Shown: piece after piece, positions 1 to 64,000 of the stretch | Layout of the letters: every line of letters starts with the position of its first letter | Numbering within the stretch: the first letter of the stretch is position 1 | Assembly (NCBI GenBank): GCA_045132055.1 | Contig: JBGURP010000055.1 | Coordinates: 104,372-168,371, forward strand | Direction of reading: 5' to 3' | DNA from: Bacteroidales bacterium | GTDB lineage: Bacteria; Bacteroidota; Bacteroidia; Bacteroidales; WCHB1-69 | DNA length: 64,000 nucleotides | The notes under the pieces: generated by a model | Databases searched by the model: none | Seen by the model: the letters and a program-made list of their open reading frames with translations, nothing else | Told to the model about the DNA's origin: nothing | Position numbers and translations under genes: made by a program

Positions 1-45
1 TTGAGGCGCACTGATAATAAATGGAGATTGCTCACAAATTTTTTA

Positions 46-53
46 TACTTTTG
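46..53 (+). promoter_or_regulatory. Bacteroidetes -7 promoter box (TACTTTTG) upstream of folD
   Basis: Matches the TAnnTTTG consensus and lies ~43 nt upstream of the ATG at 96. Confidence 0.5.
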
Positions 54-95
54 CGGCCGTTTAACGCAAGGATTGTTAACCATTAGCTCGCATTT

Positions 96-953
96 ATGAA
101 AATCATTGACGGTAAGGCATGTGCCCAGCAGATTAAAGACCAAATCACCAAAGAGGTTGAAATGATTAAGGCCATCGGCTTTCGCGTGCCCAAGCTGGCC
201 ATTCTTCTTGTGGGCAATCGGTCTGACAGTCTTTCCTACGTGCGCAGCAAGGAGAAAACCTGCAAATCGTTGGGTATGGATTGCGACACTTATCTGTTGC
301 CCGCTACCACTTCTGAAAGGGAGATTCTGGATCTCATCGACCGATTGAACAATGATCGTACCGTTGATGCCATCTTGATACAACTGCCGTTGCCAGATCA
401 TTTTGACAGTGCCAAGATTCTGGATTTCATTGATTATAAAAAAGATGCAGACGGTCTGCACCTCATGAACGTAGGTTTGTTGCACTTAGGCGAACCCTAC
501 GTGATGCCCTGCACGCCGAAAGGCATTATCTCGTTGCTGGAGACCAACAACATTGAGGTTGCCGGCAAGCACGCGGTGGTCATCGGGCGCAGTCAGCTGG
601 TAGGCGAACCCACGGCCCAGTTGCTCATCCGCCAGAATGCTACCGTTACGCTTTGCCATTCCCACACGCAGCATTTGTCAGACATCACGCGCATTGGCGA
701 CATCATTATCACCGCTGCTGGTCATCCTAACCTGCTGAAGCCCGAAGATTTCAAAGAGGGGGCCATCCTGATAGATGTGGCCATCAACCGCACCGACGAA
801 GGTTTGGAGGGTGATGTGTATAGCCCGCGCACGCGTGAGGCGCTGGAGAAACGATTGAGCGCGGCCACGCCCGTGCCTGGCGGCGTAGGCCCCATGACCA
901 TCGCCATGCTCATGCAGAACGTGCTGGATATGTACAAAATTAAGAATGCGTAA
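96..953 (+). CDS. folD: Bifunctional methylenetetrahydrofolate dehydrogenase/cyclohydrolase
   Basis: 285-aa ORF. Typical FolD sequence (KLAILLVGNRSDSLSYVRSK, ILIQLPLP, PGGVGPMT). Confidence 0.93.
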   Translation: MKIIDGKACAQQIKDQITKEVEMIKAIGFRVPKLAILLVGNRSDSLSYVRSKEKTCKSLGMDCDTYLLPATTSEREILDLIDRLNNDRTVDAILIQLPLPDHFDSAKILDFIDYKKDADGLHLMNVGLLHLGEPYVMPCTPKGIISLLETNNIEVAGKHAVVIGRSQLVGEPTAQLLIRQNATVTLCHSHTQHLSDITRIGDIIITAAGHPNLLKPEDFKEGAILIDVAINRTDEGLEGDVYSPRTREALEKRLSAATPVPGGVGPMTIAMLMQNVLDMYKIKNA

Positions 954-993
954 TGATATGTAGGGGCGAGTGATTATTCGCCCCAACCACGTA

Positions 994-2277
994 TTACCGC
1001 GCGTAATAATCAATCACCTCTTCCAATGTTTTCTTGCACACCGGACAAAAATCATTGTACCGGATCTGGTGCATGGTGCAATGTTGTGCAGGACGATAGA
1101 CACCTTTTGCAACGTAGCCGCCGCCTTCGTACACGCCCAATTGGTCATATTCCGGGGTTCCCTTGCCCGTGACGGGCGTGGGAATCGGCGTGTTTTCATC
1201 CAACATATTCTTCCATTTCGAATCGAAATCCACCAACGTAGTAAGGTTGGGTTCCACAGGTTCTATACCGGCAGGATAGAAGTCTTGCACAGACACTTCT
1301 GAAGTGTAATATTCGTCTGCTAGACCGCCGATGAGGTGCCCCATTTCGTGCACAATCACATAGTCAGGATATTGACCGTGGTTGTAAACCGTGCAGTAGA
1401 AATTGTAAATGCCTCCGCCACCGTATTTTTCACTGTTACAGATAATTACAATGGCATCAAAAGGTGCGTCATCAGCTACATCATACAAATGCCAAACACC
1501 CAGACACATCAGATAGCGGTCCAAATCCAAGGCGTTGTATGCAGTGTTCACAAGTGTTTTCTTGAAGATATTATTCTGCGGTTGCGTAATACCCGAATCT
1601 TCCGAATATCCTTTGATAGCACGGATGTTCACCTTCTTCTTCATCTCCTTATAGGGTGAGCAGTTCATCACGTAGGAGGCGAAGCGTTTCATGTCTTTCT
1701 TCAGCAGTTTGGCGTCGCTTTTGGCATAACCGTCGGGGATGAAAAGAATGTCGATGGCCTTGTCGGGCGTGTTGCCGATGTGCAGATTCATCGTAGGATA
1801 ATTTTTCACCAGCGGCTTTGTCGGGGTCGTTTTCGGATTAAAATAGCTTTCAGAAAGCACGGTTCCCACACGTTTGCGGTCGTAAGAAGTGAATTTCAGT
1901 TTTACGGTGTTCTTGGGGAATGGCACGTTCACCGACTCCTCCATGGAAGCAATTTCGGTTTCGCCCCTTTCGGTGGTGCGGTACTCGGTAAACAGGCATG
2001 AGTAGCTGCGGCTGTAGAGCAGTTTGTTGGACACGGAGTCGAACAGCTCCACCACAATGTCGCCGTACATGTCGGGCTCAATCAGGAACTGGCGCGTGCC
2101 GTTCCAAGTGCCACCGGCCGTGAAATGGTCGATTTTCAACGCCTCCTGCGTTAAATTGCCGATGTGAAGATAGTTCACCCGCAGGTTCTTGTTTTCAAAA
2201 TATTGATCAAAATGCTGTGCAAATGTTATTCCCAAGCAAAAAAAGAGGGTGAAAAGGGTGAAGAATAATTTTTTCAT
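994..2277 (-). CDS. Secreted M64 family (IgA-peptidase-like) zinc metallopeptidase
   Basis: 427 aa with an N-terminal signal peptide and an HEMGH zinc motif followed by GGLADEY, typical of M64. Confidence 0.8.
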   Translation of the reverse strand: MKKLFFTLFTLFFCLGITFAQHFDQYFENKNLRVNYLHIGNLTQEALKIDHFTAGGTWNGTRQFLIEPDMYGDIVVELFDSVSNKLLYSRSYSCLFTEYRTTERGETEIASMEESVNVPFPKNTVKLKFTSYDRKRVGTVLSESYFNPKTTPTKPLVKNYPTMNLHIGNTPDKAIDILFIPDGYAKSDAKLLKKDMKRFASYVMNCSPYKEMKKKVNIRAIKGYSEDSGITQPQNNIFKKTLVNTAYNALDLDRYLMCLGVWHLYDVADDAPFDAIVIICNSEKYGGGGIYNFYCTVYNHGQYPDYVIVHEMGHLIGGLADEYYTSEVSVQDFYPAGIEPVEPNLTTLVDFDSKWKNMLDENTPIPTPVTGKGTPEYDQLGVYEGGGYVAKGVYRPAQHCTMHQIRYNDFCPVCKKTLEEVIDYYAR

Positions 2278-2309
2278 TTCTTAAAAGGGTTATGTTTCAA
2301 TTTTTTTTC

Positions 2310-2317
2310 TATTTTTG
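2310..2317 (+). promoter_or_regulatory. -7 promoter box (TATTTTTG) for tRNA-Thr
   Basis: TAnnTTTG match 13 nt upstream of the tRNA 5' end. Its context is nearly identical to the tRNA-Phe promoter at 9961. Confidence 0.55.
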
Positions 2318-2330
2318 CGGCCTCAAAAAA

Positions 2331-2403
<73 letters not shown>

Positions 2404-2408
2404 CCGTC

Positions 2409-2436
2409 AAGGGGCATGAAAGTGCCCCTTTTTTAT
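2409..2436 (+). terminator. Intrinsic terminator after tRNA-Thr
   Basis: 8-bp stem AAGGGGCA/TGCCCCTT followed by a T run. Confidence 0.7.
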
Positions 2437-2492
2437 TGCCATTTATTCGTCATATTTTGGCGACAAAAATACGAAAAACTCCGTTTGTGCAC

Positions 2493-3863
2493 ATGAGTCT
2501 CACTTTTCGCCCCATACAAATTGAAGATCAGGCCGTGTTCCGGCAGCACTTGCAGGACTGCGGGCGCGTGTGCGATCATGTCTTCGCCAATCTCTTCTGC
2601 TGGCGGGAGTATTATGGCAACCAGTGGGCCGCGTGCGCCGACCGGCTGATAATTCGTTCACAGTCCGCTGCAAGTCACAGTTTGCCTAAATACATGATTT
2701 ATCCTAACATCCACACCTCATCCCTGCCGCAAATTCTCGAGCAGATTGGCAAAGATGCAGGAGAAGACGGATATATCTTGTTGCAACTTTCTGAAAAAGA
2801 GCAGCAAACGCTTGAGCAACTTTATCCCGATGGTTTTCTGTACGACAATCTCCGTTTCAGAGCGGATTATCTGTATGAAACTCGTGCCTTTCAGACTTTC
2901 AGCGGGCGGAAATTGGCCGCCAAGCGCAATCATGTCAACAAGTTCAAGTCGCTGTATTCATATCATTACGAGCCGCTTATGCCCAAACATTTCGATGCGT
3001 GTCTGCAACTGCTGCGCCAATGGCGTGAGCATTACACGGGCGACGCAACGCATTTGAATATGGAAGAAATAGCCATTCGTCGTTTTTTGGACCATTTTGA
3101 GGAATTCGGGTTGTTTGGCGGAGCGTTGTTTGTGGAGGAGAATCTCGTGGCGTTTACGCTAGGGTCGCCCATCAACAGCCATACCTTCGATATTCATGTG
3201 GAGAAGGCTGACGCGCAATATGAGGGCGTTTTCCCGATGATCAGCCAGCAGTTTGCGCAGCATTTGCCGACACAATATACCCATATCAACCGGGAGGAGG
3301 ATTTGGGTTTGCCCGGTTTGCGGCAGTCGAAGCTGTCATACCAGCCGTTGCAATTGGTGGAGAAGCGCACCGCCCGGCTGGCCGACGATGATTTGCGCGG
3401 CATTGTGCGGTTGTGGCAGGCATGTTTCCATGACGAAATGGAGTTTGTACATACCTGTTTGTCGCGATACTATGACAGCCGCCATATATTCACGCGCAAA
3501 GTGGACGGGCGTGTGATTGCTGTTTGTCTGCTCATCCCGTGCGCGTGCGAAGTGGGGCGGGTTGGCTATTTGTATGGCATTGCGACGGAGGAGGCGTACC
3601 GCCGGCAGGGGTTAGCGGGCGAGGTGATACGCGAGGCGATAGGGTATGCGCGGGCGTGCGCCATGGACGCCGTGGTGCTGATCCCGGAGAATGAGGATTT
3701 GCGGAGATATTATGAAAAGTTTGGCTTCTTGGCGCACGCCCTGCCCGTGAGGTTCACCAACGACTGCGACTTGGGCACGGGCGATGTCACGCGCGACCTG
3801 GCCTCTGTCCTATGGCTGAACAAGGCGCACCCGGAAGTCGAGGCGCTGACGCTGACGGCTTAA
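2493..3863 (+). CDS. DUF2156-like domain plus GNAT N-acetyltransferase fusion protein
   Basis: The N-terminal part has the FANLFCWREYYG motif typical of DUF2156 (lysyl-PG synthase C-terminal-like). The C-terminus has a GNAT-like RRQGLAGEVI segment. Start moved to the internal Met (MSLTF) because the longer ORF overlaps the tRNA terminator. Confidence 0.6.
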   Translation: MSLTFRPIQIEDQAVFRQHLQDCGRVCDHVFANLFCWREYYGNQWAACADRLIIRSQSAASHSLPKYMIYPNIHTSSLPQILEQIGKDAGEDGYILLQLSEKEQQTLEQLYPDGFLYDNLRFRADYLYETRAFQTFSGRKLAAKRNHVNKFKSLYSYHYEPLMPKHFDACLQLLRQWREHYTGDATHLNMEEIAIRRFLDHFEEFGLFGGALFVEENLVAFTLGSPINSHTFDIHVEKADAQYEGVFPMISQQFAQHLPTQYTHINREEDLGLPGLRQSKLSYQPLQLVEKRTARLADDDLRGIVRLWQACFHDEMEFVHTCLSRYYDSRHIFTRKVDGRVIAVCLLIPCACEVGRVGYLYGIATEEAYRRQGLAGEVIREAIGYARACAMDAVVLIPENEDLRRYYEKFGFLAHALPVRFTNDCDLGTGDVTRDLASVLWLNKAHPEVEALTLTA

Positions 3864-3900
3864 TCCACCACCATTTTGCTAAACAACACACGGTCTAACA

Positions 3901-4110
3901 TCACCAGAGAACCTTTTCATAGCGTCGGTCAAGAGCAGTCCTGATTTTGCCGATGAATTCATCCACAGACATTGTATCTGTACCAGATGAAATCATGCCA
4001 TTACCAATGCTTGCAGCACTCTCATCAGAATGTGCAATTGTATATGTTGCAACTGGCTCTTCCGCTGTAAATTCTAATTGCTCTTTAATTTTGTATTTTT
4101 CAGGTTTCAT
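3901..4110 (-). CDS. Small hypothetical protein (69 aa)
   Basis: ORF with a TAnnTTTG box located inside the longer track ORF, so the start is taken as MKPEKYK. No recognisable domain. Confidence 0.4.
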   Translation of the reverse strand: MKPEKYKIKEQLEFTAEEPVATYTIAHSDESAASIGNGMISSGTDTMSVDEFIGKIRTALDRRYEKVLW

Positions 4111-4137
4111 AATGTATGTATGTTTATGTTTCCGCTG

Positions 4138-4145
4138 CAAAAGTA
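4138..4145 (-). promoter_or_regulatory. -7 promoter box (TACTTTTG on the minus strand) for the small ORF
   Basis: The reverse complement of caaaagta matches TAnnTTTG, ~28 nt upstream of the ATG at 4110. Confidence 0.45.
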
Positions 4146-4256
4146 CGCATTTTTTCATACGGCATCGTTACTCTTTTTGTTGTAACGCTATTTTAGGACG
4201 AGACAATTTGTGAACAGTCAAGGGGCGTGGCCGTGGGGCTGCGCCCTTTTGGGATG

Positions 4257-4700
4257 AGTGGGTTAATGGTGGAGGTTCCGCCAGCAAAGCTGGCGGAATG
4301 GTGAGGGCTCAGCGGTGCGTTTGTGGTATTTCGCGGCGGGTTGGTTCAGTGCCTCGGCGCATGTGTGTCGCGCACCGCGACCCAACGCACAGACCATCCC
4401 GCACCCAGGGGTTGACACCCCTGGTTATCGCTCACACCCTGCACGGGAGTGCAGGGTTGCGCATCGGGCGGCCTCTCCGAGGCATACGGCATCATAGCCA
4501 CAGACCTGCTGCAAGAGCTGAGTCCTGAAGAGAGACCTCCCATTGGTAGCCTCACACGGCAGTGTGAGGTACCGGCGATGCAGCGCATGGCCAATCGCGG
4601 CGCGGGAGTCGCGTGCACCGAAGCATAATGTTTGCCCGCCGCGAAACGCCCATCATTATCCACCAACCCACTACCATTCCGCGCGACATGTCGCGCGGAA
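4257..4700 (+). ncRNA. Candidate structured RNA or GC-rich hairpin-array element (unclassified; strand tentative)
   Basis: A 60-nt sample is ~63% GC. Two long-range helices (4257-4273/4659-4672 and 4325-4340/4635-4650) enclose perfect hairpins at 4276-4298, 4405-4424, 4436-4457 (GGGA loop), 4471-4483 and 4545-4573, with another at 4677-4700. There is no credible ORF. Confidence 0.35.
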
Positions 4701-4764
4701 CCTCCAACACTGCATTTTAATAAGCCCGAAAGCAGTCGAGACCAACTATCGCGATTGTAGAAGC

Positions 4765-5736
4765 TTACGCAAAAAACTTTGCCTTCACCTCATTCCAAAC
4801 CTCATCAGGAAGCTTGGCGCCGATGTGCTCGATGACTCTTCCGGCCAAGTAGGCGGCCAGCTCGCCCGCTTTCTCAGGGGTGTAGTCGTTCATCAAGCCA
4901 TACAAGAAGCCAGAGGCGTATATGTCTCCTGCGCCGGTGCTGTCCACGGCTTTCACCGGAATCACACCCACCTGCGTGACTTTGCCGTTCATCTTGATGT
5001 AGGAACCCTCCTTGCCGACTTTCACGATGGCCACAGGGCAGTATTCCGACAACACTTCCAATGCCTCCCGGCCCTCTTTGCCCGTAAAGGCCTTGGCTTC
5101 TTCCTCGTTGGCAAAGATAATGTCCACATAGTCCGTCAACAACATCTTCACGAAGTCGTAGTTGGCCTCGATGATGTTGTAGCTGGCCATGTCCATGGAG
5201 ATTTTCAGACCTTTTTCTTTGGCGATTTGGCATACTTTCAGGATAAGATCATGATTGAAGATGAGATAACCTTCCACATGGATGCAGTCGTACTGGTCAA
5301 ACACCTTGGGGTCAAGTTCATCGGGGGTCATCATGGCGGCAGCGCCGAGGTAGGTGGCGAAGGTGCGCTCGACATCCTGCGAGATGAAGGTGGTGGCGAT
5401 GCCCGTATCCACATCCGACTCGATCATGTGCGGGGTCACGTGGAAACGCTCCATCTCGCGGCGGAAGAAGTCGCCCATCTCGTCGCGGCCAATTTTGCCA
5501 ATGTAGCCCGCCGGAGCACCCAAACGCGCCAACCCGTGTATTGTGTTGGAGGTGGAGCCGCCCGTGGCACACGACTGTTTCATATTCTTGATCCGTTCGT
5601 GCAGCTCTTTCTTCCGCTCCGCATCAATCATCACCATGCCGCCCTTGTCCAAGCCATTTTGTTTCAATATCTCATCATTGTCAATATTCAACAAAACATC
5701 CACTAAGGCGTTTCCGATTCCTAATATCTTTTTCAT
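4765..5736 (-). CDS. PfkB-family carbohydrate/adenosine kinase
   Basis: 323 aa. N-terminal GIGNALVD and C-terminal DSTGAGD motifs are typical of the ribokinase/PfkB family. Confidence 0.85.
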   Translation of the reverse strand: MKKILGIGNALVDVLLNIDNDEILKQNGLDKGGMVMIDAERKKELHERIKNMKQSCATGGSTSNTIHGLARLGAPAGYIGKIGRDEMGDFFRREMERFHVTPHMIESDVDTGIATTFISQDVERTFATYLGAAAMMTPDELDPKVFDQYDCIHVEGYLIFNHDLILKVCQIAKEKGLKISMDMASYNIIEANYDFVKMLLTDYVDIIFANEEEAKAFTGKEGREALEVLSEYCPVAIVKVGKEGSYIKMNGKVTQVGVIPVKAVDSTGAGDIYASGFLYGLMNDYTPEKAGELAAYLAGRVIEHIGAKLPDEVWNEVKAKFFA

Positions 5737-5755
5737 ATACTCTCTTTTTTGAAAA

Positions 5756-6181
5756 TTAACACTCTTTTGCTTTGAATGCCACTGCGTACAATTTGATTTG
5801 CTTGATCATGGAGGCCAGACCATTGGAGCGGGTGGGGGAAAGATGCTCTTTCAGCCCAATGGCGTCCAAGTAATGGAGGTCGTTGTCGATGATTTCCTGT
5901 GGCGTCCGCTCCGATAAAACTCTAATTAGTAGATTTACAATGCCTTTTGTGATAATGGCATCGCTGTCAGCGGTAAAGAATACCTTGCCATCCCGATAGT
6001 CGGCATGTAGCCACACCTGCGACTGGCACCCGTCAATCAGAAATTCCGGAGTCTTGTATTGCTCGTCAATCATGGGTAGCTCCTTGCCAAGCTCTATGAT
6101 GTAGTTGTATTTGTCCATCCAGTCATCAAATAGCTCAAATTCTTCTATCAGAGCCTCTTCCACTTCTTTCATTGTTGCCAT
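5756..6181 (-). CDS. sufE: SufE-like cysteine desulfuration protein
   Basis: 141 aa. The DGCQSQVW active-site cysteine context and overall sequence are typical of SufE/CsdE. Confidence 0.8.
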   Translation of the reverse strand: MATMKEVEEALIEEFELFDDWMDKYNYIIELGKELPMIDEQYKTPEFLIDGCQSQVWLHADYRDGKVFFTADSDAIITKGIVNLLIRVLSERTPQEIIDNDLHYLDAIGLKEHLSPTRSNGLASMIKQIKLYAVAFKAKEC

Positions 6182-6193
6182 AACAGTATTTTT

Positions 6194-6691
6194 TTATTTT
6201 TGTGTATCTTCTTGATTTTCAACATGTATGATTTTCTCCCACTCCAAAGCATGCGGGACGATGGGGTTAATATATTCGAAAACTAACGATTTTTCTTTGG
6301 TTTCTTTCTTGATGATGATTTCGTGCGGGTCAATCATATCAATCAGATAGAAAAGGACGCTGAAGACCAGAATCACCTTGCCCGCTCCGAAAAGCAAGCC
6401 AAAAATATGGTCCACCGCTCCGGGAATCACCAGTTTCACAATCTTACACATCATTTTTCCAGCCAAATGCACCAAAAACAGAACGATAAAAAACGTTAAT
6501 GTGAAAGATATTTGTTTTGCAAAGGGCATGTCGGGTAGCCAAAGTGCAATTGAATCTGAAAAACGATAGGCGGCCCAAACACCGAGGATTAGTGCCAAAA
6601 TGGAGGTCAGCTCGTAAATGAGGCCCTTACGGAATCCCAAAAAGGCAAACCAACAGAGCGGAATCAGCACAATATAGTCGAGTAGGATCAT
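6194..6691 (-). CDS. CvpA family membrane protein
   Basis: 165 aa with four predicted TM segments and a CvpA-like N-terminus. Confidence 0.7.
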   Translation of the reverse strand: MILLDYIVLIPLCWFAFLGFRKGLIYELTSILALILGVWAAYRFSDSIALWLPDMPFAKQISFTLTFFIVLFLVHLAGKMMCKIVKLVIPGAVDHIFGLLFGAGKVILVFSVLFYLIDMIDPHEIIIKKETKEKSLVFEYINPIVPHALEWEKIIHVENQEDTQK

Positions 6692-6694
6692 AAA

Positions 6695-7447
6695 TTACAG
6701 GGATTGTCTGATTCTTTGGGTTAGCGGTTGGGCATAGATGAAATCGTTGAGTTCTTTGCTGTCGGAGGTCAGCACATTGTCCTTGTTGCCGCGCCAAGCC
6801 AGATGTCCTTCGTAGATGAAGGAGATGGTTTCTCCGATGGTGATGACGGAGTTGAGGTCGTGGGTGTTCACCACCGTGGTGATGCCGAACTCGTGGGTGA
6901 TATCAGTAATCAGTTCATCGATAACGAGCGAAGTCTTCGGGTCGAGGCCAGAGTTGGGCTCGTCGCAGAACAGGTACTTCGGGTTGCAGGCGATGGCGCG
7001 CGCGATGGCGGCACGCTTCTTCATACCGCCACTCAATTCGGCTGGATAAAGATTGTTCACATTGTGAAGATCCACTCGTTCCAAACAGAAGTTAACCCGA
7101 TCCAACTTTTCCTTGTCCGTCATATTGGTGAACATATCCAGCGGAAACCCCACATTTTCCTGTATGGTCATGGAGTCAAACAATGCGGAGCCTTGGAACA
7201 CCATGCCCATCTCGGCGCGGAGCAGCTGCTGTTCTGCAGTGCCCATGTGGTGGAAATCGCGGTTGTTGTAGAGTACCACGCCCTCCTCAGGGGAGTGCAA
7301 TCCCACCAGACATTTCATCAGCACGGTCTTGCCCGATCCAGAACGCCCGATAATCAGGTTCACCTTACCTTCCAAAAAAGAGGTGTTGATGTCAAACAAA
7401 ACCTGTTTGTCACCAAAATATTTCGATATATTGTTTAATACTATCAT
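6695..7447 (-). CDS. ABC transporter ATP-binding protein (MlaF-like)
   Basis: Walker A GRSGSGKT, signature LSGGMKKR, Walker B FCDEP. Adjacent to an MlaE-type permease. Confidence 0.85.
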   Translation of the reverse strand: MIVLNNISKYFGDKQVLFDINTSFLEGKVNLIIGRSGSGKTVLMKCLVGLHSPEEGVVLYNNRDFHHMGTAEQQLLRAEMGMVFQGSALFDSMTIQENVGFPLDMFTNMTDKEKLDRVNFCLERVDLHNVNNLYPAELSGGMKKRAAIARAIACNPKYLFCDEPNSGLDPKTSLVIDELITDITHEFGITTVVNTHDLNSVITIGETISFIYEGHLAWRGNKDNVLTSDSKELNDFIYAQPLTQRIRQSL

Positions 7448-7448
7448 A

Positions 7449-8192
7449 TTACAACATTATTTGGGTGACCAACACGTTCAAAATCAAAATAATGACACTG
7501 GAAACCACTATTCCTTGGGTATTTGCTATACCCAATTCCAATGCGCCACCATCAATTTTGTACCCATAAAATGAGGCTACTGATGACATGACAAAAGCGA
7601 AAATAAATGTTTTCACTATGGCGTAAACCACATCATATACCCGGAAAAACGAGATGAGTCCGTCCAAAAAATCGTATGTGGAGACGCACCCTGTTATGGC
7701 TACGGTGATGTAACTGCCGACCAAAGCGAAAAAAATACTGAAAATAATCAGGATGGGATTTACAATAAGAGAGGCCACAATCTTGGGCAACACTAGGTAG
7801 GATGCCGGATTGATACCCATAACTTCCAGGGCATCAATCTGTTCTGTTACCCGCATACTTCCTATTTCCGCCGTGATACGGGATCCAAGGTTGCCTACCA
7901 AGAGCAAACTGATGATAGTGGGACACACTTCCATCACGATAGAGGTGCGTGTGATAAAACCGACGGTCCAAGTTGGGACCCAGCTGCTCTCAATCTGCAT
8001 GGCCGTCTGGGTGGTAATAACGCTTCCTATGCCAATGGAGACGATGCTCACAATCAGCATGGAGCCGATGCCCATAGCATCCATCTCAAAGACTAATTTC
8101 TTGAAGAAGATGCTCCATTTGTCAGGTTTGGAGAACACCTTTTTCAGGAAAATAAAATAATCGCCGATAGTGATAAATAAATGCTCTATCAT
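7449..8192 (-). CDS. MlaE-family ABC transporter permease
   Basis: 247-aa polytopic membrane protein with the EQIDALEVMGINP motif typical of MlaE/Ttg2B. Confidence 0.8.
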   Translation of the reverse strand: MIEHLFITIGDYFIFLKKVFSKPDKWSIFFKKLVFEMDAMGIGSMLIVSIVSIGIGSVITTQTAMQIESSWVPTWTVGFITRTSIVMEVCPTIISLLLVGNLGSRITAEIGSMRVTEQIDALEVMGINPASYLVLPKIVASLIVNPILIIFSIFFALVGSYITVAITGCVSTYDFLDGLISFFRVYDVVYAIVKTFIFAFVMSSVASFYGYKIDGGALELGIANTQGIVVSSVIILILNVLVTQIML

Positions 8193-8232
8193 TATGCCGT
8201 GTTAAGATGGTGCAAAAATACACCTTTTTTTG

Positions 8233-8240
8233 TACTTTTG
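8233..8240 (+). promoter_or_regulatory. -7 promoter box (TACTTTTG)
   Basis: TAnnTTTG match 20 nt upstream of the ATG at 8261. It lies inside the longer track ORF. Confidence 0.5.
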
Positions 8241-8260
8241 CGCCTGCAAAACCAACTAGC

Positions 8261-9025
8261 ATGAGACCCGTTGTAACCTTAATCAGTGACTGGAGAACGC
8301 GCGACCCGTATGTGGCCATGTTCAAAGGCAAGCTGCTGACCGCTATTCCCGATGCGGAGATCATTGACATCAGTCATGTGGTGGACTTGTACAACATCAA
8401 CCAGACGGCGTTTCTCACCTTGCAGAGTTACCGCAACTTTCCTGAAGGTTCCATCCATATCCTGCTGACCAACGCCTCGGCCACATCTGCTTTTTCGCCT
8501 GTGGTGGTACCTTACGACGGGCATTTTTTCATCGGGGAGGACAACGGCATTTTCTGCCTCATGTTCAATCTTCATTTTCCCATCACCGGCCACCAGTATT
8601 CTGGCAGTACGCCTGGCGCGCTGGATAGAATCATTGAGCTGACACAGGCCGTGAAGGAAGAAAAGATGGAATCTGTTACAACGGAATACACGAATTTCAA
8701 GAGAATGTTTGCCGCATTGCCAATACATTTTGACAATGACCGAACCATTGAAGGGGAGATAGTGTACATCGATGCCTATTTCAATGCCATCACGAACATT
8801 CCGGTCAGCATGTTCAAAGAAGCGGTAGGCAAAGGTTCCTTCCAAGCCACCATTCATTCCAAAAAGGAATGGAAATGCCAGATTTATCACGACAATTATC
8901 GCCCGGAAGAGGAGTTTTATTTCACGGGCAATGCCTTAGGATGTCTTGAAATTGCCATGTATCAAGGCAATGTGGCCATATTGGCCGATTTCAAGGTGGG
9001 CGACAAAATTACCATCAAATATTAA
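8261..9025 (+). CDS. SAM hydrolase / SAM-dependent halogenase family protein (DUF62)
   Basis: N-terminus RPVVTLISDWRTRDPYVAMFKG is typical of the S-adenosyl-L-methionine hydroxide adenosyltransferase family. Start set to the Met after the promoter box. Confidence 0.75.
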   Translation: MRPVVTLISDWRTRDPYVAMFKGKLLTAIPDAEIIDISHVVDLYNINQTAFLTLQSYRNFPEGSIHILLTNASATSAFSPVVVPYDGHFFIGEDNGIFCLMFNLHFPITGHQYSGSTPGALDRIIELTQAVKEEKMESVTTEYTNFKRMFAALPIHFDNDRTIEGEIVYIDAYFNAITNIPVSMFKEAVGKGSFQATIHSKKEWKCQIYHDNYRPEEEFYFTGNALGCLEIAMYQGNVAILADFKVGDKITIKY

Positions 9026-9028
9026 AAA

Positions 9029-9799
9029 ATGGTTAAAGTAGCGCTGATTCAGTCCGATATCCGGCCTCATGATGTGGAGGCTAATCTTAATCATTATGAG
9101 CATTTACTGAAAGAGAAAATTCAGGAATCCGTTGATTTAATGGTATTTTCTGAAATGTTCAATTGCGGTTTTTCCATGGATTTTGATAAAAATGCCGAGA
9201 CCATGGAGGGCGAAAGTGTGGCATTCTTGAAAACTATTGCGCATCGTTACCAGTGTGATGTGGTGGCCACGCTTCCTATCCGCGAGGGGGAGAGCATTGT
9301 CAATCGCCTGATTTGGATGTCGCCTGAGCAGATTTTGGGTTGGTATGACAAAAAACATCTTTTTTTAGGATCAGAGCAAAGAATATGCACATCGGGGAAC
9401 AAGCGCACGATTGTGGAAAGTTTAGGCCAGCGTTGGCTGCCGCTTATCTGCTATGATGTCCGCTTTCCCATTTGGAGTCGCAATCATCTGCAAAATAATA
9501 CATTTGAATACGATTGTCTGATTTATACCTGTAACTTTCCTGCGCCCCGCGAGCAGGTGTTACTGAAACTGGCTACGGCGCGCGCTATCGAAAACCAGGC
9601 ATACGTGTTGGTGGTGAACCGCATCGGTTGTGATGGCGAGGGTCACGCGCACGCGGGTGGCACAGCGGTCATCTCGCCCCATGGCGAAATTTTGTGCCAA
9701 GCGGAACCCAATGGAGAGCAGGTGCTGACCTGTGCTTTGGATTTCGAGTCGTTGCAGCAATATCGCGCTTCTTTTCCGGTGGCAAAACAATGGGATTAG
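9029..9799 (+). CDS. Carbon-nitrogen hydrolase (nitrilase superfamily, omega-amidase YafV-like)
   Basis: 256 aa with a CN-hydrolase pattern (VFSEMF, catalytic LICYDVRFP). Confidence 0.8.
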   Translation: MVKVALIQSDIRPHDVEANLNHYEHLLKEKIQESVDLMVFSEMFNCGFSMDFDKNAETMEGESVAFLKTIAHRYQCDVVATLPIREGESIVNRLIWMSPEQILGWYDKKHLFLGSEQRICTSGNKRTIVESLGQRWLPLICYDVRFPIWSRNHLQNNTFEYDCLIYTCNFPAPREQVLLKLATARAIENQAYVLVVNRIGCDGEGHAHAGGTAVISPHGEILCQAEPNGEQVLTCALDFESLQQYRASFPVAKQWD

Positions 9800-9960
9800 A
9801 AGGGAGAAGAGGAGGAAAAGAGGAGAGGAGGAAGAAAAAATCCCCTTCTATTATAGAAGGGGTGGCCGTAGGCCGGGGTAGTAATATTGATTCTTATGCA
9901 TTGATTTTCAAGATATTACAAAAAATATTTTTTTATATGCTGTTTGAATCAAAAAAATTG

Positions 9961-9968
9961 TATTTTTG
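9961..9968 (+). promoter_or_regulatory. -7 promoter box (TATTTTTG) for tRNA-Phe
   Basis: TAnnTTTG match followed by GCAGCCTCAAAA, parallel to the tRNA-Thr promoter. Confidence 0.55.
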
Positions 9969-9986
9969 CAGCCTCAAAACTGAGAT

Positions 9987-10059
<73 letters not shown>

Positions 10060-10063
10060 CAGA

Positions 10064-10088
10064 GCCTCGAATTTTTCGGGGCTTTTTT
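10064..10088 (+). terminator. Intrinsic terminator after tRNA-Phe
   Basis: GCCTCGAA/TTCGGGGC hairpin followed by TTTTTT. Confidence 0.65.
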
Positions 10089-10112
10089 GTTTTCACAGCC
10101 TTCCATTTTTTG

Positions 10113-10120
10113 TATATTTG
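10113..10120 (+). promoter_or_regulatory. -7 promoter box (TATATTTG) for pepT
   Basis: TAnnTTTG match 38 nt upstream of the ATG at 10159. Confidence 0.5.
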
Positions 10121-10158
10121 CCCCCGCTTTATTTCATCACACATTAAATTCGCACACT

Positions 10159-11370
10159 ATGAAAGAAGAACTGTTGAAACGATTTTCCAAGTATATCTCT
10201 TACGCCACTACTTCTGATGAGACATCCGAAAAATATCCCAGCACGCAGGCGCTGCTGGACTTTGCCGACGTGATGGTGGAGGAACTGAAATCCATCGGCA
10301 TGACGGAGGTGGCCAAAGACCAATATGGTTATGTATCTGCCCTGCTGCCGGGCAACACGGGTGGCAACGAGCCTACCATCGGGTTCATCGCGCACATGGA
10401 CACGGCGCCCGACATGCCGGGCATCGCCGAGCCGCGCATCATCGAAAACTATGATGGTAAGGACATCATGCTGGATGCAGAAACCAACACGGCCCTCACC
10501 TTGGCCGACTTTCCGGAATTGGCCGGCTACAAAGGACAAACCCTGCTTACCACGGACGGCAAAACATTGTTGGGTGCCGACGACAAAGCCGGCATGGCCG
10601 AGATTGTCTGCGCCATGGAATACCTCATCCAACATCCTGAAATCAAACATGGTCCAATCAAGGTAGCTTTCACGCCCGACGAGGAGATTGGCCAAGGGGT
10701 CAAGTACTTTGATGTGGAGAAGTTCGGTTGCGACTATGCCTACACTATGGACGGCGGGGCCATTGGCGAGCTGGAGTATGAGAACTTTAATGCCGCTTCA
10801 GCAGTCATCAAGATTCAAGGGCGCAATATCCATCCAGGTTACGCCAAGAACAAAATGGTGAATTCCCAGCTCATCGCCATGGAGTTCAACAGTATGTTGC
10901 CGGAGTTCGAACGTCCACAATACACGCAGGATTACGAAGGATTCTTCCTGCTCATTCACATGGAGGGCAGCGTGGAGAACAGCCAGCTCAATTACATCAT
11001 CCGCGACCACGACAAAGAGAAGTTCGAAGCCAAAAAGAAACAAATTCAGCAGATTACAGATTATCTGAACGTAAAATACCACAACCGCCTGACGTGCGAA
11101 ATCAAGGATCAGTACTACAACATGCGCGAGAAGGTGGAACCAGTGTTTTACGTGGTGGAGCGTGCCATGAAAGCCATGGAGAAGGCGGGCGTGAAACCGG
11201 TGGTGCAACCCATTCGCGGCGGCACCGACGGAGCCAATCTGTCGTTCCGTGGACTGCCCTGTCCCAACATTTTCGCGGGCGGACACAACTTCCACGGCAA
11301 ATACGAATATGTGCCGCTGGAGTCCATGGTGAAAGCCACGGAGGTCATCCTCAACATCGCAATGGTTTAG
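10159..11370 (+). CDS. pepT: Peptidase T (tripeptide aminopeptidase, M20B)
   Basis: 403 aa from MKEELLKRFSKYISY. The HMDTAPD and GADDKAG motifs are typical of PepT. The longer track ORF overlaps tRNA-Phe and is rejected. Confidence 0.9.
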   Translation: MKEELLKRFSKYISYATTSDETSEKYPSTQALLDFADVMVEELKSIGMTEVAKDQYGYVSALLPGNTGGNEPTIGFIAHMDTAPDMPGIAEPRIIENYDGKDIMLDAETNTALTLADFPELAGYKGQTLLTTDGKTLLGADDKAGMAEIVCAMEYLIQHPEIKHGPIKVAFTPDEEIGQGVKYFDVEKFGCDYAYTMDGGAIGELEYENFNAASAVIKIQGRNIHPGYAKNKMVNSQLIAMEFNSMLPEFERPQYTQDYEGFFLLIHMEGSVENSQLNYIIRDHDKEKFEAKKKQIQQITDYLNVKYHNRLTCEIKDQYYNMREKVEPVFYVVERAMKAMEKAGVKPVVQPIRGGTDGANLSFRGLPCPNIFAGGHNFHGKYEYVPLESMVKATEVILNIAMV

Positions 11371-11375
11371 CGAAA

Positions 11376-11410
11376 ACAAAAAGGAGACGCAAGAAAGCGT
11401 CTCCTTTTTT
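11376..11410. terminator. Bidirectional intrinsic terminator between pepT and the SPOR gene
   Basis: GGAGACGC/GCGTCTCC stem flanked by an A run and a T run. Confidence 0.7.
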
Positions 11411-11418
11411 ATATCTGA

Positions 11419-11808
11419 TTACTCTTTAAAAAAGATTTTCTCGGGAACGATGTACGCGTTGGGGTAGGTCAGCTGGATGCGTTTCAAATCTTTGTATGCT
11501 TCCAGACGGGTGAGGTAATTGCCCACGCGGATCTTGAAATAAGGTTCGGAATAGGAGAGATAGACACTGATGCCGGGAAAATTGGCTTTGAAGGAGGCGC
11601 GTTCCGCCTCAGCGCGGTTGCGGGAATTGTTGCCGGAATAGGCTGTAATCTGAATGCGGTAGCCATCAATTTTGTCCACTTTCTCCCACGCTTTGATGTA
11701 GTCGGATTGAATCTGCTGCACCGTCGGGTCAATGGAGTAGTGCACCTGTGCAAAAGACACGGCGCAAAACAGAACCAATATTAAGACAAGTCCAATTTTT
11801 TTCATCAT
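11419..11808 (-). CDS. SPOR domain-containing secreted protein
   Basis: Signal peptide plus a C-terminal SPOR-like segment (GYRIQI...YFKIRVGNY...A). Confidence 0.7.
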   Translation of the reverse strand: MMKKIGLVLILVLFCAVSFAQVHYSIDPTVQQIQSDYIKAWEKVDKIDGYRIQITAYSGNNSRNRAEAERASFKANFPGISVYLSYSEPYFKIRVGNYLTRLEAYKDLKRIQLTYPNAYIVPEKIFFKE

Positions 11809-11930
11809 TGTTGAGACAAAAGTATCAAACTATTTTTTTTGCAAAAATAGAAATTTTTAAATAAACACGACTTTTTGTCGTTATCATGTAACATTAGAAA
11901 AAAATCAACGTATAGCAGTAAGATTTTTAA

Positions 11931-11938
11931 TACATTTG
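11931..11938 (+). promoter_or_regulatory. -7 promoter box (TACATTTG) for mreB
   Basis: TAnnTTTG match 25 nt upstream of the ATG at 11964. Confidence 0.5.
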
Positions 11939-11963
11939 CATTTTTAAATTTTTAAAGCAAATT

Positions 11964-12986
11964 ATGGGTTTATTTTCAATATTCACAAAAGAAATCGCTA
12001 TTGACTTAGGCACAGCCAACACCGTTATTTTGCAAAACAACCAGGTGGTGGTGGATGAGCCTTCCATTATTGCAATAGATCAGAAAACCAAGGAAGTCAA
12101 GGCTGTCGGCAAGAAAGCCTTGATGATGCATGGCAAGACGCCGGAAGGCATTCGCACCATCCGTCCGTTGCGCGACGGTGTCATTGCGGACTTCCAGTCC
12201 ACCGAGATGATGTTGCGTGAGTTCATCAAGATGACGAGCAACAAAGGGCATTTTCTGCCGCCGGCATTGAAGATGGTGATTTGTATCCCGTCAGGCATTA
12301 CGGAAGTGGAGGAGCGCGCTGTGCGTGATTCCGCCGAGCAAGCCGGTGCCAAGGATGTGCGTTTGATCCAGGAGCCCATGGCCGCCGCTATTGGTATTGG
12401 TATCGACGTGTTGGCTGCTTGTGGTAACATGATTATCGACATCGGTGGTGGTACGGCTGAAATCGCCGTCATCTCCTTGGGCGGCATCACGACGTTCAAG
12501 TCTGTTAAGGTGGCTGGCGACCGTTTCAACAGCGACATTCAGGAGTACATGCGTAAAAAACACAATATCGCCATCGGCGAACCCACTGCAGAGCAGATCA
12601 AGATCAATGTCGGTTCCGCTGTGGAGGATTTAGAGAACCCGCCTGCGGATTACGAGTTCTATGGCCGTAACCTGCTCACGGGCGTGCCCACCGCCGTGAA
12701 GGTCAACTACCGCGAGGTGGCTCAGGCTATCGACCGTTCCATCGCCCAAATTGAGACAGCCGTTATCAACGCATTGGAGAACACGCCGCCGGAGCTTTCC
12801 GCTGATATTTACAAAACCGGTATCTATCTGGCGGGTGGTGGTTCCCTGTTGCGCGGCCTTGACAAGCGTCTCGCCAAGAAGACGACCTTGGACGTTCACG
12901 TGGCGGAAGACCCGCTGAAAGCCGTGGCGCGCGGAACGGCAATTTCCCTCAAGAACTTCGACAAGTTCCCGTTCCTGATGAAGTAA
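11964..12986 (+). CDS. mreB: Rod shape-determining protein MreB
   Basis: 340 aa with the actin-like ATPase motifs DLGTANT and DIGGGT. Confidence 0.95.
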   Translation: MGLFSIFTKEIAIDLGTANTVILQNNQVVVDEPSIIAIDQKTKEVKAVGKKALMMHGKTPEGIRTIRPLRDGVIADFQSTEMMLREFIKMTSNKGHFLPPALKMVICIPSGITEVEERAVRDSAEQAGAKDVRLIQEPMAAAIGIGIDVLAACGNMIIDIGGGTAEIAVISLGGITTFKSVKVAGDRFNSDIQEYMRKKHNIAIGEPTAEQIKINVGSAVEDLENPPADYEFYGRNLLTGVPTAVKVNYREVAQAIDRSIAQIETAVINALENTPPELSADIYKTGIYLAGGGSLLRGLDKRLAKKTTLDVHVAEDPLKAVARGTAISLKNFDKFPFLMK

Positions 12987-13023
12987 AAAAAAGCGCCCAC
13001 ATCAATGCGGGCGCTTTTTTTTG
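12985..13023. terminator. Bidirectional intrinsic terminator
   Basis: AGCGCCC/GGGCGCT stem flanked by A and T runs, between convergent genes. Confidence 0.7.
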
Positions 13024-13042
13024 GTAAGTATTCAAATACAAT

Positions 13043-13630
13043 TTATATTGTTGCTGCGTCGCGGTGGAACACCAGCGGGAAGTTGATGATGGTGTTCTCA
13101 TCCTCAGCGTTGGCAAACTGCAGATTGATGGTGATGGTGTCGTCGTTGTCATCATAGGTGAATACAATCTGATAGTTGATAGGATCGCCGTTCTCATCGG
13201 TACCCACAGCTGTTAACGTACCCGTATGTGTAAGGCCGTCATAGACGTATGCAAGATCCATATTTTGGATTTCCTCGTTGGTGTAACCGCCAGCTATTTC
13301 AACCACATTGATCAAGGCCATGTTGTCGCTGAATGTAAAATGTGCATAGGTCGGATCGAAGTTGAGATGGAAAACCATCGTGGTGTCGAAACCATCAGGG
13401 AATTGGCAGCCGTAGTCGCTGAGGTTCATGCCAGTCATAGCATATACCAGATCGCCAAAGGAACGGGTTGCGGTCCAATCGGTGTTGATGAGGTCGGCAG
13501 TAACTGTCACTTTAGGAGTGTTTCCGGGATTGTCACCATTTCCTCCATCAAGGACGATGTCTTCTCTGTTACAAGAGGTCAAACAAAGTGCGAAAGCAGC
13601 AATTGCGATAATAAAGATGTTTTTTTTCAT
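13043..13630 (-). CDS. Hypothetical lipoprotein
   Basis: Signal peptide with lipobox LTSC. No recognised domain. Confidence 0.55.
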   Translation of the reverse strand: MKKNIFIIAIAAFALCLTSCNREDIVLDGGNGDNPGNTPKVTVTADLINTDWTATRSFGDLVYAMTGMNLSDYGCQFPDGFDTTMVFHLNFDPTYAHFTFSDNMALINVVEIAGGYTNEEIQNMDLAYVYDGLTHTGTLTAVGTDENGDPINYQIVFTYDDNDDTITINLQFANAEDENTIINFPLVFHRDAATI

Positions 13631-13727
13631 ACTTTTAAGATAATAATTTTGGTTATTGAATGTGTTGATTGTTTCTGCTATAAGAACGCAACAAGAAATC
13701 TAAAAACTACAACAGGGAAAAATTTTT

Positions 13728-14531
13728 TTATTCCCGGTCGAATTGCAACTGGTAGAGAATGTCTCCTTCTTCAGTCCCAAGATCGGAACGGGAGATAATC
13801 ATGGTGTTGTTGGTAATCCAGTTCACGTCCCAACATCCGCTGTTCGGAAGCAGTTCGCAGTTGAGTTTTCCTTCATCCGTGAGGGTCCAAATGGAATTGT
13901 CCGTGGCAACAGTGCCATCCATCGAGTTGAATGTCAGTGTCATGGTTCCATTGTCATAGAAAGTGTAATACATTGAGCCGCCACCATTTTCAGGAGCATA
14001 GTGGTCGCTGTTGATCAAAGCGCCGTTCGGATCTATGTGACTTACCACCGAGCAGCTGAAATGCCAAGTGCCAATAATATTGTTTAAGGTAGTTGCTGGA
14101 GGAGCAGAGGCGTATGCTTTGCCGTTCCACGTTCCATTGTCATAGGTGACAACTACCGTTCGACCTTCTTCCTCCATTTTTTTCATCCAGGCTTTCATCT
14201 CATCACGATTGGTAGTGCTGAATGTTTTGGCGGCTTTAGTGCCCCCTGATTCATTATTCTGGAAGTAGGTGGTTTGATTCATGTTGAAGAATGTAACCTT
14301 GCTGCCACTTTGAACTTGGTTACAAAGCACATCCAGCATGGCGTCCCATTGACCTTCCGTTGCCAAAGTCTGGCGATATTCGTTGTTACCAATTTTGTAA
14401 ACTATGACTCGCTCTTTTGGGTTGTTGTTGACATCATTACCATCAGGATCGTTGTTGTCAGGTCTTTCACATGCTGAGAAGGCAAAAAACAGTACTGCTA
14501 GTAAAGCGGAAAATTTCAGAATCTTTTTCAT
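13728..14531 (-). CDS. Hypothetical lipoprotein
   Basis: Signal peptide with lipobox FSAC. No recognised domain. Confidence 0.55.
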   Translation of the reverse strand: MKKILKFSALLAVLFFAFSACERPDNNDPDGNDVNNNPKERVIVYKIGNNEYRQTLATEGQWDAMLDVLCNQVQSGSKVTFFNMNQTTYFQNNESGGTKAAKTFSTTNRDEMKAWMKKMEEEGRTVVVTYDNGTWNGKAYASAPPATTLNNIIGTWHFSCSVVSHIDPNGALINSDHYAPENGGGSMYYTFYDNGTMTLTFNSMDGTVATDNSIWTLTDEGKLNCELLPNSGCWDVNWITNNTMIISRSDLGTEEGDILYQLQFDRE

Positions 14532-14543
14532 ATAAACCAGTTT

Positions 14544-14951
14544 TTATTTTGCTTGTTTCATATTATTCAGTTGATAATCAAGAAGTGCATCGTATTGCGC
14601 TTCAGTGTCAAGGCGGTAGAAGGCTACCGTTCGTCGTGTGTGGGAGGCCACCACGCGCAAGACAGAAGAACCGGTCCATTTTACACGTTGCTCCGGTTTT
14701 CCGGTGTTGCCTAACCAACTCACGACACCTTCGTCTCCCTTGATATTCAATTCTTTAGTTAGTTTCTGCCATGCGGTTTCGCTGTCAGCCACAACAAGCA
14801 CAACATCCACTCGTTCACTTTCGTTGAGCTTGAAGCCGCTTACTTGTGCGACAGTGAGATCCTGCCGAGAGGCATAGCGCTTATACAAGTCGTTTTGCGC
14901 CATGGCCACTATCGGAAGCATCAGCATCAATATGATTAATAGTCGTTTCAT
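14544..14951 (-). CDS. Secreted hypothetical protein, third gene of the ECF sigma operon
   Basis: Start taken at MKRLLIIL, overlapping the upstream stop as TAATG. Has a signal peptide. Confidence 0.55.
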   Translation of the reverse strand: MKRLLIILMLMLPIVAMAQNDLYKRYASRQDLTVAQVSGFKLNESERVDVVLVVADSETAWQKLTKELNIKGDEGVVSWLGNTGKPEQRVKWTGSSVLRVVASHTRRTVAFYRLDTEAQYDALLDYQLNNMKQAK

Positions 14952-15220
14952 TATTCCAATAACATTTCTGAGGCCAAAGAAGCCCATTCTGCGTCGGTGG
15001 TACCGATACGATTACAATAAACTTTCTCGTAATTCCGAGACGGGTGCAGTTGAGTAGTAATTAGCGACACCGTCAAGGCTACAACAATCAAAATAGCGGC
15101 CACTATGTTGATAGTGCGGCGTTGTTTCTGCCTCCAAACCGGGTATTCCCCAGCTAAGCGTTGGCTATAACCCTCTGCTTCAGCTCGTTGCCATAATTCA
15201 TCAAATTCTTTTTCTGTCAT
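14951..15220 (-). CDS. Putative anti-sigma factor-like single-pass membrane protein
   Basis: 89 aa with one TM helix. Its start overlaps the sigma factor stop by 4 nt (ATGA coupling). Confidence 0.5.
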   Translation of the reverse strand: MTEKEFDELWQRAEAEGYSQRLAGEYPVWRQKQRRTINIVAAILIVVALTVSLITTQLHPSRNYEKVYCNRIGTTDAEWASLASEMLLE

Positions 15221-15684
15221 ATTTCCATTGATTTTCTTAATTTTTCTTTGATTCTGACCAGTCTCACGCTCACATTTTTCTCTGTCATTCCCAATTGTTC
15301 GCCTATCTCTTTGTAGTTATAACCTTCCAGTTGCAACCTTACAATCGATCGGTCTGGTTCATCGAGCAGGTTAATCCTCTCATGCAATTCTCTCAACAAG
15401 CTGCGATCCTCATTGATCACATCATAATCCTCTGGCAAAGATTCAGTCTCTTTCACACGCCGCAGGCAGTCTATTACGGCGTTACGTCCTATTTTCCAAG
15501 ATAATGCAGCCTGCTGCAAAGCGGGTAGGGAAAGTAAACGTTCCCTGTCGCGCCATAAAGCCACAGTGACTTCCTGCAATAGGTCGTCAACTTCCAGTCC
15601 CCGCCGACTGTAATGACGACAGAGAGAAAAAAGCAACCCCCTATGACGGTGGAGCATATCTTCGAAAGGATCCCTTAGTCTCAC
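15217..15684 (-). CDS. ECF-type RNA polymerase sigma-70 family factor
   Basis: 155 aa with sigma-70 region 2 (DDLLQEVTVALW) and a region 4 helix-turn-helix (YKEIGEQLGMTEKNVSVRL). Confidence 0.85.
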   Translation of the reverse strand: MRLRDPFEDMLHRHRGLLFSLCRHYSRRGLEVDDLLQEVTVALWRDRERLLSLPALQQAALSWKIGRNAVIDCLRRVKETESLPEDYDVINEDRSLLRELHERINLLDEPDRSIVRLQLEGYNYKEIGEQLGMTEKNVSVRLVRIKEKLRKSMEI

Positions 15685-15742
15685 ATATATAGAAACGTAA
15701 GATAAAGCAAAAAAACTACAACAGAAAAAAATTTTGCCTTTT

Positions 15743-18724
15743 CTATTCTTTAATGAAATCCGAATATTTCAATTCCACAATCTTGTAGGTCTTGGACAGC
15801 TCTTTGAGATCTATACGGCTCTTGTCGCCGGCAATGGTGATGATTAACGGGCTATTTCCCATTTTCTGCTTGCAGAAGTCGGTAAGATGATCTATCTTCA
15901 CTTCTTCAATCAATTTCAATTGGTGTTCGCGGGGGTCGCTATTGTAGCCCTGCTCTTTCCAGCTCTGCACCTGGCCGGGGATGTTACGCGCACTGATGTA
16001 ATTGGCCTCCGAAGCACGGAGACAGGCTGTCTTGGCCATCTCAAACTTTTCAAGTTTTTCAGGAAAATCTGTCAATAATTCACCCATGGCCTGACAGCCT
16101 TCCACAGTTTTATCGGATTGCGTGCCCAGAAAGCCCATCAAATATCCAGGTCTTCTATTCAGTTTATCGAATTGATAAGCCGCGTAGGCAGAGTATCCCA
16201 AAGAACGCAGCTCCCGGATTTCCTGGAAAATCACGCTGGCCATGCTGCCTCCCATGTATTCATTATATAATTGACAATCCACACGTTCTTTCAGGTCTTT
16301 CAATGGCTCACCCATTTTGTAGAAATAGATGTTGCTTTGCAGGAATTTGTTGTTGGAAGCGATGAAAATGGTGGGTTGCTCATATTGAACTGGCTGACGA
16401 ACCAAAGATTTACCCTTTTCAACAGATTTTTCGACAAAACCCTCCTTAAGGCATTCCATCAGTTTTTCCATACCAGAGTTACCCACATACGTGGCATATT
16501 CGCCATGCCTGAGAGCAGCAGCAAAGGATTTCAACAGCTTGTCTCCGGACAATTTTTTCAGTTCTTTGAGCGATAGTCTGGAGAGATACGGGGAATTTTG
16601 GCCGTAGAGCGCATAGTTATATAAAGCCCGGCCCCACGCGGAGGCGTCATCTTTGGTCATCTTGTCATCACCTTCTCTATCTTCAATGATAGATTGCAGC
16701 ACTTTTTTCTCATTACCGGGATTGAAAATTTTCTCGTGACACAGTTTCATGATGGAAGGCAGGTCTTTTTCAAATCCGGAAATGGAGATGTAAAGACGGT
16801 CATCCGTGGAATACATTTCCATATTACCACCTAATTTCTGCAATTGCAGCTGGAAACGGTCAAATTTGGTATCTTTTGTGCCTTGTCCATCCACGTATTT
16901 CACTGCAGTAGCGAACAATCTGTCGTTCAAATTACCGTAATTGTATGCAATGGTCAGCGTAAAGTAGTCATTATAAGGATTAGGCGAACAATAGAGCATG
17001 AAATCATCGTTGATAGAAATCTCTTTTACATCCGATTTGAAATTGATAATCTGAGGCTTGATAGGATTTACAGGTTTTGACTCTATCATTGTGGCAAATT
17101 CGGAAGCTTTTTCCGTGTTTTGCGCTACAATGGGTTTCCAATTGGGTTTTTGCAATTTGACTTGCTCTTTGCTGCCCATATCAGAACGGTAAATCAAGCA
17201 ATTATCGTTAAAATAAAGATTAGCCAATTTCACAATATCCCCTTTCTGCAGTTTGCGAATCATCCGTTCGCGTTCGTTGATGGTTTTGGGATCCTGCTTG
17301 TTGCCGACAGCCATCAGCACCATGTGGAACTTGTCATCCAACGTCTCCATATTCAGCAGATGCTCTTTCAGGCAGCTCATCTTGACAGCATCAAACAGCT
17401 GGTCACTGAAATGGCCGCTTTTAAGGGAATCGATGGCAGCGAAAATGTAAGATTCGGCATTTTCATGAGATTGGCCCACAATCTTAGGCACATAGAAGAA
17501 TGCGAACATTCCGTGCTCCAGCATTGTGTAATTGAAAGCATTGGCAGAAAGTACCTTTTTGTCCTTCACGAGTTTGTCTAACAGGCCGGTTTCCTCATTG
17601 TTGTTCAGGAAATTGCTTAAAATGTCCAGATAAAACTCATTATAATCATGAGCGCCTATGGTTTGGAATCCGATAATACCCATTTTCACAGGCGTTTCTT
17701 TGACCGTAACCACCTGATGACCTTTGAACGGTTCCACTTTCTGGTTCAGGTCAGTTTTCATGCGCTCTTTGGTGTTAACCAATTTAAGATCGACATTTTC
17801 ACATTCATTATGATAAATACCAATGGTGGTGTTCAGCAAACCTTCGATATCCTTACTTTGGAAATCACCTACCAACACCAATGTCATGTTGTTAGGATGA
17901 TAGTAAGTGTTGAAGAATTCCTGCATAGCGGAAATCTGCGGGTTTTTCAGATGCTGCTGGTAACCGATTACAGGACGGCCATAAGGATGTTTGCCGTAGG
18001 CTTCAGCAACAGCATCTTCAAAAAACACACTGATGGGCTGGTCCTGATACATGTTGTATTCTTCATAAACTGCCTCCAGTTCACTTTGGAACAAACGGAA
18101 AACAGGATGGCGGAAACGCTCAGCATACACATTCAGCCATTTTTCCAGTTGGTTGGAAGGAAATGCGTTGAGGTACACTGTAATATCGTTGGAGGTAAAA
18201 GCGTTGATGCCTTCGCCGCCCATTTTGCTGAGCACCACATCCACTTCGTTGGGAATGGCATACTCCACGGCGCGGTTGCTCAAATCATTGATTTGCTCCA
18301 AGATGATATTTCTATCGTATTCATCTGTAAGGGAATGTAACTTGTCGTATAAATCTGTAATCTGGTCAAGCAGTTCTTTCTCGGTTTTCCAATCCAAGGT
18401 GCCGAGTTGGTCGGTGCCCTTAAACATGAGATGTTCGAGATAATGGGCCATACCCGTATTGTCAGCAGGATCGTTTTTGCCACCCGCGTGCACGCATACA
18501 GCGCCCCAGATTTTAGGTTGAGAATGATCTTCACATAACACCACATTCATACCATTGGGTAAGGTGAGAGAAGTGAAGACATTTTTATTCTTTTCTTCAT
18601 TCTTTTTAAGTTTTATCATCGGGCGTGATTCCACGCTCTTAGCTACGGGAATAGGATGGATATCTTGCGCCCATAAACAAGTTGAAAGGGCAACACAAAT
18701 GAAAGTAAGAAGTACCTTTTTCAT
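15743..18724 (-). CDS. M16 family (insulinase/pitrilysin-like) zinc peptidase, double-length
   Basis: 993 aa with a signal peptide and the inverted zinc motif HYLEH. Confidence 0.85.
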   Translation of the reverse strand: MKKVLLTFICVALSTCLWAQDIHPIPVAKSVESRPMIKLKKNEEKNKNVFTSLTLPNGMNVVLCEDHSQPKIWGAVCVHAGGKNDPADNTGMAHYLEHLMFKGTDQLGTLDWKTEKELLDQITDLYDKLHSLTDEYDRNIILEQINDLSNRAVEYAIPNEVDVVLSKMGGEGINAFTSNDITVYLNAFPSNQLEKWLNVYAERFRHPVFRLFQSELEAVYEEYNMYQDQPISVFFEDAVAEAYGKHPYGRPVIGYQQHLKNPQISAMQEFFNTYYHPNNMTLVLVGDFQSKDIEGLLNTTIGIYHNECENVDLKLVNTKERMKTDLNQKVEPFKGHQVVTVKETPVKMGIIGFQTIGAHDYNEFYLDILSNFLNNNEETGLLDKLVKDKKVLSANAFNYTMLEHGMFAFFYVPKIVGQSHENAESYIFAAIDSLKSGHFSDQLFDAVKMSCLKEHLLNMETLDDKFHMVLMAVGNKQDPKTINERERMIRKLQKGDIVKLANLYFNDNCLIYRSDMGSKEQVKLQKPNWKPIVAQNTEKASEFATMIESKPVNPIKPQIINFKSDVKEISINDDFMLYCSPNPYNDYFTLTIAYNYGNLNDRLFATAVKYVDGQGTKDTKFDRFQLQLQKLGGNMEMYSTDDRLYISISGFEKDLPSIMKLCHEKIFNPGNEKKVLQSIIEDREGDDKMTKDDASAWGRALYNYALYGQNSPYLSRLSLKELKKLSGDKLLKSFAAALRHGEYATYVGNSGMEKLMECLKEGFVEKSVEKGKSLVRQPVQYEQPTIFIASNNKFLQSNIYFYKMGEPLKDLKERVDCQLYNEYMGGSMASVIFQEIRELRSLGYSAYAAYQFDKLNRRPGYLMGFLGTQSDKTVEGCQAMGELLTDFPEKLEKFEMAKTACLRASEANYISARNIPGQVQSWKEQGYNSDPREHQLKLIEEVKIDHLTDFCKQKMGNSPLIITIAGDKSRIDLKELSKTYKIVELKYSDFIKE

Positions 18725-18783
18725 AAAAATGATTTTTAATGAGGGTGCAAAGGTATAAAAAAACCAGAAAAACGCATTTTTTG

Positions 18784-18791
18784 TATCTTTG
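18784..18791 (+). promoter_or_regulatory. -7 promoter box (TATCTTTG) for typA
   Basis: TAnnTTTG match 24 nt upstream of the ATG at 18816. Confidence 0.5.
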
Positions 18792-18815
18792 CGCGTTTTA
18801 ACGAAAAATCATAAC

Positions 18816-20633
18816 ATGCAGGAAATTAGAAATATAGCAATTATTGCCCATGTTGACCATGGCAAAACAACCTTAGTAGATAGAATTTTGTACCAAGCTC
18901 ACCTGTTCCGCGATAACCAACAGGTGCAGGATTTGGTGCTCGACAATAACGATTTGGAACGCGAAAGAGGTATCACCATTCTTTCCAAAAACGTTTCTGT
19001 GCGCTACAAAGGTGTCAAGATCAATGTGATTGACACTCCGGGACACAGCGACTTTGGCGGTGAGGTGGAACGCGTGCTCAACATGGCCGACGGCGTGTTG
19101 CTCGTGGTGGACGCCTTCGAGGGCCCCATGCCGCAAACGCGCTTTGTGACACAGAAGGCTATTGAGCTGGGATTGAAACCCATCGTAGTTATCAATAAAG
19201 TTGATAAACCCAACTGCCAACCCGACCTTGCGCAGGAGGCCGTTTTCGAACTGATGTTCAATCTCGGTGCTTCGGACGATCAGCTGGATTTCCCGACCGT
19301 CTATGGCTCCGCCAAGAACGGCTGGATGGGCCCCGACTGGAAAACGCCGACCTCTGATATCTCCTACTTGTTGGACACCATCGTGAAATACATTCCCGCG
19401 CCCAAGGCCGAACCTGGTACATTGCAGATGATGATTTCCTCTTTGGATTACTCCTCTTATGTGGGTCGTATCGCCGTGGGTCGCGTGAAGCGTGGCTCCA
19501 TCTCCTGGGGCCAGAACGTCTCCCTCGTGAAACGTGACGGCACTGTGCAACAATCCAAAGTGAAAGAGCTTTACGTGTTTGAAGGTTTAGGCAAGGAGAA
19601 AATCAAGACTCCGGTGGAAGCCGGCGAACTCTGCGCTATTTTGGGGTTGGATGATTTTGAGATAGGTGATACCGTAGCCGACTTCGAGAATCCTGAACAA
19701 CTGCAGCCCATCAAGGTGGACGAACCGACCATGAGCATGTTGTTTACTATCAACAACTCCCCGTTCTTTGGCAAGGAAGGCAAGTATGTTACTTCCCGCC
19801 ACTTGCGTGACCGTCTGTTTGCCGAGTTGGAACGTAATTTGGCCATGCGCATCGAGGAAACCGATTCACCCGACCGTTTGAACGTGTATGGACGTGGTAT
19901 TCTCCACCTCTCCATCTTGATTGAGACTATGCGCCGCGAGGGTTATGAATTGCAGGTGGGCCAGCCGCAGGTTATCATCAAGGAGATTGACGGCCAAAAG
20001 TGCGAGCCTATTGAGGAACTCACCGTGCTGGTGCCAGAGGAGATGTCCAGCCGTGTCATCGATCACGTGTCGCGCCGAAAAGGCGAGATGTTGAGTATGG
20101 ACACGCTCAATGACCGTGTGCATTTGACCTTCACTATTCCTTCCCGTGGTTTGATCGGTTTGAGCAACCAGTTGCTCACCGCCACCGAAGGTGAGGCTAT
20201 TGTGTCGCACCGTTTCATGGAGTTCCAACCGTGGAAGGGCGAGATTCCGGGTCGCCACGCCGGTTCTTTGATTGCGATGGAAACGGGCCAAGCATACGCT
20301 TATTCCCTCAACAAATTGCAAGATCGTGGCCGCTTCTTCATCGAGCCTAACGACCAGGTGTATGCCGGTCAGGTTATCGGTGAGCATATCCGTCAGGGAG
20401 ACTTGGTGATCAACGTGTGCAAGTCCAAGAAGCTTTCCAACATGCGTGCAGCGGGTTCTGACGAGAAGCTCGTGCTCGCTCCGGCGATCAAATATTCCTT
20501 GGAGCAATACATGGAGTTCATTGCCAAGGACGAGTACTTGGAAATCACCCCGCAATCGCTCCGTCTGCGCAAGATCATCCTCGACGAGCTCGAGCGCAAG
20601 CGTGCTGAAAAGCGCGCCGATTCTGCCGAGTAG
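18816..20633 (+). CDS. typA: Translational GTPase TypA/BipA
   Basis: 605 aa from [19 protein letters not shown] with G-domain motifs DTPGH and NKVD. Confidence 0.93.
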
Positions 20634-20666
20634 ACGTTGCTCTCCCCAATACCGAAAATATCAGAC

Positions 20667-21647
20667 ATGAATGAACTCATCGAAATACTGAGCCACTGGG
20701 GTACGCGCCGCGTGATGGTGCTGACCGACACCAATGTGGCTGGCCTTTACCCGCAGTATTTCGAGGCGCTGTCGTCGGTTTTCGAGTGTCAAACCATGGT
20801 GGTTCCAGCCGGAGAAGAATCCAAAAACGTGGAGCAATTGACACGGATTTGGAATCGGATGCTGGATTTCGGGATGGACCGTAGCGATACGCTCATCCTG
20901 TTCGGTGGCGGCACGATTTGCGACTTGGGCGGTTTTGCTGCAGCTACCTTCAAACGCGGAGTGCATGTGGTGAGTTGTCCAACCACCTTGCTAGCCATGA
21001 TTGACGCGGCGGTGGGCGGCAAGACGGGCATCAACTTTGAGCACATCAAAAACTGCATCGGCGTAGTGCGCCAACCTGACTACATCCTGCCCGCCAATCC
21101 TGCCTTTTTGCACACTTTGCCCGATTCGGAACTGAAAAGTGGGTTCGGAGAGATGATCAAATATGCCCTCATCGCCTTGCCGGATTTGTTTCAGCAACTG
21201 TGTGCTATCAGAATACTGACCGCCGAAGCTATCCGTCCCGAATGGATAGAATGGTGTGTGGATTACAAACAGAAAGTGGTGGCGTTGGATCCCGAAGACC
21301 ATAAGGAACGCCATGTTTTGAACTTCGGACATACCTTTGGCCATGCGCTGGAGAGTTTTTACTTGTCGGAAGGCATGCCCATCACCCATGGCGAGGCAGT
21401 GGCCATAGGCATGGTCTATGAAAGCCAGCTTTCGATGCAATATGCCGGTTTGAGTGAGATGCAGTTTGAACGGATTAAGGATTTGATTTCCCGGTTTTAT
21501 GATGTACCGGAGTTTTCAGATGACCTTCTCAAGCAATTAAGGCCATTTCTTCAGCAAGACAAGAAAAACAGTGGCGGTGAAATCAATTTCACTTTGTTGC
21601 GTGAGATTGGCAACGCTACGATAAACAATTTTATACAGATAATTTAA
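20667..21647 (+). CDS. aroB: 3-dehydroquinate synthase
   Basis: The GGGTICDLGGFAAATFKRG and DAAVGGKTG motifs are typical of AroB. Start chosen at MNELIEIL. Confidence 0.88.
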   Translation: MNELIEILSHWGTRRVMVLTDTNVAGLYPQYFEALSSVFECQTMVVPAGEESKNVEQLTRIWNRMLDFGMDRSDTLILFGGGTICDLGGFAAATFKRGVHVVSCPTTLLAMIDAAVGGKTGINFEHIKNCIGVVRQPDYILPANPAFLHTLPDSELKSGFGEMIKYALIALPDLFQQLCAIRILTAEAIRPEWIEWCVDYKQKVVALDPEDHKERHVLNFGHTFGHALESFYLSEGMPITHGEAVAIGMVYESQLSMQYAGLSEMQFERIKDLISRFYDVPEFSDDLLKQLRPFLQQDKKNSGGEINFTLLREIGNATINNFIQII

Positions 21648-21659
21648 AAGACAAAGAAT

Positions 21660-22445
21660 ATGCTTAAGACAAAATCAGACATTGTGCAAAATTGGCTCCC
21701 GCGCTATACGGGAATGAAATTGGAAGAGTTTGGTGAGTACATTTTGCTGACTAACTTCCAGGACTACGTCAACAACTTTGCGGAGTTGATGGGCACCGAA
21801 GTGAAAGGTGAGGGCCATCCCATGAAGTGTGCGACGAAGGACAACATTACCATCATCAATTTCACGATGGGCAGTGCCAATGCAGCCACCATCATGGACC
21901 TGCTTACGGCCATCAAACCCAAGGCAGCTCTGTTTTTGGGCAAGTGCGGCAGTTTGAAGGCCAACATTGGCATCGGCGAGCTGTTGCTTCCCATCGCGGG
22001 TATTCGGGGTGAAGGTACTTCGTTGGACTATTTTCCGGAAGAGGTGCCTGCGCTGCCGGCGTTCAACTTGGAAAAAGCTATCTCCACCACCATCCGCGAT
22101 TATGGTTTGGATTACTGGACTGGTACGGTCTATACCACCAACCGTCGTGTGTGGGAGCACGATGAAGAATTCAAGGAGTATCTGCGCGACATTCGTGCCA
22201 CGGCTGTGGATATGGAGACAGCCACGCTATTTTCTGTGGGCTTCTACAACCGCATACCTACCGGCGCCTTACTGCTGATTTCCGACCAGCCCATGCTACC
22301 CGACGGAGTGAAAACAGAAGCCTCTGACAAGCTGGTAAGTAAAAACTACAGTGTACGTCACTTGCAAATCGGTATTGATTCCCTGAAACAGCTAATTAAC
22401 AAGGGAATGACAGTGAAACATTTGAAATTCGATTACGACGAATAA
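21660..22445 (+). CDS. AMP nucleosidase-like nucleoside phosphorylase (PNP_UDP_1 family)
   Basis: 261 aa. Resembles the short Bacteroidetes AMP nucleosidase catalytic domain (FLGKCGSL, VDMETAT). Confidence 0.7.
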   Translation: MLKTKSDIVQNWLPRYTGMKLEEFGEYILLTNFQDYVNNFAELMGTEVKGEGHPMKCATKDNITIINFTMGSANAATIMDLLTAIKPKAALFLGKCGSLKANIGIGELLLPIAGIRGEGTSLDYFPEEVPALPAFNLEKAISTTIRDYGLDYWTGTVYTTNRRVWEHDEEFKEYLRDIRATAVDMETATLFSVGFYNRIPTGALLLISDQPMLPDGVKTEASDKLVSKNYSVRHLQIGIDSLKQLINKGMTVKHLKFDYDE

Positions 22446-22479
22446 AAAAAAGAACGGTCATTTGACCGTTCTTTTTTTG
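22444..22479. terminator. Bidirectional intrinsic terminator
   Basis: AGAACGGTCA/TGACCGTTCT stem flanked by A and T runs. Confidence 0.7.
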
Positions 22480-22498
22480 TCAAACAGGAAGTCCTGTA

Positions 22499-23137
22499 TT
22501 AGAATGTGTAACCAATCTTAGCCTGAATACCACCGTTGAAGGCGTTAGAACGCTCAAGGTTATAGTGGCCAGTACCATCAAGCACATAGTGATTGATAGG
22601 ATTGCTTCTCAAGAAAAAGCCAGCATTAAAAGAGAGGGCTTTGTATCGGAAACCGGAAGCAATAGTGGCGTATAGGCCGAAACCGGTTTTATTCTTGTCA
22701 GATGCAGGATAATCATAAATTATCCCATCATAATACTGTCCGTTGTAATAATCGTCGTAGTAATCAAAGTTTCCGCTGAAGATGAACGTGGCACCTGCTG
22801 CGATGTTGATAAGGGGTTTGATAGCCTTTCCGCGATCAAAGTAGTGGCGGTAGTTCAAGAACATCGGAACACCGTGACCGGCACATATGTCAACGGAGTA
22901 GCCCAAACCGATACCGATTAGGTCTTGTGTATGGTTGAAGAGAATGCTGTTGATGAGCAAGCCTTCAAAACCGACATTGGTTTGCTGGGTACCGCCTTGA
23001 GAACCGCCACCCAGATATAATCCGTATTCATTGATCATGTTATACGAAATCTTCTTTTCCTGATTTTCTTGAGCAGAAACAGACAAAGTGGCGCACAGTA
23101 AAAGTGCAGTCACAAATAACGATAATACTTTTTTCAT
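22499..23137 (-). CDS. Outer-membrane beta-barrel protein (porin-family, hypothetical)
   Basis: Signal peptide, alternating aromatic/Gly-rich strands, and C-terminal ...KIGYTF ending in Phe. Confidence 0.6.
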   Translation of the reverse strand: MKKVLSLFVTALLLCATLSVSAQENQEKKISYNMINEYGLYLGGGSQGGTQQTNVGFEGLLINSILFNHTQDLIGIGLGYSVDICAGHGVPMFLNYRHYFDRGKAIKPLINIAAGATFIFSGNFDYYDDYYNGQYYDGIIYDYPASDKNKTGFGLYATIASGFRYKALSFNAGFFLRSNPINHYVLDGTGHYNLERSNAFNGGIQAKIGYTF

Positions 23138-23183
23138 TTTTTTTAAAATCTTAGAAAATTTAAAAAATAATGATAATTATGAA

Positions 23184-24218
<1,035 letters not shown>

Positions 24219-24263
24219 TTAATTATAATGCGTTTTTAGGACTGCAAAAATAAGAATATTATT

Positions 24264-25478
24264 CTATCGGTCAACATTTTTTCTCAATTCGGTTTCATAA
24301 TCCAAAAGAAGATTCCGAATATAATCTAATTGCTTTATAGTAAATTGGTTAAATCCAATTTCAGGATGATACCAGTCGGGTATTTGGGAAGGCTGCCAAA
24401 GGGAGAGGTTTTGGTGCAGGGCAATTTCGTCTTCCATTGGGCGCGTTTGCTGCTGCCGGCGCACAAACTGGAGCGTCCGCAGGCCGTCTGCCTTTTCGTG
24501 GAACGCCTGTATGAAGTGGGGAAGGTCCTTCACGTTCTGCCGTATGCTTTGCCATAAGGAGACTTCGGATTTGGCACTCTCCTGCAAGAAATCCAGAAAT
24601 TCGGTGTGCACATCCTGATGATAGAGTTGAGGCAATAGGGCGAAAGTCTGGGCAATGGGCTCAAACAATGAGTGATGGTACAATGGATAGCTGTTCCAGT
24701 CGCCTTGGTTCCCCTTCATCATAGCGGGGCCGGTGCCGAAGGCCACGCGGGTGGAGTAGCGGGCGGCGGGATAGACCATCTCTTCGTTATACAACCCGAT
24801 TGTGGCCATCTTGCGGAATTTTTGCACCAAATAGAAGTCTTCGCCGCTCTTCAGGGGCGTGATGTTGCCGATTTTGTGCAAAGCACTCGCGCGCATTGCG
24901 ATGGCCGAACCCAAGGCAGTGAACCCGTAGGGGCTCCCGATTCGGAGCAGGTTGATGGCGTAGTTGCGCATGTAGAGCTCATAGCGCAATATGGCCCTGT
25001 CGCGCGCCTCGTCGCCCGTAAGCGGATGATAGTAAGGTACAGCAATGGTTGGCCACTCAGGATGACGTGCGAAATTGTCCGCGATGGATTGCAAATAGTT
25101 CGGATTGATGCGCGTGTCGGCATCCAAGCTGATCAGGATGTCTTCAGGGTTGGCTTTTGCTAAAATATTGTCGAACAACATCTTGCGTGCCCAACCCACG
25201 CCAAAATCTTTTCCTCTCCAACCTTTTCCAGGAGAGGAATAGTCTAAAATCTGTAACGAAACATCTTGATACTGACGGAGATAGCAAAGCAATTGCTGGT
25301 TGCGTTCGCATATCTCTTTCTTGTCAGGCTGTTGCCAGTACTCCTCTGGCTGATTCACGCAGACGTGGACCTCAAAAGGCACACGAACCTGCTGGACTGC
25401 TAAATCCTGCAAGGTAAGCGGCAGGTCCTGCAACTCATCCATGGCCGGAATGGCCACATAGATGCGTGAAGTCGCCAT
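24264..25478 (-). CDS. Glycosyltransferase family 2 protein
   Basis: 404 aa with an N-terminal GT-A fold pattern and a DAD motif (SLDADTRI). Confidence 0.7.
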   Translation of the reverse strand: MATSRIYVAIPAMDELQDLPLTLQDLAVQQVRVPFEVHVCVNQPEEYWQQPDKKEICERNQQLLCYLRQYQDVSLQILDYSSPGKGWRGKDFGVGWARKMLFDNILAKANPEDILISLDADTRINPNYLQSIADNFARHPEWPTIAVPYYHPLTGDEARDRAILRYELYMRNYAINLLRIGSPYGFTALGSAIAMRASALHKIGNITPLKSGEDFYLVQKFRKMATIGLYNEEMVYPAARYSTRVAFGTGPAMMKGNQGDWNSYPLYHHSLFEPIAQTFALLPQLYHQDVHTEFLDFLQESAKSEVSLWQSIRQNVKDLPHFIQAFHEKADGLRTLQFVRRQQQTRPMEDEIALHQNLSLWQPSQIPDWYHPEIGFNQFTIKQLDYIRNLLLDYETELRKNVDR

Positions 25479-25855
25479 TATTTCACCGTGATTACCACAT
25501 CGCGGGTGCGGACGGGCTCATTGATGTTCTGGCGGGCATAGACAAACTTTATAGTCTGCGTGCCTTTTTCCTTGGCCGTGAACTTCCAGAAAAGCTCGGA
25601 GGATGCACCTACCATGCCTTCCGGGGCGTTGCTCTCATAACGTTTGTCCACAGATTCTACCACCGTAATTTCATCGGCGTTGGCTATCTGCCACCAGAAA
25701 CCGGTAGAGGCATTGGTGCGGAACTGGATTTCGCAGGATTGACCTTTCTTAAGTGCCACTTCATTGGTCTCTTTGTTCACCGAAACCAATTCTTTTTGCG
25801 ATTGACATCCAACCATCAAGCTTACAATAATGCCAATGAAGAGTATCTTTTTCAT
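25478..25855 (-). CDS. Chagasin-like peptidase inhibitor (I42 family) lipoprotein
   Basis: Lipobox VGC and the motif NASTGFWW, resembling the chagasin NPTTG(Y/F)xW loop. Start taken at MKKILF. Confidence 0.6.
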   Translation of the reverse strand: MKKILFIGIIVSLMVGCQSQKELVSVNKETNEVALKKGQSCEIQFRTNASTGFWWQIANADEITVVESVDKRYESNAPEGMVGASSELFWKFTAKEKGTQTIKFVYARQNINEPVRTRDVVITVK

Positions 25856-25886
25856 ATTTGTATGGTTTTTCAAAAATCTCTAATCT

Positions 25887-26666
25887 TTAATCTCTTATCT
25901 CTAATCTCTTAGCAAGGTCCTCGTAGTCCTGAACTGTTAATTGCTCGGCGCGTTTGTTAAAGAGTGGGCTAGAGGTAACTTCCTTGGGAAAGGGTAGTGA
26001 TTGCAGCGCGTTGCGCAGTGTTTTACGGCGATAGTTGAACGCAGTTTTCACGATTAGTTTAAAAGTGACCTCGTCGCAATGCAGTTTCTTGTCGAAGTTG
26101 CGCGTGAGCCGCACCACGGCAGACTTCACCTTGGGCGGCGGGTTGAACTCGTTTTCTCCAACCGTGAAGAGATATTCTGTGTCATAGAAAGCCTCCAAGA
26201 GTACGCTCAGGATGCCGTATTGCTTGTTGCCAGCCTTGGCGGTAACCCGCTCTGCCACCTCTTTTTGGAACATGCCCACCACCTCCACTGCTTGGTCTTT
26301 GTAATCGAGCACCTTGAAGAGGATTTGCGAAGAGATGTTATAGGGAAAATTGCCCACAATGACGAATTTGTCAGAATAGCGTTCAGCCAAATCCATACGG
26401 AGAAAATCGCCAGCGATGAGGTTTTCTCCTAATTGTGGAAAATGTTGTTGCAAATAAGCCACAGATTCTTCGTCCAATTCCACCACAGAGAGGTCGGCGA
26501 ATGGTTGTTGCAGCAAATATTGGGTCAACACGCCCATGCCGGGGCCGATTTCCAGCACATGTGCGTCGGGTGTGCGCACGGCTTCTGCGATTCTCCGGGC
26601 AATATCTTCATTCTTGAGAAAATGTTGTCCCAGTCTCTTTTTTGCTCGAACTTTATCGTTATACAT
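25887..26666 (-). CDS. rsmA: 16S rRNA (adenine1518/1519-N6)-dimethyltransferase
   Basis: 259 aa with KKRLGQHFL, the SAM-binding EIGPGMG, and NFPYNISS. Confidence 0.92.
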   Translation of the reverse strand: MYNDKVRAKKRLGQHFLKNEDIARRIAEAVRTPDAHVLEIGPGMGVLTQYLLQQPFADLSVVELDEESVAYLQQHFPQLGENLIAGDFLRMDLAERYSDKFVIVGNFPYNISSQILFKVLDYKDQAVEVVGMFQKEVAERVTAKAGNKQYGILSVLLEAFYDTEYLFTVGENEFNPPPKVKSAVVRLTRNFDKKLHCDEVTFKLIVKTAFNYRRKTLRNALQSLPFPKEVTSSPLFNKRAEQLTVQDYEDLAKRLEIRD

Positions 26667-26668
26667 GG

Positions 26669-28543
26669 CTATTCTATGGTATCACCACGCAGCGCGCGGT
26701 AGTGTTTGCGGGCCTCCACCACGTAAAGGCTGCTGCTGTAATTTTGCATGATTTTGAGATAGTATTCCATTGCTTTGGGAATATCCTTGAGGTAATACTC
26801 GTACAATTCCGCCAGTTTGAACACAGCATCATCGCCCAGCAGTTCCTCGCCGTGCTTTTCCTCAATTTGTTTCAGAAGAGCCTCTGCCCCGAGATAGTTT
26901 TTCTGCTTGATGTAGATGAGCGCTTTCTGGTACAAAGCATCGTCCACCAACGTGCCCATCGGCGACAAGGTGATGACGGAGTCGAGTTCCACCAGCGCCT
27001 GTTCATCCTTGTTTTGGAAGATGAGGAAATCGGCTTCGGCGTATTTTTTCAACGGCAGATTAGTAGAAGGTTTTTCAAACAACAAATAAGTAGTATCTTC
27101 ATCCTCTTCCTCTTCTTCATCCTCTTCTTCCAGATTGTCGGAGATTAACAGGGAAAAGTAGATGGCGTCATTGGATACCAGTTTGGATGTGGCAGCGCTG
27201 AGCACGTCGAGCTGGCTTTTGGCCCACTCAAACTCGCCGATGTAGAATGAAAGCTTGGCATTTTTAAATTTGGCTTCATTGCCCAAAGCATCGTTGGGCA
27301 TGTCTTTGTCCACCTGCGAATAGTTGAGCGTGGCATCCCACACGTTGCCCATGTAGAGCTGCACGTCCGCAATGTCAATCTTGTACTGGTTCTTTTCCTT
27401 GGCTTCGCGGGTGTTGCTCATGGCCTGGTTGAGAATATCGATGGCCTCTTGAGGTCTGTTGACATAGAATGCCAACAGGTGCGCATATTTCCGAATCCAG
27501 TCCATGGAACCGGAATTGATGCCGTTTTCATCGATGACAGTTTGATAATCTTTCATCAGACGGACGGCTTCTGTCATTTTGACCGGAGAAGTGGAGGTTA
27601 GCTGTGAATAGCGCACGTCCAGAATCTTCATTCTGGCTTGTTTGTAGTTGAACACACCGTCGCCGAGGTTGATGATGTATTCCAAAGCTTCAATGGCGGT
27701 GGGATAATCGCGATTGTCGGCAGCCAGGCAGGCCAATTCGTAGGTTTTGACACATTCGGTCTTCATCCGCTTGTCGATAGCCTTGGCCAGTATCAGTGCC
27801 TCGCCGTACTCCTTGTGCAGCTGGTTAACCCAATACAGAAGGGTGAGATAATTGAGGTTGGTGGGGTTTTTCTGGATGATTTTTTGCAGATTGACCTTCA
27901 CCGTGTTGTACTTCTGGTTGTCTTCGTCGTCCATGAGCAGATTCTGGATGGCAGTCTTGGCCTGATCCATGTATTTCTGCTCGTTGTCGTCTTTCACCAG
28001 CGACAACACTTCTTCAATCACCTTGTCTGTCTGGCGTTGGTACTGATACAGGTTGATGAGCTCCTTGGACAAGAGTTGCGGATTGTTCATCAAACGTCGC
28101 CCTTTTTGGATGGCGTCAATGGCATAATCGATTTTCATTTTAGAGTAGAAGGCGCTGTAAAGTTCTTGCACCGCATACTCTTTGGCCTGCAGGTTTTTCA
28201 GCAGATCTTGATACTGCTTCTCAGCCTTGGCATTGTCGCCGGAACGCTCATACACATAACCTAGATCCACCTTATACCGCTGAACATTCGCGAAATTCTT
28301 GATCTGCTTCTTGACCAGCTTTTCCAACTCGTTGTATCGCTCTAATTCGAGCAAAGCGTTGTAGTAGTAATAGTAGATGTAAGAAGATGGTTTTTTAGCT
28401 TGGATCTTCTCAAACAGCTCAATGGCTTTGTCATACTCTTTGTCCTTGTAATACTGCAAAGCAAGCTTTTCGTCGTCGCTTTGTTGGGCGGCGAGCGAGC
28501 CTAAAGAGACTAGCAGCAGCAAAAGGAAGAGTATGCGCTTCAT
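26669..28543 (-). CDS. Secreted TPR-repeat protein (hypothetical)
   Basis: 624 aa with a signal peptide, TPR-like helical repeats throughout, and an internal acidic run. Confidence 0.6.
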   Translation of the reverse strand: MKRILFLLLLLVSLGSLAAQQSDDEKLALQYYKDKEYDKAIELFEKIQAKKPSSYIYYYYYNALLELERYNELEKLVKKQIKNFANVQRYKVDLGYVYERSGDNAKAEKQYQDLLKNLQAKEYAVQELYSAFYSKMKIDYAIDAIQKGRRLMNNPQLLSKELINLYQYQRQTDKVIEEVLSLVKDDNEQKYMDQAKTAIQNLLMDDEDNQKYNTVKVNLQKIIQKNPTNLNYLTLLYWVNQLHKEYGEALILAKAIDKRMKTECVKTYELACLAADNRDYPTAIEALEYIINLGDGVFNYKQARMKILDVRYSQLTSTSPVKMTEAVRLMKDYQTVIDENGINSGSMDWIRKYAHLLAFYVNRPQEAIDILNQAMSNTREAKEKNQYKIDIADVQLYMGNVWDATLNYSQVDKDMPNDALGNEAKFKNAKLSFYIGEFEWAKSQLDVLSAATSKLVSNDAIYFSLLISDNLEEEDEEEEEDEDTTYLLFEKPSTNLPLKKYAEADFLIFQNKDEQALVELDSVITLSPMGTLVDDALYQKALIYIKQKNYLGAEALLKQIEEKHGEELLGDDAVFKLAELYEYYLKDIPKAMEYYLKIMQNYSSSLYVVEARKHYRALRGDTIE

Positions 28544-28551
28544 TGGGGCGG

Positions 28552-29823
28552 TTAGTCGATAATGTCGAAATGGGTGTAAGGACGAAGCACTTCGGGCACG
28601 ATGATGCCATTGTCGGTCTGGTAGTTCTCGAGGATGGCGGCGAGCACGCGCGGCAGGGCAAGTGCACTTCCGTTGAGCGTGTGCGCGAGACGAGTCTTGC
28701 CAGTGGAATCTTTATATCTCAGTTTCAAGCGGTTAGCTTGGTAGGATTCGAAGTTGGACACGGAGCTGACCTCCAGCCATTTCTGCTGGGCTTTGGAATA
28801 GACTTCCAAGTCGTAGGTGAGGGCGGAGGTGAAGCTGATGTCGCCACCGCAGAGACGAAGCACGCGGAACGGGAGACCTAGTTTCGTGAGCAGACCCTTG
28901 GCGTAGTTGGTCATCTTCTCCAAAGTCTCGTAAGAACGGTCAGGATGCTCAATCACCACAATCTCGATTTTGTCGAACTGGTGCAGGCGGTTGAGGCCGC
29001 GCACGTCCTTGCCGTAGGAGCCGGCTTCGCGACGGAAGCAAGCGGAGTAAGCGCAGTTCTTCAACGGAAAATCGCTCTCTTTGAGGATCACGTCGCGGTA
29101 AATGTTGGTGACGGGCACTTCAGCGGTCGGAATCAAATAGAAATTATCGACTTGGCAGTGGTACATCTGACCCTCTTTGTCGGGCAATTGGCCCGTGCCG
29201 TATGCGGAGTCTTCATTTACCATGTAAGGCGGCTGGATTTCGGTGAAGCCTGCGGCGATGGCGCTGTCAAGGAAAAAGTCGATGAGCGCGCGCTGCATGC
29301 GGGCACCTTTGCCTTTATAGACGGGGAAACCGGCGCCGGTGATCTTGTTGCCCAGTTCAAAGTCGATGATGTCGTATTTTTTCACCAAGTCCCAATGGGG
29401 CATGGCATCGTAGTCAAAGTTGGAGGCATCGCCTTCGGTATAGACGATTTCGTTATCCTCAGCGCCCTTGCCCGGAGCCACAGCGGGACTGGGCAGGTTG
29501 GGCAGCAATACCATCTTGGTTTGCAATAGTTCTTCCTGCTCTTGCAGTTTGGCACGATCCACTCTCTCGGCTTCTTTCAGCTCGGCCATGCGGGCTTTCA
29601 AAACCTCAGCCTCGTCGCGCTTGCCCTCTTTGAAAAGCTGGCCAATCTGCTTGGCACCTTGGTTTTGCTCCATCAGGTTGTCATCCAAACTCTTTTTAAG
29701 GGTACGGTTATCGGTATCCAACTGACGAATTTCATTTACTAAATCAGTGGCATCGAAATTCTTGATTTTCAGTCTGTCAATTACTTCTTGAGGATTTTCA
29801 CGTAATAGTTGTATCTGTAACAT
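28552..29823 (-). CDS. serS: Seryl-tRNA synthetase
   Basis: 423 aa with an N-terminal coiled-coil arm and class II motifs (FRREAGS, GSALA). Confidence 0.95.
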   Translation of the reverse strand: MLQIQLLRENPQEVIDRLKIKNFDATDLVNEIRQLDTDNRTLKKSLDDNLMEQNQGAKQIGQLFKEGKRDEAEVLKARMAELKEAERVDRAKLQEQEELLQTKMVLLPNLPSPAVAPGKGAEDNEIVYTEGDASNFDYDAMPHWDLVKKYDIIDFELGNKITGAGFPVYKGKGARMQRALIDFFLDSAIAAGFTEIQPPYMVNEDSAYGTGQLPDKEGQMYHCQVDNFYLIPTAEVPVTNIYRDVILKESDFPLKNCAYSACFRREAGSYGKDVRGLNRLHQFDKIEIVVIEHPDRSYETLEKMTNYAKGLLTKLGLPFRVLRLCGGDISFTSALTYDLEVYSKAQQKWLEVSSVSNFESYQANRLKLRYKDSTGKTRLAHTLNGSALALPRVLAAILENYQTDNGIIVPEVLRPYTHFDIID

Positions 29824-29844
29824 TGGTCTAAAAATTTAAAGGTG

Positions 29845-29852
29845 CAAAGATA
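29845..29852 (-). promoter_or_regulatory. -7 promoter box (TATCTTTG on the minus strand) for the serS operon
   Basis: The reverse complement of caaagata matches TAnnTTTG, 21 nt upstream of the serS ATG. Confidence 0.5.
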
Positions 29853-29895
29853 TAAAAAATGAGGTGAAAGAGGTACAAGGGGTAAATGGGGTAGG

Positions 29896-30786
29896 TTAGG
29901 ATCTTTCGTAGCGTGTTTCGCGAAGCAAGCGGAAATGGTCGGGTTGCACTTCATCCTGGATGAATTCTCTGGCTGAATTTTCCTTGCCGTTTTCATCGTA
30001 GGTATATTCTGCCCAACCTTGAAGTTCGTTGTTTTTGTTGAAAAGAGAATTCTTTACCACAAGGTTGCCTTCGTATTCCATCGTGATTTTGCGGTAGCTG
30101 TCCAAATCCTCGGTTTCTGTTTCCGTCAATTGATTATTCTCATTGTAAGTGCGGTAGGTTTTGGCGATGAGCATGTTCTCATAGTCGTACACCAACTCCT
30201 TGATACAGTTGTTGCGGTCATCGTAGGAATACTCGTACGTCCGGCGGTCTTTGTTTTGGACCTCGTCGCGGATATATTTGGAAAACAAACCTTTTTCATT
30301 GTATTCGTAGGAGTGGATGTTCATGGTTTTGCCATAATCGTCGTTTTCAAACTCTTTGATGAGCTGGCCGTTCTGGTAGTGCATTTCTCTTTCCACGTAA
30401 TCCAGTTTGCCATCGTCGTACATCTCATGGCGCAGCAAATGTCCATCTTCATCATATATGAAGCGGGTGACATACTCAGTCTCACCCTCGCCGAAATAGT
30501 TGCTTTGTTGCACTATCAATCCTCTTTCATCGTAAGAATTCACGGATTTTTGAAGCAAAATATTGTCTTGGTCAAACTGTTCGGCTTGGATGAGTAGCCC
30601 TTTCTCATCGTAATAGTTGATGGTGAGGGTGTTGCGATTGCCATCGGGGTCGAAGCGTTCCTCGCGGACAATTTGTCCAGCCTCGTTGTAAGAGGCTTCT
30701 GTTTCCACATATTCCACTTTTTCGATATCGGCTTCATCGTACCCGATGCGCTGATATTCTGCTTTGACTATTTTCAGATTTTTCAT
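29896..30786 (-). CDS. Cytoplasmic protein made of YD-like beta-hairpin repeats (hypothetical)
   Basis: Repeated YxYDxxGxLI-like units (NYYDEKGLLI, SYDERGLIV, IYDEDGHLL, YEYNEKGLF, YTYDENGKE). No signal peptide. Start at MKNLKI. Confidence 0.5.
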   Translation of the reverse strand: MKNLKIVKAEYQRIGYDEADIEKVEYVETEASYNEAGQIVREERFDPDGNRNTLTINYYDEKGLLIQAEQFDQDNILLQKSVNSYDERGLIVQQSNYFGEGETEYVTRFIYDEDGHLLRHEMYDDGKLDYVEREMHYQNGQLIKEFENDDYGKTMNIHSYEYNEKGLFSKYIRDEVQNKDRRTYEYSYDDRNNCIKELVYDYENMLIAKTYRTYNENNQLTETETEDLDSYRKITMEYEGNLVVKNSLFNKNNELQGWAEYTYDENGKENSAREFIQDEVQPDHFRLLRETRYERS

Positions 30787-30893
30787 AGCGATGATTTTTA
30801 CAGGTGGCAAAGGTACGATTTTTTGATGAATGGCGGGCTTTTAAATGGATGGCAAATCCAATGTAAAGACGTGCCATGGCACGTCTCTACAAA

Positions 30894-32126
30894 TCAAAAA
30901 TCGGTATATACCCATTTGAAAATCTGATCGCCGCGGCGCACCAGGCTTTTCACAGGGATGGAACAGGCCACGCCCTTTTCCACTTTGTCCACCGGTTTGA
31001 GGTCGAGGCGGATTTCGGAAACCTTGTCTTCGTAAACGCCAGTGGTGGCTCCGATGATGAGAATCTCATCGCCCACGGCAAGCGAGTTTTCCTCCATCCA
31101 GATTTCGGCCACCGACAGTTTGGAGAAGTAGTTGGTGATTTTGCCGACTCTCTGTTTGGTGCGTGTGGCCATGGAGCCGTATTTTCCGGACCATTCGCCG
31201 ATTTTGCGTCCCAAATAGTAGCCGCCCCAAAAATCGCGGTTATAGACGCTGCGCAAGCGCGTCATCCATTGCTCGGTTTTCTCTTCATTGAAAGTGCCCT
31301 CGTCAATGGCACGCAAAGCCTCGTGATAGCATTCCGTCACCACCTTCACGTACTCGGGAGAGCGGCCGCGACCTTCAATCTTGAGAATGGAAACCCCGGA
31401 TTTGATGATTTTGTCCAGGAAACTGATGGTACACAAGTCTTTAGGAGACAAAATATAAGGATTATCTACCTCCAATTCTATCTCATTTTCCTCATCGATA
31501 ATCCGGTATGAACGGCGGCAAGGTTGGTTGCAAGCTCCGCGGTTGGAGGAGAAATTGTAGTTGTCGAGGCTGAGGTAACATCTTCCCGAAACGGCCATGC
31601 ACAAGGCGCCGTGCACGAAAATCTCAATCTTCATCAACTCGCCTTTCGGGCCTGTAATATGCTGGTCTTTAATTGCTTGACAGATGTCTGCAATCTGTCT
31701 CAGTGTACACTCGCGGCCCAGCACCACCACATCGGCAAACTGCGCGTAGTAGCGCACCGCCTCCACATTGGTGACGTTGCATTGGGTGGAAAGATGGATT
31801 TCCAGCCCGATTTGTCTGGCATATTGTATCACGGCCATATCGGAGGCGATGATAGCCGTCACATTGCATCGTTTGGCGGCGTCCAGCAGCTCATGCGCTT
31901 TCTCAATTTCATCGTTATATACGATGGTGTTGACGGTCAGGTAGGTTTTCACCTGATGCTCGTGGCAGATGTCCGTGATTTGCTGCAGGTCTTCTAATGT
32001 GAAATTGGCTGCGGAGCGGGAGCGCATGTTCAACACACCCACGCCAAAATACACAGACCCCGCACCGGCCTGAATCGCCGCTGCAAGAGACTCATACGAG
32101 CCAGCCGGAGACATTATTTCAACCAT
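30894..32126 (-). CDS. Peptidase U32 family protein
   Basis: 410 aa with an N-terminus (SPAGS...AAIQAGAGSVYFG) and a cysteine-containing core typical of U32. Confidence 0.8.
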   Translation of the reverse strand: MVEIMSPAGSYESLAAAIQAGAGSVYFGVGVLNMRSRSAANFTLEDLQQITDICHEHQVKTYLTVNTIVYNDEIEKAHELLDAAKRCNVTAIIASDMAVIQYARQIGLEIHLSTQCNVTNVEAVRYYAQFADVVVLGRECTLRQIADICQAIKDQHITGPKGELMKIEIFVHGALCMAVSGRCYLSLDNYNFSSNRGACNQPCRRSYRIIDEENEIELEVDNPYILSPKDLCTISFLDKIIKSGVSILKIEGRGRSPEYVKVVTECYHEALRAIDEGTFNEEKTEQWMTRLRSVYNRDFWGGYYLGRKIGEWSGKYGSMATRTKQRVGKITNYFSKLSVAEIWMEENSLAVGDEILIIGATTGVYEDKVSEIRLDLKPVDKVEKGVACSIPVKSLVRRGDQIFKWVYTDF

Positions 32127-32145
32127 AATTGATAATTTGAAATTT

Positions 32146-32193
32146 GGAATGGGAAATGGGGAATGGGGAATTGGGAATTGGGAATTGGGAATT
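32146..32193. repeat. Short tandem repeat of GGGAAT(T/G)-type units
   Basis: ggaatgggaaatggggaatggggaattgggaattgggaattgggaatt, in the intergenic region between the U32 and rluB-like genes. It is followed by repeated GTACCCTG and CCCTGAT words. Confidence 0.8.
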
Positions 32194-32236
32194 TAGACTG
32201 GAGATTGTACCCTGTTTACTGTACCCTGATCCCTGA

Positions 32237-33412
32237 TTACTGTTCTCTATTCTCCTCTTTTTCCTTTTTCGATATCATTTTGAGGAAAGCCACTTCTTTT
32301 TTGGTGAGGAAGCGCCACATGCCGCGGGGCAGGTCTTTTTTGGTGAGGCCGGCGAAGATTACGCGGTCGAGTTTCACCACATCGTAGCCGAGAAAATCGA
32401 ACATACGGCGGATGATGCGGTTTTTGCCGGAGTGGATGGTGATGCCAATCTCTTTCTTGGAGTCGGAACCTTCCACATACTGCACGTCGTCAGGGATGAT
32501 GACGCCGTCGGAGAGTTCGAGGCCATTGCGGATGGCAGCCATGTCGATAGCGGCGAAGGGTTTGTCCACCTCCACCAGATAGGTCTTCTCAATCTGAGTG
32601 CTCGGGTGGGTCAGTTTCTTGGTAAGATCGCCGTCGTTGGTGAAGAGCAGCAGGCCGGTGGTGTCGCGGTCGAGGCGGCCCACAGGATAGATGCGTTCCT
32701 TGCACGCGTCGCGCACGAGTTCCATCACGTTGGCACGGTCGTGCTCATCGTCGGTGGTGGTGATGTAGTCTTTGGGCTTGTTGAGGAGCACATAGACGGG
32801 TTTCTCGCGTTGGAGCACGCGGTCGCCGAAGCGCACCTCATCGGTGGGCAGCACTTTGTGGCCCATCTCGGTCACCACTTCGCCGTTCACGGTGATGGCT
32901 CCGGAGGCAATCAGCACGTCCGCATCGCGGCGCGAGCAGATACCGGCGTTGGCGATGTACTTGTTCAAGCGGATCGGGCCGTGCTGTTCCTCAAATTCGA
33001 GGGAGAGGATTTTCTGCGAGCGTGGCGTCTGCCGGCCCTCGCGTTTGCGCCGGGCCACAATCTCGGTCAGAATCTCCGACTCGGCCGTAACATTACGTTT
33101 GCGCGGACGGTCGTCCTCCTTGCGATCGCGGAAAGAGCGTCTCGGACGCTCGTCGTTATCGTCAAAACGGCGCTTTGGACGGTCATTGTCGTAGCCGGTT
33201 TTCTTGAAACTGCGTTTGCCACGGGAAAAGTTCTCCTCGCCATTGTCAAAATGACGTTTGGATTTATAAGGCTTGTCCTTGAACGAACGTTTGGGTTTGG
33301 AACTGCCCGCTTCGTCGTTGTTGAAGCGGCGCTTTGGGCGACTCTCTGTGCGCGGCTTTCTCTCGAAAGTCTGGTCGTCCGAAAAATCTTCGCTGTTGAA
33401 TTTGCGTGCCAT
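32237..33412 (-). CDS. rluB: Pseudouridine synthase (RluB/RsuA family) with a long basic N-terminal extension
   Basis: S4 domain (RLNKYIANAGICSRR) and the catalytic GRLDRDTTGLLL motif. The first ~130 aa are Arg/Lys/Asp-rich. Confidence 0.8.
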   Translation of the reverse strand: MARKFNSEDFSDDQTFERKPRTESRPKRRFNNDEAGSSKPKRSFKDKPYKSKRHFDNGEENFSRGKRSFKKTGYDNDRPKRRFDDNDERPRRSFRDRKEDDRPRKRNVTAESEILTEIVARRKREGRQTPRSQKILSLEFEEQHGPIRLNKYIANAGICSRRDADVLIASGAITVNGEVVTEMGHKVLPTDEVRFGDRVLQREKPVYVLLNKPKDYITTTDDEHDRANVMELVRDACKERIYPVGRLDRDTTGLLLFTNDGDLTKKLTHPSTQIEKTYLVEVDKPFAAIDMAAIRNGLELSDGVIIPDDVQYVEGSDSKKEIGITIHSGKNRIIRRMFDFLGYDVVKLDRVIFAGLTKKDLPRGMWRFLTKKEVAFLKMISKKEKEENREQ

Positions 33413-33437
33413 TAAAGGTTTTTTCTAAAAATCGCTG

Positions 33438-33445
33438 CAAAGATA
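33438..33445 (-). promoter_or_regulatory. -7 promoter box (TATCTTTG on the minus strand) for the rluB-like gene
   Basis: The reverse complement of caaagata matches TAnnTTTG, 25 nt upstream of the ATG. Confidence 0.5.
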
Positions 33446-33707
33446 TACAAAATATTGCACATTTTTCATGTAGGCCTGCCAGACCACGGTAGCAAAGACA
33501 CACATCCTCCGCACGCCTTTAGGTGTGCGACGGGGGCTCTGAAATTGCACATAACATAAACATCTGTCAAGGCATTCATCTTCTTGCTGTTGATGTAGAT
33601 GGTTACCCTGCGGGTACTGCTCTTTGTCATATACTTGCAGTTTGGGCAAAATGGCCGAAATGTCCGGCACAGTCTGGGAATTCAATTATGGATTTGAAAA
33701 TCGGATG

Positions 33708-34331
33708 TTATTCTCTATGGGGTAAACGGTTCGAAGATTTAAAATCCAAAAATATATCTTCAAATTTTGAATCTGGTCTTACAACTTTAAATTTGCTTTT
33801 TTGATATACATACCTCTGTATATCAAAAGTGATAAACAAAGGTATATCAGAAGAATGTGTATCAATATGACTAAACAAATCATCCATATATCGGACACTT
33901 GACACTTCTGATATCCATTCAAATTTTTTAGGTATCAAGATTGTGTTTTTTGTTCTTCGAAAGAACCTTTTAGTGGATTGATCCCCAAAGACGAAACAAT
34001 CATAATTCGAAATCTTAAGGTATCCTACAAGATTTTGAGATTGAAATTCTGTTTCTGTAATCAAATAACAAGCCAATCCTTTGTTGATACACCCGACGAA
34101 TAGGAACTGACACCCATCAAATTTACAGACACTCAACAAAATGACATTTGACTTGTTTGTGCCTTTTGTGTTGAGGACCAAAGAATCTATGAGAGTCTTT
34201 ACTTGTTTGTTTTTTAATATCAAAATTGGTGTTTGTTTTGGAACGGAATCATGAACTGCAGACGCGCTCAAAAACAAAAAACTAAAGAATATAAAAATAA
34301 TAATTTTTGATACATGTTTTAACATTGTCAA
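33708..34331 (-). CDS. Putative immunity protein for orphan toxin cassette 3 (secreted)
   Basis: First ORF downstream of the orphan CT at 34441-35268. Low GC, N-terminal signal peptide, no known domain. Confidence 0.45.
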   Translation of the reverse strand: MTMLKHVSKIIIFIFFSFLFLSASAVHDSVPKQTPILILKNKQVKTLIDSLVLNTKGTNKSNVILLSVCKFDGCQFLFVGCINKGLACYLITETEFQSQNLVGYLKISNYDCFVFGDQSTKRFFRRTKNTILIPKKFEWISEVSSVRYMDDLFSHIDTHSSDIPLFITFDIQRYVYQKSKFKVVRPDSKFEDIFLDFKSSNRLPHRE

Positions 34332-34440
34332 ATAAAATTAGGTAAAGATTGAAACGAGCAGGTAAAATGGAACTGTTGAGAGATTGATGGTTATGATATT
34401 GAAAATAAAGATTGTAAACTTTTTCAGATGGTGTCAAATA

Positions 34441-35268
34441 TTAATTGTTATTAGTTCGTGCCGATTTCTTGCTTCCAAAATAATCGTAAAAAGTACCATT
34501 GGGAAAAGTTTTCTTCTCAAACATATAGTACTGTCTCTCTCCAGCCATATAAATACCTGTTGATACACTATTCTTGATGTGATTTTTTGCCGCATCACTA
34601 TCTGCACGACTTATAAAATCTTTGCCTGTGTGTTTCAAATCATGACTATGATAGGATTCTTTTTCGTTAGTGACTCCAGGCATTCTCACAAAAAGTTCCT
34701 CTCCTGCTGTCCCCACACGAACTTCCTTGTCAGAGGATGAAATTGCCCATTCCACAGATGTGTTCTCGGCAGCAAATTCAAAAAATGAATATCCAACATC
34801 TAAATTTGAAAAGTGCATATAGTTAGTTGTACAGGATTTCATAGAAGATTTCCCGTTTTCATCGAAAATCTCTTGTTCGAACGTATAAGAATCTTTTTTT
34901 TGATTAATACTATTTGCTGGAAACTTTCTACTTGTGGCCTCTCCTTCTGAAGTTGTTGCGTGAACTATATCTATATCGGTTCTGCCATTTTCTCTTTTAG
35001 TTAAAGTTCCATCACGTGCTAAATCCCACTCGTCCTCCCCGTTAGGATCAACAACTTTTATAGGGTTATTACTGCAATAAACATAGTTTGATTGATGAGG
35101 ATATTTCGAAGCCATCGGATCCACGCTCAGCCAAATGCTCAAATCGGAGTTGTAATACCTTGAACCAAAGTAGGAAAAGCCTGTTTCTTTGTCCTTTTCC
35201 TTTGCGGAGAAGGTGAAAGTCCGGGTAGGGGCAAAGGGGCTATATGCTCTGATGACGGGCATGGGCAA
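34441..35268 (-). CDS. Orphan Rhs C-terminal toxin cassette 3 (RHS core-end plus JAB/MPN-like tip)
   Basis: FTFSAKEKDKETGFSYFGSRYYNSDLSIWLSVDP...NPIKVVDPNGE followed by a ~210-aa variable domain containing YHSHD-x10-SRAD (HxH...SxxD). Confidence 0.75.
   Translation of the reverse strand: MPMPVIRAYSPFAPTRTFTFSAKEKDKETGFSYFGSRYYNSDLSIWLSVDPMASKYPHQSNYVYCSNNPIKVVDPNGEDEWDLARDGTLTKRENGRTDIDIVHATTSEGEATSRKFPANSINQKKDSYTFEQEIFDENGKSSMKSCTTNYMHFSNLDVGYSFFEFAAENTSVEWAISSSDKEVRVGTAGEELFVRMPGVTNEKESYHSHDLKHTGKDFISRADSDAAKNHIKNSVSTGIYMAGERQYYMFEKKTFPNGTFYDYFGSKKSARTNNN
35038..35217 (-). repeat. Rhs core-end homology box, copy 1 of 7
   Basis: DNA homologous to 39368-39548. Shares the exact 17-mer TTCACCTTCTCCGCAAA (gene-sense strand). 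This is the most diverged copy. Confidence 0.85.
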
Positions 35269-35281
35269 TTTTTTTTAAAGA

Positions 35282-35872
35282 TTATTTTTCACTACATTTG
35301 TAATGTTTGATAATTCTGTTGGCCTTGTGTTTTTTAACAGGTTTTTCAACCCGAATTGCAGAAGAAATACAATCATTTAAAGCAGCGGTGTCCCTTTCAG
35401 ATGCATATGTATATCCCACATATAAATGTTCAAAACCACTGTTGCTTACTCCATATAAATGATCTGGCTTTTCCAAGTTATATATTAAACAATATTTCCA
35501 AAATGTAGAATCGTGTCCTCCGCATTCATATAAAACACCTGCACTTGGTATATTAATTCTTTCTCCCGATTGATATAAGTGCTGCGTTTTCAGTAAAAAG
35601 TTGTACAAAGTGTCATGTGATTTATATGGATATTCCTCACTAATGTAAAAAATAGCGTCATGATAGGTGGTGAACGTATAACAATCTGAATGTCCCCTTA
35701 TTATGATTTTAATATTGCTGTTAAAAGGCAACTTTACCACATAGGCGGGGGAATCCTTTAATGGTTTGTATATAAATGCCTTACAACCACGTACATGTGA
35801 GTATGTTTCGCAACCATTTAATACAGTCATCACACACAAACAAATCAGACCCAGTTTAGCGCTTTTTTTCAT
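35282..35872 (-). CDS. Putative immunity lipoprotein for orphan toxin cassette 2
   Basis: Immediately downstream of, and overlapping, the CT gene. Start taken at MKKSAKLGLICLCVMTVLNGC (lipobox). Confidence 0.5.
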   Translation of the reverse strand: MKKSAKLGLICLCVMTVLNGCETYSHVRGCKAFIYKPLKDSPAYVVKLPFNSNIKIIIRGHSDCYTFTTYHDAIFYISEEYPYKSHDTLYNFLLKTQHLYQSGERINIPSAGVLYECGGHDSTFWKYCLIYNLEKPDHLYGVSNSGFEHLYVGYTYASERDTAALNDCISSAIRVEKPVKKHKANRIIKHYKCSEK

Positions 35873-36785
35873 AGGATTTGATATCAAAAGGTAAATATGG
35901 ACTTGTACCATCTTCATTTAAAAGCGATGGCCATTCTCCTCCTTGAAAATGTCCATCGTTAGTAAACCCAGACCTATAATGAGTTCTATATCCAAACCCT
36001 AATTCTTTTCGGACAATATTTTCCCTATAACAGGCGACCCATTCGTTTTTCCCTATTTTATCCTCGGGGTTGGGATCTCTCCCAACGGAAGTGAGATCTG
36101 TCCAATTATTATTGTCATCAAAAGCATGGGATAATTCATGAGCCAAATCACATGTTGGATTAAATTCTCCTAAAGGTGTTCCTTCAACGGGCAGCCTTGT
36201 TCCATTAGAATTCCATGTGATAGTATTCGGGTCATTTTTCTCGTATCCACTCGCGCCAGCTTTTATTGTATATTTAGTGTCTGATTCTTGCAAATCAGAA
36301 ATCATCCGGTTCCCCTCTGTGGTTTTATTTATCTTGTCCAATGAATTCTTCGCTTTGTTCACAAAGCGGTTCTGCTGTCGTTCATTAAGACTGCTACCTT
36401 TTAAATGAGTCAGCGTTCCGTCTTTTTCATACCTGTATTGTGATCCTTTCCATTCTATTATTATTTCTTCCCCATTCGGATCCACCAGCTTTATTGGGTT
36501 ATTCGCGCAATACACATACGGACTCAAATTCGGATATTTGTCACTCATCGGGTCAACGCTCAACCAGATGCTCAAGTCGGAGTTGTAGTACCTTGAGTCA
36601 AAGTAAGAAAAGCCTGTCTCGGCATCCTTCTCTTTTGCGGAGAAGGTGAAACGGGAAGATATATTGTTAAGATATTGATTTGCAATACTTTCAGTCACAC
36701 AGGAAGACATACTCCAACATCTGCGATAGGAGTTTCCATTGCAGGCCATTTCTGGGTAATATGACACGAGTGAATCGGACTTCAT
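35856..36785 (-). CDS. Orphan Rhs C-terminal toxin cassette 2 (HExxH metallopeptidase-like tip)
   Basis: Own ATG plus a 45-aa leader, then FTFSAKEKDAETGFSYF...NPIKLVDPNGEE, then a variable domain with AHELSHAFDD. Confidence 0.8.
   Translation of the reverse strand: MKSDSLVSYYPEMACNGNSYRRCWSMSSCVTESIANQYLNNISSRFTFSAKEKDAETGFSYFDSRYYNSDLSIWLSVDPMSDKYPNLSPYVYCANNPIKLVDPNGEEIIIEWKGSQYRYEKDGTLTHLKGSSLNERQQNRFVNKAKNSLDKINKTTEGNRMISDLQESDTKYTIKAGASGYEKNDPNTITWNSNGTRLPVEGTPLGEFNPTCDLAHELSHAFDDNNNWTDLTSVGRDPNPEDKIGKNEWVACYRENIVRKELGFGYRTHYRSGFTNDGHFQGGEWPSLLNEDGTSPYLPFDIKSYEKKR
36470..36650 (-). repeat. Rhs core-end homology box, copy 2 of 7
   Basis: Shares the exact 26-mer TTCACCTTCTCCGCAAAAGAGAAGGA (gene-sense) with the main rhs gene. 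Confidence 0.9.
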
Positions 36786-36789
36786 TCGG

Positions 36790-36797
36790 CAAAGTTA
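36790..36797 (-). promoter_or_regulatory. Cassette promoter box (TAACTTTG on the minus strand), 4 nt upstream of the orphan 2 ATG
   Basis: The same GTAACTTTGCC box with the same 4-nt spacing to the ATG occurs at 52510 and 55529. Confidence 0.55.
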
Positions 36798-36846
36798 CGA
36801 AATATTCAAATACAGTTAATTATTTAACTGACAAGGGGGCATATCA

Positions 36847-37473
36847 TTATTTTTTTCGTGATTTGCATATTGACAAACAACCATTGTCTTCAGATGGCAA
36901 TATCTGAACATCTATAAATTCATATAATTTTTTTTGAGTTGTGTTACTTGTCAAAATCGTTTCGTCGGTGATTTTTATCCATAAATACATTTCAATAAAT
37001 GGCATATAATCAACTATGGATTTCCCTATTTCAGTCTTACATTGCGCCTCCCAAAATTGTATTCTACTTTTTCTGTCCATACGTAAAAAAATCACATCAT
37101 GTGCTGGATACCTAATACTATCCACATAAACTATTGTTGTTAATGGTGCTATCCGAAAAAACGATGGCAACCAACAGCAGTTTTTAGCATCAACACTATC
37201 ATCGCCCAACACATAAGAATCATTTGTCAATGGGTGTAATGCATGTTTATAAGGTTCGTTGTAAATTTTCTGATATTCTCGAATACAGCACATCGCCGTA
37301 ATACGCAGCATGCAAGGTTTGTCAATTGGCAGATATAGCGTGTCAGTTCTGTTAAAATCCCTGTTGGTATATATTTTTTCAATGCTATTATATTTTCTGT
37401 TCTGAGAAAATATAATATTAACATTAGACAACAAAAATAATACTAAGAAAATTCTAATAACCATTGATTTCAT
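36847..37473 (-). CDS. Putative immunity protein for orphan toxin cassette 1 (secreted)
   Basis: Starts 8 nt after the CT gene stop. Has a signal peptide (MKSMVIRIFLVLFLLSNVNIIFSQ) and low GC. Confidence 0.5.
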   Translation of the reverse strand: MKSMVIRIFLVLFLLSNVNIIFSQNRKYNSIEKIYTNRDFNRTDTLYLPIDKPCMLRITAMCCIREYQKIYNEPYKHALHPLTNDSYVLGDDSVDAKNCCWLPSFFRIAPLTTIVYVDSIRYPAHDVIFLRMDRKSRIQFWEAQCKTEIGKSIVDYMPFIEMYLWIKITDETILTSNTTQKKLYEFIDVQILPSEDNGCLSICKSRKK

Positions 37474-37481
37474 AATAGCAT

Positions 37482-38360
37482 TTATTTGTAAAAAGACTTG
37501 ATAAGAGATGGTGTGTGTGCTCCTTTATCAAACCCCTCATATAATCTCGTGGAATTGGCAATCGATTTGCTTTTAAAACCATCTCGTAGGGTATTGAATT
37601 TTTTAGTGAAATTAGTTTCATTAATACGGCGACATTGAAAATCAGCAAAAGCTTCACTATAGGGATCTCCTTCTTTGGTACCGCCTTTAGGCCCCAACAC
37701 CAATCCGCCTCCAACTGTCAACATTGAAAAAAGATTAGCCTCCACCTCATTATGTATGGAAGCGCCTCCTTGTCCTTTCAATTCTTGATAACCATGAAAT
37801 AGTTCATGAGCCAGATAATCAGCATTATCTAATTGTCCATTCATATACATGGTTCCACCGTTGTTTCCATCTTTCTGAAATCGTCCAGTCCCATCATTTT
37901 TAAGGGATTCATTGGTAAATGTGAAAGTGGGTGAATCCTTCCCCGTCATTTCATCAATTACTGATTTACCGGCTTCTTTCCCATATATTTTATCAAGATT
38001 GTTCCATGCTGCCTGAACATTCTTGTCTGTGCTGTTGCATTGTTGCCCAGGAGTGAAAGTGTGTTCTCCATCCTCGCCTTGTATTACTATTGTTTCCCCA
38101 TTCGGATCCACCAGCTTAATGGGGTTGTTGGCACAATAGGTATATGGCGACAAATTCGGATATTTGTCACTCATCGGATCGACGCTCAGCCAGATGGACA
38201 AATCGGAGCTGTAATACCTTGAACCAAAGTAAGAAAAGCCGGTTTCGGAGTCCTTTTCTTTTGCGGAGAAGGTGAAACTTGCTGAAAACAAGGTTTTTAT
38301 GGGGTAATATGTTGATACTGGGGTGTTCATACGCCGTGAAATTACAAAATAATTGAACAT
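37482..38360 (-). CDS. Orphan Rhs C-terminal toxin cassette 1 (HExxH metallopeptidase-like tip)
   Basis: FTFSAKEKDSETGFSYFGSRYYSSDLSIWLSVDPMSDKYPNLSPYTYCANNPIKLVDPNGE, then a variable domain with AHELFHGYQ. The true start may be the internal Met at 38330. Confidence 0.8.
   Translation of the reverse strand: MFNYFVISRRMNTPVSTYYPIKTLFSASFTFSAKEKDSETGFSYFGSRYYSSDLSIWLSVDPMSDKYPNLSPYTYCANNPIKLVDPNGETIVIQGEDGEHTFTPGQQCNSTDKNVQAAWNNLDKIYGKEAGKSVIDEMTGKDSPTFTFTNESLKNDGTGRFQKDGNNGGTMYMNGQLDNADYLAHELFHGYQELKGQGGASIHNEVEANLFSMLTVGGGLVLGPKGGTKEGDPYSEAFADFQCRRINETNFTKKFNTLRDGFKSKSIANSTRLYEGFDKGAHTPSLIKSFYK
38096..38277 (-). repeat. Rhs core-end homology box, copy 3 of 7
   Basis: Contains a 43-nt exact direct match to the main rhs box (ggatatttgtcactcatcggatcgacgctcagccagatggaca). 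Confidence 0.9.
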
Positions 38361-38449
38361 GGCACAAGTTCCTTGCTGTTGTGCGGCGTGGGAGGTTTAA
38401 ATAATTGTAACAACCATAAGATATTGTCCATTTTTGAGAATGACTTCTA

Positions 38450-38800
38450 TCATAGAACATGTGGTGAAATATTTATTACAATATTTTTTCCCTGTATAAT
38501 AGAATCGGGTGAATAATGAAGAATCAATTGAGAGGTATACCAATCTAAATAAAATGAAGTGTCTGTGGAGTTCTGGAATTTTTTAGAAATCATGTATGAA
38601 TCCCCGTCTTGAAGGTCTATTTGAAAACTCCCTAACACATCTCCTTGGATAGTAACGTCTATCCCAGTAATATTCAAATCTTCATCAAAACATATCGTAT
38701 CTGTCACTTCTGAACAAATAGTATCTATGAGAAATGACTGGGATGAATCATTCTCACAAGATGCTAATGCTAAAGAAGATATAAGCAAAACGATTGCCAT
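38450..38800 (-). CDS. Putative cognate immunity lipoprotein of the resident Rhs toxin tip
   Basis: The ATG lies 1 nt after the rhs stop (TAG-A-ATG). MAIVLLISSLALASC is a lipobox. 116 aa. Confidence 0.55.
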   Translation of the reverse strand: MAIVLLISSLALASCENDSSQSFLIDTICSEVTDTICFDEDLNITGIDVTIQGDVLGSFQIDLQDGDSYMISKKFQNSTDTSFYLDWYTSQLILHYSPDSIIQGKNIVINISPHVL

Positions 38801-38801
38801 T

Positions 38802-41800
38802 CTAATAATCCGATGAGATTTGTACACCATCTTGTATGCTATTTGAAATTTTACGAATAGTTTCTTTATTTCTTATTTCTGATTGGTTAATAGGTTCTCC
38901 ATTAGATTTTTTTATGACATCCTTGCCCGTATTATCTTTTTCGAGAATTATTAAATCCCCATTGTCAATACGTTGTTTTATAATCTCTCCCAATTGTTTT
39001 GGAGAAGCATTTGGATTCTGTTTTCCAATTTCAATTCCGACATCATTATTATGAATATCCATAACTAAATCAGTCTCTATTTCATCAGCAGGAGTACTAT
39101 ATTCATGCGCGTCCGACCATTTTCGAGTCATTTTTTCGCCAACACTTTGAACATTTAGCGCTTGCCACATAGCATGCCTGTAGGCATCCGTTTTTCCTCC
39201 CTTTCCTCCTTCACCCGAAAATGCTTTTTTAGCCATCGAAGAGGCAAGTTTAGCATTCGAGTTTACTTGTATAGCTGTTGGAAATCTAATATCATATTTT
39301 AATATATGTTTCTCCTGTGGATTGAGTGATTTAATTCTATTATACAGAGGTGGTTTTGTTAAATCTTCCCCGTTCGGGTCCACCAACTTTATCGGGTTGT
39401 TAGCACAATAAGTATAAGGCGAAAGAGAGGGATATTTGTCACTCATCGGATCGACGCTCAGCCAGATGGACAGGTCGGAGCTGTAATACCTTGAGCCAAA
39501 GTAAGAATAGCCAGTTTCTGTGTCCTTCTCTTTTGCGGAGAAGGTGAAACGGGCGGCATAATCGGTTATCCGCTGGTTCACGAAGTCCTCGCCCCAAGGC
39601 ATATAATGCAGATGTTGCACGGCAGAACCGTCAGTATAAGTTATCCAAGAAGAACTTCCGAGATGGTCGGTGTGGTACCAGTAGCAATCCTTTTCCTCTT
39701 CCCTTATATCCTTCCATTCGTAAAGGAAATTCAGCAAAGATTCCTGCACTTCAGCCTGTGCATCAAGGCATTCCATCACATCATCGAAAAGCATTATGGA
39801 ATGTTCCTTGTGTGCAACAAACATTTCAGGATTGTCATTTCGGTCCAAGTATTTCAATCCGCCACCGCCTATTCTGCTGGCAATCCGCTCATTCTCCGCA
39901 TAATAATGCTTGGTATAGCCTTTGGGATTGGTTACCAGATACGGTGAGGCATATAGAGTTGGCCTCTTCATGTAATAGTAGTAACGCCACTCTCCATTTC
40001 GGTTCTGCCGGGCAAAATCACCGGTCAGTTTATATATCCTGTCACCGTTGGCGTCGTACTGGTAATATGACAGGAAACCATCGTCCTTAACACCCAGCAG
40101 CCTGTTCTGCTCGTCCCAGCAGAGACGACGGTCGGTATTGTTCAGGGTATTGATGTGTTGCGTCATGTTGCCCTTCACATCCCACTTGAAATATTGTTGC
40201 GGTCCGTTGTCTATGTATGCTAGAGTGTTCGGCTGGCTATTATTGTCATAATGATAGTCATTATGACAATGGACAGGGGCTTGGTTGTTGGAGAAGGGTG
40301 TTTGCGTGTAAGTGTCCGCATCGAGATGTTTTTTCACAATGCGACCATTCGGTTTATATTCCATGTCAAGTTCGTAGTCCACGGGATGATTTCCGTTCCA
40401 TATACCATTCGAGTAATCCAACCTGTACATGTCATCGTATTGATACTCGTTAATGTAAGTGCCTCCCAAGCCGTTGGAGAGCATTCCGGCATTGTTGGCA
40501 ATCATGGTTATGTTGCTCACCGAATCGTATCTGTAGTCAATGTCCTGCATGGGTTCATTTGCAGAAGTCACCGAATAAAGGTTTCTGAGTCGTTGCAGGG
40601 TGTCATACTTGTAGAACGTCTTCGTCCCGTTCCCGTAGTACATCGCAGCTTTCAGTTCAAACTCGTTGTAACGGACGCTGTCGAGATATTTGTAAGGGAA
40701 ACCATTCTTGACACCCGTTATGCTGTTGAGCATACCGCCGCTGTTATAGCCATAACAAACTATCTCGCCATCGGGATAAACCATGCTGTCAATACGGTTC
40801 CAACTGTCGTAAACGAATCTCATATCAAATGTGTAAGGCTGGTTTTCATACGGCAGCGTAAATGTCCGTGTGTTTTCTGTCACTTCTCCCAATTTGCCGT
40901 AAGAAAATGTCTGCCAGCCGGATGCGTCCTCCTGCGATATAACCTTGCCTACTGCATTTCTGACGGCATCGACAGAGGTTCCGTAATTGTAATGCACATT
41001 GTATTCAGGATAATGGGAGCAAAAGATGTCTGAAAGCTGGTTGAAGTAGTATTTATACTCAAGATTTTCTCCCATCTCGTTTGTATGCCTTGTCAGATTC
41101 CCGGCCGGATCGTACTCATAGTAGTCGTTCCCTGCATCCGGATGTTTGCGATGAATCATCTGTCCGAACATGTCGTAGTCGTAAAAGGTCTCGAATCCGT
41201 CAGGGTCGGTGCTTTTCTTCAACTGTCCCAAGCAGTCGTAATCGAAAAAGGTTGTCGTGCCGTATGGGGCCACCTGCATGAGCTGCTGGCCGAGCGTGCC
41301 TTTCAGCACCTGCACGCTGTTATTCATGGCATCCGTAGTGGTCGTGGAAAACACTGTCTTGCCGCCTGTGTTGCCAAAGCCATATTCCATTCTGGTCACC
41401 TCATGGGTGGGAAGCTCCACACGAATCTGTCTGTCCAAAATATCATATTTGATGGAGGTTATTGTGGCAGGGGCAAAGTATGGATTGTACAAGGCGTATA
41501 GTGCAGTGTCCTCAACAAAAGGATGGTATTGCTCCACCGTCCTGCCGAAGCAGTCGTATGTGACACGTCCAGTCACCAGGCTCACCTCTTGCCCGTCAAT
41601 CTCCGCATCTTTCTTTGTCTGCAGCAGGCGGCCTAATCCATCTGTAATAACTGTGGTGGCGATGTCATCGGTGGGATGCTGCGGGTCGTAATGGAATGTG
41701 CGGGCATAACTTTGGATGGTACCGATATTGAAAATGTCAGTGGTGCCATAATTTTTCGGGTGGTATTCCATTTTTATGGTATAAGGCTTGGACGCGTCAA

Positions 41801-44800
41801 TTTCGTATGGAGCTATAATCACCGTAGTCCTGCCCAAAGCATCGTAGGAATACATCATGGCATTGCCATTGATGTCAACGGTTTCCGTAGGTTTCCCGAT
41901 TTTGCAGTCGTAGTTTGCTGTAGAAGAGTACCCGAGCGACAAGTTTTCAACCTTGACAGGATAAGTCCATAGGGTATCATCGTACTGGTATTTAAACTCC
42001 AGCCGCTGTCCGTTGTGGTTTTCAGGCAAAACCGACCATACAAGGTTTCCATACTGGTCATAACTAAACTCATAGTCGGCGGTTTGCGAGCTGTTATGGC
42101 GTTCAAGATGCTGAAGTTTACCAGTGGAATAGTAAGAGGCCGTTCGCTTCTGCACGGTGTGACCAGCGTGGTTGCTGACAATTATCTGCACTGGCAATGC
42201 AGTCATGTTGAGGGGCATTCCCACTGCATAGTCTATCTTTGCCCTGAACCATTCATCAAAATGAGTGGTATCGCCACAGTGTGTATATTCCGTTACATTC
42301 CGCCATCTGTCGTACAATCTCATCACTACAGAAGTGATCTGCGGTAATGAAAGTCCCCCATACCAGTTGGTGATAACGGACTCCTTGGCCACATAGACAT
42401 CACTGCGGGCACAGCCGCCATCGGCGACAACGCTGTCGGCAAAGTCGTGTAAGACGACATCGTACAGATGCTCCACGTATGGGTTGCCTGCAGTATCAAA
42501 CACGCAGTCGCGGGTCTTACGACCGCGTTTGGCGAAATCATGGTTGTTGTATTCTTCCACAGTGTATCGGTAGAGAGTATCTCCCCCTTCCGTGTTGTAT
42601 TGTCGCGTGGTTACGGTTCCGTATCCATAGTCCATGCGCTCGTACCGATCATGGTGAGGGTCGGCATAGACGAATTTTGTATGGGAGACAGATCCGGCCA
42701 AGGGGGAGTTCGGATCCTCCAAGGCCAAGGTGTCAAGATTCCAGGATCGTTGGGGCTTTTCATAGCATGGCTGCGAGAGGGCATAGTCCAGTTCTATTGT
42801 GCTACCAGTGAAGTTGGTTACCTTTTTCAAAAGGTTGGTCTTTCCAGCCTGGTTGTACCGGACTGACATGCTGTTTTCCGATGAAGATGTGACGTAATCC
42901 ACATAGCCGTCCCCGTTAATGTCGGTAAGTTGAACGCTGTCTTTGCTAAAACTTTTTCCATAAGGGGAACCTGAAATGCCCACACAGACTTTCAATATAC
43001 TCCAGAATGTGAATCCGAGTGTCACAGACAGGTCCACGGATTCGCTATACGACTTGCCATGGCTGATTTGCTGGATGGTCGTGACCGTATCCCAGCCGGA
43101 CCACCGGCCGGCACCTTTGTTGTACTTGACCCGTATGCCTGTCGAAATCTTCTCCAGTAAATCAGGAAGTCCGTCCCCGTTGAAGTCGGTCAGCATCTTA
43201 TCGGTTTGATTGCGGGAAAGGTTCACTCCGACACCGCCGCCGATACTTGCCTGTCCCACATTGAAATTTCCCCCTAAGCTCAACCCATAGTTCTGGCTGT
43301 TCCCTTCCCTCACTGCAGTCACGCCCCAATTTTCAAAGGGATTGAATCCGTAACCCATATTGAGGGCGACACCTCCGACAGCATTCACCTTGTCGGGCAG
43401 TCCGTCACCGTTCATGTCCATCCAAGTAAATGCGGTGTTGTCGCTACCTCCGCCAAGACTGGCTCCAACGTTGCCAGATCCATTGAAGCTGATTTTGGCA
43501 CCCTTGGGATTGTTGGAGGCGTTTCTGGAGGGTGTAGAATAACTCCCTCCGAAGTTTGCACCTTCGGAGATTGTGTTCGAAGACGACACAATCTGCACAT
43601 GCGAATCGAGACTGCTCAATGGGCCAATGCCTCCCCATGGTTGCGAATACTGAACATAAACTTGGCCAATGATGTCGGGATATTTGTCCCCGTTGAGATC
43701 CATGTAGTCTGTCAAGATGGTGTTTTCACCCGTTGAATGAGAAACCCCTACGGAAATTGGCACAACAGGAATGGAAAGACTCAAAGAGTGGTTCTTCAGT
43801 TTTGTCATGTTCTGTTTCCTGACAGTTTTCACTTCAAAGCCTTGAGGAACCACAGGCACGGGATGGTCATATTCCACGATGTCTGCAGTGATGCTGTCTG
43901 TCACATACTCTGGTATTCTGGTGTTGGACATAGTGTCACGGACAATATAGTTTATATTTCCGTATCCGACCCACGCACCGTGCCTGCTGTCAGGCTGCAT
44001 TTCCACCCAGCCAGTTCTTTGGCTTAGAGGGTTGTATCCACCTGCCGATGAAAATGCCTGCGTAATAGTGGACTGTTCTTGAGGATGATCGGTTTCCTGA
44101 CTCGGTTGGAAAGCGCGGATGGCAGCCGTGTCGGATTCTGCTTGTGTCTGGTCTGCAGGATGTGTTCGCAAATCCACCACAAGACGGGACAGTTTTATGA
44201 CAGAGTCCTTGATAGCAATCCCGCCGACAGTGTCGTTGTTGTTATAGGCAAACTGTCCCCAGCCCCTGTACAAAGGCCCGAAAAGCCAATGGTAAACCGA
44301 ATCAATGGGGGTTTGTTTATAATTGTTTACAATAGCTTGTACCGGCGGGTAATAGTGAATGGTGTCTGTCACAGGATTACCGTTGATGGTGTCGGGAAAC
44401 ATGTATTGGATATGCGGCCGTACGTCGAAAGAACCGTAATTGGTCGCCAACAAGATTAATCTTATATAATCATTCTCTTTCAAGGAATCACTCCTGTTGA
44501 TGGTTAGGCTTTGGTTTCCACGTAAATCATATGTGAGTGGCGTAAAACCAGTGTCTTTGCCTAATACGACTGTAAGAACTGCAGTGTCAGGAAGAAGTGA
44601 ACGGGGCAAACATTCAATTGTCATGGTGTACCGGGAACTATTTTTGTGCGCCTGGAAAAACATTTTTCCACTTACAAGATAGTCCTGCTCCGAATTATAA
44701 TGATATGCATCCAGCTGAACAACCGAATCGTTTTCAAAGCTCGTGTAGGTAATATCCTGTTCCCATTTCACCTTGTCAAAGGATCTGTTCTCACCCGAAA

Positions 44801-47800
44801 TGAGTCTGAACATTACGATGTCATTTTCTCGAACATTTACCCCTGTAATAGTGGTATCATGTATCACATGTATGCTGTCGGGGATGGTGTCTCGCACAAG
44901 GATTTCCGGTGTCGTGGAACTGTGAAGACGGTACTTTCCGTCAACACGTATGCCCCGGCACACTTGGATAGCATACTGCACACCGTCGCATCGCTTTGAT
45001 TGCGCATGGCTTCTGGAACTATCACTGAGCAGAGTGATACCAGACGAAATACTGACAGTACCGCTATGCTGTGCAACCCAGACCTTCACTGTCTCCAAAT
45101 CCGGATCTGAGGGAATAGGTGTACAATGGATAGATTTCCTATATATTTCCAAACATCCTGTTTCGCTATTGTGATTCATTCCTGTGGGATTACAGTCTGA
45201 ATGCCTGAACACACACTCGTACATGCCTGTATTCATGAGACTGTCTGACAATGCGGCGGCATAACTGCTATCACCAACCTCCTTAATTTCAATACATCTA
45301 TCAAACTCCCACTCCACGGTACAGGCCACGTTGTCATCAACCTCACCGTCGAAAATAATTCCCCCGCACTCCCCTGGTATCGTCACAATGGAATCCTCTG
45401 GGGCCGCCCCACCTTGAGAACTGACCATGGAATAATAATTCCGGAATTTGACAGTGTCATTTGTTGTGACATTAAAGTACACCCCATCGTCGGTCACAAT
45501 GTCCGGAAGTCCATCGCCGTTGACATCCGAAAAATACACGGAAGTAGTTGAAGTGGTCTTGGGCCAGCTTCCACTATACGAGCATCCTGCAGAGGCCTGT
45601 AAGCCCCAGGTGGTGGTGCTTCCTGTTTCAGTCAGAAAGTCTGTGACACCGACGACAGGCACTGCAGGGCCGTAATGGAAAGACGTTTCACTATCAGCAA
45701 TCTGTTTTCTGCAATAAAGTTTTTTTTCTGATTTGAACAGCTTGTCTGCAAGCCCATCGCCATTGAGGTCCACCAATGTGAGAATACCCTCGCTCTTGGA
45801 GCGGCTGTAATTGAAATTGCCGCCCACGCTAAAGGAAGTCAATGGGACCACGGGACCTATGCCGATGGTTGCAGTTCCACCGACATTCCAGCTTTTGCCT
45901 TTGGTGGCGCCCAAAGCAGTTGCACTGCCCTCATTACCCACATTAAACGCATTGGTAATGAAAAAACTATGAAGATCATCGTTGCTGCTGCTAAGGTTTA
46001 TGGATGTTGATGGACCGAACAGAGCATTCCCTGAAGGAGCATCAAAGTAGTCGAAATGGGTACGAGTCCCGGAGAATCCCAGCTGGTCCAACCTGGAAAG
46101 TTCAGTATTGCAACCGAAGAAATCCTGAATGTTGTCAATACGCACGACATCAGTCAGACGAGTTTTGTATTGAGATTCACGTTTGTTTTCAGTATAGATC
46201 ATATAGCGTCTGAACACCTCATCATCAAAAGATATCTCAATGTTACAAAGCTCTTCAGCTGTAACTTCCTTAAAACCCCTGTTGAAAGAGACTGTCATGT
46301 CATCCCTTCCCCCTTTTCTGACAAAATGAATCTTGTAACGCGAAGGTGCATCTTCATGATAGGTATAACAGATACTGTCTATGTAAATCTGCTTTCCCAT
46401 GACGCTGGCGTTGCTAACTCCCGGATGCTGTATCACAGAATAACAATATCTTACGCCGTTGCCCGAAGGATCCACACTTTCTGCCAGGGCCCAGTGGGCG
46501 ATGGCACCGGATGAGTTTCCAGCACCAGTGCGCAGCACACAGCTGTTGTTCACGCCATTGTCCAAAGCATACTTGCCGTAGTAGTCCGTCACGCCGTTCT
46601 TGTGCGTCACTGTCCACCAGTAGCTGTCGGGTCCGCCGCCGTGGCGCACGATGCTGTCGTAGGCCTCGTTCTTGCGCGGATAGAACTGTTCTTGGCCATC
46701 ATGGTCTAGGATATTCCTGTTTGTCCAGTGATTGGTGCGGTGCGGCATGTCACGGAACCTGCCCGCCACGCTGTCGTAAGATACCAGCTGTTCGCCCTCA
46801 AAAACATACACTTCGCTTTCCAAATCGCTGTCGTATCTCGGCACGCCCCAGCGTGTCTCCACTGTGATGGAGGGGATGGAGATGTCCCAGCCCACACCGA
46901 GCCAGCCGTTGCCGCCACTGCTGCTGTAAGTCAGCGCGAGGTTGGGCTGCATGCCCTGACGTCCGGCAGGAATCTCGATAGGATAGCTCAGGTTGGCCGT
47001 TCCCATGTTGTTGGCGGTCGGCGGCTGCATCAGCGTCAGCCCCTCCAGCGGGTCGGCAGCCTTCAGCTCCTTGATGCTCGTGGGCGTGTAGGCCGATGTC
47101 TCCGGCATCTCCGGGGTCTTCAGCACCGCGTTGATGAAGTCCAGCGGCGATTCGCCGCCGCCCTCGCCCTGCGCGGCCACGGACAACATGCCCTGCGCCT
47201 GCGCGAGCGCGTCCTGCGGGCCGACCATGGCGTCCTGCGTGTGCGGCAGGCCTTTATCCCACGGCCTGAACCGCGAGCAGACCAGCAACGCCTCCGTGTT
47301 CACCGAGTCGCGCTGGATGGCCACCCATCTTCGATACTGCCTGTCATAGACATAGGTCTGTATGTCATCCTCGGTGAAGCCCTGCGGCAGCAATGATGGG
47401 TCATAGGGCACTGCAATAATGAACTCTCCTGGAAGGGGATTCACACGGTAGCCTGCCGTCTGACCGTTCCCGTCAAACCCGCCCGTCACGTTCACCATGC
47501 CCGCGTCCAGGGGCGGAAGCTGCGAGGGCGTGAGCTCTGCCATCGCGCCGGATGAAAGCGCCAAAGGCGGCGCGTTCAATGCGGAATTTGGAATGGGAAA
47601 TGGGGAATGGTTCCCCGTTCCGATTTCTTCTTCCGGAATAGAGATGCAGTGCTTGACTGCGTTGACTTTCTGCAATCTAGCCGCCGGTTCGTTCAAGCTG
47701 TCGTTCAAAACGTTGAGTCCCGAATTGTAGCTATATGCCCTATAGGAGCGGGTGGATACACCTTCTTTTGCCGTGTCTATGGAGAACAGCATGGCAAGCA

Positions 47801-47843
47801 ACGCTGCAAGGACGGATAATATGGCCAGTAGATATTGTCTCAT
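38802..47843 (-). CDS. Giant Rhs/YD-repeat polymorphic toxin (SpvB/TcB-like N-domain, FG-GAP/VCBS repeats, RHS core, variable C-terminal toxin)
   Basis: 3013 aa. N-terminal signal/anchor; SpvB-type motif LTYSSSGGNGWLGVGWDISIPSI; at least five D(L/V/M/F/I)NGDG(L/Y)(A/P/V)D repeats; many YD repeats; RHS core end FTFSAKEKDTETGYSYFGSRYYSSDLSIWLSVDP...NPIKLVDPNGE; ~190-aa C-terminal tip. Confidence 0.93.
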   Translation of the reverse strand: MRQYLLAILSVLAALLAMLFSIDTAKEGVSTRSYRAYSYNSGLNVLNDSLNEPAARLQKVNAVKHCISIPEEEIGTGNHSPFPIPNSALNAPPLALSSGAMAELTPSQLPPLDAGMVNVTGGFDGNGQTAGYRVNPLPGEFIIAVPYDPSLLPQGFTEDDIQTYVYDRQYRRWVAIQRDSVNTEALLVCSRFRPWDKGLPHTQDAMVGPQDALAQAQGMLSVAAQGEGGGESPLDFINAVLKTPEMPETSAYTPTSIKELKAADPLEGLTLMQPPTANNMGTANLSYPIEIPAGRQGMQPNLALTYSSSGGNGWLGVGWDISIPSITVETRWGVPRYDSDLESEVYVFEGEQLVSYDSVAGRFRDMPHRTNHWTNRNILDHDGQEQFYPRKNEAYDSIVRHGGGPDSYWWTVTHKNGVTDYYGKYALDNGVNNSCVLRTGAGNSSGAIAHWALAESVDPSGNGVRYCYSVIQHPGVSNASVMGKQIYIDSICYTYHEDAPSRYKIHFVRKGGRDDMTVSFNRGFKEVTAEELCNIEISFDDEVFRRYMIYTENKRESQYKTRLTDVVRIDNIQDFFGCNTELSRLDQLGFSGTRTHFDYFDAPSGNALFGPSTSINLSSSNDDLHSFFITNAFNVGNEGSATALGATKGKSWNVGGTATIGIGPVVPLTSFSVGGNFNYSRSKSEGILTLVDLNGDGLADKLFKSEKKLYCRKQIADSETSFHYGPAVPVVGVTDFLTETGSTTTWGLQASAGCSYSGSWPKTTSTTSVYFSDVNGDGLPDIVTDDGVYFNVTTNDTVKFRNYYSMVSSQGGAAPEDSIVTIPGECGGIIFDGEVDDNVACTVEWEFDRCIEIKEVGDSSYAAALSDSLMNTGMYECVFRHSDCNPTGMNHNSETGCLEIYRKSIHCTPIPSDPDLETVKVWVAQHSGTVSISSGITLLSDSSRSHAQSKRCDGVQYAIQVCRGIRVDGKYRLHSSTTPEILVRDTIPDSIHVIHDTTITGVNVRENDIVMFRLISGENRSFDKVKWEQDITYTSFENDSVVQLDAYHYNSEQDYLVSGKMFFQAHKNSSRYTMTIECLPRSLLPDTAVLTVVLGKDTGFTPLTYDLRGNQSLTINRSDSLKENDYIRLILLATNYGSFDVRPHIQYMFPDTINGNPVTDTIHYYPPVQAIVNNYKQTPIDSVYHWLFGPLYRGWGQFAYNNNDTVGGIAIKDSVIKLSRLVVDLRTHPADQTQAESDTAAIRAFQPSQETDHPQEQSTITQAFSSAGGYNPLSQRTGWVEMQPDSRHGAWVGYGNINYIVRDTMSNTRIPEYVTDSITADIVEYDHPVPVVPQGFEVKTVRKQNMTKLKNHSLSLSIPVVPISVGVSHSTGENTILTDYMDLNGDKYPDIIGQVYVQYSQPWGGIGPLSSLDSHVQIVSSSNTISEGANFGGSYSTPSRNASNNPKGAKISFNGSGNVGASLGGGSDNTAFTWMDMNGDGLPDKVNAVGGVALNMGYGFNPFENWGVTAVREGNSQNYGLSLGGNFNVGQASIGGGVGVNLSRNQTDKMLTDFNGDGLPDLLEKISTGIRVKYNKGAGRWSGWDTVTTIQQISHGKSYSESVDLSVTLGFTFWSILKVCVGISGSPYGKSFSKDSVQLTDINGDGYVDYVTSSSENSMSVRYNQAGKTNLLKKVTNFTGSTIELDYALSQPCYEKPQRSWNLDTLALEDPNSPLAGSVSHTKFVYADPHHDRYERMDYGYGTVTTRQYNTEGGDTLYRYTVEEYNNHDFAKRGRKTRDCVFDTAGNPYVEHLYDVVLHDFADSVVADGGCARSDVYVAKESVITNWYGGLSLPQITSVVMRLYDRWRNVTEYTHCGDTTHFDEWFRAKIDYAVGMPLNMTALPVQIIVSNHAGHTVQKRTASYYSTGKLQHLERHNSSQTADYEFSYDQYGNLVWSVLPENHNGQRLEFKYQYDDTLWTYPVKVENLSLGYSSTANYDCKIGKPTETVDINGNAMMYSYDALGRTTVIIAPYEIDASKPYTIKMEYHPKNYGTTDIFNIGTIQSYARTFHYDPQHPTDDIATTVITDGLGRLLQTKKDAEIDGQEVSLVTGRVTYDCFGRTVEQYHPFVEDTALYALYNPYFAPATITSIKYDILDRQIRVELPTHEVTRMEYGFGNTGGKTVFSTTTTDAMNNSVQVLKGTLGQQLMQVAPYGTTTFFDYDCLGQLKKSTDPDGFETFYDYDMFGQMIHRKHPDAGNDYYEYDPAGNLTRHTNEMGENLEYKYYFNQLSDIFCSHYPEYNVHYNYGTSVDAVRNAVGKVISQEDASGWQTFSYGKLGEVTENTRTFTLPYENQPYTFDMRFVYDSWNRIDSMVYPDGEIVCYGYNSGGMLNSITGVKNGFPYKYLDSVRYNEFELKAAMYYGNGTKTFYKYDTLQRLRNLYSVTSANEPMQDIDYRYDSVSNITMIANNAGMLSNGLGGTYINEYQYDDMYRLDYSNGIWNGNHPVDYELDMEYKPNGRIVKKHLDADTYTQTPFSNNQAPVHCHNDYHYDNNSQPNTLAYIDNGPQQYFKWDVKGNMTQHINTLNNTDRRLCWDEQNRLLGVKDDGFLSYYQYDANGDRIYKLTGDFARQNRNGEWRYYYYMKRPTLYASPYLVTNPKGYTKHYYAENERIASRIGGGGLKYLDRNDNPEMFVAHKEHSIMLFDDVMECLDAQAEVQESLLNFLYEWKDIREEEKDCYWYHTDHLGSSSWITYTDGSAVQHLHYMPWGEDFVNQRITDYAARFTFSAKEKDTETGYSYFGSRYYSSDLSIWLSVDPMSDKYPSLSPYTYCANNPIKLVDPNGEDLTKPPLYNRIKSLNPQEKHILKYDIRFPTAIQVNSNAKLASSMAKKAFSGEGGKGGKTDAYRHAMWQALNVQSVGEKMTRKWSDAHEYSTPADEIETDLVMDIHNNDVGIEIGKQNPNASPKQLGEIIKQRIDNGDLIILEKDNTGKDVIKKSNGEPINQSEIRNKETIRKISNSIQDGVQISSDY
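39368..39548 (-). repeat. Rhs core-end homology box, copy 4 of 7 (in the full-length gene)
   Basis: Encodes FTFSAKEKD...VDPNGE. Positions 39427-39470 form a 44-bp perfect inverted match to 52699-52742. Confidence 0.92.
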
Positions 47844-47895
47844 AGATATTTTATTTCTTAATTCCTTAGTCCCTTGATTTCACAACTGTCGTCTG

Positions 47896-49476
47896 TCAGT
47901 TCACCACCATCTTGAGCGTTTTGCGCTCAGTGCCGGAGGCTATGTCGATCAGGTAGTTCCCGGCGGTCTGCACTTTGCCTGCGAAACGGTAACTGCTCTG
48001 CCCCTTGCCGTCCATTTTCAACAGCACCTTGCCATCTGCATCATACACAGTGACAAACACATCCTGTGCTTCGGGGTATATTATCCCCACAGTGAAGTTC
48101 CCGTGGTTAGGGTTGGGGTGCAGTTTGTAATGGGCGATTTGCAATGGTGAACTTTCAATTTGTGATTTGGAATGGGTAATGTACAATGATTCCTTATTGC
48201 AACCATTTGTTTGGCAGAGTGCTCCATCTCTTTCTGATTTTCTGTTTTCCATACCCCATTCTCCATTGGACTCCCCGTTTGCCGCCAGCGCCTTCGGCGT
48301 GTTGGTGTCCGGCATCGCCACGGCGAAGCAGAAGAAGTCACGGCCGTTGAGGTCGGTATCCCAGTATATGCCGTCGTACAGGCAGCGCCCTGCGGTGTCC
48401 GTGCCCGAACACTGTACCTGTTCCATTTCCCCTGCGGGGAATTCGCCCGTGCCGCTGCGGTCGATCAACAGGACAGGCGCGACGCTGTCCCGCACTGCCG
48501 CCGTGTCCAGCAGGATGAACGTGCCGTAGATGCTTGCGTCGCCCGTCACCTGCGCCATGCTGCGCCCGACAACCTCGTAGGTTTTCCCGTCCTGCGTGTA
48601 TATTGTGGAGACGGTGCGCAGACTATCCCTGCACCCGAATAGGATGAAATCCCCGTCAGAGATGGCTGCAGCATTGTCCTCGTTTGTGTTCGCGAGCTGG
48701 CCCATGCCGAAAACCGTCTGGCCGTCTGCAAAGTATGTCTGCTTCTGGCACAGCCCCGTGGAGTCGTCCCGGCCCACTCCTGCGATGGAAATGCAGTAAT
48801 CGGGATAGTCGGTGAAGTTCCAGATGACGTTCCTGCGGCTGTCGAGATAGTCGGTCTGCAAAAGGGTCACGCCGTATTTCACGGCCAGGTAGCTGATCCA
48901 CTGGATGACGGCGGTGTCGCCGATGCGGCTGCCGAAGTACATCGCTTCGGCGATGCGCCCGTCCAGCAGCAGGGAATCCGCCGCGCAGAGGGTCAGCACG
49001 GGGGCGCACACCTCGGGTGTCCGCCACGACTGCGAGAGGTAGTTGACAACGGGCTTCAGGCGGTTGGCGGTGTCGTAGGTGATCTGGCCGTTGTCGTTCA
49101 GGATGCGCTGCGTGGTCTGCCCGATGCGTTTGGCCGAGTCAACCTGCACCTGCCACAGCGCGTTCTCGCCGAGGGTGTCGTATGTCTCATACACCACAAT
49201 CACGTCCGCATGCCGCGAGTCGTTGATGCCCAGCGGCAGAGTGAAGGTCTCCGCGCCGCCGACCGCGAAGCATCTGTTGAAGTTCATGCGGGAGAAAGCG
49301 GCGGGCATTGCGCCCGATGACGGCACGGCGTCGAACCCGTTGCCGGAGACATCGTGCCACGACGATGTGCCGAGTGCCGCGCTGTCGGCGCGCAGCCACG
49401 CCACGGGGTGGACGATCTGCGCCTTGAGCTGGCAGGAAAGGGCGATTGCGGCAAAAAGGATCAGGGCTTTCTTCAT
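47896..49476 (-). CDS. T9SS C-terminal-domain (Por tail) secreted protein with a LamG-like N-terminal region
   Basis: Signal peptide, a WHDVSGNGFDA motif of LamG-type jelly rolls, and a C-terminal LHPNPNHGNFTV...KMVVN typical of T9SS sorting domains. It ends 52 nt upstream of rhs. Confidence 0.75.
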   Translation of the reverse strand: MKKALILFAAIALSCQLKAQIVHPVAWLRADSAALGTSSWHDVSGNGFDAVPSSGAMPAAFSRMNFNRCFAVGGAETFTLPLGINDSRHADVIVVYETYDTLGENALWQVQVDSAKRIGQTTQRILNDNGQITYDTANRLKPVVNYLSQSWRTPEVCAPVLTLCAADSLLLDGRIAEAMYFGSRIGDTAVIQWISYLAVKYGVTLLQTDYLDSRRNVIWNFTDYPDYCISIAGVGRDDSTGLCQKQTYFADGQTVFGMGQLANTNEDNAAAISDGDFILFGCRDSLRTVSTIYTQDGKTYEVVGRSMAQVTGDASIYGTFILLDTAAVRDSVAPVLLIDRSGTGEFPAGEMEQVQCSGTDTAGRCLYDGIYWDTDLNGRDFFCFAVAMPDTNTPKALAANGESNGEWGMENRKSERDGALCQTNGCNKESLYITHSKSQIESSPLQIAHYKLHPNPNHGNFTVGIIYPEAQDVFVTVYDADGKVLLKMDGKGQSSYRFAGKVQTAGNYLIDIASGTERKTLKMVVN

Positions 49477-49502
49477 GGCGGAATATATTTCTTGGATGAT
49501 TG

Positions 49503-49510
49503 CAAAGATA
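49503..49510 (-). promoter_or_regulatory. -7 promoter box (TATCTTTG on the minus strand) for the T9SS-protein/rhs operon
   Basis: The reverse complement of caaagata matches TAnnTTTG, 26 nt upstream of the ATG at 49476. Confidence 0.5.
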
Positions 49511-49540
49511 GCATTTTTTTAATCCGGTTGCATTTTTTTG

Positions 49541-50665
49541 TCAGAAACGGATTTTGTTCGCCGCCAGTATCTTTCTGGCATCCGTCACGTGCGTGTAGCG
49601 GTCAGTCATGGAGATTGAGTGGTGCCCGGCAAGGTCCTTGACGTACTTCGGGGGCATTCCCGATTCGAGCATCTCGGTGATGCCCGTGTCCTTGAGGGAG
49701 TAGAAATGGAACGTGGAGGGCAGGGAGAGGTGTTTCAGCATCCTGTGCCAGGCCTCGAACAGGTTTCGGGTGGTGTAGGACTTCGGGCCGGGTTTGAAAT
49801 GCCGGGAGAATATGAAAGTATGGGGAGAGAGCGTCTCCGCCCGCAGTTTCCTGAAGTGTCCGAGCACATCGTCGGACAGGGCTATCACACGTTCCTCATG
49901 GTTCTTCGACACGTTTGGCGGTATCCTGAGCATCCCCTCGTCAAAGTCTATGTCCCGCAGTTGGAGCATGAGTATCTCCTTGGGCCGCACCAGATGCTTG
50001 AAGCAGAGTTGCATAATGGCTATGTATTCCGTCATGCCTCTTTTCGTGAAGTAGTCGAGGATTTTTTTGCGCTCATGTTTTGGGATGGTTGTCCTATGTT
50101 TTTTTTCTTTCCTCTTGCCTTTGAACGGTTCGAAGGGGTTGGATGGCAGAAGACCGTCGCTGACAAAGGACCGGAACATGCTCTTCAGGAACTGGAGCAT
50201 GTTGTTGTAGGCGTACGCGCTTCTTCCGCCTTTGCCGTACTCCTCCAGCAGTTCGGCGGCCTGCTTGCCCGTGAAGTAGGCACAAAGCCAGTCGGACAGG
50301 CCTTTCTTCTCGCACCATGTGAGAAAGAACGCAAGCTTCGACTTGTAGCCCCGTGTCGAGTCCTTCCGGAGGGTTTCCTGTTTTTTGCGGTAGAAGTCTT
50401 CGGCGGCCTGCTCCACGGTTTGCGGTCTTCTGTTCGACTCCTCTTCCCCCGTCAGAGGGTTCCAGCCCGCGTAGAGCCGTCTGTTGGTCTCCGCGCACAG
50501 CAGGCGCGCATAGCGCAAGCGCTCGCGGCGGTCACGGATGCGGTTGCAGCGGATCCTTCTGCGCTTGAGCCTTCCGCTGACAGGGTCGAGTACGTGGTAG
50601 CTGACATAGACCTCCTTGTTGGAGGACACTTGTGCCGGGATGAAGTCGATGAATGGTGTTGTCAT
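49541..50665 (-). CDS. Tyrosine-type site-specific recombinase/integrase
   Basis: 374 aa. The C-terminal catalytic region has LRPKEIL (Arg), HFYSLKDTG and LAGHHSISMTDRYTHV (His/Arg/Tyr box). Confidence 0.9.
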   Translation of the reverse strand: MTTPFIDFIPAQVSSNKEVYVSYHVLDPVSGRLKRRRIRCNRIRDRRERLRYARLLCAETNRRLYAGWNPLTGEEESNRRPQTVEQAAEDFYRKKQETLRKDSTRGYKSKLAFFLTWCEKKGLSDWLCAYFTGKQAAELLEEYGKGGRSAYAYNNMLQFLKSMFRSFVSDGLLPSNPFEPFKGKRKEKKHRTTIPKHERKKILDYFTKRGMTEYIAIMQLCFKHLVRPKEILMLQLRDIDFDEGMLRIPPNVSKNHEERVIALSDDVLGHFRKLRAETLSPHTFIFSRHFKPGPKSYTTRNLFEAWHRMLKHLSLPSTFHFYSLKDTGITEMLESGMPPKYVKDLAGHHSISMTDRYTHVTDARKILAANKIRF

Positions 50666-50919
50666 GATGGTGAATTGAAAAGGTTAGGAATGCTGCCTTG
50701 CAAGCATCTTGCTTGCTGGAATAAATATGGTTATAATCGTATTTTGGTTTAAAACACATTATGGATAAATCCTTCGCGAAACCCTCCGGTGCATTGCCGT
50801 GGTGCAGAACTGGCGCAGCGGCACAGGTTCGCAAGCGGTTGTGGATGCGGCGTTCAGAAAATACATGGTGCAACATCGCGGCGCAAATATGGCCATTTTT
50901 TTCTTTTGCGAAAAAATCT

Positions 50920-50927
50920 TATTTTTG
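50920..50927 (+). promoter_or_regulatory. -7 promoter box (TATTTTTG) upstream of orphan cassette 4
   Basis: TAnnTTTG match 19 nt upstream of the ATG at 50947. Confidence 0.5.
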
Positions 50928-50946
50928 CCACGATAAGTTGTTGCGT

Positions 50947-51762
50947 ATGAATCAGCCTGTTACATATAGTAAAACATTTCTGCCCGACACGCTTGCGGAG
51001 ATTTTCACCTTCTCCGCAAAAGAGAAGGACGCAGAAACCGGCTATTCTTACTTTGGCTCAAGGTATTACAGCAGCGATCTGAGTATCTGGCTCAGCGTCG
51101 ATCCGCAGGCTTCGAAATATCCTTCTTTGAGTCCGTACGTGTATTGCGCGAATAACCCGATAAAGTTGATGGATCCGAATGGGGAAGATTATGAAACCAT
51201 TATAAATAAAGATAATAAAACCATAACCATTAAAGCAATATATTATGCAAAAGATTCCGATAAGAAAAACCTCCAAAAAGGACTTGATGCTTGGAATAGC
51301 CAATCCGGCAAATACACTTTCACTATAGAAAATGGTGAAAATGCAGGAACTTATACCATAAACTTTGAACTAACCATGGCAGAGAGTGACGGGACAAGTA
51401 GCCCTATCGATGGCATTTCGAATTCTTTCGAGATGGTTTCAGATAACATTGGTGGGCGAGGTCTAACTAACGACGGCCGTACTATTAAAGTAAACAATAA
51501 CGCTCCGGACAGGACGATTATTCACGAAATAGGTCATACATTAGGAAATGGAGAATTTAATCGCGGAGTAATGCTACAAGGAGGGAATAGTGACAAAATC
51601 TTAAAGGAAAACATATCAACTACGCTTAATCAAGCAGGCTTTCATAGTCTGGGTAATTTCTGTGGCTCTCAAATCACAGATCCACCATCACAATCATGCA
51701 ACACTTTTTGTAATCAAACCACTAATGAACCCATATATGGGATAATTAACAGAAAAAGATGA
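50947..51762 (+). CDS. Orphan Rhs C-terminal toxin cassette 4 (HExxH metallopeptidase-like tip)
   Basis: MNQPVTYSKTFLPDTLAEI leader, then FTFSAKEKDAETGYSYFGSRYYSSDLSIWLSVDPQASKYP...NPIKLMDPNGED, then a variable domain with IIHEIGHTLG. The upstream part of the track ORF is GC-rich non-coding-like sequence. Confidence 0.8.
   Translation: MNQPVTYSKTFLPDTLAEIFTFSAKEKDAETGYSYFGSRYYSSDLSIWLSVDPQASKYPSLSPYVYCANNPIKLMDPNGEDYETIINKDNKTITIKAIYYAKDSDKKNLQKGLDAWNSQSGKYTFTIENGENAGTYTINFELTMAESDGTSSPIDGISNSFEMVSDNIGGRGLTNDGRTIKVNNNAPDRTIIHEIGHTLGNGEFNRGVMLQGGNSDKILKENISTTLNQAGFHSLGNFCGSQITDPPSQSCNTFCNQTTNEPIYGIINRKR
51004..51186 (+). repeat. Rhs core-end homology box, copy 5 of 7 (inverted relative to the main gene)
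   Basis: Starts with the exact 26-mer TTCACCTTCTCCGCAAAAGAGAAGGA. Confidence 0.9.
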
Positions 51763-52454
51763 GGACTCTTGTTTCAGTTTGCCAAATTGTATTTTTTTCC
51801 TTCTTGTTATATTCTTGCACAACAACAGCACATTATCAGAAATATAACAAAGCAATTGAAGAATTGACAAAACAGTATGCAAATAATATAGACACTGCGT
51901 CCTCAGTCATTCAAGTAACTGGAGTGGTCAAAGTCGATTCTTTCTTCATCCATTATAATAGAAATATTGATCCTGACAAACTATGGAAATACAATATTTT
52001 CAAAACAAAATCTGATGTGCTTTACTTCAGTACAACCCCATGCGATGTCATTGATTGCGGAGCCCACCAAAAACTCTTTAAAGAATGTATTTTTGATTCA
52101 ACATCTTTTGTCATTATTTCCTCTAGTGACTTTTTAAGAAAACATATTATTCCATTCGTTAAAGACACCATGCTGAAAGAGAATTTAAGAGTTATTGTTG
52201 ACAATGATGACATACTACCTATAGGTGTCGTAAATTATAAAAGAATTTTTTTTAAGCACAATAAATATGCTTGTGATGTGGCCTTCTATAAAACAAATTG
52301 TTTTTTGCGCGTACAAATGCCTGTATGGTTTTTCAATTTGACATACTCTAAACATAGTTGCCCACCCATATTTTATTTTTTAGGAGAAGAAGAATACTAT
52401 GACCTATATTTGAATGTGATTGTGCCCTTACCAGCGGATATTCAAGACATCTAA
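51759..52454 (+). CDS. Putative immunity lipoprotein for cassette 4
   Basis: The ATGA overlap with the toxin stop suggests translational coupling. Lipobox FLLYSC. Confidence 0.5.
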   Translation: MRTLVSVCQIVFFSFLLYSCTTTAHYQKYNKAIEELTKQYANNIDTASSVIQVTGVVKVDSFFIHYNRNIDPDKLWKYNIFKTKSDVLYFSTTPCDVIDCGAHQKLFKECIFDSTSFVIISSSDFLRKHIIPFVKDTMLKENLRVIVDNDDILPIGVVNYKRIFFKHNKYACDVAFYKTNCFLRVQMPVWFFNLTYSKHSCPPIFYFLGEEEYYDLYLNVIVPLPADIQDI

Positions 52455-52509
52455 AAATACAATTTTGTATCTTCCACATATTGCTAATTAACCTTAATTA
52501 ATTATTTTG

Positions 52510-52517
52510 TAACTTTG
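52510..52517 (+). promoter_or_regulatory. Cassette promoter box (TAACTTTG), 4 nt upstream of the orphan 5 ATG
   Basis: The TTTTGTAACTTTGCAGC-ATG context is shared with 36790-36797 (minus strand) and 55529-55536. Confidence 0.55.
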
Positions 52518-52521
52518 CAGC

Positions 52522-53388
52522 ATGAATAATGGTAGATTTGTAGCATATTATTCAGCAACAGTCTGCGATGGGAATCCATATTGCAAAAGCAAGAGTATGT
52601 CTTTGGATATAGCAGGAACTTTCACCTTCTCCGCAAAAGAGAAAGATGCCGAAACCGGCTTTTCTTACTTTGGCTCAAGATATTACAGCTCCGACCTATC
52701 CATCTGGCTGAGCGTCGATCCGATGAGTGACAAATATCCCTCACTGAGTCCGTATGCTTACTGTGCGAATAACCCAATAAAGTTGGTGGATCCGAATGGG
52801 GAAGAGATTGGAGATTTTTATGATCAATGGGGAAGAAAAATCGGTTCAGATGGACGTGCTGATGATAATGTTTTCATTGTAAGTGATCAAGCTTCTCAAA
52901 ACAAGATAAAAGAGAATAGGCGAAATCACGTAAATACCAATTCAGCCGATGTAAAAGTTGACGTGACTACCACGTATAATGTCTTAAGTGAGGCTTCAGA
53001 TGTTTATGAAAGAACTGTAAAAAACGGAGGATATAACGAAGAAGCATCAGCATTACCTACAGATGGAGGATCCGCTGATTGGGAAAGAAAATCTGGAGTT
53101 AATGAACATAGTGTTGAAGTCCCAATACCCCAAGGAGATGTCCTTATTCATTCTCACCCGTTAAAAAAAAGGAATCCATGTGATTACACATCCCCGAAAG
53201 TGATAAGTGATAAAGATAAATCACATTTTGAAAAATTTAAATTAAATATTGTAGTCGGAAATGACGGAGGTAACTGTAGCGGTGGAGTATGGTCTGGCCG
53301 CAAACCAACAGCATCTTTTTATGACTCGAGCAGCAAAAATCTCATAAATTTACTTTTCGATGTGGTGAAGAAAATAGTCAACCGATAA
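52522..53388 (+). CDS. Orphan Rhs C-terminal toxin cassette 5 (JAB/MPN-like tip)
   Basis: 33-aa leader, then FTFSAKEKDAETGFSYFGSRYYSSDLSIWLSVDPMSDKYPSLSPYAYCANNPIKLVDPNGEE, then a variable domain with IHSHP...SDKD. Confidence 0.8.
   Translation: MNNGRFVAYYSATVCDGNPYCKSKSMSLDIAGTFTFSAKEKDAETGFSYFGSRYYSSDLSIWLSVDPMSDKYPSLSPYAYCANNPIKLVDPNGEEIGDFYDQWGRKIGSDGRADDNVFIVSDQASQNKIKENRRNHVNTNSADVKVDVTTTYNVLSEASDVYERTVKNGGYNEEASALPTDGGSADWERKSGVNEHSVEVPIPQGDVLIHSHPLKKRNPCDYTSPKVISDKDKSHFEKFKLNIVVGNDGGNCSGGVWSGRKPTASFYDSSSKNLINLLFDVVKKIVNR
52621..52806 (+). repeat. Rhs core-end homology box, copy 6 of 7 (inverted relative to the main gene)
   Basis: Positions 52699-52742 are the perfect reverse complement of 39427-39470 (44 bp). 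Confidence 0.92.
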
Positions 53389-53399
53389 TTAGTACCATT

Positions 53400-53990
53400 A
53401 TGTTGAACAGTAATAAGATCTTTCAAAAAATATTTGTATTATTGTTTTTATTTTGGCCATTTACAATTATTTGCCAAAATAACAATCCAAATGATCCGTT
53501 AGACACGTACAGTGCTCCTTCATTCGCCTATTTAACCGTAATAGATGGGAAAATTCCATATTCTGTTCTTTCAAAACTATCGTTTAAGCACAATAAGCTA
53601 AACGACACTATAATATATAATTGCTATTATATCAATAACAGACATTATTCAGAAAATCTGATGATGCTGGATTCCATACCCGATTCAGTCACAGTTTCGA
53701 TAGATGTTTTTTTTGAAGAACCAATAGGATATAATAAAGCTAAAATGCATCATTATCATGATGAAATGCCTCTTGGTAGACTTAAACTTGTACAGATATT
53801 ATCAATCACCAATTTCCGTCACAAACAATACTATATGCATTATGTTTTTGATCCACCATTAAGAACATATCCTTTGTATGAAAGACGCTTTGGCAATAAG
53901 AATAAATTTTATTCGAGAGTGTTCTCATGTTTTTATCCGTATTCATATAACAAATGGTCAAAAGGAGGAAGAACAAAACCGTCATATTAA
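53400..53990 (+). CDS. Putative immunity protein for cassette 5 (secreted)
   Basis: Starts 11 nt after the toxin stop and has a signal peptide (FVLLFLFWPFTIICQ). Confidence 0.5.
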   Translation: MLNSNKIFQKIFVLLFLFWPFTIICQNNNPNDPLDTYSAPSFAYLTVIDGKIPYSVLSKLSFKHNKLNDTIIYNCYYINNRHYSENLMMLDSIPDSVTVSIDVFFEEPIGYNKAKMHHYHDEMPLGRLKLVQILSITNFRHKQYYMHYVFDPPLRTYPLYERRFGNKNKFYSRVFSCFYPYSYNKWSKGGRTKPSY

Positions 53991-54068
53991 GGTGAAAGTT
54001 TAATACTGATAAATCGTGGTCATCAACTCGACTCATTAAATTCTGTATCATTACTTTATTTAATCCTT

Positions 54069-54899
54069 ATGACTGCTGTCGCCATGTATAATCACATGAT
54101 TCTTGCCAATAGTTTCACCTTCTCCGCAAAAGAGAAGGATACCGAGACGGGGTATTCCTACTTTGGTGCGCGGTATTACTCTTCTGATTTATCTATTTGG
54201 CTGAGTGTGGATCCGATGAGTGACAAATATCCGTCACTTTCGCCTTATACTTACTGTGCGAACAACCCGATAAAACTTACTGATCCTGACGGAAGATGGA
54301 TTCCAGGACTGGATGACGAAGGGAATGTGACATACACGGCAGAGAAAGGTGACAGTTATGACACTTTCATCAAACAGTTCGACTGTAGAGATGCTGATGG
54401 AAATAATCGGGGCAGAGATATTTTTTCGAATGCTGGTTTAAAAAAAGATGGAAGTGAAATAAAAGAAGGTTCCGTAATAAAAGGAGATGCTGTTAAACAA
54501 GTGACAGGCAATGATGTGTTGAAAGGAAATTGGAATAACATGACGGATGACCAAAAAGCTTCTCAAATAAAATTCGCTCTTGATTATGGAGAAAAACACA
54601 AGACTACGATTGGAAATTCCTATGCGATAGATCTGAATGAATTCATAAATGATTTTGGCTCATCTTATAGCGGTATAAGTTTGAACAATGTGCAAATCCC
54701 CGACAAAAATACAGGAACAGCGATTGTCAACATGAGGCTTTGGCCAAAGGAAGGATTGACAGATAGTCGAGGTCGAATACCCATACGCTGGAGGTCACAA
54801 TCTGGAGGAGAAAATTATAATACCAAGTATTATTATAGTGCTAAAAATCCAAATGCGCGGAATCCTTTGCCGGCAATTGGAATTACTCGTTGTAAATAA
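54069..54899 (+). CDS. Orphan Rhs C-terminal toxin cassette 6 (tip with a LysM-like segment)
   Basis: FTFSAKEKDTETGYSYFGARYYSSDLSIWLSVDPMSDKYPSLSPYTYCANNPIKLTDPDG, then a variable domain beginning with YTAEKGDSYDTFIKQF...LKKDGSEIKEGSVI (LysM-like pattern). Confidence 0.75.
   Translation: MTAVAMYNHMILANSFTFSAKEKDTETGYSYFGARYYSSDLSIWLSVDPMSDKYPSLSPYTYCANNPIKLTDPDGRWIPGLDDEGNVTYTAEKGDSYDTFIKQFDCRDADGNNRGRDIFSNAGLKKDGSEIKEGSVIKGDAVKQVTGNDVLKGNWNNMTDDQKASQIKFALDYGEKHKTTIGNSYAIDLNEFINDFGSSYSGISLNNVQIPDKNTGTAIVNMRLWPKEGLTDSRGRIPIRWRSQSGGENYNTKYYYSAKNPNARNPLPAIGITRCK
54114..54292 (+). repeat. Rhs core-end homology box, copy 7 of 7 (inverted relative to the main gene)
   Basis: Starts with the exact 26-mer TTCACCTTCTCCGCAAAAGAGAAGGA. 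Confidence 0.9.
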
Positions 54900-54907
54900 A
54901 TCCCATT

Positions 54908-55507
54908 ATGAAATTCACCATATTATTACTATTCATATCTTTATCAGTTTTTGTATCTGCTCAACAAACAAAAATTGACACGATTAACATATCAATCGTA
55001 AAATCTAATTATCCGTTAATAGCAAAAACGGAAGATTTACATTTTATTCCAGATGTTCGACATTGGCATAGTTGTTTTAATGTGAAAGGTCAACTTTACC
55101 CTTCGCACAGTTCAGATTCTTTTTACGTCTTCTATGCAAATCAAATATCTGCAGACAAATATAAATTATCCTATCTTGAAACGGGCTCTGATGCGCGATT
55201 GGAATACATCTGGTTGAAAAAGAATAAAAAATTCTGGATGGATTATCGCGGATTAATTTTACGAAATAATACATCTTTAAGTGATGTCAATATTTTTTTT
55301 AAATATGACGAGAGTGAAGCAGAATACGGCATAGGCCCTTTAATCATAGGAAATAGATGCAAAAATATCCCACAGTACATTCTCTCTTTCAGTACAGGCG
55401 AACCAAATAACACTAAAATCACTTTGATTTTTGACAGGAAAAAACGCCTTAAAATCATACATATGGACTACTATCATCCATCTAATTTAATATTAAGACG
55501 CCAATGA
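54908..55507 (+). CDS. Putative immunity protein for cassette 6 (secreted)
   Basis: Starts 8 nt after the toxin stop and has a signal peptide (MKFTILLLFISLSVFVSAQQ). Confidence 0.5.
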   Translation: MKFTILLLFISLSVFVSAQQTKIDTINISIVKSNYPLIAKTEDLHFIPDVRHWHSCFNVKGQLYPSHSSDSFYVFYANQISADKYKLSYLETGSDARLEYIWLKKNKKFWMDYRGLILRNNTSLSDVNIFFKYDESEAEYGIGPLIIGNRCKNIPQYILSFSTGEPNNTKITLIFDRKKRLKIIHMDYYHPSNLILRRQ

Positions 55508-55528
55508 TTGTATCAAATGGATTTTTTG

Positions 55529-55536
55529 TAACTTTG
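55529..55536 (+). promoter_or_regulatory. Cassette promoter box (TAACTTTG), 4 nt upstream of the truncated leader ORF
   Basis: TTTTTTGTAACTTTGCCAC-ATG, the same architecture as at 52510 and 36790. Confidence 0.5.
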
Positions 55537-55540
55537 CCAC

Positions 55541-55720
55541 ATGAAAAGCTGTTGGTTAGAAGCATATTATCCGGCAAAGGCACACTGTGAGAAGCCAGCT
55601 CGCAGGTGGTATGATATGCTGTTTTTATATATGGAAAGTGATGTGAGTCAATTCTTTAGTAAATCATCTATCCCTTTCAGCTTCAAAGTGATTGCTGATA
55701 GTTTCGCCCCAGGTCTCTGA
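55541..55720 (+). pseudogene. Truncated orphan-cassette leader (cassette remnant ending at the homology-box position)
   Basis: The 59-aa ORF MKSCWLEAYYPAKAHCEKPARRWYDM...SSIPFSFKVIAD aligns with the orphan 2 leader MKSDSLVSYYPEMACNGNSYRRCWSM...SSRFTFSAKEKD. It loses homology exactly where the box should begin. Confidence 0.6.
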
Positions 55721-55727
55721 GAGAATG

Positions 55728-55877
55728 TCAGCAATAGTATAAACAATTGTCAATTATCAGCCATCTGTCATGCGACGGCTTTAACCAAACGTGTGTTTCT
55801 ATTGTCCTGCCATTTGCCGCGGCATTGATGCTGTTCACTCTGTAACCCACAGAAAGAATTAAATCCAAATTGAAATT
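55728..55877 (-). pseudogene. RhuM-family virulence protein gene fragment
   Basis: Minus-strand translation NFNLDLILSVGYRVNS matches the conserved RhuM motif (YNLDxIISVGYRVNS). Flanking sequence is frameshifted or unrelated. Confidence 0.4.
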
Positions 55878-55952
55878 TACAAGGTGTACGGTTGTTTGCC
55901 CTCATTACCCATATATTCCAAAATGGAATATGTGCCAATCATTGCCAATGCA

Positions 55953-56252
55953 CTAATACAGCAGTCCCAACTCCAACTTGGCGGCTTCCGTCATCATGTC
56001 CATCTCCCAGGGCGGGTCGAAGGTAACATCTACTGTGACCTTGTTCACGCCCGGAATCATGGCCACCTTGGTCTGCACTTCCATGGGCAGACTTTCGGCC
56101 ACCGGACAGTTGGGCGCGGTGAGCGTCATCAGGATATATACATCGTTGTTTTTGTTGACTTCCAGCTTGTAAATGAACCCCAACTCCCAGATGTTTACCG
56201 GAATCTCAGGGTCATAGATGGAATTGAGTACTTCAATGACTTTTTCTTTCAT
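55953..56252 (-). CDS. DUF59/SufT-like Fe-S cluster assembly protein
   Basis: 99 aa with IYDPEIPVNIWELG and LTAPNCP motifs typical of the MIP18/SufT family. Confidence 0.8.
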   Translation of the reverse strand: MKEKVIEVLNSIYDPEIPVNIWELGFIYKLEVNKNNDVYILMTLTAPNCPVAESLPMEVQTKVAMIPGVNKVTVDVTFDPPWEMDMMTEAAKLELGLLY

Positions 56253-56271
56253 CAGAATAATGATTTATGAA

Positions 56272-57213
56272 TTATTGGAGTGCTTTCTCTTTGAGTGAAG
56301 TGAAACCGTCGCCTAACGTTTCGGAAGCGTCCACGATGGTGACAAATGCCTTGGGGTCAATTTCGTGCACAAAGTGGATGAGCTCTGGGAGTTCCTTGCG
56401 CGAAATAGTCGTGAAAATGAGCTTTTTCTCATTGTAATTGTACATGCCTTCGCCATGGATGAACGTGCCACCGCGATCCAATTCGTCCAAAATGCGCAGA
56501 CGAATCTCCTCATATTGGTCGGAAATGATGAGTACAGCCTTGCTGGAGTGGAAACCGGCTATCACCTTGTCCATCACAACGCCCGTCACGTAAATGATGA
56601 GCCAGGAGTACAATGGGATGGTCCAGTCTTTGAACGCGGCCAATGCAGCCAAAACGATGGTGGAATCCACCATGATGAGCAACGTTCCCAGCGGGATGTG
56701 TTTCACATATTTGCCAATGATCATGGCAATAATATCCGAGCCGCCTGAAGTGGCACGAGTCTTGAAAATCAACCCCAGTCCGATGCCGATGATGACACCG
56801 CCGCACAAGGCAATGATGAAGTTGGCCGAAGGGTCAGGAGTCATGGGATGACCTGGCAGACTGATGAGCGGCGCGTAACCGTAGATTTTTTCCCACAGTG
56901 AGATGAATGCCGGCAGTGAGATGACGCCTACCAGCGTCTTGGCTCCGAATTTGGGTCCTAACCACAAAGTTCCAATCAGCAGCAAAGGCAAATCCAGACA
57001 GATACCCGACAAACCGATGGGAAAGTTGAACACGTGGTGCAGGATAATAGCGATACCGTAAACACCACCCGGAGCCAATTTCAACGGAGAGACGAAAATC
57101 ACATATCCGATGGACATGATGAATGTACCTAATATGATGAGCCCGTAACTCTTGACAACTTCTTTCCAGTTGATATTTTTCCAATCAATTTTGCTAAACA
57201 ATTTCATATCCAA
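56272..57213 (-). CDS. YitT family membrane protein (DUF2179 C-terminal domain)
   Basis: 313 aa with five to six TM segments plus a soluble C-terminal domain. Confidence 0.75.
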   Translation of the reverse strand: MDMKLFSKIDWKNINWKEVVKSYGLIILGTFIMSIGYVIFVSPLKLAPGGVYGIAIILHHVFNFPIGLSGICLDLPLLLIGTLWLGPKFGAKTLVGVISLPAFISLWEKIYGYAPLISLPGHPMTPDPSANFIIALCGGVIIGIGLGLIFKTRATSGGSDIIAMIIGKYVKHIPLGTLLIMVDSTIVLAALAAFKDWTIPLYSWLIIYVTGVVMDKVIAGFHSSKAVLIISDQYEEIRLRILDELDRGGTFIHGEGMYNYNEKKLIFTTISRKELPELIHFVHEIDPKAFVTIVDASETLGDGFTSLKEKALQ

Positions 57214-57219
57214 ACAAAA

Positions 57220-59202
57220 TTATCTACTAATGGTCATGTTAAGACGTTTGGCCAGCTCTTTTCTGACTCTGTCCACGTCCACGATTTTCTGAAGAATGCC
57301 GTTTGATTCTTCTTCCGTATAAGTGTGATCGGTGAGTTCCTTTTCCAAAAAAGCCTTGGCCTGTTCCGCGATGCGCAGCTTGAAGGTGAGAATGTTCTTT
57401 TCCACTTCCTGCTGCAAAGTCATCCGGCTGTTCATCACCGTATTGGTGTACATGTCGAAACGTTTTTCCCACATTGGACTGTATTCAGGGTCTTCGGTGG
57501 CAATATATTGCATGGCGAAAGCACTCTCTTCTTTGTCCTCACTGAGCAGAAATGTGCGCTTGATGTCGTCCTGGTTGCGCAGTATCTCCGCAACTTCAGC
57601 ATAGTGTTCATAGATTCTAAGCAGGAGCGGATCTCTCAAGCGGATGCCATCGTGGAAGAGTTCATCAAAGATGTATTGATCGACACGCATAAGCATGGGG
57701 TCGCCAGTTTCAGGATCCTCCACATTGATTTCAAAGAGGCCGTACTTAATGAGCAGGATGACAAGGTTTTTTTCCGCTTCGTACAGAAGATCATGACTAT
57801 CTACCTCTCTTTCAGGATGCTCGTGTTTGGTGGGTGGCGCGATTTCAGGCATTTGCTCGCTACCAGCGGGTTTGTTACCGCCCTTCACCTTGTCCTGCCA
57901 GGTCAGATACCGCAGCTCATCGCCCAAGGTTTTCTCCGACAGATCAAAGAGCGAGGCACACTTCTTAATGTAAAAAGACTGCGCGATGCGGTCTTGTACT
58001 TTGGCGATGGTTTTCACAATTTCCTTCACCATCTCGCTGCGCTTGCGCGGGTCGTCGCCAGCCTCCTCGGAGAGGATGTTGGCCTTGAACAAGAGGAAGT
58101 CTGTGGAATTGGTTTCCAAATATTCAGACAACTCACTGTCTCTGTGTTTCTTGGCAAATGAATCGGGATCTTCGCCGTCGGGCAGGAGGCACACTTTGAC
58201 GTTGAGGTTCTTTTCCAGCAGCATGTCGATGCCGCGCAAAGAGGCCTTGATGCCCGCACGGTCGCCGTCATATAGCACCGTGATATTGCGGGTTTGCGTG
58301 CCCAAAATTTTCACCTGCTCGTTGGTGAGCGATGTGCCCGAAGAGGCCACCACATTCTCGATGCCCGCCTCAAACATGGAAATCACATCCGTATAGCCTT
58401 CTACCAAATAGACATTGTCCTTCTGACGGATAGTCTTTTTGGCCAAATAGATGTCATATAATGTATCGCTCTTGTGGTAAATGTCATTCTCCGGCGAGTT
58501 GATGTATTTGGCAGTTTTTTCATCTTTCTTCAAGACTCGTCCGCCGAAGCCGATGGTCTTACCCGTGGTGTTGTGGATGGGGAAGATGACGCGCCCGCGG
58601 TAGGCATCGTACAATTTGCCGCTGTCCGACTTCTTAATCAGGCCCAATTTCAGCAGAAATTCCTCTTTATAGCCTTTCTTCAATGCCTCCTTGGTAAAGG
58701 TATCCCAACCGCCAGGGCAATAGCCGAGATGGAATTTGTCGATGGTGGAGTCCAGAAAACCACGCTCTTTGAAATAGGACATGCCCAAAAGTTTACCCTC
58801 TTCGCCGTTGCGCAACTGGTCCATAAACCATTTCTCCGCAAATTCGTTGACGAGATAAAGGCTCTCTTTTTCACTCCGTATCTCCTTTTCCTCCGGCGTT
58901 TCTGCCCGGTCATACTCAACGGTGATGCTGTATTTGCTGGCCAGATATTCCAATGCCTCGGGGTAGGTCATTTTGGCATGTTCCATCAGGAACGTGACAG
59001 CACCGCCCTTGGCATCACACACAAAACACTTGTAGATACCCAGACGGGGATTCACGTGCATAGAGGGATTGCGATCGTCATGGAACGGGCACACACCCAC
59101 GTAACCCTGCCCCTGCCGTTTCAGCGGGACAAAGTCACCCACGACCTCCTCAATCTTGGCCGCGAAGTTGATTTCATCTATGGTTTTCTTGGAAATCATC
59201 AA
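57220..59202 (-). CDS. dnaG: DNA primase
   Basis: 660 aa with the zinc ribbon CPFHDDRNPSMHV...KCFVCDAKG and TOPRIM motifs (EGYTDV, YDGDRAG). Confidence 0.93.
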   Translation of the reverse strand: MMISKKTIDEINFAAKIEEVVGDFVPLKRQGQGYVGVCPFHDDRNPSMHVNPRLGIYKCFVCDAKGGAVTFLMEHAKMTYPEALEYLASKYSITVEYDRAETPEEKEIRSEKESLYLVNEFAEKWFMDQLRNGEEGKLLGMSYFKERGFLDSTIDKFHLGYCPGGWDTFTKEALKKGYKEEFLLKLGLIKKSDSGKLYDAYRGRVIFPIHNTTGKTIGFGGRVLKKDEKTAKYINSPENDIYHKSDTLYDIYLAKKTIRQKDNVYLVEGYTDVISMFEAGIENVVASSGTSLTNEQVKILGTQTRNITVLYDGDRAGIKASLRGIDMLLEKNLNVKVCLLPDGEDPDSFAKKHRDSELSEYLETNSTDFLLFKANILSEEAGDDPRKRSEMVKEIVKTIAKVQDRIAQSFYIKKCASLFDLSEKTLGDELRYLTWQDKVKGGNKPAGSEQMPEIAPPTKHEHPEREVDSHDLLYEAEKNLVILLIKYGLFEINVEDPETGDPMLMRVDQYIFDELFHDGIRLRDPLLLRIYEHYAEVAEILRNQDDIKRTFLLSEDKEESAFAMQYIATEDPEYSPMWEKRFDMYTNTVMNSRMTLQQEVEKNILTFKLRIAEQAKAFLEKELTDHTYTEEESNGILQKIVDVDRVRKELAKRLNMTISR

Positions 59203-61007
59203 TCTTCGTCGTTATCTTTGTGTTTTCCTTTATCGGAACTGCTTTTGCCAGCATCCACTTTGAACTTCTTGAAAATCTTCTTGTTATGCATTACCTCCAA
59301 TGCCTTTTGGTAGGTATCATCGCTCTCAAGGAAGATGCGGTAGGCATCGCCGAATCCATACAGACTGCGTGCGATTTCGTATTTCAGATATTCGCGGATG
59401 TACTCACCCACGTGTGCTTCATTGCGCAGGCGCATGGCCTCGGCGTAGTTTTTCGTCACGTAGTTGGTGAACATGGTGTCTAAAATCTGCACATCAATGT
59501 TGTGCGAGGAGGTGAACAGAGAATCCAGTTTGCTGGTATTTTCCTTTATGAAAGCGTTGGCATAGTTGGAGAATTTGAATGTAGCGCTGTCGCTTACGCC
59601 CTCTTTTTTGGCATAATCCATGAATTCCTTGTAGAAATCATCCGTGATGATGTATTTGGATTGGAAATCTTCAAAAGTAGAGTATTGGCGTTTCAGCGGC
59701 TCGCGGTTGTTTTCCATATAATCGGCCACAAAACTGCCGAAAATGCCTTTCCGGACAATCTCGTTGTAAAGTGTGGAGTATTTGGTGGTGTCTAATGGCA
59801 CGAAAATGTCGGGCATGATGCCACCGCCGCCATAGACAGTGCGTCCGTGCGGGGTTTTGTACTTCAGGGAATCCGGAAATTTGATACTGTCGGCGGTATA
59901 GAGCTCGCCACGGTTGGCGCGGGCTTGCAAATCTTTGAAATAGCTGTCTAAGCCGTCGTTATAAGGTTTTTGGATGCAACGGCCTGTGGGCGTATAGTAG
60001 TGAGAAATGGTAAGGCGTACTTGCGATTGATCTACAAAAGTGAGCGGTTTTTGCACCAGGCCTTTACCGAAAGTGCGGCGGCCAATGACAAGACCACGAT
60101 CCCAATCTTGCACACAACCGGAGGTGATTTCGGATGCGGAAGCAGAGTTCTCGTCCACTAACACAATGAGCTTACCTTCTTCGAAAAGTCCATTCTTTTC
60201 CGAATAGAATTTCTCACCTGTCTTGCGGAAGTTGTCGGTGTAAACGATGATACGTTTGCCAGAGATGAACTGGTCACAAATCTCGAAAGCCACGTTCAGA
60301 TAGCCGCCACCATTACCGCGCAAGTCGAGGATGAGATCCTGCATACCTTGCGATTTGAGTTTCTTGATGGCTGTCGTGAGTTCATTGGTGGAAGTGGCAG
60401 CAAAGCGCTCCAACTTGATGTAGCCGGTGGTCTCGTCGGCCATGAAGGAAACGTTGATGCTGTGCATGGGGATAGCCCCGCGCGTGATGACAAACTCCAG
60501 CAGTTCAGGATTGCGACCGCGCTTGATGGAGACTTTCACCTTGGAGCCCTTGGCTCCGCGCAAATGCTTGCGCACCCAGTCGTTGGTAATCTTGTCGCCG
60601 TAGGCAATCGTATCGTCCACCTTGATGATCTTGTCGCCGGCCAATAATCCTACTTTCTCGGACGGACCGTTGATGATCACTTCCATCACGTTGATGGTGT
60701 CCTTGATGAGCTGGAAGGTGACGCCGATGCCGTCAAAAGAGCCGACCAAAGGCTCATTCATGGCCTGCACATCCTTTTTGGGAATGTAGGCGGTGTGCGG
60801 ATCCAACTCCTTGAGCATGGCCACGATAGCTTTGTCCGTCATAGGGTCAAAATCCACCGAATCGACATACATCATGTTGATGGCGTTGAGAAGCTGGTCC
60901 ATCTTCGTCTTGTTGGGCTGGTAGTTTTTGTTCGGATTTTGTGCAAAAACCACTGTCAAGCAACCAATATAGAGCAAAAAAGTGCAAAGAATATTCTTTT
61001 TCATCAC
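59199..61007 (-). CDS. S41 family C-terminal processing peptidase
   Basis: 602 aa with a signal peptide, a PDZ segment, and the motifs DLRGNGGG, SASASE and TFGKG. Confidence 0.88.
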   Translation of the reverse strand: MMKKNILCTFLLYIGCLTVVFAQNPNKNYQPNKTKMDQLLNAINMMYVDSVDFDPMTDKAIVAMLKELDPHTAYIPKKDVQAMNEPLVGSFDGIGVTFQLIKDTINVMEVIINGPSEKVGLLAGDKIIKVDDTIAYGDKITNDWVRKHLRGAKGSKVKVSIKRGRNPELLEFVITRGAIPMHSINVSFMADETTGYIKLERFAATSTNELTTAIKKLKSQGMQDLILDLRGNGGGYLNVAFEICDQFISGKRIIVYTDNFRKTGEKFYSEKNGLFEEGKLIVLVDENSASASEITSGCVQDWDRGLVIGRRTFGKGLVQKPLTFVDQSQVRLTISHYYTPTGRCIQKPYNDGLDSYFKDLQARANRGELYTADSIKFPDSLKYKTPHGRTVYGGGGIMPDIFVPLDTTKYSTLYNEIVRKGIFGSFVADYMENNREPLKRQYSTFEDFQSKYIITDDFYKEFMDYAKKEGVSDSATFKFSNYANAFIKENTSKLDSLFTSSHNIDVQILDTMFTNYVTKNYAEAMRLRNEAHVGEYIREYLKYEIARSLYGFGDAYRIFLESDDTYQKALEVMHNKKIFKKFKVDAGKSSSDKGKHKDNDED

Positions 61008-61082
61008 AGGGTGTGTTTTTTAGGGCGGCAAAGATAGTAAAAATAGGGGACAGTGAACAGTAGTCAGGGGACAGAAATTGCC

Positions 61083-63548
61083 CTATATTCGCATTTTCAC
61101 CACCGTGATGCCGCTGCCACCCATTTCGAGGGCTTCATCTTGGTAGGCTTCCACATCCTTGCGCTTGGCCAATTCCTGGCGGGTGATTTGGCGCAGGATG
61201 CCGTTGCCTTTGCCGTGCAGGATGCGCACGAAACGGATGCTCAACAAAGCAGCTTCGTCCAGATACTCCTCCAAGTTGGAGATGAGCTCTTCCGCGCGCT
61301 GCCCGCGCACGTCCAACGTGGCGTCAAATTCCGCCAATTTCTTGTTCATGGCATCTCCCAACGTGCCTTCGTTGTAGCGAACTACCCCGCCCCTACGCAC
61401 CTCGCGCGCCTCCTTCTTGCTGATTTTTGCCAACTTGCGGATGTCTGTTTTAAATGAGATGGAGTTGAACGCGATGGTGGCGTCATTGCCGTTGATGGCC
61501 GTCACCTCGCCTGTCACCTGCATTTCGGCCATAAAGACGCTGTCGCCCACACGGATGATGTTGTCCTCCGGCTTCTCCTCTACCTTCTTCGGCTTGGGCG
61601 CCGTGCGCTTAACAGGAATGATCGGTTTGATACTCTCCTCTTTCTCAATGGATTCTATCTCCTCTTTGAGTTCCTCTTTCAGCTTGGTGACATTTTCCCG
61701 CGCTTTCTTGGTTTTCACCGCATCGGCCTTGGCCTCTTTGATGTCGCGGATGGTCTTTTCTATCACCTTATTCGCGCTCTCTACAATGATATTGGCCTGG
61801 TTTTTAGCCTTTTGGATGATCTCTTTGCGCTGTTTGTCCAGTTCCGAAAACTTGGCAGAATATTCGTCAATCATTTCGGCCAACTGGTCATCGGCGGCAC
61901 GCACCTGTTTCAGCGTCTTTTCCGTTTCCTGCTGGGCCAATTCAATCTCTTCTAGCTTGCGCTCATAGTCAATCTGCGCGGTGCCGGACTTGGAAATGGC
62001 GCTTTCGATGATATCGGGATTCAAACCGATGTGATGGGCAATTTCGTAGGTAAACGAGCTGCCAGGCTTGCCGATTTTGAGTTTGTACAACGGCTGTAAC
62101 GCTTTGGTATCGTACAACATAGCCCCGTTTACCGCTTCCTCGTGCGTGTCGGGGAACATCTTCAAGTTGCCGTAGTGCGTGGTGATGATACCGAAAGATT
62201 TTTTCTCGTAAAAGCTCTCTAAGATAGCCTCCGCCAACGCGCCGCCCAGCGTGGGTTCCGTGCCTGAGCCGAACTCATCGATGAGGAACAGCGACTTCGC
62301 GTTGAGGTTTTCGTCCATCACTTTGAGGTTGGAAAGATGTGAGCTGTAGGTACTTAAGTCGTTTTCGATGGACTGCTCGTCGCCGATGTCAATGAAGATG
62401 CTCTGGAACACGCCCATGTCGGAAGTACTTTGCATGGAGACCAGCAGACCGCACTGCATCATATACTGGAGAAGCCCCACGCACTTGAGGCACACGGACT
62501 TGCCGCCGGCATTTGGACCGGAAATCAACAGAATACGCTGGTTTTCGGTGAGTTGCACATCCAACGGCACCACCTTTTTGCCCGCTTTCTGCAAAGCAAG
62601 ATACAACAACGGATGCTGTGCCTGCTGCCAGTTGACGAGAGGCTGGTTGTGTACATGCGGCAGGGCGGCATTGAGGTCGATGGCGAATAGGGCCTTGGCG
62701 CGCAGGAAGTCGTAACGGCCCATAATCCGCTGTGCTTCCAATAGTTCCGGAATCAGCGGGCGGATGTTGGCCGACATCTCGGAGAGTATGCGCACCACCT
62801 CGCGGCTGGCGGCATTTTGCAAATCTTTGAGCTCGTTGTTGGCATCGAACACCTCCGTGGGCTCAATGAAAACCGTTTGGCCGGTGGCCGACTCGTCGTG
62901 GATGAAGCCCTTGAGGCGGCGTTTGTATTGCGCCGCGATGGGAATACAGAGGCGGCCGTTGCGGATGGTCATTTCGGCATCCTCCTTCACCAAACCATCT
63001 TGTTTAGCAGCATTGAGGATCTTGCGAATCTGACGGTCGGCGCTGTTGGAAATGCGGTTGATTTCGCTTTTGATGCGACTGAGCTCGTCGGAAGCGTTGT
63101 CGCGCAATTGCCCTTTGTCATCCAAAATGCGGTTGATGCCGTTCAGCAGGTCTCGTTGCACGGGCATCGCCTCGCAGATGTCCCACAGGTAGGGATACTT
63201 TTTGTCCTGGTGGCGTGTGCGCAGATAGACGAAGATGTTCGTCATGGTGACGATGAAAGCACGTAACTGAGCTAGTTCTTCCAGCTCGATGTAAGTGCCA
63301 TCGGTTTGCAGGCGCTTCAGCTCGGCGCGAAGGTCGAAAAAATCCTGTGCGGGAAACGGCTCGTCGAAAAGCAGCACTTGCCGCATCTCTTCCACGCTTT
63401 CCAGTTCGGGTTGTATCTTGTCCAGATCCGACATCATGGCCACGGCATCCACCAATCCCTGCCCGAGTGCACTCAGGCAGCGCCCGCGCAACAATTGCCG
63501 TATGGTGTCGAAACCGATTTTCTCTTCAAAATTATTGGGGTAAAGCAT
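61083..63548 (-). CDS. mutS2: Endonuclease MutS2 (MutS domain plus C-terminal Smr)
   Basis: Walker A GPNAGGKS and a C-terminal Smr domain (LDVRGQRAEE...HGKGNGILR). Start taken at MLYPNNFEEKIGF because the longer ORF overlaps the miaB 3' end. Confidence 0.9.
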   Translation of the reverse strand: MLYPNNFEEKIGFDTIRQLLRGRCLSALGQGLVDAVAMMSDLDKIQPELESVEEMRQVLLFDEPFPAQDFFDLRAELKRLQTDGTYIELEELAQLRAFIVTMTNIFVYLRTRHQDKKYPYLWDICEAMPVQRDLLNGINRILDDKGQLRDNASDELSRIKSEINRISNSADRQIRKILNAAKQDGLVKEDAEMTIRNGRLCIPIAAQYKRRLKGFIHDESATGQTVFIEPTEVFDANNELKDLQNAASREVVRILSEMSANIRPLIPELLEAQRIMGRYDFLRAKALFAIDLNAALPHVHNQPLVNWQQAQHPLLYLALQKAGKKVVPLDVQLTENQRILLISGPNAGGKSVCLKCVGLLQYMMQCGLLVSMQSTSDMGVFQSIFIDIGDEQSIENDLSTYSSHLSNLKVMDENLNAKSLFLIDEFGSGTEPTLGGALAEAILESFYEKKSFGIITTHYGNLKMFPDTHEEAVNGAMLYDTKALQPLYKLKIGKPGSSFTYEIAHHIGLNPDIIESAISKSGTAQIDYERKLEEIELAQQETEKTLKQVRAADDQLAEMIDEYSAKFSELDKQRKEIIQKAKNQANIIVESANKVIEKTIRDIKEAKADAVKTKKARENVTKLKEELKEEIESIEKEESIKPIIPVKRTAPKPKKVEEKPEDNIIRVGDSVFMAEMQVTGEVTAINGNDATIAFNSISFKTDIRKLAKISKKEAREVRRGGVVRYNEGTLGDAMNKKLAEFDATLDVRGQRAEELISNLEEYLDEAALLSIRFVRILHGKGNGILRQITRQELAKRKDVEAYQDEALEMGGSGITVVKMRI

Positions 63549-63562
63549 AGATTCTGAATATT

Positions 63563-64000
63563 TTACGCAAACAGCGTTGCAGCAGTGCAATCCTTGACAG
63601 TCACATCGATATACTCGCCGATTTTGTGATTCTCTTTCGGGAAGATGATGACTTTGTTCTGGCTATTGCGGCCGTAGAGTTGGTCGGCGGAGCGCTTGGA
63701 GGCACCCTCAATCAATACTTGGAAGGTCTTGCCGATGTCGCGTTTGTTGCTGATGAGCGAGAGTTCACCCTGCAGCGCGATGATTTCCTCCAATCGGCGG
63801 GTTTTGACCTCATCGGGTACATCGTCAGTGAAGCGTTTGGCCGACATGGTGCCGCCGCGCTCGGAATATTTGAACATGTAGGCATACTCGTAGCCCACCT
63901 CGCGCATGATGGAGAGCGTTTGCTGGTGGTCTTCCTCCGTCTCGCCGCAGAATCCAGCAATAATGTCGGTGGAGATGGCGCAGTCGGGCATCAGCTCCTT
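63563..64000 (-). CDS. miaB: tRNA methylthiotransferase MiaB-type, 3' part (gene runs off the window)
   Basis: TDIIAGFCGETEEDHQQTL, MFKYSERGGT and a C-terminal TRAM-like domain. The frame stays open to position 64000. Confidence 0.8.
   Translation of the reverse strand, partial: KELMPDCAISTDIIAGFCGETEEDHQQTLSIMREVGYEYAYMFKYSERGGTMSAKRFTDDVPDEVKTRRLEEIIALQGELSLISNKRDIGKTFQVLIEGASKRSADQLYGRNSQNKVIIFPKENHKIGEYIDVTVKDCTAATLFA

What the first reader, a model, noticed from the sequence alone, without database searches (positions are those of the whole stretch)
4224..4700. A ~440-nt GC-rich element packed with perfect hairpins and closed by long-range helices: unclassified structured RNA or palindromic element
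The element lies between a small ORF, which has its own promoter at 4138-4145, and the 3' end of a kinase gene. A 60-nt sample (4381-4440) is ~63% GC, and there is no credible ORF.

**Long-range pairings.**
- 4257-4273 pairs with 4659-4672 (8 bp, a 3-nt bulge, then 6 bp).
- 4329-4340 pairs with 4635-4646 (12 bp perfect, TTTCGCGGCGGG/CCCGCCGCGAAA), extendable by a G-U and two G-C pairs.

**Local hairpins.**
- 4276-4298: 10 bp
- 4405-4424: 8 bp
- 4436-4457: 9 bp with a GGGA loop, which is GNRA only on the plus strand
- 4471-4483: 5 bp
- 4545-4573: 12 bp with one bulge
- 4677-4700: 10 bp

The stems differ in sequence, so they are not copies of one repeat. Several pairs are G-T on the plus strand and would be A-C on the minus strand, which weakly favours a plus-strand RNA. 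The two end hairpins are embedded in imperfect terminal inverted repeats (ACCATTCCGC..GCGGAACCTCCA), so a MITE-like DNA element is the main alternative.
Basis: partly seen in the sequence, partly recalled or inferred. Interest (0 to 1): 0.6.

Follow-up and report, generated by a model that had tools for sequence, protein, structure and literature searches.

The report
Composite hairpin repeat in rumen Bacteroidales
The hairpin-packed GC-rich stretch is real, but it is most likely one copy of a low-copy, modular palindromic DNA repeat of uncultured rumen Bacteroidales rather than a dedicated large RNA gene; its hairpin units resemble the little-understood Acido-Lenti-1 motif.

Summary
Window 4225-4709 is 62-65% GC and non-coding. 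It folds far better than shuffled sequence on both strands (z about -9), and every hairpin and long-range helix listed is present.

As a whole it matches no Rfam family, phage or plasmid. It is not unique: I recovered about 12 related copies from uncultured rumen/gut Bacteroidales, at four or more genomic contexts, with three copies in one MAG. Close relatives lack it at the same kinase locus.

The family is modular:
- two inverted terminal "T" hairpins (TTCCGC..GCGGAA);
- two imperfectly complementary arms of about 100 nt;
- one of three alternative centres.

The centres are built from 8-bp CC..GG hairpin units. In sister copies these score as Rfam Acido-Lenti-1 (38.4 and 37.7 bits, threshold 37). 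The window copy reaches only 20 bits.

Several results point to a DNA-level palindromic mosaic (BIME/REPIN/MITE-like):
- no compensatory change in the long-range helices;
- folding energies within about 16 kcal/mol on the two strands;
- two hairpin-loop flips;
- one copy in the opposite orientation to its neighbours;
- solo T hairpins between neighbouring accessory genes;
- position at the edge of a horizontally exchanged island.

A dedicated structured RNA is not excluded, because the centre is unusually conserved. Interest is modest.

The parts
4225..4254 (+). H2: a GC-rich hairpin (GGGGCGTGGCCGTGGGGCTGCGCCC) followed by TTTT. It is a terminator-like tail module that recurs next to the element and at the ends of accessory-gene arrays in related loci.
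   Evidence: Folded as a hairpin. Homologous copies with the same flanks (CCCACACACAAACCAAA-H2-TTGACTGTTCAC on the other strand) occur in L015, L016, L018, L019, L021, L022 and L023. In L021, L022 and L023 it sits in terminator orientation behind a + strand gene.
4267..4302 (.). Terminal T hairpin, 'T3' type: TGGAGG-TTCCGC-CAGC-AAA-GCTG-GCGGAA-TGGTG.
   Evidence: 10-bp stem (I9). The pattern TTCCGC N6-16 GCGGAA occurs only twice in the 64 kb, against 0.06 expected. The same unit is found 1-7 times in each of the related loci L012-L023 that carry the element family.
4303..4427 (.). One arm (the 3' arm in minus-strand reading). It pairs imperfectly with 4593-4672 and is shared by centre types A and B. 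It contains hairpin 4405-4424.
   Evidence: Type-B copies match window 4427-4265 at 88-90% identity.
4405..4432 (+). Hairpin unit CCAGGGGT-TGAC-ACCCCTGG plus GGTTA tail. It resembles hairpin 1 of Acido-Lenti-1.
   Evidence: 15.6 bits with model R1, built from the published seed. The loop is inverted in L017.
4428..4592 (.). Type-A centre: the family-variable module, replaced by unrelated or distantly related sequence in type B and type C copies.
   Evidence: BLAST breakpoints are at 4427/4428 and 4592/4593. It is nearly invariant among the six type-A copies.
4436..4457 (.). Perfect 9-bp hairpin with loop GGGA on the + strand (TCCC on the - strand). It fits the CC..GG hairpin template.
   Evidence: I12. 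17.0 bits with R1. The loop is inverted in L012 (columns 278-281).
4542..4569 (-). Degenerate Acido-Lenti-1-like unit: CCUCACAC-UGCC-GUGUGAGG-CUA.
   Evidence: Rfam RF01687 scores 20.3 bits (E = 0.011, threshold 37), and R1 scores 20.7 bits. The same alignment columns hold hits of 34-38 bits in type-B copies.
4593..4672 (.). The other arm (the 5' arm in minus-strand reading). It holds CCCGCCGCGAAA, which pairs with 4329-4340.
   Evidence: Type-B copies match window 4706-4593 at 87-96% identity.
4673..4709 (.). Terminal T hairpin, 'T5' type: ACCA-TTCCGC-GCGAC-AT-GTCGC-GCGGAA-CCTCCAACA. It is inverted relative to 4267-4302.
   Evidence: I3, I4 and I8..
4710..4764 (-). Spacer of 55 nt between the element and the kinase stop codon. 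No terminator or promoter motif was found in it.
   Evidence: A different 33-nt spacer occupies this position in L017, L019, L020 and L022.
4765..5736 (-). PfkB-family (adenosine) kinase gene. The element lies directly 3' of it on the same strand.
   Evidence: Pfam PF00294, E = 8e-48. Homologues are named adenosine kinase of Bacteroidales MAGs.
3901..4110 (-). Small accessory ORF of 69 aa counted from the second ATG, with its own TACTTTTG -7 motif at 4138-4145. Together with the element it forms the stretch that is missing in L008.
   Evidence: There are four representative homologues, three of them about 70 aa. No Pfam family matched.

Best explanation
Window 4225-4709 is one copy of a low-copy, lineage-restricted composite palindromic DNA repeat of uncultured rumen/gut Bacteroidales.

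**Anatomy (shown).** It is a nest of inverted repeats:
- two terminal T hairpins in inverted orientation;
- two arms of about 100 nt that are roughly 75-90% complementary;
- a swappable centre (types A, B, C) built from 8-bp CC..GG hairpin units related to the Rfam Acido-Lenti-1 motif.

**Behaviour (shown).** It is non-coding, multi-copy and modular, with presence/absence polymorphism. It sits at the kinase-proximal edge of a variable, horizontally exchanged island of small accessory genes.

**How it changes and spreads (inferred).**
- It behaves as DNA rather than as a dedicated RNA gene.
- Units are shuffled between copies by recombination at the shared hairpins and arms. Both A and B centres occur at the same kinase junction.
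- Palindromes are kept perfect, and loops are flipped, by intrastrand template switching.
- Copies travel with the islands.

**Likely side effect (inferred).** The window copy has no promoter of its own and no terminator between it and the kinase stop codon. It is therefore probably transcribed as the kinase 3' UTR. There its very stable fold could block 3'-5' exonucleases or read-through into the neighbouring acquired gene, as REP/BIME elements do.
For: **Multi-copy and dispersed**
- Related copies were recovered as L012-L023.
- Three lie on three contigs of one MAG, RGIG7800.
- There are at least four contexts: 3' of the kinase, 3' of MeaB, next to a PDDEXK_2 gene, and between Fib_succ_major genes.

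**Presence/absence**
- Relatives whose kinase protein is 91-95% identical lack the element (L002, L004-L008).
- The window's kinase DNA is closer to element-free L002 (89.3%) than to element-bearing L019 (87.2%).

**Island edge**
- L019 and L020 are about 85% identical upstream.
- They are essentially identical (10 mismatches clustered at 4599-4623 and 6 scattered ones) from 54 nt before the kinase stop for at least 4.5 kb, and the element itself is 431/431 identical.

**Modularity**
- The arms are shared while the centre differs.
- L017 and L019 share the junction and one arm, then diverge.
- Solo T hairpins and a mini-element with a different interior occur in L016.
- A degenerate relative lies at L012:11560-11960.

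**No strand preference**
- MFE is -264 against -265 kcal/mol on the two strands.
- G-U pair counts are 72 against 63.
- L021 carries the core in the opposite orientation relative to co-directional flanking genes.

**No covariation in the long-range helices**
- There were 0 double changes in helices 3-6 across 8 sequences. Double changes occur only in the T-hairpin upper stems.
- The divergent L021 copy shows uncompensated mismatches.

**Loop inversions**
- Two perfect hairpins have inverted loops.

**Hairpin units match a known clustered motif**
- RF01687 scores 38.4 bits in L015 and 37.7 bits in L021.
- Each type-B centre is bounded by two inverted units.
- The published seed of that family is itself multi-copy, in tandem or alternating arrays.

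**No promoter**
- No Bacteroidetes -7 motif occurs inside or directly upstream of the element on either strand.
Against: - The type-A centre is much more conserved than neutral sites in a vertically comparable pair. L012 and L014 differ by about 2.4% in the centre, against 8.5-24% at four-fold sites of the flanking genes and about 15% in the arms. A purely selfish DNA repeat would be expected to conserve its ends, not its middle.
- Copy number is low. There are 2 T hairpins in 64 kb, both inside the element.
- No consistent target-site duplication was seen.
- No GTAG or CGTC tag was seen.
- No transposase or recombinase was found nearby, so no mobilisation mechanism is shown.
- Three of four contexts have the same orientation relative to the upstream gene.
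- Variable positions are 2.3 times commoner in unpaired than in paired columns.
- The homologous hairpin differs at 4 base pairs between types A and B while staying paired. This is compatible with selection on a fold.
Confidence: 0.55

Rival explanations
1. It is a genuine large structured non-coding RNA of about 450 nt, or a structured 3' UTR domain. The conserved centre would be the functional core. The T hairpins and arms would merely close the fold. Types A, B and C would be variants with swapped peripheral domains, as in other large bacterial RNAs.
For: - The fold is extreme (z about -9).
- The centre is conserved beyond four-fold sites.
- Substitutions are enriched in unpaired columns.
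- Several one-sided changes keep G-U or Watson-Crick pairing on the minus strand.
- The minus strand folds better in 5 of 6 copies.
- Three of four contexts are co-oriented with the upstream gene.
- Hairpin 1 keeps its structure with 4 compensatory pairs between types A and B.
- Weinberg et al. 2010 rated Acido-Lenti-1 a likely RNA.
Against: - No promoter or terminator defines a transcript.
- No compensatory change occurs in any long-range helix.
- The two strands have near-equal energies.
- Loop sequences are inverted in two copies.
- L021 is in the reversed orientation.
- L012 and L014 lack one closing hairpin, and L017 lacks a whole arm.
- The three centres share no common architecture beyond the hairpin-unit type.
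- Close relatives do without the element altogether.
Confidence: 0.17
2. It is the end-platform or recombination module of a cassette array. T hairpins would be the sites at which promoter-carrying small genes (P-module, gene, T hairpin) are inserted or excised. The structured core would mark the array end next to a conserved chromosomal gene, loosely analogous to an integron attI/attC arrangement.
For: - Arrays of the form T5-core-T3-(P-gene-T3)n-tail-H2 occur with n = 0 (L022, L023, window), n = 1 (L018) and n = 2 (L016).
- A conserved promoter module of about 150 nt abuts the T3 flank in front of unrelated genes: PBECR1, GIY-YIG, ORF6N and PDDEXK_2.
- T3 forms direct repeats on both sides of the ORF6N cassette in L018.
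- The island downstream of the element is horizontally exchanged.
Against: - No integrase or recombinase was found beside any array.
- The T ends read 5'-GTTGGAG...CTCCAAC-3', the reverse of the attC arrangement (RYYYAAC...GTTRRRY), and match its consensus at only 6 of 7 positions.
- No cassette was seen in two different arrays.
- Homologous recombination between repeated T and P modules explains the same pattern.
- The window copy has no cassette between T3 and H2.
Confidence: 0.1
3. It is an invertible DNA segment (an inverton) flipped by recombination between the two inverted T hairpins, as with the phase-variable promoters of Bacteroidales.
For: - Inverted repeats of 15 nt or more lie about 400 bp apart.
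- The host order is rich in invertons (background knowledge).
- In L021 the core is inverted relative to the outer T3/half-T/promoter context.
Against: - All 7 independent assemblies that contain the kinase 3' end have the same orientation (window, L013, L017, L018, L019, L020, L022).
- No TAnnTTTG promoter motif lies inside the element.
- No recombinase gene is adjacent.
Confidence: 0.04
4. It is a decayed protein-coding gene or gene fragment whose GC richness creates spurious structure.
For: Long ORFs of 76-184 aa can be read through it on both strands, and gene callers have called them in a few assemblies.
Against: - The pseudo-ORFs have no Pfam hits.
- Searches of 5.8 billion proteins returned only pseudo-ORFs from other copies of the same element.
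- A 2-nt indel in the most conserved region and the loop inversions break every frame.
- The structure z-score is measured against dinucleotide-preserving shuffles, so GC content alone does not explain it.
Confidence: 0.01

Closest known systems
Acido-Lenti-1 RNA motif (Rfam RF01687; Weinberg et al. 2010, PMC2864571)
   Same: The hairpin units of the centre follow its template: an 8-bp stem closed by CC/GG, a 4-nt loop, a GGCUA linker and a second short hairpin. Sister copies score at or above Rfam's threshold (L015 38.4 bits, L021 37.7 bits). Like the published seed, the units are clustered and occur in both orientations. Acido-Lenti-1 hits have also been noted in large unannotated intergenic stretches of Tannerella, another member of the Bacteroidales (bioRxiv 10.64898/2026.02.09.704811).
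   Different: - The window copy reaches only 20.3 bits, so it is not a member by Rfam's criterion.
- The motif is 46 nt, whereas this element is about 450 nt with additional T hairpins, long arms and unique sequence.
- The family was described from Acidobacteria and Lentisphaerae as a candidate sRNA of unknown function.
REP / BIME / REPIN elements (RAYT-associated extragenic palindromes)
   Same: - GC-rich imperfect palindromes of about 35 nt (the T hairpins) lie in intergenic DNA 3' of genes.
- They occur as inverted doublets and in mosaic clusters with other short motifs.
- They are expected to be co-transcribed in 3' UTRs.
   Different: - There is no GTAG or CGTC tag.
- Copy number is very low in the sequence available.
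- The inverted T units are about 370 nt apart, not tens of nt.
- No RAYT was identified.
Bacterial MITEs (for example Correia, ERIC/IRU, RUP)
   Same: Terminal inverted repeats, size under 600 bp, non-coding, dispersed copies, presence/absence polymorphism, extensive fold-back potential, and internal insertion or replacement variants.
   Different: - There is no consistent target-site duplication.
- The ends are less conserved than the middle.
- No parent insertion sequence with the same ends was found.
- Few copies.
Bacteroidales invertons (invertible promoters)
   Same: Inverted repeats bracket a segment of a few hundred bp in a Bacteroidales genome next to variable genes.
   Different: - There is no internal promoter motif.
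- No neighbouring recombinase.
- The orientation is the same in every assembly of the kinase locus.

Membership tests
Acido-Lenti-1 (RF01687) | The 46-nt two-hairpin motif scores at or above the Rfam gathering threshold of 37 bits. | tested here: not met
   Window 4542-4569(-) scores 20.3 bits, E = 0.011, and 20.7 bits with my re-built model R1. Sister copies do meet it: L015 38.4 bits and L021 37.7 bits. L016 reaches 36.1, L017 34.2, and L012/L014 28.9 bits with R1.
Acido-Lenti-1 (RF01687) | Clustered, multi-copy occurrence, as in the published seed. | tested here: met
   The window element holds three sub-threshold units, and nothing else in the 64 kb has E < 0.5. Each type-B centre holds two inverted units. 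The seed shows tandem copies at a 74-nt period and alternating arrays.
REP / REPIN | A short (20-40 nt) GC-rich imperfect palindrome repeated in intergenic DNA. | tested here: met
   T hairpins are 35-40 nt with a conserved TTCCGC/GCGGAA base. There are 1-7 per related locus.
REP / REPIN | A conserved GTAG or CGTC tag at one end (Di Nocera et al. 2013, PMC3733652). | tested here: not met
   The flanks are TGGAGG and TGGTGG. No GTAG or CGTC adjoins the stem in any of the 30 T hairpins listed.
REP / REPIN | High copy number per genome. | tested here: inconclusive
   There are only 2 in the 64-kb window, both in the element.
REP / REPIN | A cognate RAYT (IS200-like Y1 transposase) flanked by the repeats. 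| not testable with these tools
   No such gene appears among the neighbours examined.
MITE | Terminal inverted repeats. | tested here: met
   14 of 15 positions match in the window (I3). L013 has a perfect TGTTGGAGGTTCCGC...GCGGAACCTCCAACA.
MITE | Target-site duplication flanking the terminal inverted repeats. | tested here: not met
   The flanks differ in the window (TTAATGG / ACACTGC), in L019 and in L015. Only a possible CATT is seen in L013.
MITE | Several dispersed copies, with filled and empty sites. | tested here: met
   There are four or more contexts, 3 contigs of one MAG, and empty kinase sites in L002-L009.
MITE | An autonomous insertion sequence with the same ends. | not testable with these tools
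   None lies in the fetched loci. No phage, plasmid or viral match was found.
Structured ncRNA gene | Base pairs supported by compensatory substitutions. | tested here: inconclusive
   Across 88 pairs and 8 sequences, 3 pairs show double changes, all in T-hairpin upper stems. Helices 3-6 show none. Diversity is low.
Structured ncRNA gene | One defined transcribed strand with its own promoter and terminator. | tested here: not met
   No TAnnTTTG or sigma-70-like promoter and no terminator bracket the element. The two strands fold about equally well. L021 is reversed.
Bacteroidales inverton | Both orientations are found at one locus. | tested here: not met
   Seven assemblies that contain the kinase 3' end all have the same orientation. 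Read-level data are not available.
Integron attC / cassette array | RYYYAAC...GTTRRRY core sites and a neighbouring IntI. | tested here: not met
   The ends read GTTGGAG...CTCCAAC, which is the reverse arrangement and matches only 6 of 7 positions. This was read directly from the sequence. No integrase lies among the neighbours.

The most novel reading that the evidence does not exclude
The T hairpins may be recombination sites of a previously undescribed cassette system in rumen Bacteroidales. Small genes of toxin or nuclease type, each carrying its own conserved promoter module of about 150 nt, would be inserted between T hairpins. The arrays would be anchored 3' of a core gene by the structured core of about 450 nt, which would act as the array platform, as DNA or as an RNA cofactor. 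No known integrase family would be involved.
Probability: 0.08. Interest if true: 0.8.

Novelty: new member of a known kind. Interest (0 to 1): 0.33.

Why it matters
**If the main reading is right**
- This adds an uncharacterised composite palindromic repeat to the small catalogue of such elements in Bacteroidales.
- It marks recombination-prone edges of accessory islands in uncultured rumen species.
- It suggests that the Rfam Acido-Lenti-1 "sRNA" may be a REP/BIME-like repeat unit rather than a trans-acting RNA. That would change how its hits, for example beside Tannerella virulence genes, should be read.

**Practical points**
- Gene callers occasionally call false ORFs of 80-180 aa in the element.
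- Its perfect hairpins are likely assembly breakpoints.

**If the minority readings are right**, it would be either a new large bacterial RNA or a new kind of gene-cassette array. Either would matter much more.

Tried and rejected
- **Rfam, whole window at gathering thresholds:** only two tRNAs.
- **Rfam, sensitive scan of 3800-4900:** only chance-level hits.
- **ARAGORN on 4100-4800:** nothing.
- **Viral contigs, three patterns, and BLAST against plasmids and phages:** no match, so there is no evidence of a phage or plasmid origin.
- **Decayed gene:** rejected. Pfam was negative for the pseudo-ORFs, protein searches returned only the same element, and a 2-nt indel breaks the frames.
- **Plus-strand RNA inferred from G-T pairs:** rejected.
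- **Canonical REP:** no GTAG or CGTC tag.
- **Canonical MITE:** no target-site duplication.
- **attC:** the core sites are in the wrong arrangement.
- **Inverton:** the orientation is the same in all assemblies of the kinase locus, and there is no internal promoter.
- **Site-specific integration into the kinase 3' end:** I considered this because L019 and L020 become identical 54 nt before the stop codon. I could not distinguish it from ordinary homologous recombination and found no direct repeat of the kinase end in the window, so I make no claim.
- **Selection on the centre inferred from its conservation:** the centre is conserved. But centres are exchanged between copies at the same locus, so gene conversion or transfer is an equally good explanation.
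- **Literature searches for a described Bacteroidales palindromic repeat:** nothing specific.
Full report

Yes. Window 4201-4700 is 61-65% GC. The small-ORF region to its left is 36-47% GC, and the sequence to the right is about 52%.

- the perfect 12-bp long-range helix 4329-4340 / 4635-4646;
- the outer helix 4257-4269 / 4660-4672;
- the local hairpins at 4276-4298, 4405-4424, 4436-4457, 4550-4569 and 4677-4700;
- the terminal inverted repeats 4267-4281 / 4695-4709 and 4293-4302 / 4673-4682.

It also finds a further imperfect 31-nt long-range arm, 4350-4380 / 4595-4625.

The region folds far better than dinucleotide-preserving shuffles:

| Strand and parameters | MFE (kcal/mol) | z-score |
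|---|---|---|
| + strand, RNA | -264 | -9.06 |
| - strand, RNA | -265.3 | -8.85 |
| + strand, DNA | -130 | -8.4 |

The context is as stated. A PfkB kinase gene lies at 4765-5736(-). A small ORF lies at 3901-4158(-), with a Bacteroidetes -7 motif at 4138-4145.

**2. It is not a known RNA as a whole, nor a gene**

- Rfam at gathering thresholds finds only two tRNAs in the window.
- A sensitive scan of 3800-4900 gives only chance-level hits.
- ARAGORN finds nothing.
- The long ORFs that can be read through the GC-rich DNA have no Pfam match.
- Two searches of 5.8 billion proteins with those pseudo-ORFs returned only five "proteins". All are mis-called ORFs in other copies of the same element.
- A 2-nt indel in the most conserved part (L012, L014) and two hairpin-loop inversions break every frame.

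**3. It is a repeated, modular element**

Those mis-called ORFs served as handles. With one scan each of the genome and metagenome collections, they gave related copies at L012-L023. All come from uncultured Bacteroidales of ruminant or gut samples. Three copies lie on three contigs of a single MAG, RGIG7800.

Read on the window's minus strand, the common plan is:
- a T hairpin (TGGAGG-TTCCGC...GCGGAA-TGGTGG);
- an arm of about 95 nt;
- a centre;
- an arm of about 110 nt;
- an inverted T hairpin.

A tail module often follows, ending in a second hairpin, H2 (window 4225-4250).

The arms are shared, but the centre comes in three versions:
- type A: window, L012, L013, L014, L018, L019, L020;
- type B: L015, L016, L017, L022, L023;
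- type C: L021.

The breakpoints fall at window 4427/4428 and 4592/4593.

Other observations on the family:
- T hairpins keep the 6-bp base TTCCGC/GCGGAA. Their upper stems differ in sequence but remain perfectly paired.
- T hairpins also occur alone between neighbouring genes. They bracket a shorter element with a different interior in L016.
- A degenerate relative lies at L012:11560-11960.
- In the 64-kb window the T pattern occurs only twice, both in this element, against 0.06 expected.

**4. Where it sits**

At the kinase locus the element is polymorphic.
- Relatives with 91-95% identical kinase (L002, L004-L008) and the 84% relative L009 lack it.
- The window's kinase DNA is closer to element-free L002 (89.3%) than to element-bearing L019 (87.2%).
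- Relative to L008, the window has an extra stretch of about 850 bp (about 3864-4713): the element plus the small ORF.
- Relative to L002, the whole of 2437-4764 is an insertion between the kinase stop codon and its terminator and tRNA.

L019 and L020 are about 85% identical upstream. From 54 nt before the kinase stop they are essentially identical for at least 4.5 kb, apart from 10 mismatches clustered at 4599-4623 and 6 scattered ones. The element itself is 431/431 identical. The element therefore sits at the edge of a recently exchanged accessory island.

Other contexts are:
- directly behind the MeaB stop codon (L012, L014);
- behind a PDDEXK_2 "transposase" gene (L015, L016);
- between two Fib_succ_major genes (L021).

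In L021 the core has the opposite orientation relative to co-directional neighbours.

The island genes are small, of nuclease or toxin type: PBECR1, GIY-YIG, ORF6N, an HTH protein and PDDEXK_2.

**5. RNA or DNA?**

I looked for the signatures of a functional RNA fold.

*Strand.* The two strands have near-identical energies. The consensus folds contain 72 G-U pairs on one strand and 63 on the other. The minus strand is better by 3-16 kcal/mol in 5 of 6 copies.

*Covariation.* I counted 88 pairs of the arm and T-hairpin structure across 8 sequences.
- 95% of cells are paired, but almost all pairs are invariant.
- The only double changes are in T-hairpin upper stems.
- The four long-range helices show none.
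- The more divergent L021 copy carries uncompensated mismatches.

*Loops.* The loop of 4436-4457 is inverted in L012. The loop of 4405-4424 is inverted in L017. This is the footprint of intrastrand template switching in DNA palindromes. It is not expected if loop sequence mattered on one strand.

*Transcription signals.* No promoter motif lies inside or in front of the element on either strand, and no terminator lies between it and the kinase stop.

*Evidence on the other side.*
- The type-A centre is strikingly conserved. In the vertically comparable pair L012/L014 it differs by about 2.4%. Four-fold sites of the flanking genes differ by 8.5% and 24%, and the arms by about 15%.
- Variable columns are 2.3 times commoner in unpaired positions.
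- One hairpin keeps its fold with four compensatory pairs between types A and B.

However, A and B centres occur behind the same junction and arm (L017 against L019). Centres are therefore exchanged between copies, so conversion or transfer can explain the conservation as well as selection can.

**6. The link to a known family**

Scanning sister copies gave Rfam hits to Acido-Lenti-1 (RF01687) at or above threshold:
- L015:6158-6203, 38.4 bits;
- L021:1985-2030, 37.7 bits (gathering threshold 37).

I rebuilt the model from the published seed and searched without filters.
- Each type-B centre is bounded by two inverted units, for example L015 at 37.7 bits (+) and 25.9 bits (-).
- Type-A copies L012 and L014 reach 28.9 bits.
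- The window has three sub-threshold units: 4542-4569(-) at 20.7 bits, 4436-4456 at 17.0 bits and 4405-4432(+) at 15.6 bits. Nothing else in the 64 kb has E < 0.5.

The internal hairpins therefore differ in sequence but fit one template: CC, 6 bp, a 4-nt loop, 6 bp, GG, often followed by GGCUA.

Acido-Lenti-1 was described in 2010 as a candidate sRNA of unknown function, sometimes found near group II introns. Its seed alignment is multi-copy, with tandem copies at a 74-nt period and clusters in alternating orientation. A 2026 preprint notes hits in large unannotated intergenic stretches of Tannerella. These properties resemble REP/BIME-type repeats. That reinterpretation is my inference, not a shown fact.

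**7. Best explanation**

The element is a composite palindromic DNA repeat: a nest of inverted units (T hairpins, arms, Acido-Lenti-1-like units). It is reshuffled by recombination and template switching, and it travels with accessory islands of rumen Bacteroidales.

In the window it is probably co-transcribed as the kinase 3' UTR. There it could act as an exonuclease or read-through barrier. This is inferred by analogy with REP/BIME elements and was not tested.

My confidence in each reading:

| Reading | Confidence |
|---|---|
| Composite palindromic DNA repeat | 0.55 |
| Dedicated structured RNA | 0.17 |
| Cassette-array platform with T hairpins as recombination sites | 0.10 |
| Inverton | 0.04 |
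| Decayed gene | 0.01 |

**8. Membership**

It fails defining tests of every named family.
- Acido-Lenti-1: the window copy is below threshold.
- REP/REPIN: no GTAG or CGTC tag, and low copy number in the sequence available.
- MITE: no target-site duplication.
- attC: the core sites are in the wrong arrangement.
- Inverton: one orientation only, and no internal promoter.

It works most like a BIME or MITE-type mosaic. I file it as a new member of that general kind, not as a member of any named family.

**9. Limits**

- Only about 12 copies were found, and many are closely related.
- Whole genomes, reads and transcriptomes were not available.
- No mobilising enzyme was identified.

Noticed in passing
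L016:4759-4885, 6498-6624, 7389-7515; L018:717-876; L019:4455-4627; L015:6498-6640: A conserved AT-rich promoter/leader module of about 150 nt, ending in TGTATnTTTGC, sits directly after the outer flank of a T hairpin. It precedes unrelated small genes: PDDEXK_2, PBECR1 nuclease, GIY-YIG and ORF6N. It looks like a portable hairpin-plus-promoter unit, or like the boundary of gene cassettes.
   Followed up: partly
L019 vs L020, locus coordinates 3895-8480: Two metagenome contigs are about 85% identical through the core genes. They become essentially identical (16 mismatches, 10 of them clustered at 4599-4623) from 54 nt before the kinase stop codon for at least 4.5 kb. This is a sharply bounded, recently exchanged accessory island whose first feature is the element.
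   Followed up: partly
window 2437-4764: Relative to L002/L004, the whole block is an insertion placed exactly between the kinase stop codon and its terminator and the tRNA at 2331-2403. The block comprises the LPG_synthase_C/GNAT gene, the small ORF and the element. TAA is present at both joints. L008 has the GNAT gene but not the element.
   Followed up: partly
window 4436-4457 vs L012:3974-3995; window 4405-4424 vs L017:6341-6364: The 4-6 nt loops of two perfect hairpins are reverse-complemented in single copies of the family. These are small inversions typical of template switching in DNA palindromes.
   Followed up: yes
L016:7924-8166: A shorter element is bounded by the same T hairpins but has a different interior: a GGGCGGCGGCGG...CTGCCGCCGCCC hairpin and a TTCCGAACGATGC variant T hairpin. 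It folds with z = -9.
   Followed up: partly
L012:11560-11960: A degenerate relative of the family lies downstream of a Fib_succ_major gene. It has T-like hairpins GGATTCCGCCG...CGGCGGAACGG and CCATTCCGTGAGACGC...GAGCGGAA, plus an Acido-Lenti-1 hairpin-2-like GCGTGCCTTCGGCAC.
   Followed up: no
Published Acido-Lenti-1 seed (PMC2864571, supplementary file 183): Seed members in Lentisphaera are clustered. Four copies occur at a 74-nt period (NZ_ABCK01000001.1, 416513-416780), and copies alternate in orientation on NZ_ABCK01000016.1 (15912-16336). Many carry an A-C mismatch that would be a G-U pair on the other strand. This suggests a REP/BIME-like repeat rather than a trans-acting sRNA.
   Followed up: partly
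window 3901-4110 (-): The small AT-rich ORF next to the element (69 aa from the second ATG) belongs to a rare family. Only 4 representatives were found in 1.84 billion proteins, three of them about 70 aa long. No Pfam domain matched.
   Followed up: partly
window 35035-39567 and 51003-54298: Seven copies of a segment of about 190 nt, 68-89% identical, are spaced 1.3-1.6 kb apart in two clusters of opposite orientation. They are probably a conserved part of a paralogous gene family.
   Followed up: no
window 32131-32198, 47575-47614, 48140-48193: Short GGGAAT/TGGGGAA-type tandem repeats recur at three intergenic-looking sites.
   Followed up: no

Follow-up and report, generated by a model that had tools for sequence, protein, structure and literature searches.

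[quoted passage not shown] The features are listed here by window coordinates and strand, with the evidence for each.

33464-55952, no strand: whole insert; blastn against L088, L089 and L091
33708-34331, minus: putative immunity gene L3, 207 aa, signal peptide (by eye); ORF, no Pfam match
34441-35268, minus: orphan L3, leader, core-end and JAB-like tip; TIGR03696, 59.7 bits
35201-35218, minus: 18-nt site L3; exact match
35282-35917, minus: putative immunity gene L2, lipobox following an internal Met; ORF, no Pfam match
35856-36785, minus: orphan L2, Peptidase_M91 tip, TAACTTTG in leader; profile matches
36634-36651, minus: 18-nt site L2; exact match
36847-37473, minus: putative immunity gene L1, 208 aa, signal peptide; ORF, no Pfam match
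37482-38360, minus: orphan L1, HExxH tip, weak M91 similarity; TIGR03696
38260-38277, minus: 18-nt site L1; exact match
38450-38830, minus: putative immunity gene of the currently expressed tip, 126 aa, lipobox; ORF, no Pfam match
38802-47843, minus: full-length Rhs, 3013 aa; domain profile searches
39532-39549, minus: 18-nt site within the full-length Rhs gene; exact match
47896-49476, minus: partner protein with T9SS C-terminal sorting domain; Por_Secre_tail match
49541-50665, minus: tyrosine recombinase, 374 aa; Phage_integrase 5e-25, conserved synteny
50666-51002, plus: recombinase-proximal leader
50761-51762, plus: orphan R1, HEIGH zinc-peptidase-like tip; TIGR03696
51003-51020, plus: 18-nt site R1; exact match
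51759-52454, plus: putative immunity gene R1, 231 aa, lipobox; ORF, no Pfam match
52522-53388, plus: orphan R2, tip HSHP..S..D, JAB-like by eye, TAACTTTG in leader; TIGR03696
52620-52637, plus: 18-nt site R2; exact match
53400-53990, plus: putative immunity gene R2, 196 aa; ORF, no Pfam match
54069-54899, plus: orphan R3, core-end ending DPDGR; TIGR03696
54113-54130, plus: 18-nt site R3; exact match
54908-55507, plus: putative immunity gene R3, 199 aa, signal peptide; ORF, no Pfam match, co-variation
55518-55608, plus: terminal leader remnant (TAACTTTG plus MKSCWLEAYYP...), no site behind it

The flanks are core genes, as the first-pass annotation of this DNA had stated: an rluB-like gene (PseudoU_synth_2 plus S4) on the left and, on the right, the SufT-like FeS_assembly_P followed by YitT. 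Comparison of this interval with related genomes, which the same annotation had proposed, placed the borders at 33464 and 55952: the blastn matches of L088, L089 and L091 to the window stop at 33463 and 55953, and the insert is missing from these genomes. The span is defined in this way because related genomes with flanks 88-92% identical carry just 1.4 kb of filler (DUF559 plus a hypothetical gene) between rluB and FeS_assembly_P. The description of the locus as a low-GC island holds for the cassette arrays, to which a GC content of 33-38% is confined, but not for the Rhs body (43-52%) or the DUF8202 and recombinase genes, which at 57-58% exceed the flanks. The genome that hosts the 22-kb insert is that of an uncultured gut Bacteroidales.

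The giant Rhs gene, its resident tip and the ORF downstream of it lie where they had first been placed. The 3013-aa product, which is identical to P0255, a protein of an NCBI Bacteroidales MAG contig, consists of an N-terminal signal peptide, a TcB/TcC-like shell with SpvB, FG-GAP, TcdB_toxin_midN and RHS/YD repeats (PF05593 and TIGR01643 matches), the core-end and a DUF6973 tip. Domain profile searches detected no PAAR, VgrG or T6SS signature on it; linkage to a T6SS marks the best-studied Rhs toxins but is not obligatory for Rhs proteins, and the signal peptide and TcB-like N-terminal half distinguish this protein from the T6SS toxins. The homologues of the adjacent T9SS-tail partner are annotated DUF8202, and the partner sits between recombinase and Rhs in those related loci that have gene tables.

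The earlier inventory of six intact orphan modules, three on each strand, proved right, and so did the assignment of an RHS core-end to every cassette: TIGR03696 matches all seven core-ends, with 58.6-64.8 bits (cutoff 32.5). The tips (187-203 aa) are unrelated to one another; the matches of the L3 tip to Toxin-JAB1 and of the R1 tip to M57 are weak and under cutoff. Behind every one of the seven tips lies a small ORF of 126-231 aa whose N-terminus shows a signal peptide or lipobox, as judged by eye. These ORFs had been taken for something other than housekeeping genes, which is borne out by the lack of Pfam matches to any of the seven. Tip and ORF co-vary as pairs across loci, and we refer to the ORFs as putative immunity genes. 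Thus L032 has a tip 87% identical to that of L1 and then an 85% identical homologue of the L1 immunity protein, and L036 a tip 83% identical to that of R2 and then an 86% identical R2 immunity homologue. Six further contigs, five of them with a single cassette, encode the exact R1 immunity protein, and L082 has an extra site and cassette at the place that corresponds to the terminal leader remnant of the window.

The same 18 nt, TTTCACCTTCTCCGCAAA, stand at the start of all seven cassettes as an invariant site, on whose 5' side homology ends sharply. The exact 18-mer has seven matches in the window (0.01 expected), four on the minus and three on the plus strand; the copies of the ~190-nt DNA repeat, which are 68-89% identical, are divided between the strands in the same way. 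Every cassette is in frame with its site, and the site in the expressed gene corresponds to the codons FTFSAK, aa 2766-2771 of Rhs. For a wider sample, 87 unique repeats were gathered by means of a downstream protein motif, an anchor that keeps the sample free of bias toward the site. CACCTTCTCCGC is present with at most one mismatch in 94% of these repeats, and the third positions of their first four codons are 87-98% conserved, as compared with a mean of 70% elsewhere. The sequence in which exchange appears to take place, T(T/C)(T/A)CACCTTCTCCGC, encodes (F/Y)TFSA.

The recombinase had been mentioned as a landmark between the two arrays; it does lie there, but, judged from the sequences compared, it is also a conserved, dedicated component of the module. 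Homologues of 60-94% identity occur in the same arrangement, with an outward-facing site ~300 nt upstream of the recombinase, then the DUF8202/T9SS-tail protein and the giant Rhs. Of the 28 metagenome loci in which this could be tested, 27 have such a site, ~280-355 nt upstream of the gene for the recombinase; the five more distant recombinases examined (L063-L067, identity 43% or lower) have none beside them. One locus, L031, has sites and site-bounded differences, yet no recombinase within 10 kb upstream. An identity as XerC/XerD or IntI was rejected, as the scores fall far under all Xer and integron-integrase cutoffs (TIGR02224, 73.6, cutoff 335; TIGR02225, 50.4, cutoff 330; TIGR02249, 37.1, cutoff 265; PRK15417, 19.8, cutoff 435). 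The enzyme has Y-S-L-K-D at positions where XerC/D carry H-x-L-R-H, and its chemistry would therefore be atypical. Conserved synteny is the basis on which we suggest that it might catalyse the exchanges at the 18-nt site.

Near-identical contigs from other samples differ from each other by inversion of the core, by deletion of a cassette and by replacement of a cassette or of the expressed tip, these being comparisons between strains 99.2-99.98% identical and not within a clone. L027 and L028 encode an identical 3060-aa Rhs, with segment 6691-20042 inverted relative to both flanks, and at their hybrid junction (cJ2 leader, site, c1 cassette) the switch falls within the 18 nt of the site. Either orientation occurs in two or more independent contigs (L027 and L030 for the one, L028, L031 and L032 for the other); L027 and L028 are separated by more than one event, and the cassette of one flank differs. 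The same Rhs shell can also carry different tips in relatives. In the pair P0192 and P0243, the final 1000 residues of the body agree at 99.9% but the tips are unrelated; their DNA is identical through the site and diverges 9 nt past it. Single clusters of Rhs proteins at 90% identity bear at least five different tips, always with the switch after (F/Y)TFSAK. A cassette deletion between direct sites likewise has its switch at the site. Five contigs whose recombinases are identical agree completely (100%) over 317 nt up to and including CACCTTCTCCGC, past which they split into at least three cassettes, one contig ending exactly there. The lineage of the window, which itself shows one configuration only, includes a ~98.4% identical strain in which R2 is swapped for another cassette with both boundaries at sites. 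Three 13-kb contigs (L025, L026 and L029) cross the main-gene site and end at the two neighbouring sites, which fits a mixture of strains equally well as active flipping. In no case did we find a tip that an expressed gene had lost among the orphans of the opposite array in that strain.

Could these exchanges be those of an ordinary Rhs locus, with orphans that are relics of displacement, RecA-dependent exchange between the ~190-nt repeats and a recombinase that is an unrelated neighbour? The Rhs/YD-repeat toxins of E. coli, Salmonella, Serratia and Ornithobacterium hominis have in common with the present locus the RHS shell, the TIGR03696 core-end, the variable tip of ~200 aa, an immunity gene (here putative) behind it, and orphan core-end, tip and immunity modules in arrays (PMC3967940; PMC6421346). 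For enterobacteria there is ample documentation of orphan arrays and of orphan activation that depends on RecA (PMC3967940, with Jackson 2009 as cited), and the similar giant rhs of O. hominis, a SpvB/TcdB-type gene of >9 kb with displaced tips, was read as a case of displacement (PMC6421346). The identity between the repeats of the window would suffice for occasional homologous exchange, and the 18-mer, which ranks among the longest stretches common to the repeats, could bias homologous recombination toward itself. Against such an origin, all mapped junctions fall within the first 15-27 nt of the ~190-nt homology, at its extreme 5' edge, where homologous exchange would face no homology on one side; this location fits site-specific and not RecA-type recombination. 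For two junctions the limits on either side coincide exactly with the 18 nt, and one of these (a deletion) had bypassed a 38-nt identical tract farther downstream; had crossovers been spread evenly along the 190 nt, the six bounded junctions would together have a probability, by our own arithmetic, of ~1e-6. Known Rhs orphans lie downstream in a single orientation, with ragged 5' ends as expected of displacement relics, whereas here there are two outward arrays with one sharp, common 18-nt start, a dedicated recombinase that is conserved together with its adjacent site, and exchange at that site. The unusually high conservation of synonymous positions in the site points in the same direction. 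We consider a RecA-type origin of the locus unlikely.

The reading that we regard as probable is that of a shufflon, in which site-specific recombination acts on the toxic end of Rhs, with integron-like turnover of cassettes; the locus looks like a built-in toxin-swapping device and not a graveyard of old toxin ends. The constant core (39550-51002, 11.4 kb) comprises the recombinase, the T9SS-tail partner and a ~2765-aa Rhs shell and is flanked by two outward-facing arrays of cassettes, each in the order 18-nt site, 63-aa core-end, ~190-aa toxin tip, putative secreted immunity protein and leader. The recombinase would exchange strands inside T(T/C)(T/A)CACCTTCTCCGC. If the site within the expressed gene recombined with any site of opposite orientation, the core would flip and the shell would be fused to a new tip, so that from the present state a single flip might reach R1, R2 or R3 and all seven tips might be attained in two steps or fewer. 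Exchange between two orphan sites of opposite orientation would flip the whole gene unchanged, and exchange between direct sites would delete a cassette, presumably with release of a circle, which would make integron-like cassette exchange possible. The strain of the window is predicted to switch as well. The two-sided arrangement had been singled out as odd; it is instead the rule for this family of modules, in which 105 of 105 cassette starts from 42 loci are directed away from the core and rearrangements in near-identical relatives occur exactly at the site. The outward layout in two orientations is explained, since it is what recombinase-driven inversion at the 18-nt site would produce and preserve.

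Some leaders contain Bacteroidetes-type -7 boxes, and both arrays are therefore probably transcribed, in which case the cell would probably remain immune to its full repertoire. In the recombinase-proximal leader, TATTTTTG at 50920-50927 resembles a -7 box, and a short ORF that starts with the ATG at 50947 (MNQPVTYSKTFLPDTLAEI) shares its frame with the first cassette; the P0034 family has, by eye, a similar leader peptide. The seven immunity candidates all carry signal peptides, which makes the periplasm of the target the probable place of action of the toxins, and the presence of putative immunity genes would imply bacterial targets; promoter activity, toxin targets and the route of export are all predictions of this kind.

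Shufflon-type systems include Rci/sfx of R64 pilV and the type I restriction-modification hsdS loci, among them those of B. fragilis, and inversions of phage Mu Gin and P1 Cin tail fibres and of B. fragilis SusC/SusD are related cases of C-terminal switching. The R64 sfx sites are conserved on one side of the site only, as is the case here. Shared with these systems are a constant 5' gene part with several alternative 3' segments, several short conserved sites that face both ways and a dedicated recombinase encoded next to them, together with inversion, which in the present case was seen in the relatives and not in the strain of the window. In contrast to them, the cargo here is a toxin-immunity module and not an adhesin tip or specificity subunit, the invertible segment (~11.4 kb) includes the recombinase and the whole shell gene, and deletions between direct sites also occur. 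A systematic survey of gene-altering programmed inversions mentions neither toxins nor Rhs (PMC9881135), and we found no published description of such a locus in the literature searched.

A second alternative, which we hold to be very unlikely, is that a defensive island of the rAID-1 or polyimmunity type, which gathers orphan immunity genes directed at the toxins of neighbours, lies by chance beside Rhs and that its recombinase captures cassettes without switching the expressed toxin. Similarities exist in that rAID-1 islands are likewise found in Bacteroidales and consist of a tyrosine recombinase and co-oriented, low-GC small immunity-type genes with repeated intergenic motifs and strong variation between strains (Ross et al. 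2019; PMC12247911), that polyimmunity loci beside XerC/D-type recombinases were noted in 2012 (Zhang et al. 2012), that the present arrays are 33-38% GC, and that in variant loci such as L043 the recombinase is directly followed by an N-truncated Rhs and co-oriented cassettes. In the window, however, each cassette retains, besides its immunity gene, a complete toxin tip whose reading frame matches that of the site, the repeat lies inside coding sequence, the site is also present within the full-length toxin gene, and near-identical shells differ in their tips with the switch at the site. An rAID-1 recombinase is at least 44% identical to BF9343_RS08045 and is followed by at least two co-oriented genes of no more than 41% GC; the recombinase of the window is co-oriented with DUF8202 (57% GC) and Rhs (43-52%) and not with an immunity array. 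The recombinases of the two systems are compared here by description only, and no Bacteroides-named protein is among the best 120 homologues of ours, down to 38% identity. A defensive role of the silent cassettes would be compatible with the shufflon, not a replacement for it.

It is hardly credible that the 22-kb insert as a whole represents an integrative mobile element with the recombinase as nothing more than its integrase: the absence of the insert from the interval in related genomes, the different chromosomal places of the module in other lineages and its mosaic composition would agree with this, but no tRNA or direct-repeat att pair was found at the insert borders, the recombinase is in the middle of the insert and not terminal, the seven associated sites are all internal and in both orientations, and the rearrangements (inversions and cassette changes) are internal and leave the flanks unchanged.

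For the shufflon itself, two further likenesses may be drawn. Integrons (IntI/attC) share with it a tyrosine recombinase, site-bounded cassettes that are promoterless or weakly promoted, and loss between direct sites, whereas the sites here are 18 nt of coding sequence and not attC hairpins, the arrays lie on both sides and the outcome is an in-frame protein fusion. The TcB-TcC cocoon of Tc toxins has the same SpvB, FG-GAP and TcdB_midN plus RHS shell and the same C-terminal autoproteolytic core-end enclosing a variable tip; unlike in the Tc toxins, no TcA-like gene is present at this locus, and the conserved partner is the T9SS-tail protein.

The ORF map bears out the inventory of the first-pass annotation, one full-length Rhs gene and six orphan modules of core-end, tip and putative immunity gene. 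The interpretation offered with it, an unusually rich and oddly arranged set of orphan tips, was incomplete, and we prefer to read the locus as what is probably an Rhs toxin-tip shufflon with cassette turnover. The features on which the argument draws are listed here in window coordinates, a leader being the DNA that precedes a cassette site.

34441-35268, minus strand: orphan ORF L3, core-end plus tip
35856-36785, minus strand: orphan ORF L2, core-end plus tip
36704-36822: TTTGTAACTTTGC-type leader ahead of L2
37482-38360, minus strand: orphan ORF L1, core-end plus tip
38802-47843, minus strand: full-length Rhs gene, 3013 aa, with a signal-peptide-like N-terminus
47896-49476, minus strand: T9SS C-terminal sorting-domain protein, 526 aa, homologues annotated DUF8202
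49541-50665, minus strand: tyrosine recombinase
50761-51762, plus strand: orphan ORF R1, core-end plus tip
52505-52619: TTTGTAACTTTGC-type leader ahead of R2
52522-53388, plus strand: orphan ORF R2, core-end plus tip
54069-54899, plus strand: orphan ORF R3, core-end plus tip
55518-55608: TTTGTAACTTTGC-type leader at the end of the right array

Matches of island-free relatives to the window end at 33463 and 55953, and the insert is therefore taken to be 33464-55952; in relatives with 88-92% identical flanks the same interval measures only 1.4 kb and holds a DUF559 gene and a hypothetical gene. The flanks are the core genes expected from the first reading: an rluB-like gene to the left and, to the right, FeS_assembly_P (SufT-like) followed by YitT. 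The low GC content ascribed to the island as a whole applies to the arrays (33-38%) and does not extend to the Rhs body (43-52%) or to the partner and recombinase genes (57-58%). In the island-free relative L088 (8695-9821), neither the DUF559 endonuclease-like gene nor the 205-aa hypothetical gene is akin to the window cassettes; the 205-aa gene beside rluB in such relatives was considered as kin of the L3 immunity ORF and rejected as unrelated. The rluB-like pseudouridine synthase of the window (32237-33412, minus strand) carries a ~140-aa N-terminal extension ahead of its S4 domain, which is repetitive and rich in K, R, D and E (…PKRRF…DRPRKR…).

A domain search of the 3013-aa Rhs protein returned SpvB, FG-GAP, TcdB_toxin_midN, RHS repeats and a DUF6973 tip, with the RHS-associated core domain at aa 2747-2825. 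The cassettes had been said to keep the RHS core-end, and all of them pass the TIGR03696 profile (58.6-64.8 bits against a cutoff of 32.5). The tips, each of 187-203 aa, are all different; in Pfam and PDB searches one matched Peptidase_M91 above its Pfam threshold, the matches to Toxin-JAB1 and M57 were weak and sub-threshold, and three others received no assignment. Directly behind each of the seven tips lies a putative immunity ORF of 126-231 aa. A Pfam search placed none of these small ORFs in a family, conserved housekeeping or other, and a signal peptide or lipobox can be read by eye at the N-terminus of all seven, which suggests that the toxins might act in the periplasm.

The core-end DNA forms a repeat of ~190 nt, with four copies on the minus strand and three on the plus strand. 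When the seven repeats are aligned with their flanks, no similarity is seen upstream and the repeat begins abruptly at the 18-mer TTTCACCTTCTCCGCAAA, which is invariant in all seven; synonymous differences begin directly 3' of it. With up to two mismatches allowed, this site occurs seven times in the window (0.01 expected) and nowhere in the window outside the insert. A central block, composed of the Rhs shell, the T9SS-tail protein and the recombinase, has the four minus-strand sites on its left and the three plus-strand sites on its right, so that every cassette of the window points outward and 4 x 3 inverted site pairs exist besides the direct pairs. Constraint on the site was assessed in 87 unique core-end repeats anchored on the downstream protein motif RYY.....IWLSVDP, an anchor chosen independently of the site, which leaves the sampling unbiased in that respect. 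The sequence CACCTTCTCCGC is exact in 78% of them and within one mismatch in 94%; third positions of codons 1-4 are 98, 87, 97 and 95% conserved, against a mean of 70% for the other codons, and immediately 5' of the site conservation drops straight to background. Four of the seven window copies also contain a perfect 7-nt dyad, CCTTCTC-N7-GAGAAGG, which we do not claim as binding architecture because it is not conserved in the family of recombinase P0034, where the right arm reads GAACGCG.

Rearrangements with junctions at this site are found among related loci. Two contigs from different samples, L027 (332 kb) and L028 (41 kb), encode an identical 3060-aa Rhs protein. Positions 1-4204 of L028 correspond to 25774-21572 of L027 in reverse (99.6%), 6691-20042 to 6691-20042 directly (99.2%), and 19859-24505 to 6871-2225 in reverse (99.98%); relative to the flanks on its two sides, the block running leader-recombinase-DUF8202-Rhs-tip-immunity-leader is therefore in inverted orientation. 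In the L028 junction sequence the L027 leader cJ2 is followed by the 18-mer and then by the L027 cassette c1, the last leader-specific base being -1 and the first cassette-specific base +19. Both orientations are found repeatedly: in L027 and a further locus, L030, the Rhs gene is turned toward PdxA/IF2/NusA, and in L028, L031 and L032/L033 toward the acetate-kinase side. From the record names (k141_...), these are presumably MEGAHIT assemblies with k = 141, in which a false join would need ~140 identical bases; the repeats at the L028 junction share only short stretches.

Deletion and replacement are represented as well. Relative to L027, locus L032 has lost cassette c2, and its junction reads c2 leader, 18-mer, cassette c3, with the switch at +19 and a 38-nt identical tract further downstream left unused. 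Two Rhs proteins, P0192 with a JAB-type tip and P0243 with an M91 tip, share 99.9% identity across the final 1000 residues of the shell and past the site have only the core-end in common (86%); at the DNA level they remain identical up to the end of the site and part 9 nt beyond it. More generally, Rhs proteins within one 90%-identity cluster bear at least five different tips, being constant before (F/Y)TFSAK and variable right after it. The identical recombinase P0034 occurs on five contigs from different samples, which share 317 nt of 100% identical upstream DNA ending ...TACACCTTCTCCGC; past this point they diverge into at least three cassettes, and one contig stops exactly there. Locus L082, ~98.4% identical to the window, keeps R1 and R3 and has a different cassette in place of R2, bounded on the left by the shared leader and site and on the right by a different leader, with identity resuming from the R3 site onward. 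The replacing cassette was considered as window L2 moved across; at only 77% identity it is a paralogue that resembles L2 in its first residues.

All mappable junctions fall within the first 15-27 nt of the ~190-nt homology, at its outer edge. If the exchanges were homologous and distributed uniformly over the repeat, the joint probability of such positions would be ~1e-6 by our own arithmetic for six bounded junctions, and homologous exchange would also need two-sided homology, which is absent at the site edge. We therefore favor exchange at the site. If the site at 39532-39549 recombined with the one at 51003, 52620 or 54113, a single inversion would join the shell to R1, R2 or R3, respectively, and leave the displaced tip parked next to the recombinase-proximal leader, behind it. 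For a closed reciprocal swap, the tips of other shell-cluster members were sought as orphans in L027 and L028, and none is present there.

Assemblies tend to break at the sites. Three 13-kb contigs (L025, L026, L029) reach from the site on the recombinase side to the nearest orphan site past the expressed tip, and Logan contigs of 1.5-1.7 kb (L083-L087) correspond to single cassettes, R1 being found in this form. Contigs bounded in this way could reflect strain mixture or population heterogeneity, and exchange at the site would explain the fragmentation of these loci in metagenome assemblies. The breaks also explain why most of the 552 recombinase homologues (E ≤ 1e-20) are on very short contigs, of 1.4-5 kb.

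On the longer contigs, with homologues 62-75% identical, the layout is constant: an array of small ORFs divergent from the recombinase, then the recombinase, the DUF8202/T9SS-tail protein and a ~3000-aa SpvB/FG-GAP/TcdB/RHS protein. Loci retrieved through Rhs homologues have the same layout plus a downstream array, and a scan of metagenome contigs with the recombinase alignment yielded 48 additional loci. Among loci with a recombinase of ≥60% identity and sufficient upstream DNA, 27 of 28 have an outward-facing site matching YYWCACSTTCTCCGCMAAR, which lies ~280-355 nt ahead of the recombinase start codon; it is absent from all five loci checked with a recombinase of ≤43% identity (L063-L067). 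Across 42 loci, cassette starts upstream of the recombinase are on the opposite strand (78/78) and those downstream on the same strand (27/27), an outward orientation that is exactly what inversion between oppositely oriented sites preserves. The part of the recombinase in the exchange is predicted from this synteny. A search of genome contigs with the single protein found only distant, unrelated recombinases (21-38% identity), and exact look-up returned one 2.2-kb contig; the species is rare in collections, and the cassettes of the window were therefore not found in any other arrangement.

Residues 320-327 of the recombinase, box II, read HFYSLKDT and are invariant in 27 homologues. HMMER alignments to XerC-like structures place Y322, K325 and D326 where the canonical H, R and H stand (Y-S-L-K-D against H-x-L-R-H), and the catalytic set is therefore atypical. 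The best match among solved structures, chain 14 of PDB 9i5v, is a 401-aa XerC-like sequence under the molecule name 'Ribosome-associated translation inhibitor RaiA', a label that looks misassigned. A 377-aa ORF (49619-50752, plus strand) runs antisense to the recombinase gene, and in L024 and L025 the gene caller took its counterpart (366 aa, no Pfam match) and passed over the recombinase, which can thus escape automated annotation. In one sub-family (L018-L022), recombinase and DUF8202 are separated by an insertion, ~180 nt past the former, of an ORF of 149 aa and a LytTR-domain regulator of 354 aa encoded on the opposite strand. L031 has sites and no recombinase within 10 kb; it keeps the LytTR gene (6502-7569) and lacks the opposite array.

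In all related loci that come with a gene table, the Rhs gene is directly preceded by a DUF8202 homologue. PDB and Pfam searches of the window protein gave no function past the sorting domain. The Rhs protein has a signal peptide and, since the toxin occupies its C-terminus, cannot bear a T9SS tail of its own; the arrangement suggests that the DUF8202 protein might be its T9SS-linked partner in export or display.

In the recombinase-proximal leader a TAnnTTTG box lies at 50920-50927, and an ORF that is short and in frame opens at 50947. Similar boxes occur in the L2, R2 and terminal leaders, making five in ~1.4 kb of leader sequence where ~0.7 is predicted from the window density (0.49 per kb per strand). 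The 50920-50927 box and the TAACTTTG leaders are candidate promoters, which suggests that parked arrays might be transcribed and immunity maintained. In the three leaders of one type, TTTGTAACTTTGC is followed by an ATG and a short ORF, M.S..L..YYP..C. The terminal copy has no site after it in the window; in L082 a site and a further cassette follow.

Tips and the ORFs behind them diverge together: a relative of L1 in L032 is 87% identical in the tip and 85% in the following ORF, a relative of R2 in L036 83% and 86%, and a relative of R3 in L043 52% and 41%, while for more distant tips the partner ORF is no longer recognizable. Across the related loci, no homologue of an immunity ORF turned up that lacked its tip. 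The M91 tips of P0121 and P0243 are 95.6% identical; the P0121 shell is 91% identical to that of the window, and P0243 belongs to the P0192 shell cluster, 48% identical to it. A cassette conserved to this degree on shells only ~48% identical implies transfer between species. The Peptidase_M91 tip is accompanied by a 168-aa Sel1-repeat immunity candidate in L024-L026 and L031-L033.

Orphan toxin tips adjoin Rhs, CdiA and MafB genes across bacteria, and their purpose and mobilization have been argued mostly from rare RecA-dependent events. Shufflons and recombinase-associated immunity arrays (rAID-1, polyimmunity loci) are known systems, and to our knowledge no role has so far been assigned to the recombinase of the rAID arrays. 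Orphan arrays have been documented for Rhs (PMC3967940) and for the giant rhs of Ornithobacterium hominis (PMC6421346), and neither toxins nor Rhs are mentioned in a systematic survey of programmed inversions that alter genes (PMC9881135). We found no description of recombinase-mediated Rhs tip switching in the full-text literature, the coverage of which leaves out most subscription journals. What appears to be new is the combination of two arrays that face outward with a dedicated recombinase that would act on a site within Rhs coding sequence.

To the question of orphan tips the locus family offers an answer that is concrete and testable, at least for one large group, Bacteroidales of gut and rumen: it has an 18-nt site in coding sequence, a recombinase of its own and recombinant junctions that arose naturally. 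Should the exchanges be driven by that recombinase, toxin identity would be a phase-variable trait that bears on strain competition and kin discrimination, the locus would provide a working model for the recombinases beside immunity arrays, and the site/recombinase pair would be a natural tool for in-frame swapping of protein domains. More tentatively, rumen and gut Bacteroidales may combine active recombinase-driven toxin switching, in which an 11-kb core flips between two arrays and re-arms the giant Rhs shell, with integron-like cassette excision, capture and sharing across species, and N-truncated loci may be the origin or close kin of rAID arrays. In these variant loci (L043 10001-20558, L039, L060), the recombinase is followed directly by an N-truncated Rhs protein of 750-780 aa, made up of RHS repeats, core-end and tip, and by at least four co-oriented cassettes, with neither DUF8202 nor a full shell. 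Their layout resembles that of rAID-1 immunity arrays and hints at a link between the two.

What the first reader, a model, noticed from the sequence alone, without database searches (positions are those of the whole stretch)
39368..52806. Tyrosine recombinase lies between oppositely oriented Rhs tip cassettes: candidate inversion-based toxin-tip switch
**Seen in the sequence.** The ~180-bp homology box of the full-length gene (39368-39548, minus strand) recurs in inverted orientation at 51004-51186, 52621-52806 and 54114-54292.
- Positions 39427-39470 are the perfect reverse complement of 52699-52742 (44 bp).
- The 26-mer TTCACCTTCTCCGCAAAAGAGAAGGA is exact in the main gene and in cassettes 2, 4 and 6.
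- The interval between the inverted boxes contains the whole Rhs body, its upstream T9SS-protein gene with a promoter box at 49503-49510, and a tyrosine recombinase (49541-50665).

**Inference.** Recombination between the main box and any plus-strand box would invert that interval. It would fuse the ~2820-aa Rhs body, in frame because the boxes encode the same peptide, to a new tip followed by its own immunity gene. The displaced tip would be joined to the orphan's leader.

**Established background.** Orphan Rhs tip exchange by homologous recombination between direct repeats is known in enterobacteria. Tyrosine-recombinase shufflons are known in Bacteroides. I know of no description of an inversion-type Rhs tip switch carrying its own recombinase.
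Basis: inference. Interest (0 to 1): 0.85.

Follow-up and report, generated by a model that had tools for sequence, protein, structure and literature searches.

The report
Recombinase-linked invertible Rhs toxin-tip cassettes
A giant Rhs toxin gene in an uncultured rumen Bacteroidales sits between two oppositely oriented stores of spare toxin-tip and immunity cassettes, with a dedicated tyrosine recombinase at the pivot; many relatives share this layout, and it is best explained as a switch that changes the toxin's warhead by flipping the gene.

Summary
A 183-nt box encoding the last 61 residues of the Rhs core occurs seven times. Four copies are on the minus strand (the main gene plus three orphans) and three on the plus strand. 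All are in frame, and each precedes a different tip and a small ORF.

Comparison with about 100 related loci, all from gut or rumen Bacteroidales metagenomes, shows a conserved module. It consists of an inverted cassette array, a 19-codon 'leader-1' with its own promoter, the recombinase, a DUF8202/T9SS protein and a ~3000-aa Rhs.
- Recombinase and inverted array co-occur perfectly: 26/26 lineages with the recombinase, 0/22 without.
- The recombinase clade (≥54% identity) is under purifying selection and was found only in this context.
- A relative with the same chromosomal boundary carries the recombinase–Rhs segment flipped.
- In two strain pairs, one cassette is on the main gene in one strain and is an inverted orphan in the other.

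Not shown: recombinase catalysis, both orientations within one population, or the crossover site. Junctions beside leaders map to the box's first 14–27 nt. The two resolvable exchanges involving the main gene map to mid-box.

No published description was found. I rate it a new variant of known kinds: a shufflon combined with Rhs orphan exchange.

The parts
33464..55952 (.). Whole Rhs island (22.5 kb). It is inserted between the FeS_assembly_P gene and rluB, relative to an empty site in a related genome.
   Evidence: L112 and L114 flanks align to window 64000-55953 and 33463-25921. L114 has the two flanking genes 52 nt apart. No flanking direct repeats of 10 nt or more.
38802..47843 (-). Full-length Rhs protein (3013 aa) with SpvB, FG-GAP, TcdB_midN and RHS repeats. 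The C-terminal tip is DUF6973 (tip DNA 38802-39365).
   Evidence: Pfam hits; ORF list.
39366..39548 (-). Main box: the last 61 codons of the Rhs core (FTFSAKEKD...DPNGE).
38450..38830 (-). Small ORF (126 aa) after the main tip. It is a presumed immunity gene, assigned by position only.
   Evidence: no Pfam hit.
37482..38360 (-). Direct orphan 1 (box 38094-38276 plus its own tip). It resembles the leader-1 cassette of L067 (80%).
36847..37473 (-). Immunity-like ORF (208 aa).
35856..36785 (-). Direct orphan 2 (box 36468-36650) with a Peptidase_M91-like tip. Its own TAACTTTG box lies at about 36797.
35282..35917 (-). Immunity-like ORF (211 aa).
34441..35268 (-). Direct orphan 3, the outermost (box 35035-35217), with a weak JAB-like tip. 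Its leader and box are homologous to the outermost orphan of L031.
33708..34331 (-). Immunity-like ORF (207 aa).
47896..49476 (-). DUF8202 protein with a T9SS C-terminal sorting domain. It is the conserved upstream partner of this Rhs type.
   Evidence: Pfam and NCBIfam hits; 55-86% identical in about 90 loci.
49503..49510 (-). TAtcTTTG, a Bacteroidetes-type -7 promoter element, 27 nt before the DUF8202 ATG.
   Evidence: Sequence read; motif scan.
49541..50665 (-). Tyrosine recombinase (374 aa) of a clade specific to this Rhs context.
   Evidence: PF00589 at 5e-25; phrog_1 integrase. Catalytic residues conserved in all aligned clade sequences (55-56 of 56). dN/dS 0.07-0.29. Genomic contexts.
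50920..50927 (+). TAttTTTG -7 promoter element of leader-1. It lies at -84 from the box start, a position conserved in all 25 distinct recombinase-bearing loci (-83 to -85).
50947..51003 (+). Leader-1: a conserved 19-codon start (MNQPVTYSKTFLPDTLAEI) that reads into the first inverted box and forms a second expression site.
51004..51762 (+). Inverted cassette 1: box 51004-51186 plus a metallopeptidase-like tip.
51759..52454 (+). Immunity-like ORF (231 aa).
52522..53388 (+). Inverted cassette 2 (box 52621-52803). The whole cassette is 84% identical to the leader-1 cassette of L050.
53400..53990 (+). Immunity-like ORF (196 aa).
54069..54899 (+). Inverted cassette 3 (box 54114-54296).
54908..55507 (+). 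Immunity-like ORF (199 aa).
55541..55720 (+). Terminal leader without a box. It has the same leader family and length (45 aa) as orphan 35856-36785. It then reads TTCAGCTTC (F-S-F) and diverges, so it may mark the distal cassette boundary.

Best explanation
This is a two-armed store of Rhs toxin-tip and immunity cassettes built around one expressed Rhs gene, with a domesticated phage-type tyrosine recombinase at the pivot.

Proposed mechanism. The DUF8202-Rhs operon is read from its own promoter. Across the recombinase gene, a conserved promoter and a 19-codon leader-1 read into the oppositely oriented array. Recombination between the box at the end of the Rhs core and any box of the opposite array inverts the intervening Rhs-DUF8202-recombinase segment. 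That segment is 11.5-15 kb here. The inversion swaps everything distal to the two boxes: the Rhs shell gains a new tip followed by its immunity gene, and the old tip moves behind leader-1 or another leader. No cassette is lost. Both arrays stay downstream of one of the two fixed promoters, so every immunity gene can stay expressed.

Shown:
- the repeats and their in-frame geometry;
- conservation of the module;
- strict co-occurrence of recombinase and inverted array;
- purifying selection on the recombinase;
- a flipped state in a related genome;
- cassettes shared between main and inverted positions;
- fast turnover of the cassette at leader-1.

Inferred:
- that the recombinase catalyses these events;
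- that its site is the conserved first ~26 nt of the box;
- that inversion, rather than excision and reintegration, is the usual route;
- that switching is frequent enough to count as phase variation.
For: 1. Seven in-frame boxes, four minus and three plus, each with a distinct tip and a following small ORF.
2. The order 'inverted array - recombinase - DUF8202 - Rhs' recurs around recombinase homologues of 54-94% identity. Homologues at 47% identity or less are prophage or element integrases.
3. In dereplicated lineages, 26 have both recombinase and an inverted box. None has the recombinase without a box, none has a box without the recombinase, and 22 have neither (Fisher p = 4e-14). L020 keeps an inverted orphan beside an internally deleted recombinase.
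4. Recombinase dN/dS is 0.07-0.29, and the catalytic R, K, H and Y are conserved in all aligned clade sequences (55-56 of 56).
5. All 25 distinct recombinase-bearing loci have TAnnTTTG at -83 to -85 (-84 in 22 of them) and a 19-codon leader before the first inverted box.
6. L031 shares the RluB flank, the island boundary and the outermost orphan with the window, but its leader-1-recombinase-DUF8202 segment is inverted.
7. The L062/L086 and L063 backbones are 99.3% identical. The 1.9-kb main-tip cassette of L062 is the first inverted cassette of L063, in opposite orientation (97.8%).
8. The L018 main cassette equals inverted orphan 2 of L045.
9. In 9 strain pairs with a leader 95-100% identical but different tips, the boxes diverge from nt 14-27. 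In 7 of the 9, a longer identical block lies elsewhere in the box. Several of these pairs have near-identical recombinases (dS 0.004-0.05).
10. The F-S codons TTCTCC occur in 58 of 67 unique orphan boxes against 22 of 36 main boxes (p = 0.006).
11. All orphan tips in the window are intact ORFs.
Against: - No data show both orientations in one clonal population. All relatives are metagenome assemblies, and many contigs break inside the box.
- The two resolvable exchanges involving the main gene have junctions at box nt >=88 and nt 124-143, which looks like homologous recombination or gene conversion.
- Five of 12 unique main boxes in recombinase-bearing loci have a 5' core (for example TACACGTTTAGT) unlike the usual orphan form. 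Recombinase-free loci show a similar fraction.
- The T5 cassette is 100% identical between strains whose backbones differ by 3-4%. This implies horizontal cassette transfer rather than in-situ inversion.
- The flip in L031 could also result from replacement of the central segment by foreign DNA recombining at the inverted boxes. The recombinase is 72% identical between L031 and the window, whereas RluB is 96% identical.
- The 7-bp dyad in the window's 26-mer is not conserved in relatives.
- Box II of the recombinase reads YxxK instead of HxxR, though its phage-integrase relatives share this.
Confidence: 0.5

Rival explanations
1. Integron-like cassette platform. The recombinase inserts and excises circular cassettes (box, tip, immunity gene, next leader) at the leader-1/box junction. 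This mirrors IntI at attI next to promoter Pc. Its main roles would be to collect immunity genes and to store tips. Inversion of the Rhs segment would be an occasional by-product or would not occur. The main tip would be replaced rarely, by homologous recombination or by cassette integration at the main box.
For: - The recombinase is divergent from a promoter-bearing first site and from a low-GC cassette array (33-38% GC against 46-58% in the backbone).
- The first position turns over fastest among near-identical strains.
- The segment shared by L062 and L063 is exactly one unit from box to next leader.
- The window's plus array ends in a leader with only the first 9 nt of a core.
- Identical cassettes occur in strains with diverged backbones.
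- The recombinase module is present or absent among 97-99.9% identical DUF8202-Rhs loci.
Against: - The recombinase scores 37 bits against the integron-integrase model, whose cutoff is 265.
- No attC-like structured sites were found, and the repeat is a protein-coding box.
- Sites in inverted orientation on one molecule would still be expected to invert.
- Intact orphan tips argue for use as toxins, not only for immunity.
- The flip in L031 needs an inversion or a replacement with reversed orientation.
Confidence: 0.22
2. RecA-type homologous recombination and gene conversion between 183-nt boxes do all the exchange, as with enterobacterial Rhs orphans or Campylobacter fetus sap inversion. The recombinase would be a co-inherited passenger with another role, or with none, in tip exchange.
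For: - Mid-box junctions in both resolvable main-orphan exchanges, and mosaic boxes.
- Exact blocks of 33-44 nt between the main and plus boxes of the window.
- The main-box 5' core is no more orphan-like in recombinase-bearing loci than in recombinase-free loci.
- No conserved dyad site.
Against: - Perfect co-occurrence of the recombinase with inverted arrays in 48 lineages.
- Strong purifying selection on the recombinase across a clade found only in this context.
- Nine of nine leader-side junctions fall in the first 14-27 nt, although longer identical blocks exist elsewhere in 7 of the 9.
Confidence: 0.15
3. The recombinase is simply the integrase of a mobile genomic island that carries the Rhs locus. 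The inverted arrays would then be irrelevant to its function.
For: - The 22.5-kb locus is an insertion relative to an empty site in related genomes.
- The nearest relatives outside the clade are prophage integrases.
Against: - The recombinase lies 5.3 kb from one island end and 16 kb from the other.
- No direct repeats of 10 nt or more flank the island, and no tRNA gene is nearby.
- About half of otherwise similar DUF8202-Rhs loci lack the recombinase.
- Within the clade, the recombinase is always next to leader-1 and DUF8202.
Confidence: 0.05

Closest known systems
Orphan Rhs tip arrays of Enterobacteria (e.g. Salmonella Typhimurium LT2; PMC3967940, PMC7043789)
   Same: A full-length Rhs gene is followed by promoter-less or weakly expressed tip-plus-immunity modules. 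Each module begins with a stretch homologous to the end of the Rhs core, and recombination in that stretch puts a new tip on the shell.
   Different: In those systems the orphans are in direct orientation. Exchange is by homologous recombination with duplication or deletion, and no recombinase is associated. Here a second array is inverted, a dedicated tyrosine recombinase and a conserved leader/promoter sit at the pivot, and the exchange can be conservative.
rAID-1, recombinase-associated acquired interbacterial defence clusters of Bacteroidales (Ross et al., bioRxiv 10.1101/471110; PMC12247911)
   Same: Both occur in Bacteroidales. Both have a tyrosine recombinase next to a low-GC array of short orphan genes linked to interbacterial toxins, and both have integron-like features.
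   Different: rAID-1 arrays lie co-directionally downstream of the recombinase and consist of immunity genes with conserved intergenic motifs. They are not attached to a full-length toxin gene. Here the low-GC array is divergent from the recombinase, every cassette carries an intact toxin tip behind a coding Rhs box, and the recombinase is followed by DUF8202-Rhs. Identity to the rAID recombinase could not be tested.
Shufflons and other gene-altering programmed inversions (R64 Rci/pilV, Bacteroides SusC/SusD shufflon, Type I R-M hsdS; survey in PMC9881135)
   Same: A tyrosine recombinase gene lies beside alternative 3' coding segments. The segments are bounded by inverted repeats that lie inside the reading frame. 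Inversion yields in-frame proteins with new C-termini.
   Different: The cargo here is a toxin and immunity arsenal. The repeat is a 183-nt protein-coding box rather than a 19-31-nt site. The invertible segment contains the 9-kb gene body and the recombinase itself. Rhs is not mentioned in that survey.
Campylobacter fetus sap S-layer inversion system (from my own knowledge, not checked here)
   Same: A promoter-bearing segment inverts between oppositely oriented gene cassettes that share a conserved coding box, so that one cassette at a time is expressed.
   Different: That box is at the 5' end, inversion is RecA-dependent with no dedicated recombinase, and the product is a surface-layer protein rather than a toxin.
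Integrons (IntI, attI, Pc, cassette array)
   Same: The recombinase gene is divergent from a promoter and a first insertion site, followed by a one-directional array of short cassettes. The first position is the most variable.
   Different: The recombinase is not an IntI. No attC hairpins were found, and the boundary sequence is coding. A second array and a large toxin gene are part of the system.

Membership tests
Rhs / YD-repeat polymorphic toxin with orphan tips | RHS repeats and a core that ends in a conserved PxxxxDPxG motif | tested here: met
   PF05593, SpvB and TcdB_midN hits. Every box ends NNPIKLVDPNGE.
Rhs / YD-repeat polymorphic toxin with orphan tips | Variable C-terminal tip followed by a cognate immunity gene | tested here: inconclusive
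   Seven unrelated tips (DUF6973, M91-like, M57-like, JAB-like and others). The following small ORFs have no family hits, so their immunity role rests on position only.
Rhs / YD-repeat polymorphic toxin with orphan tips | Orphans begin with homology to the end of the core | tested here: met
   Six orphans share the 183-nt box at 71-89% identity.
Tyrosine recombinase (PF00589) | Catalytic-domain match | tested here: met
   PF00589 at 5e-25 over 170 of 172 profile positions; phrog_1 integrase at 1e-50.
Tyrosine recombinase (PF00589) | Canonical catalytic residues R-K-H-R-H/W-Y | tested here: inconclusive
   R227, K254, H348 and Y357 are present and conserved. The box II HxxR aligns to Y322-x-x-K325. 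This motif is conserved in the clade and in its prophage-integrase relatives.
Shufflon / programmed gene-altering inversion | Recombinase gene adjacent to inverted repeats that lie inside alternative coding segments | tested here: met
   conserved in 26 lineages.
Shufflon / programmed gene-altering inversion | Both orientations coexist in a clonal population | not testable with these tools
   No read-level data are available. There is only between-genome evidence (L031 against the window; L062 against L063).
Shufflon / programmed gene-altering inversion | Defined short crossover site shared by all partners | tested here: inconclusive
   Leader-side junctions map to box nt 0-27 in 9 of 9 pairs. 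The two exchanges involving the main gene map to mid-box, and no conserved dyad was found.
rAID-1 | Recombinase at least 44% identical to B. fragilis BF9343_RS08045 | not tested
The criterion is taken from 10.1101/471110.
rAID-1 | Two or more co-directional genes of 41% GC or less immediately downstream of the recombinase | tested here: not met
   DUF8202 and Rhs lie downstream at 46-58% GC. The low-GC array (33-38%) is upstream and divergent.
Integron | IntI-type integrase | tested here: not met
   TIGR02249 scores 37 bits against a cutoff of 265; NF011946 scores 20 against 435.
Integrative element with terminal integrase | Integrase at the island end, with flanking att direct repeats | tested here: not met
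   The recombinase is internal to the island. No direct repeat of 10 nt or more occurs at the two junctions, and the empty site was compared base by base.

The most novel reading that the evidence does not exclude
A dedicated tyrosine recombinase drives reversible, loss-free inversions that give one Rhs shell access to any of at least seven toxin tips. Two fixed promoters, the operon promoter and leader-1, keep all immunity genes of both arrays transcribed. This would be a phase-variable interbacterial weapon in which siblings stay immune to each other. The same recombinase may also capture and release cassettes, which would make the system a hybrid of shufflon and integron.
Probability: 0.4. 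Interest if true: 0.85.

Novelty: new variant of a known kind. Interest (0 to 1): 0.75.

Why it matters
Rhs and other polymorphic toxins are thought to diversify through slow, RecA-dependent and often destructive exchange with orphan tips. A recombinase-driven, conservative inversion switch would be a new way for bacteria to vary their toxin arsenal within a clone.

It would also extend programmed gene-altering inversions from surface and specificity proteins to interbacterial weapons. And it would suggest a mechanism for the still unexplained recombinase-associated orphan arrays (rAID) of Bacteroidales.

The module is common in rumen Bacteroidales: about half of the ~50 lineages sampled carry it. 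It is directly testable with existing read sets and a simple two-site reporter assay. In addition, it explains why these loci fragment in short-read assemblies.

Tried and rejected
1. I looked up the window's own flanking proteins to catch the other orientation in other samples. RluB gave one contig from SRR25030090 with the same arrangement, ending inside a box. YitT is not on record. The recombinase is found on one 2.2-kb contig only.
2. RluB homologues (P0121, P0122) led only to empty or differently filled sites. These defined the island but gave no further flipped states.
3. A search with four concatenated tips of L062/L063, aimed at the reciprocal product (T12 tip on a full-length Rhs), returned 7 hits and none was informative.
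4. The 7-bp dyad CCTTCTC-N7-GAGAAGG in the window's 26-mer looked like a recombinase core site. It is lost in relatives whose boxes encode E-R-D (GAACGCGAC), so I do not rely on it.
5. Across all 99 unique boxes, synonymous-site conservation shows no outstanding DNA motif at the 5' core. A second conserved block, CCGATGAGTGACAAATAT (nt 99-116), is equally conserved in main and orphan boxes.
6. The orphan promoter motif GTAACTTTGC-N-ATG is specific to the window.
7. Contig ends inside boxes are explained by shared k-mers and are not evidence of inversion.
8. A search for att repeats and a tRNA target found none.
9. Literature searches for an Rhs shufflon or inversion found nothing relevant.


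Full report
OBSERVATION.
- The repeat finder reports 186-nt inverted arms 39364-39549 / 52620-52805 at 89% complementarity. Further arms lie at 51003-51190 and 54112-54274.
- The 44-nt perfect inverted match is confirmed.
- The 26-mer occurs seven times with 2 mismatches or fewer, against 0 expected.
- The box also occurs three more times on the minus strand, downstream of the main gene, at 38094, 36468 and 35035.
- All seven copies align without gaps. They encode the last 61 residues of the Rhs core, F-T-F-S-A-K-E-K-D ... Y-C-A-N-N-P-I-K-L-V-D-P-N-G-E.
- Each box is followed by a different tip: DUF6973, Peptidase_M91-like, M57-like, JAB-like and three with no family. After each tip comes a 126-231-aa ORF with no family hit.
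- The left edge of homology is sharp in every copy. The first 18 nt of the box are invariant, and the invariant run starts one base upstream of the box.

ANATOMY. On the minus strand the order is as follows:
- recombinase (49541-50665; PF00589);
- a TAtcTTTG promoter element (49503-49510);
- the DUF8202 / T9SS-sorting-domain protein (47896-49476);
- Rhs (38802-47843; signal peptide, SpvB, FG-GAP, TcdB_midN, RHS repeats);
- a presumed immunity gene;
- three orphan cassettes.

Divergent from the recombinase lie a TAttTTTG element (50920-50927), a 19-codon leader and three plus-strand cassettes. The arrays are 33-38% GC and the backbone is 46-58%.

The whole 22.5-kb locus (33464-55952) is an insertion between the FeS_assembly_P gene and rluB. 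A related genome, L114, has these two genes 52 nt apart, and L112 has an unrelated 1.4 kb there. No direct repeats of 10 nt or more flank the island, and no tRNA gene is near it.

THE MODULE IS CONSERVED.
- Recombinase homologues of 54-94% identity all lie in the same arrangement: inverted tip array, recombinase, DUF8202, then a ~3000-aa Rhs (loci L002-L010, L108).
- Homologues at 47% identity or less are prophage or small-element integrases.
- Scans centred on DUF8202 gave 90 loci, all from uncultured gut or rumen Bacteroidales.
- After dereplication, 26 lineages have both the recombinase and at least one inverted box directly upstream of it. Another 22 lineages, each with at least 3.5 kb of upstream sequence, have neither. 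No lineage shows a mixed state (Fisher p = 4e-14).
- L020 keeps an inverted orphan beside an internally deleted recombinase. In L058, ORF listing shows no recombinase gene left beside an inverted orphan.
- Presence of the module is polymorphic among DUF8202-Rhs loci that are 97-99.9% identical (L014/L015, L037/L050). The boundary lies at the 5' end of DUF8202.
- The recombinase is under purifying selection (dN/dS 0.07-0.29). It conserves R227, K254, H348 and Y357. Box II reads YxxK instead of HxxR, a trait shared with its phage-integrase relatives.
- In all 25 distinct recombinase-bearing loci, the first inverted box is preceded by a TAnnTTTG element at -83 to -85 (-84 in 22 of them) and a 19-codon leader. 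The module therefore provides a second, fixed expression site.

EVIDENCE THAT CASSETTES MOVE BETWEEN THE MAIN GENE AND THE INVERTED ARRAY.
(a) L031 aligns co-linearly with the window over the RluB flank (window 28850-33556). It has the same island boundary and a homologous outermost orphan (window 34958-35221). Its leader-1-recombinase-DUF8202 segment, however, aligns to window 51188-48702 in reverse. This is the arrangement predicted after inversion between the main box and plus box 1.
(b) L062 (identical to L086, which comes from a different sample) and L063 share a backbone that is 99.3% identical and co-linear over 5.9 kb. The 1.9-kb unit after the main box of L062 comprises the tip, the following ORF and the next leader. 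In L063 this unit is the first inverted cassette, in opposite orientation, at 97.8% identity and with identical tip protein.
(c) The main cassette of L018 is inverted orphan 2 of L045.
(d) Two window cassettes have counterparts at leader-1 in other species. Plus cassette 2 matches L050 at 84%, and direct orphan 38094 matches L067 at 80%.
(e) The cassette at leader-1 differs in every non-duplicate pair of close strains. These pairs are L006/L007, L018/L045, L019/L022, L031/L050, L048/L049, L062/L063 and L067/L081. Recombinase dS is as low as 0.004-0.012 in some of them.

WHERE THE JUNCTIONS LIE.
- In nine pairs with a leader 95-100% identical and different tips, the boxes differ from nt 14-27 onward. 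The whole box therefore travels with the tip, and the junction lies in the conserved 5' core. In seven of the nine, a longer identical block exists elsewhere in the box. This pattern is not what RecA-type recombination would favour.
- Orphan boxes use the F-S codons TTCTCC more uniformly than main boxes do: 58 of 67 against 22 of 36 (p = 0.006). These sequences are not independent.
- Against a single fixed site, the two resolvable exchanges involving the main gene have junctions at nt >=88 (T5) and nt 124-143 (T9), with mosaic boxes.
- Several main boxes in recombinase-bearing loci have divergent 5' cores.
- The dyad in the window's 26-mer is not conserved.
- The T5 cassette is 100% identical between backbones that differ by 3-4%, so cassettes also spread horizontally.

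INTERPRETATION. I consider it well supported (about 0.9) that recombination at the boxes exchanges tips among the main gene and both arrays.

I consider it likely, but unproven (about 0.5), that the recombinase drives this and that inversion is the main route. The arguments are:
- the perfect co-occurrence of recombinase and inverted array;
- selection on the recombinase;
- the fixed leader-1 expression site;
- the flipped relative;
- the conservative nature of inversion, which loses no immunity gene.

The main rival is an integron-like cassette platform (0.22). It fits the divergent recombinase/promoter/array geometry, the hyper-variable first position, the box-to-next-leader unit, and the terminal leader lacking a box at 55541-55720. 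The two readings are not exclusive, because a recombinase acting on directional sites in both orientations would invert, excise and integrate. RecA-only exchange (0.15) and a plain island integrase (0.05) are less likely.

CAVEATS. All comparative loci are metagenome assemblies. Misjoins at boxes cannot be excluded without reads. However, L062 and L086 are identical across two samples. Several informative contigs are k141 MEGAHIT paths, and those would need reads spanning the junction. The flip in L031 could reflect replacement of the central segment by foreign DNA rather than inversion in place, since the recombinase is only 72% identical between L031 and the window while RluB is 96% identical.

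COMPARISON WITH KNOWN SYSTEMS AND NOVELTY. The parts are individually known:
- Rhs orphans (PMC3967940);
- tyrosine-recombinase shufflons and gene-altering inversions (PMC9881135);
- recombinase-associated orphan arrays in Bacteroidales (rAID-1; 10.1101/471110, PMC12247911).

The locus fails the architectural criterion for rAID-1 and the test for an integron integrase. Eight full-text searches and four papers read found no description of an inversion-type or recombinase-associated Rhs tip switch. I rate it a new variant of a known kind, with interest 0.75.

Noticed in passing
window 55541-55720 (+), promoter-like TAACTTTG at 55530-55537: The plus array ends in a 45-aa leader of the same family and length as the leader of orphan 35856-36785. 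After TTCAGCTTC (F-S-F) it diverges, so there is no box. This may be a half-site marking the cassette boundary, or the footprint of how the array was built.
   Followed up: partly
window 33464-55952; L112 8530-9949; L114 9949-10000: The whole Rhs locus is a 22.5-kb insertion between the FeS_assembly_P gene and rluB. One relative has an empty site, and another has an unrelated DUF559 gene plus a 183-aa gene there. No target duplication or att-like repeat was found.
   Followed up: yes
L014 vs L015; L037 vs L050: DUF8202-Rhs loci that are 97-99.9% identical differ in whether the recombinase and inverted-array module is present. The breakpoint is at the 5' end of DUF8202, so the module itself is gained or lost as a unit.
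   Followed up: partly
L006 11305-13152; L020 2580-4479; L058 1149-3086: In several relatives, a LytTR-family regulator (354-422 aa, opposite strand) and a 149-170-aa lipoprotein-like gene are inserted between the recombinase and DUF8202. They could be regulators of the system.
   Followed up: no
L062 10907-13078 (= L086); L095 2861-3392; L020 2093-2545: Some versions are decayed. L062/L086 has an Rhs with an internal deletion joining about residue 250 to the last ~470 residues of the core. In L095, DUF8202 is truncated at residue 134 and runs directly into a box. In L020, the recombinase has lost its catalytic middle.
   Followed up: partly
L050 4376-5155; L066 368-; L081 870-2865; L086 80-: Some inverted arrays contain orphans that keep 200-600 residues of Rhs body upstream of the box. 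They look like displaced former main-gene ends.
   Followed up: no
window 49541-50665, residues 319-328: The recombinase and its prophage-integrase relatives have F-Y-S-L-K-D-T-G where XerD has H-V-L-R-H-A-F-A. The canonical box II H and R are Y and K in this Bacteroidales family.
   Followed up: partly
window 52511-52518 (+) and 36797-36790 (-): Two non-first orphans have their own TAACTTTG -7-like element 4 nt before the ATG, within the motif TTTnGTAACTTTGCnnnATGAA. They may be transcribed individually. The motif was not found in the other loci.
   Followed up: partly
L001, L002, L008, L009, L024, L029, L036, L049, L060, L111: Short-read contigs of this family characteristically end inside the box. 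These loci are therefore fragmented and under-annotated in public assemblies, and most recombinase-bearing contigs are under 5 kb.
   Followed up: yes
window 29896-30786 (-): A conserved 296-aa ORF two genes beyond rluB carries a faint RHS_repeat flag in the precomputed annotation of L111 but not of L112/L114. It is probably unrelated to the island.
   Followed up: no
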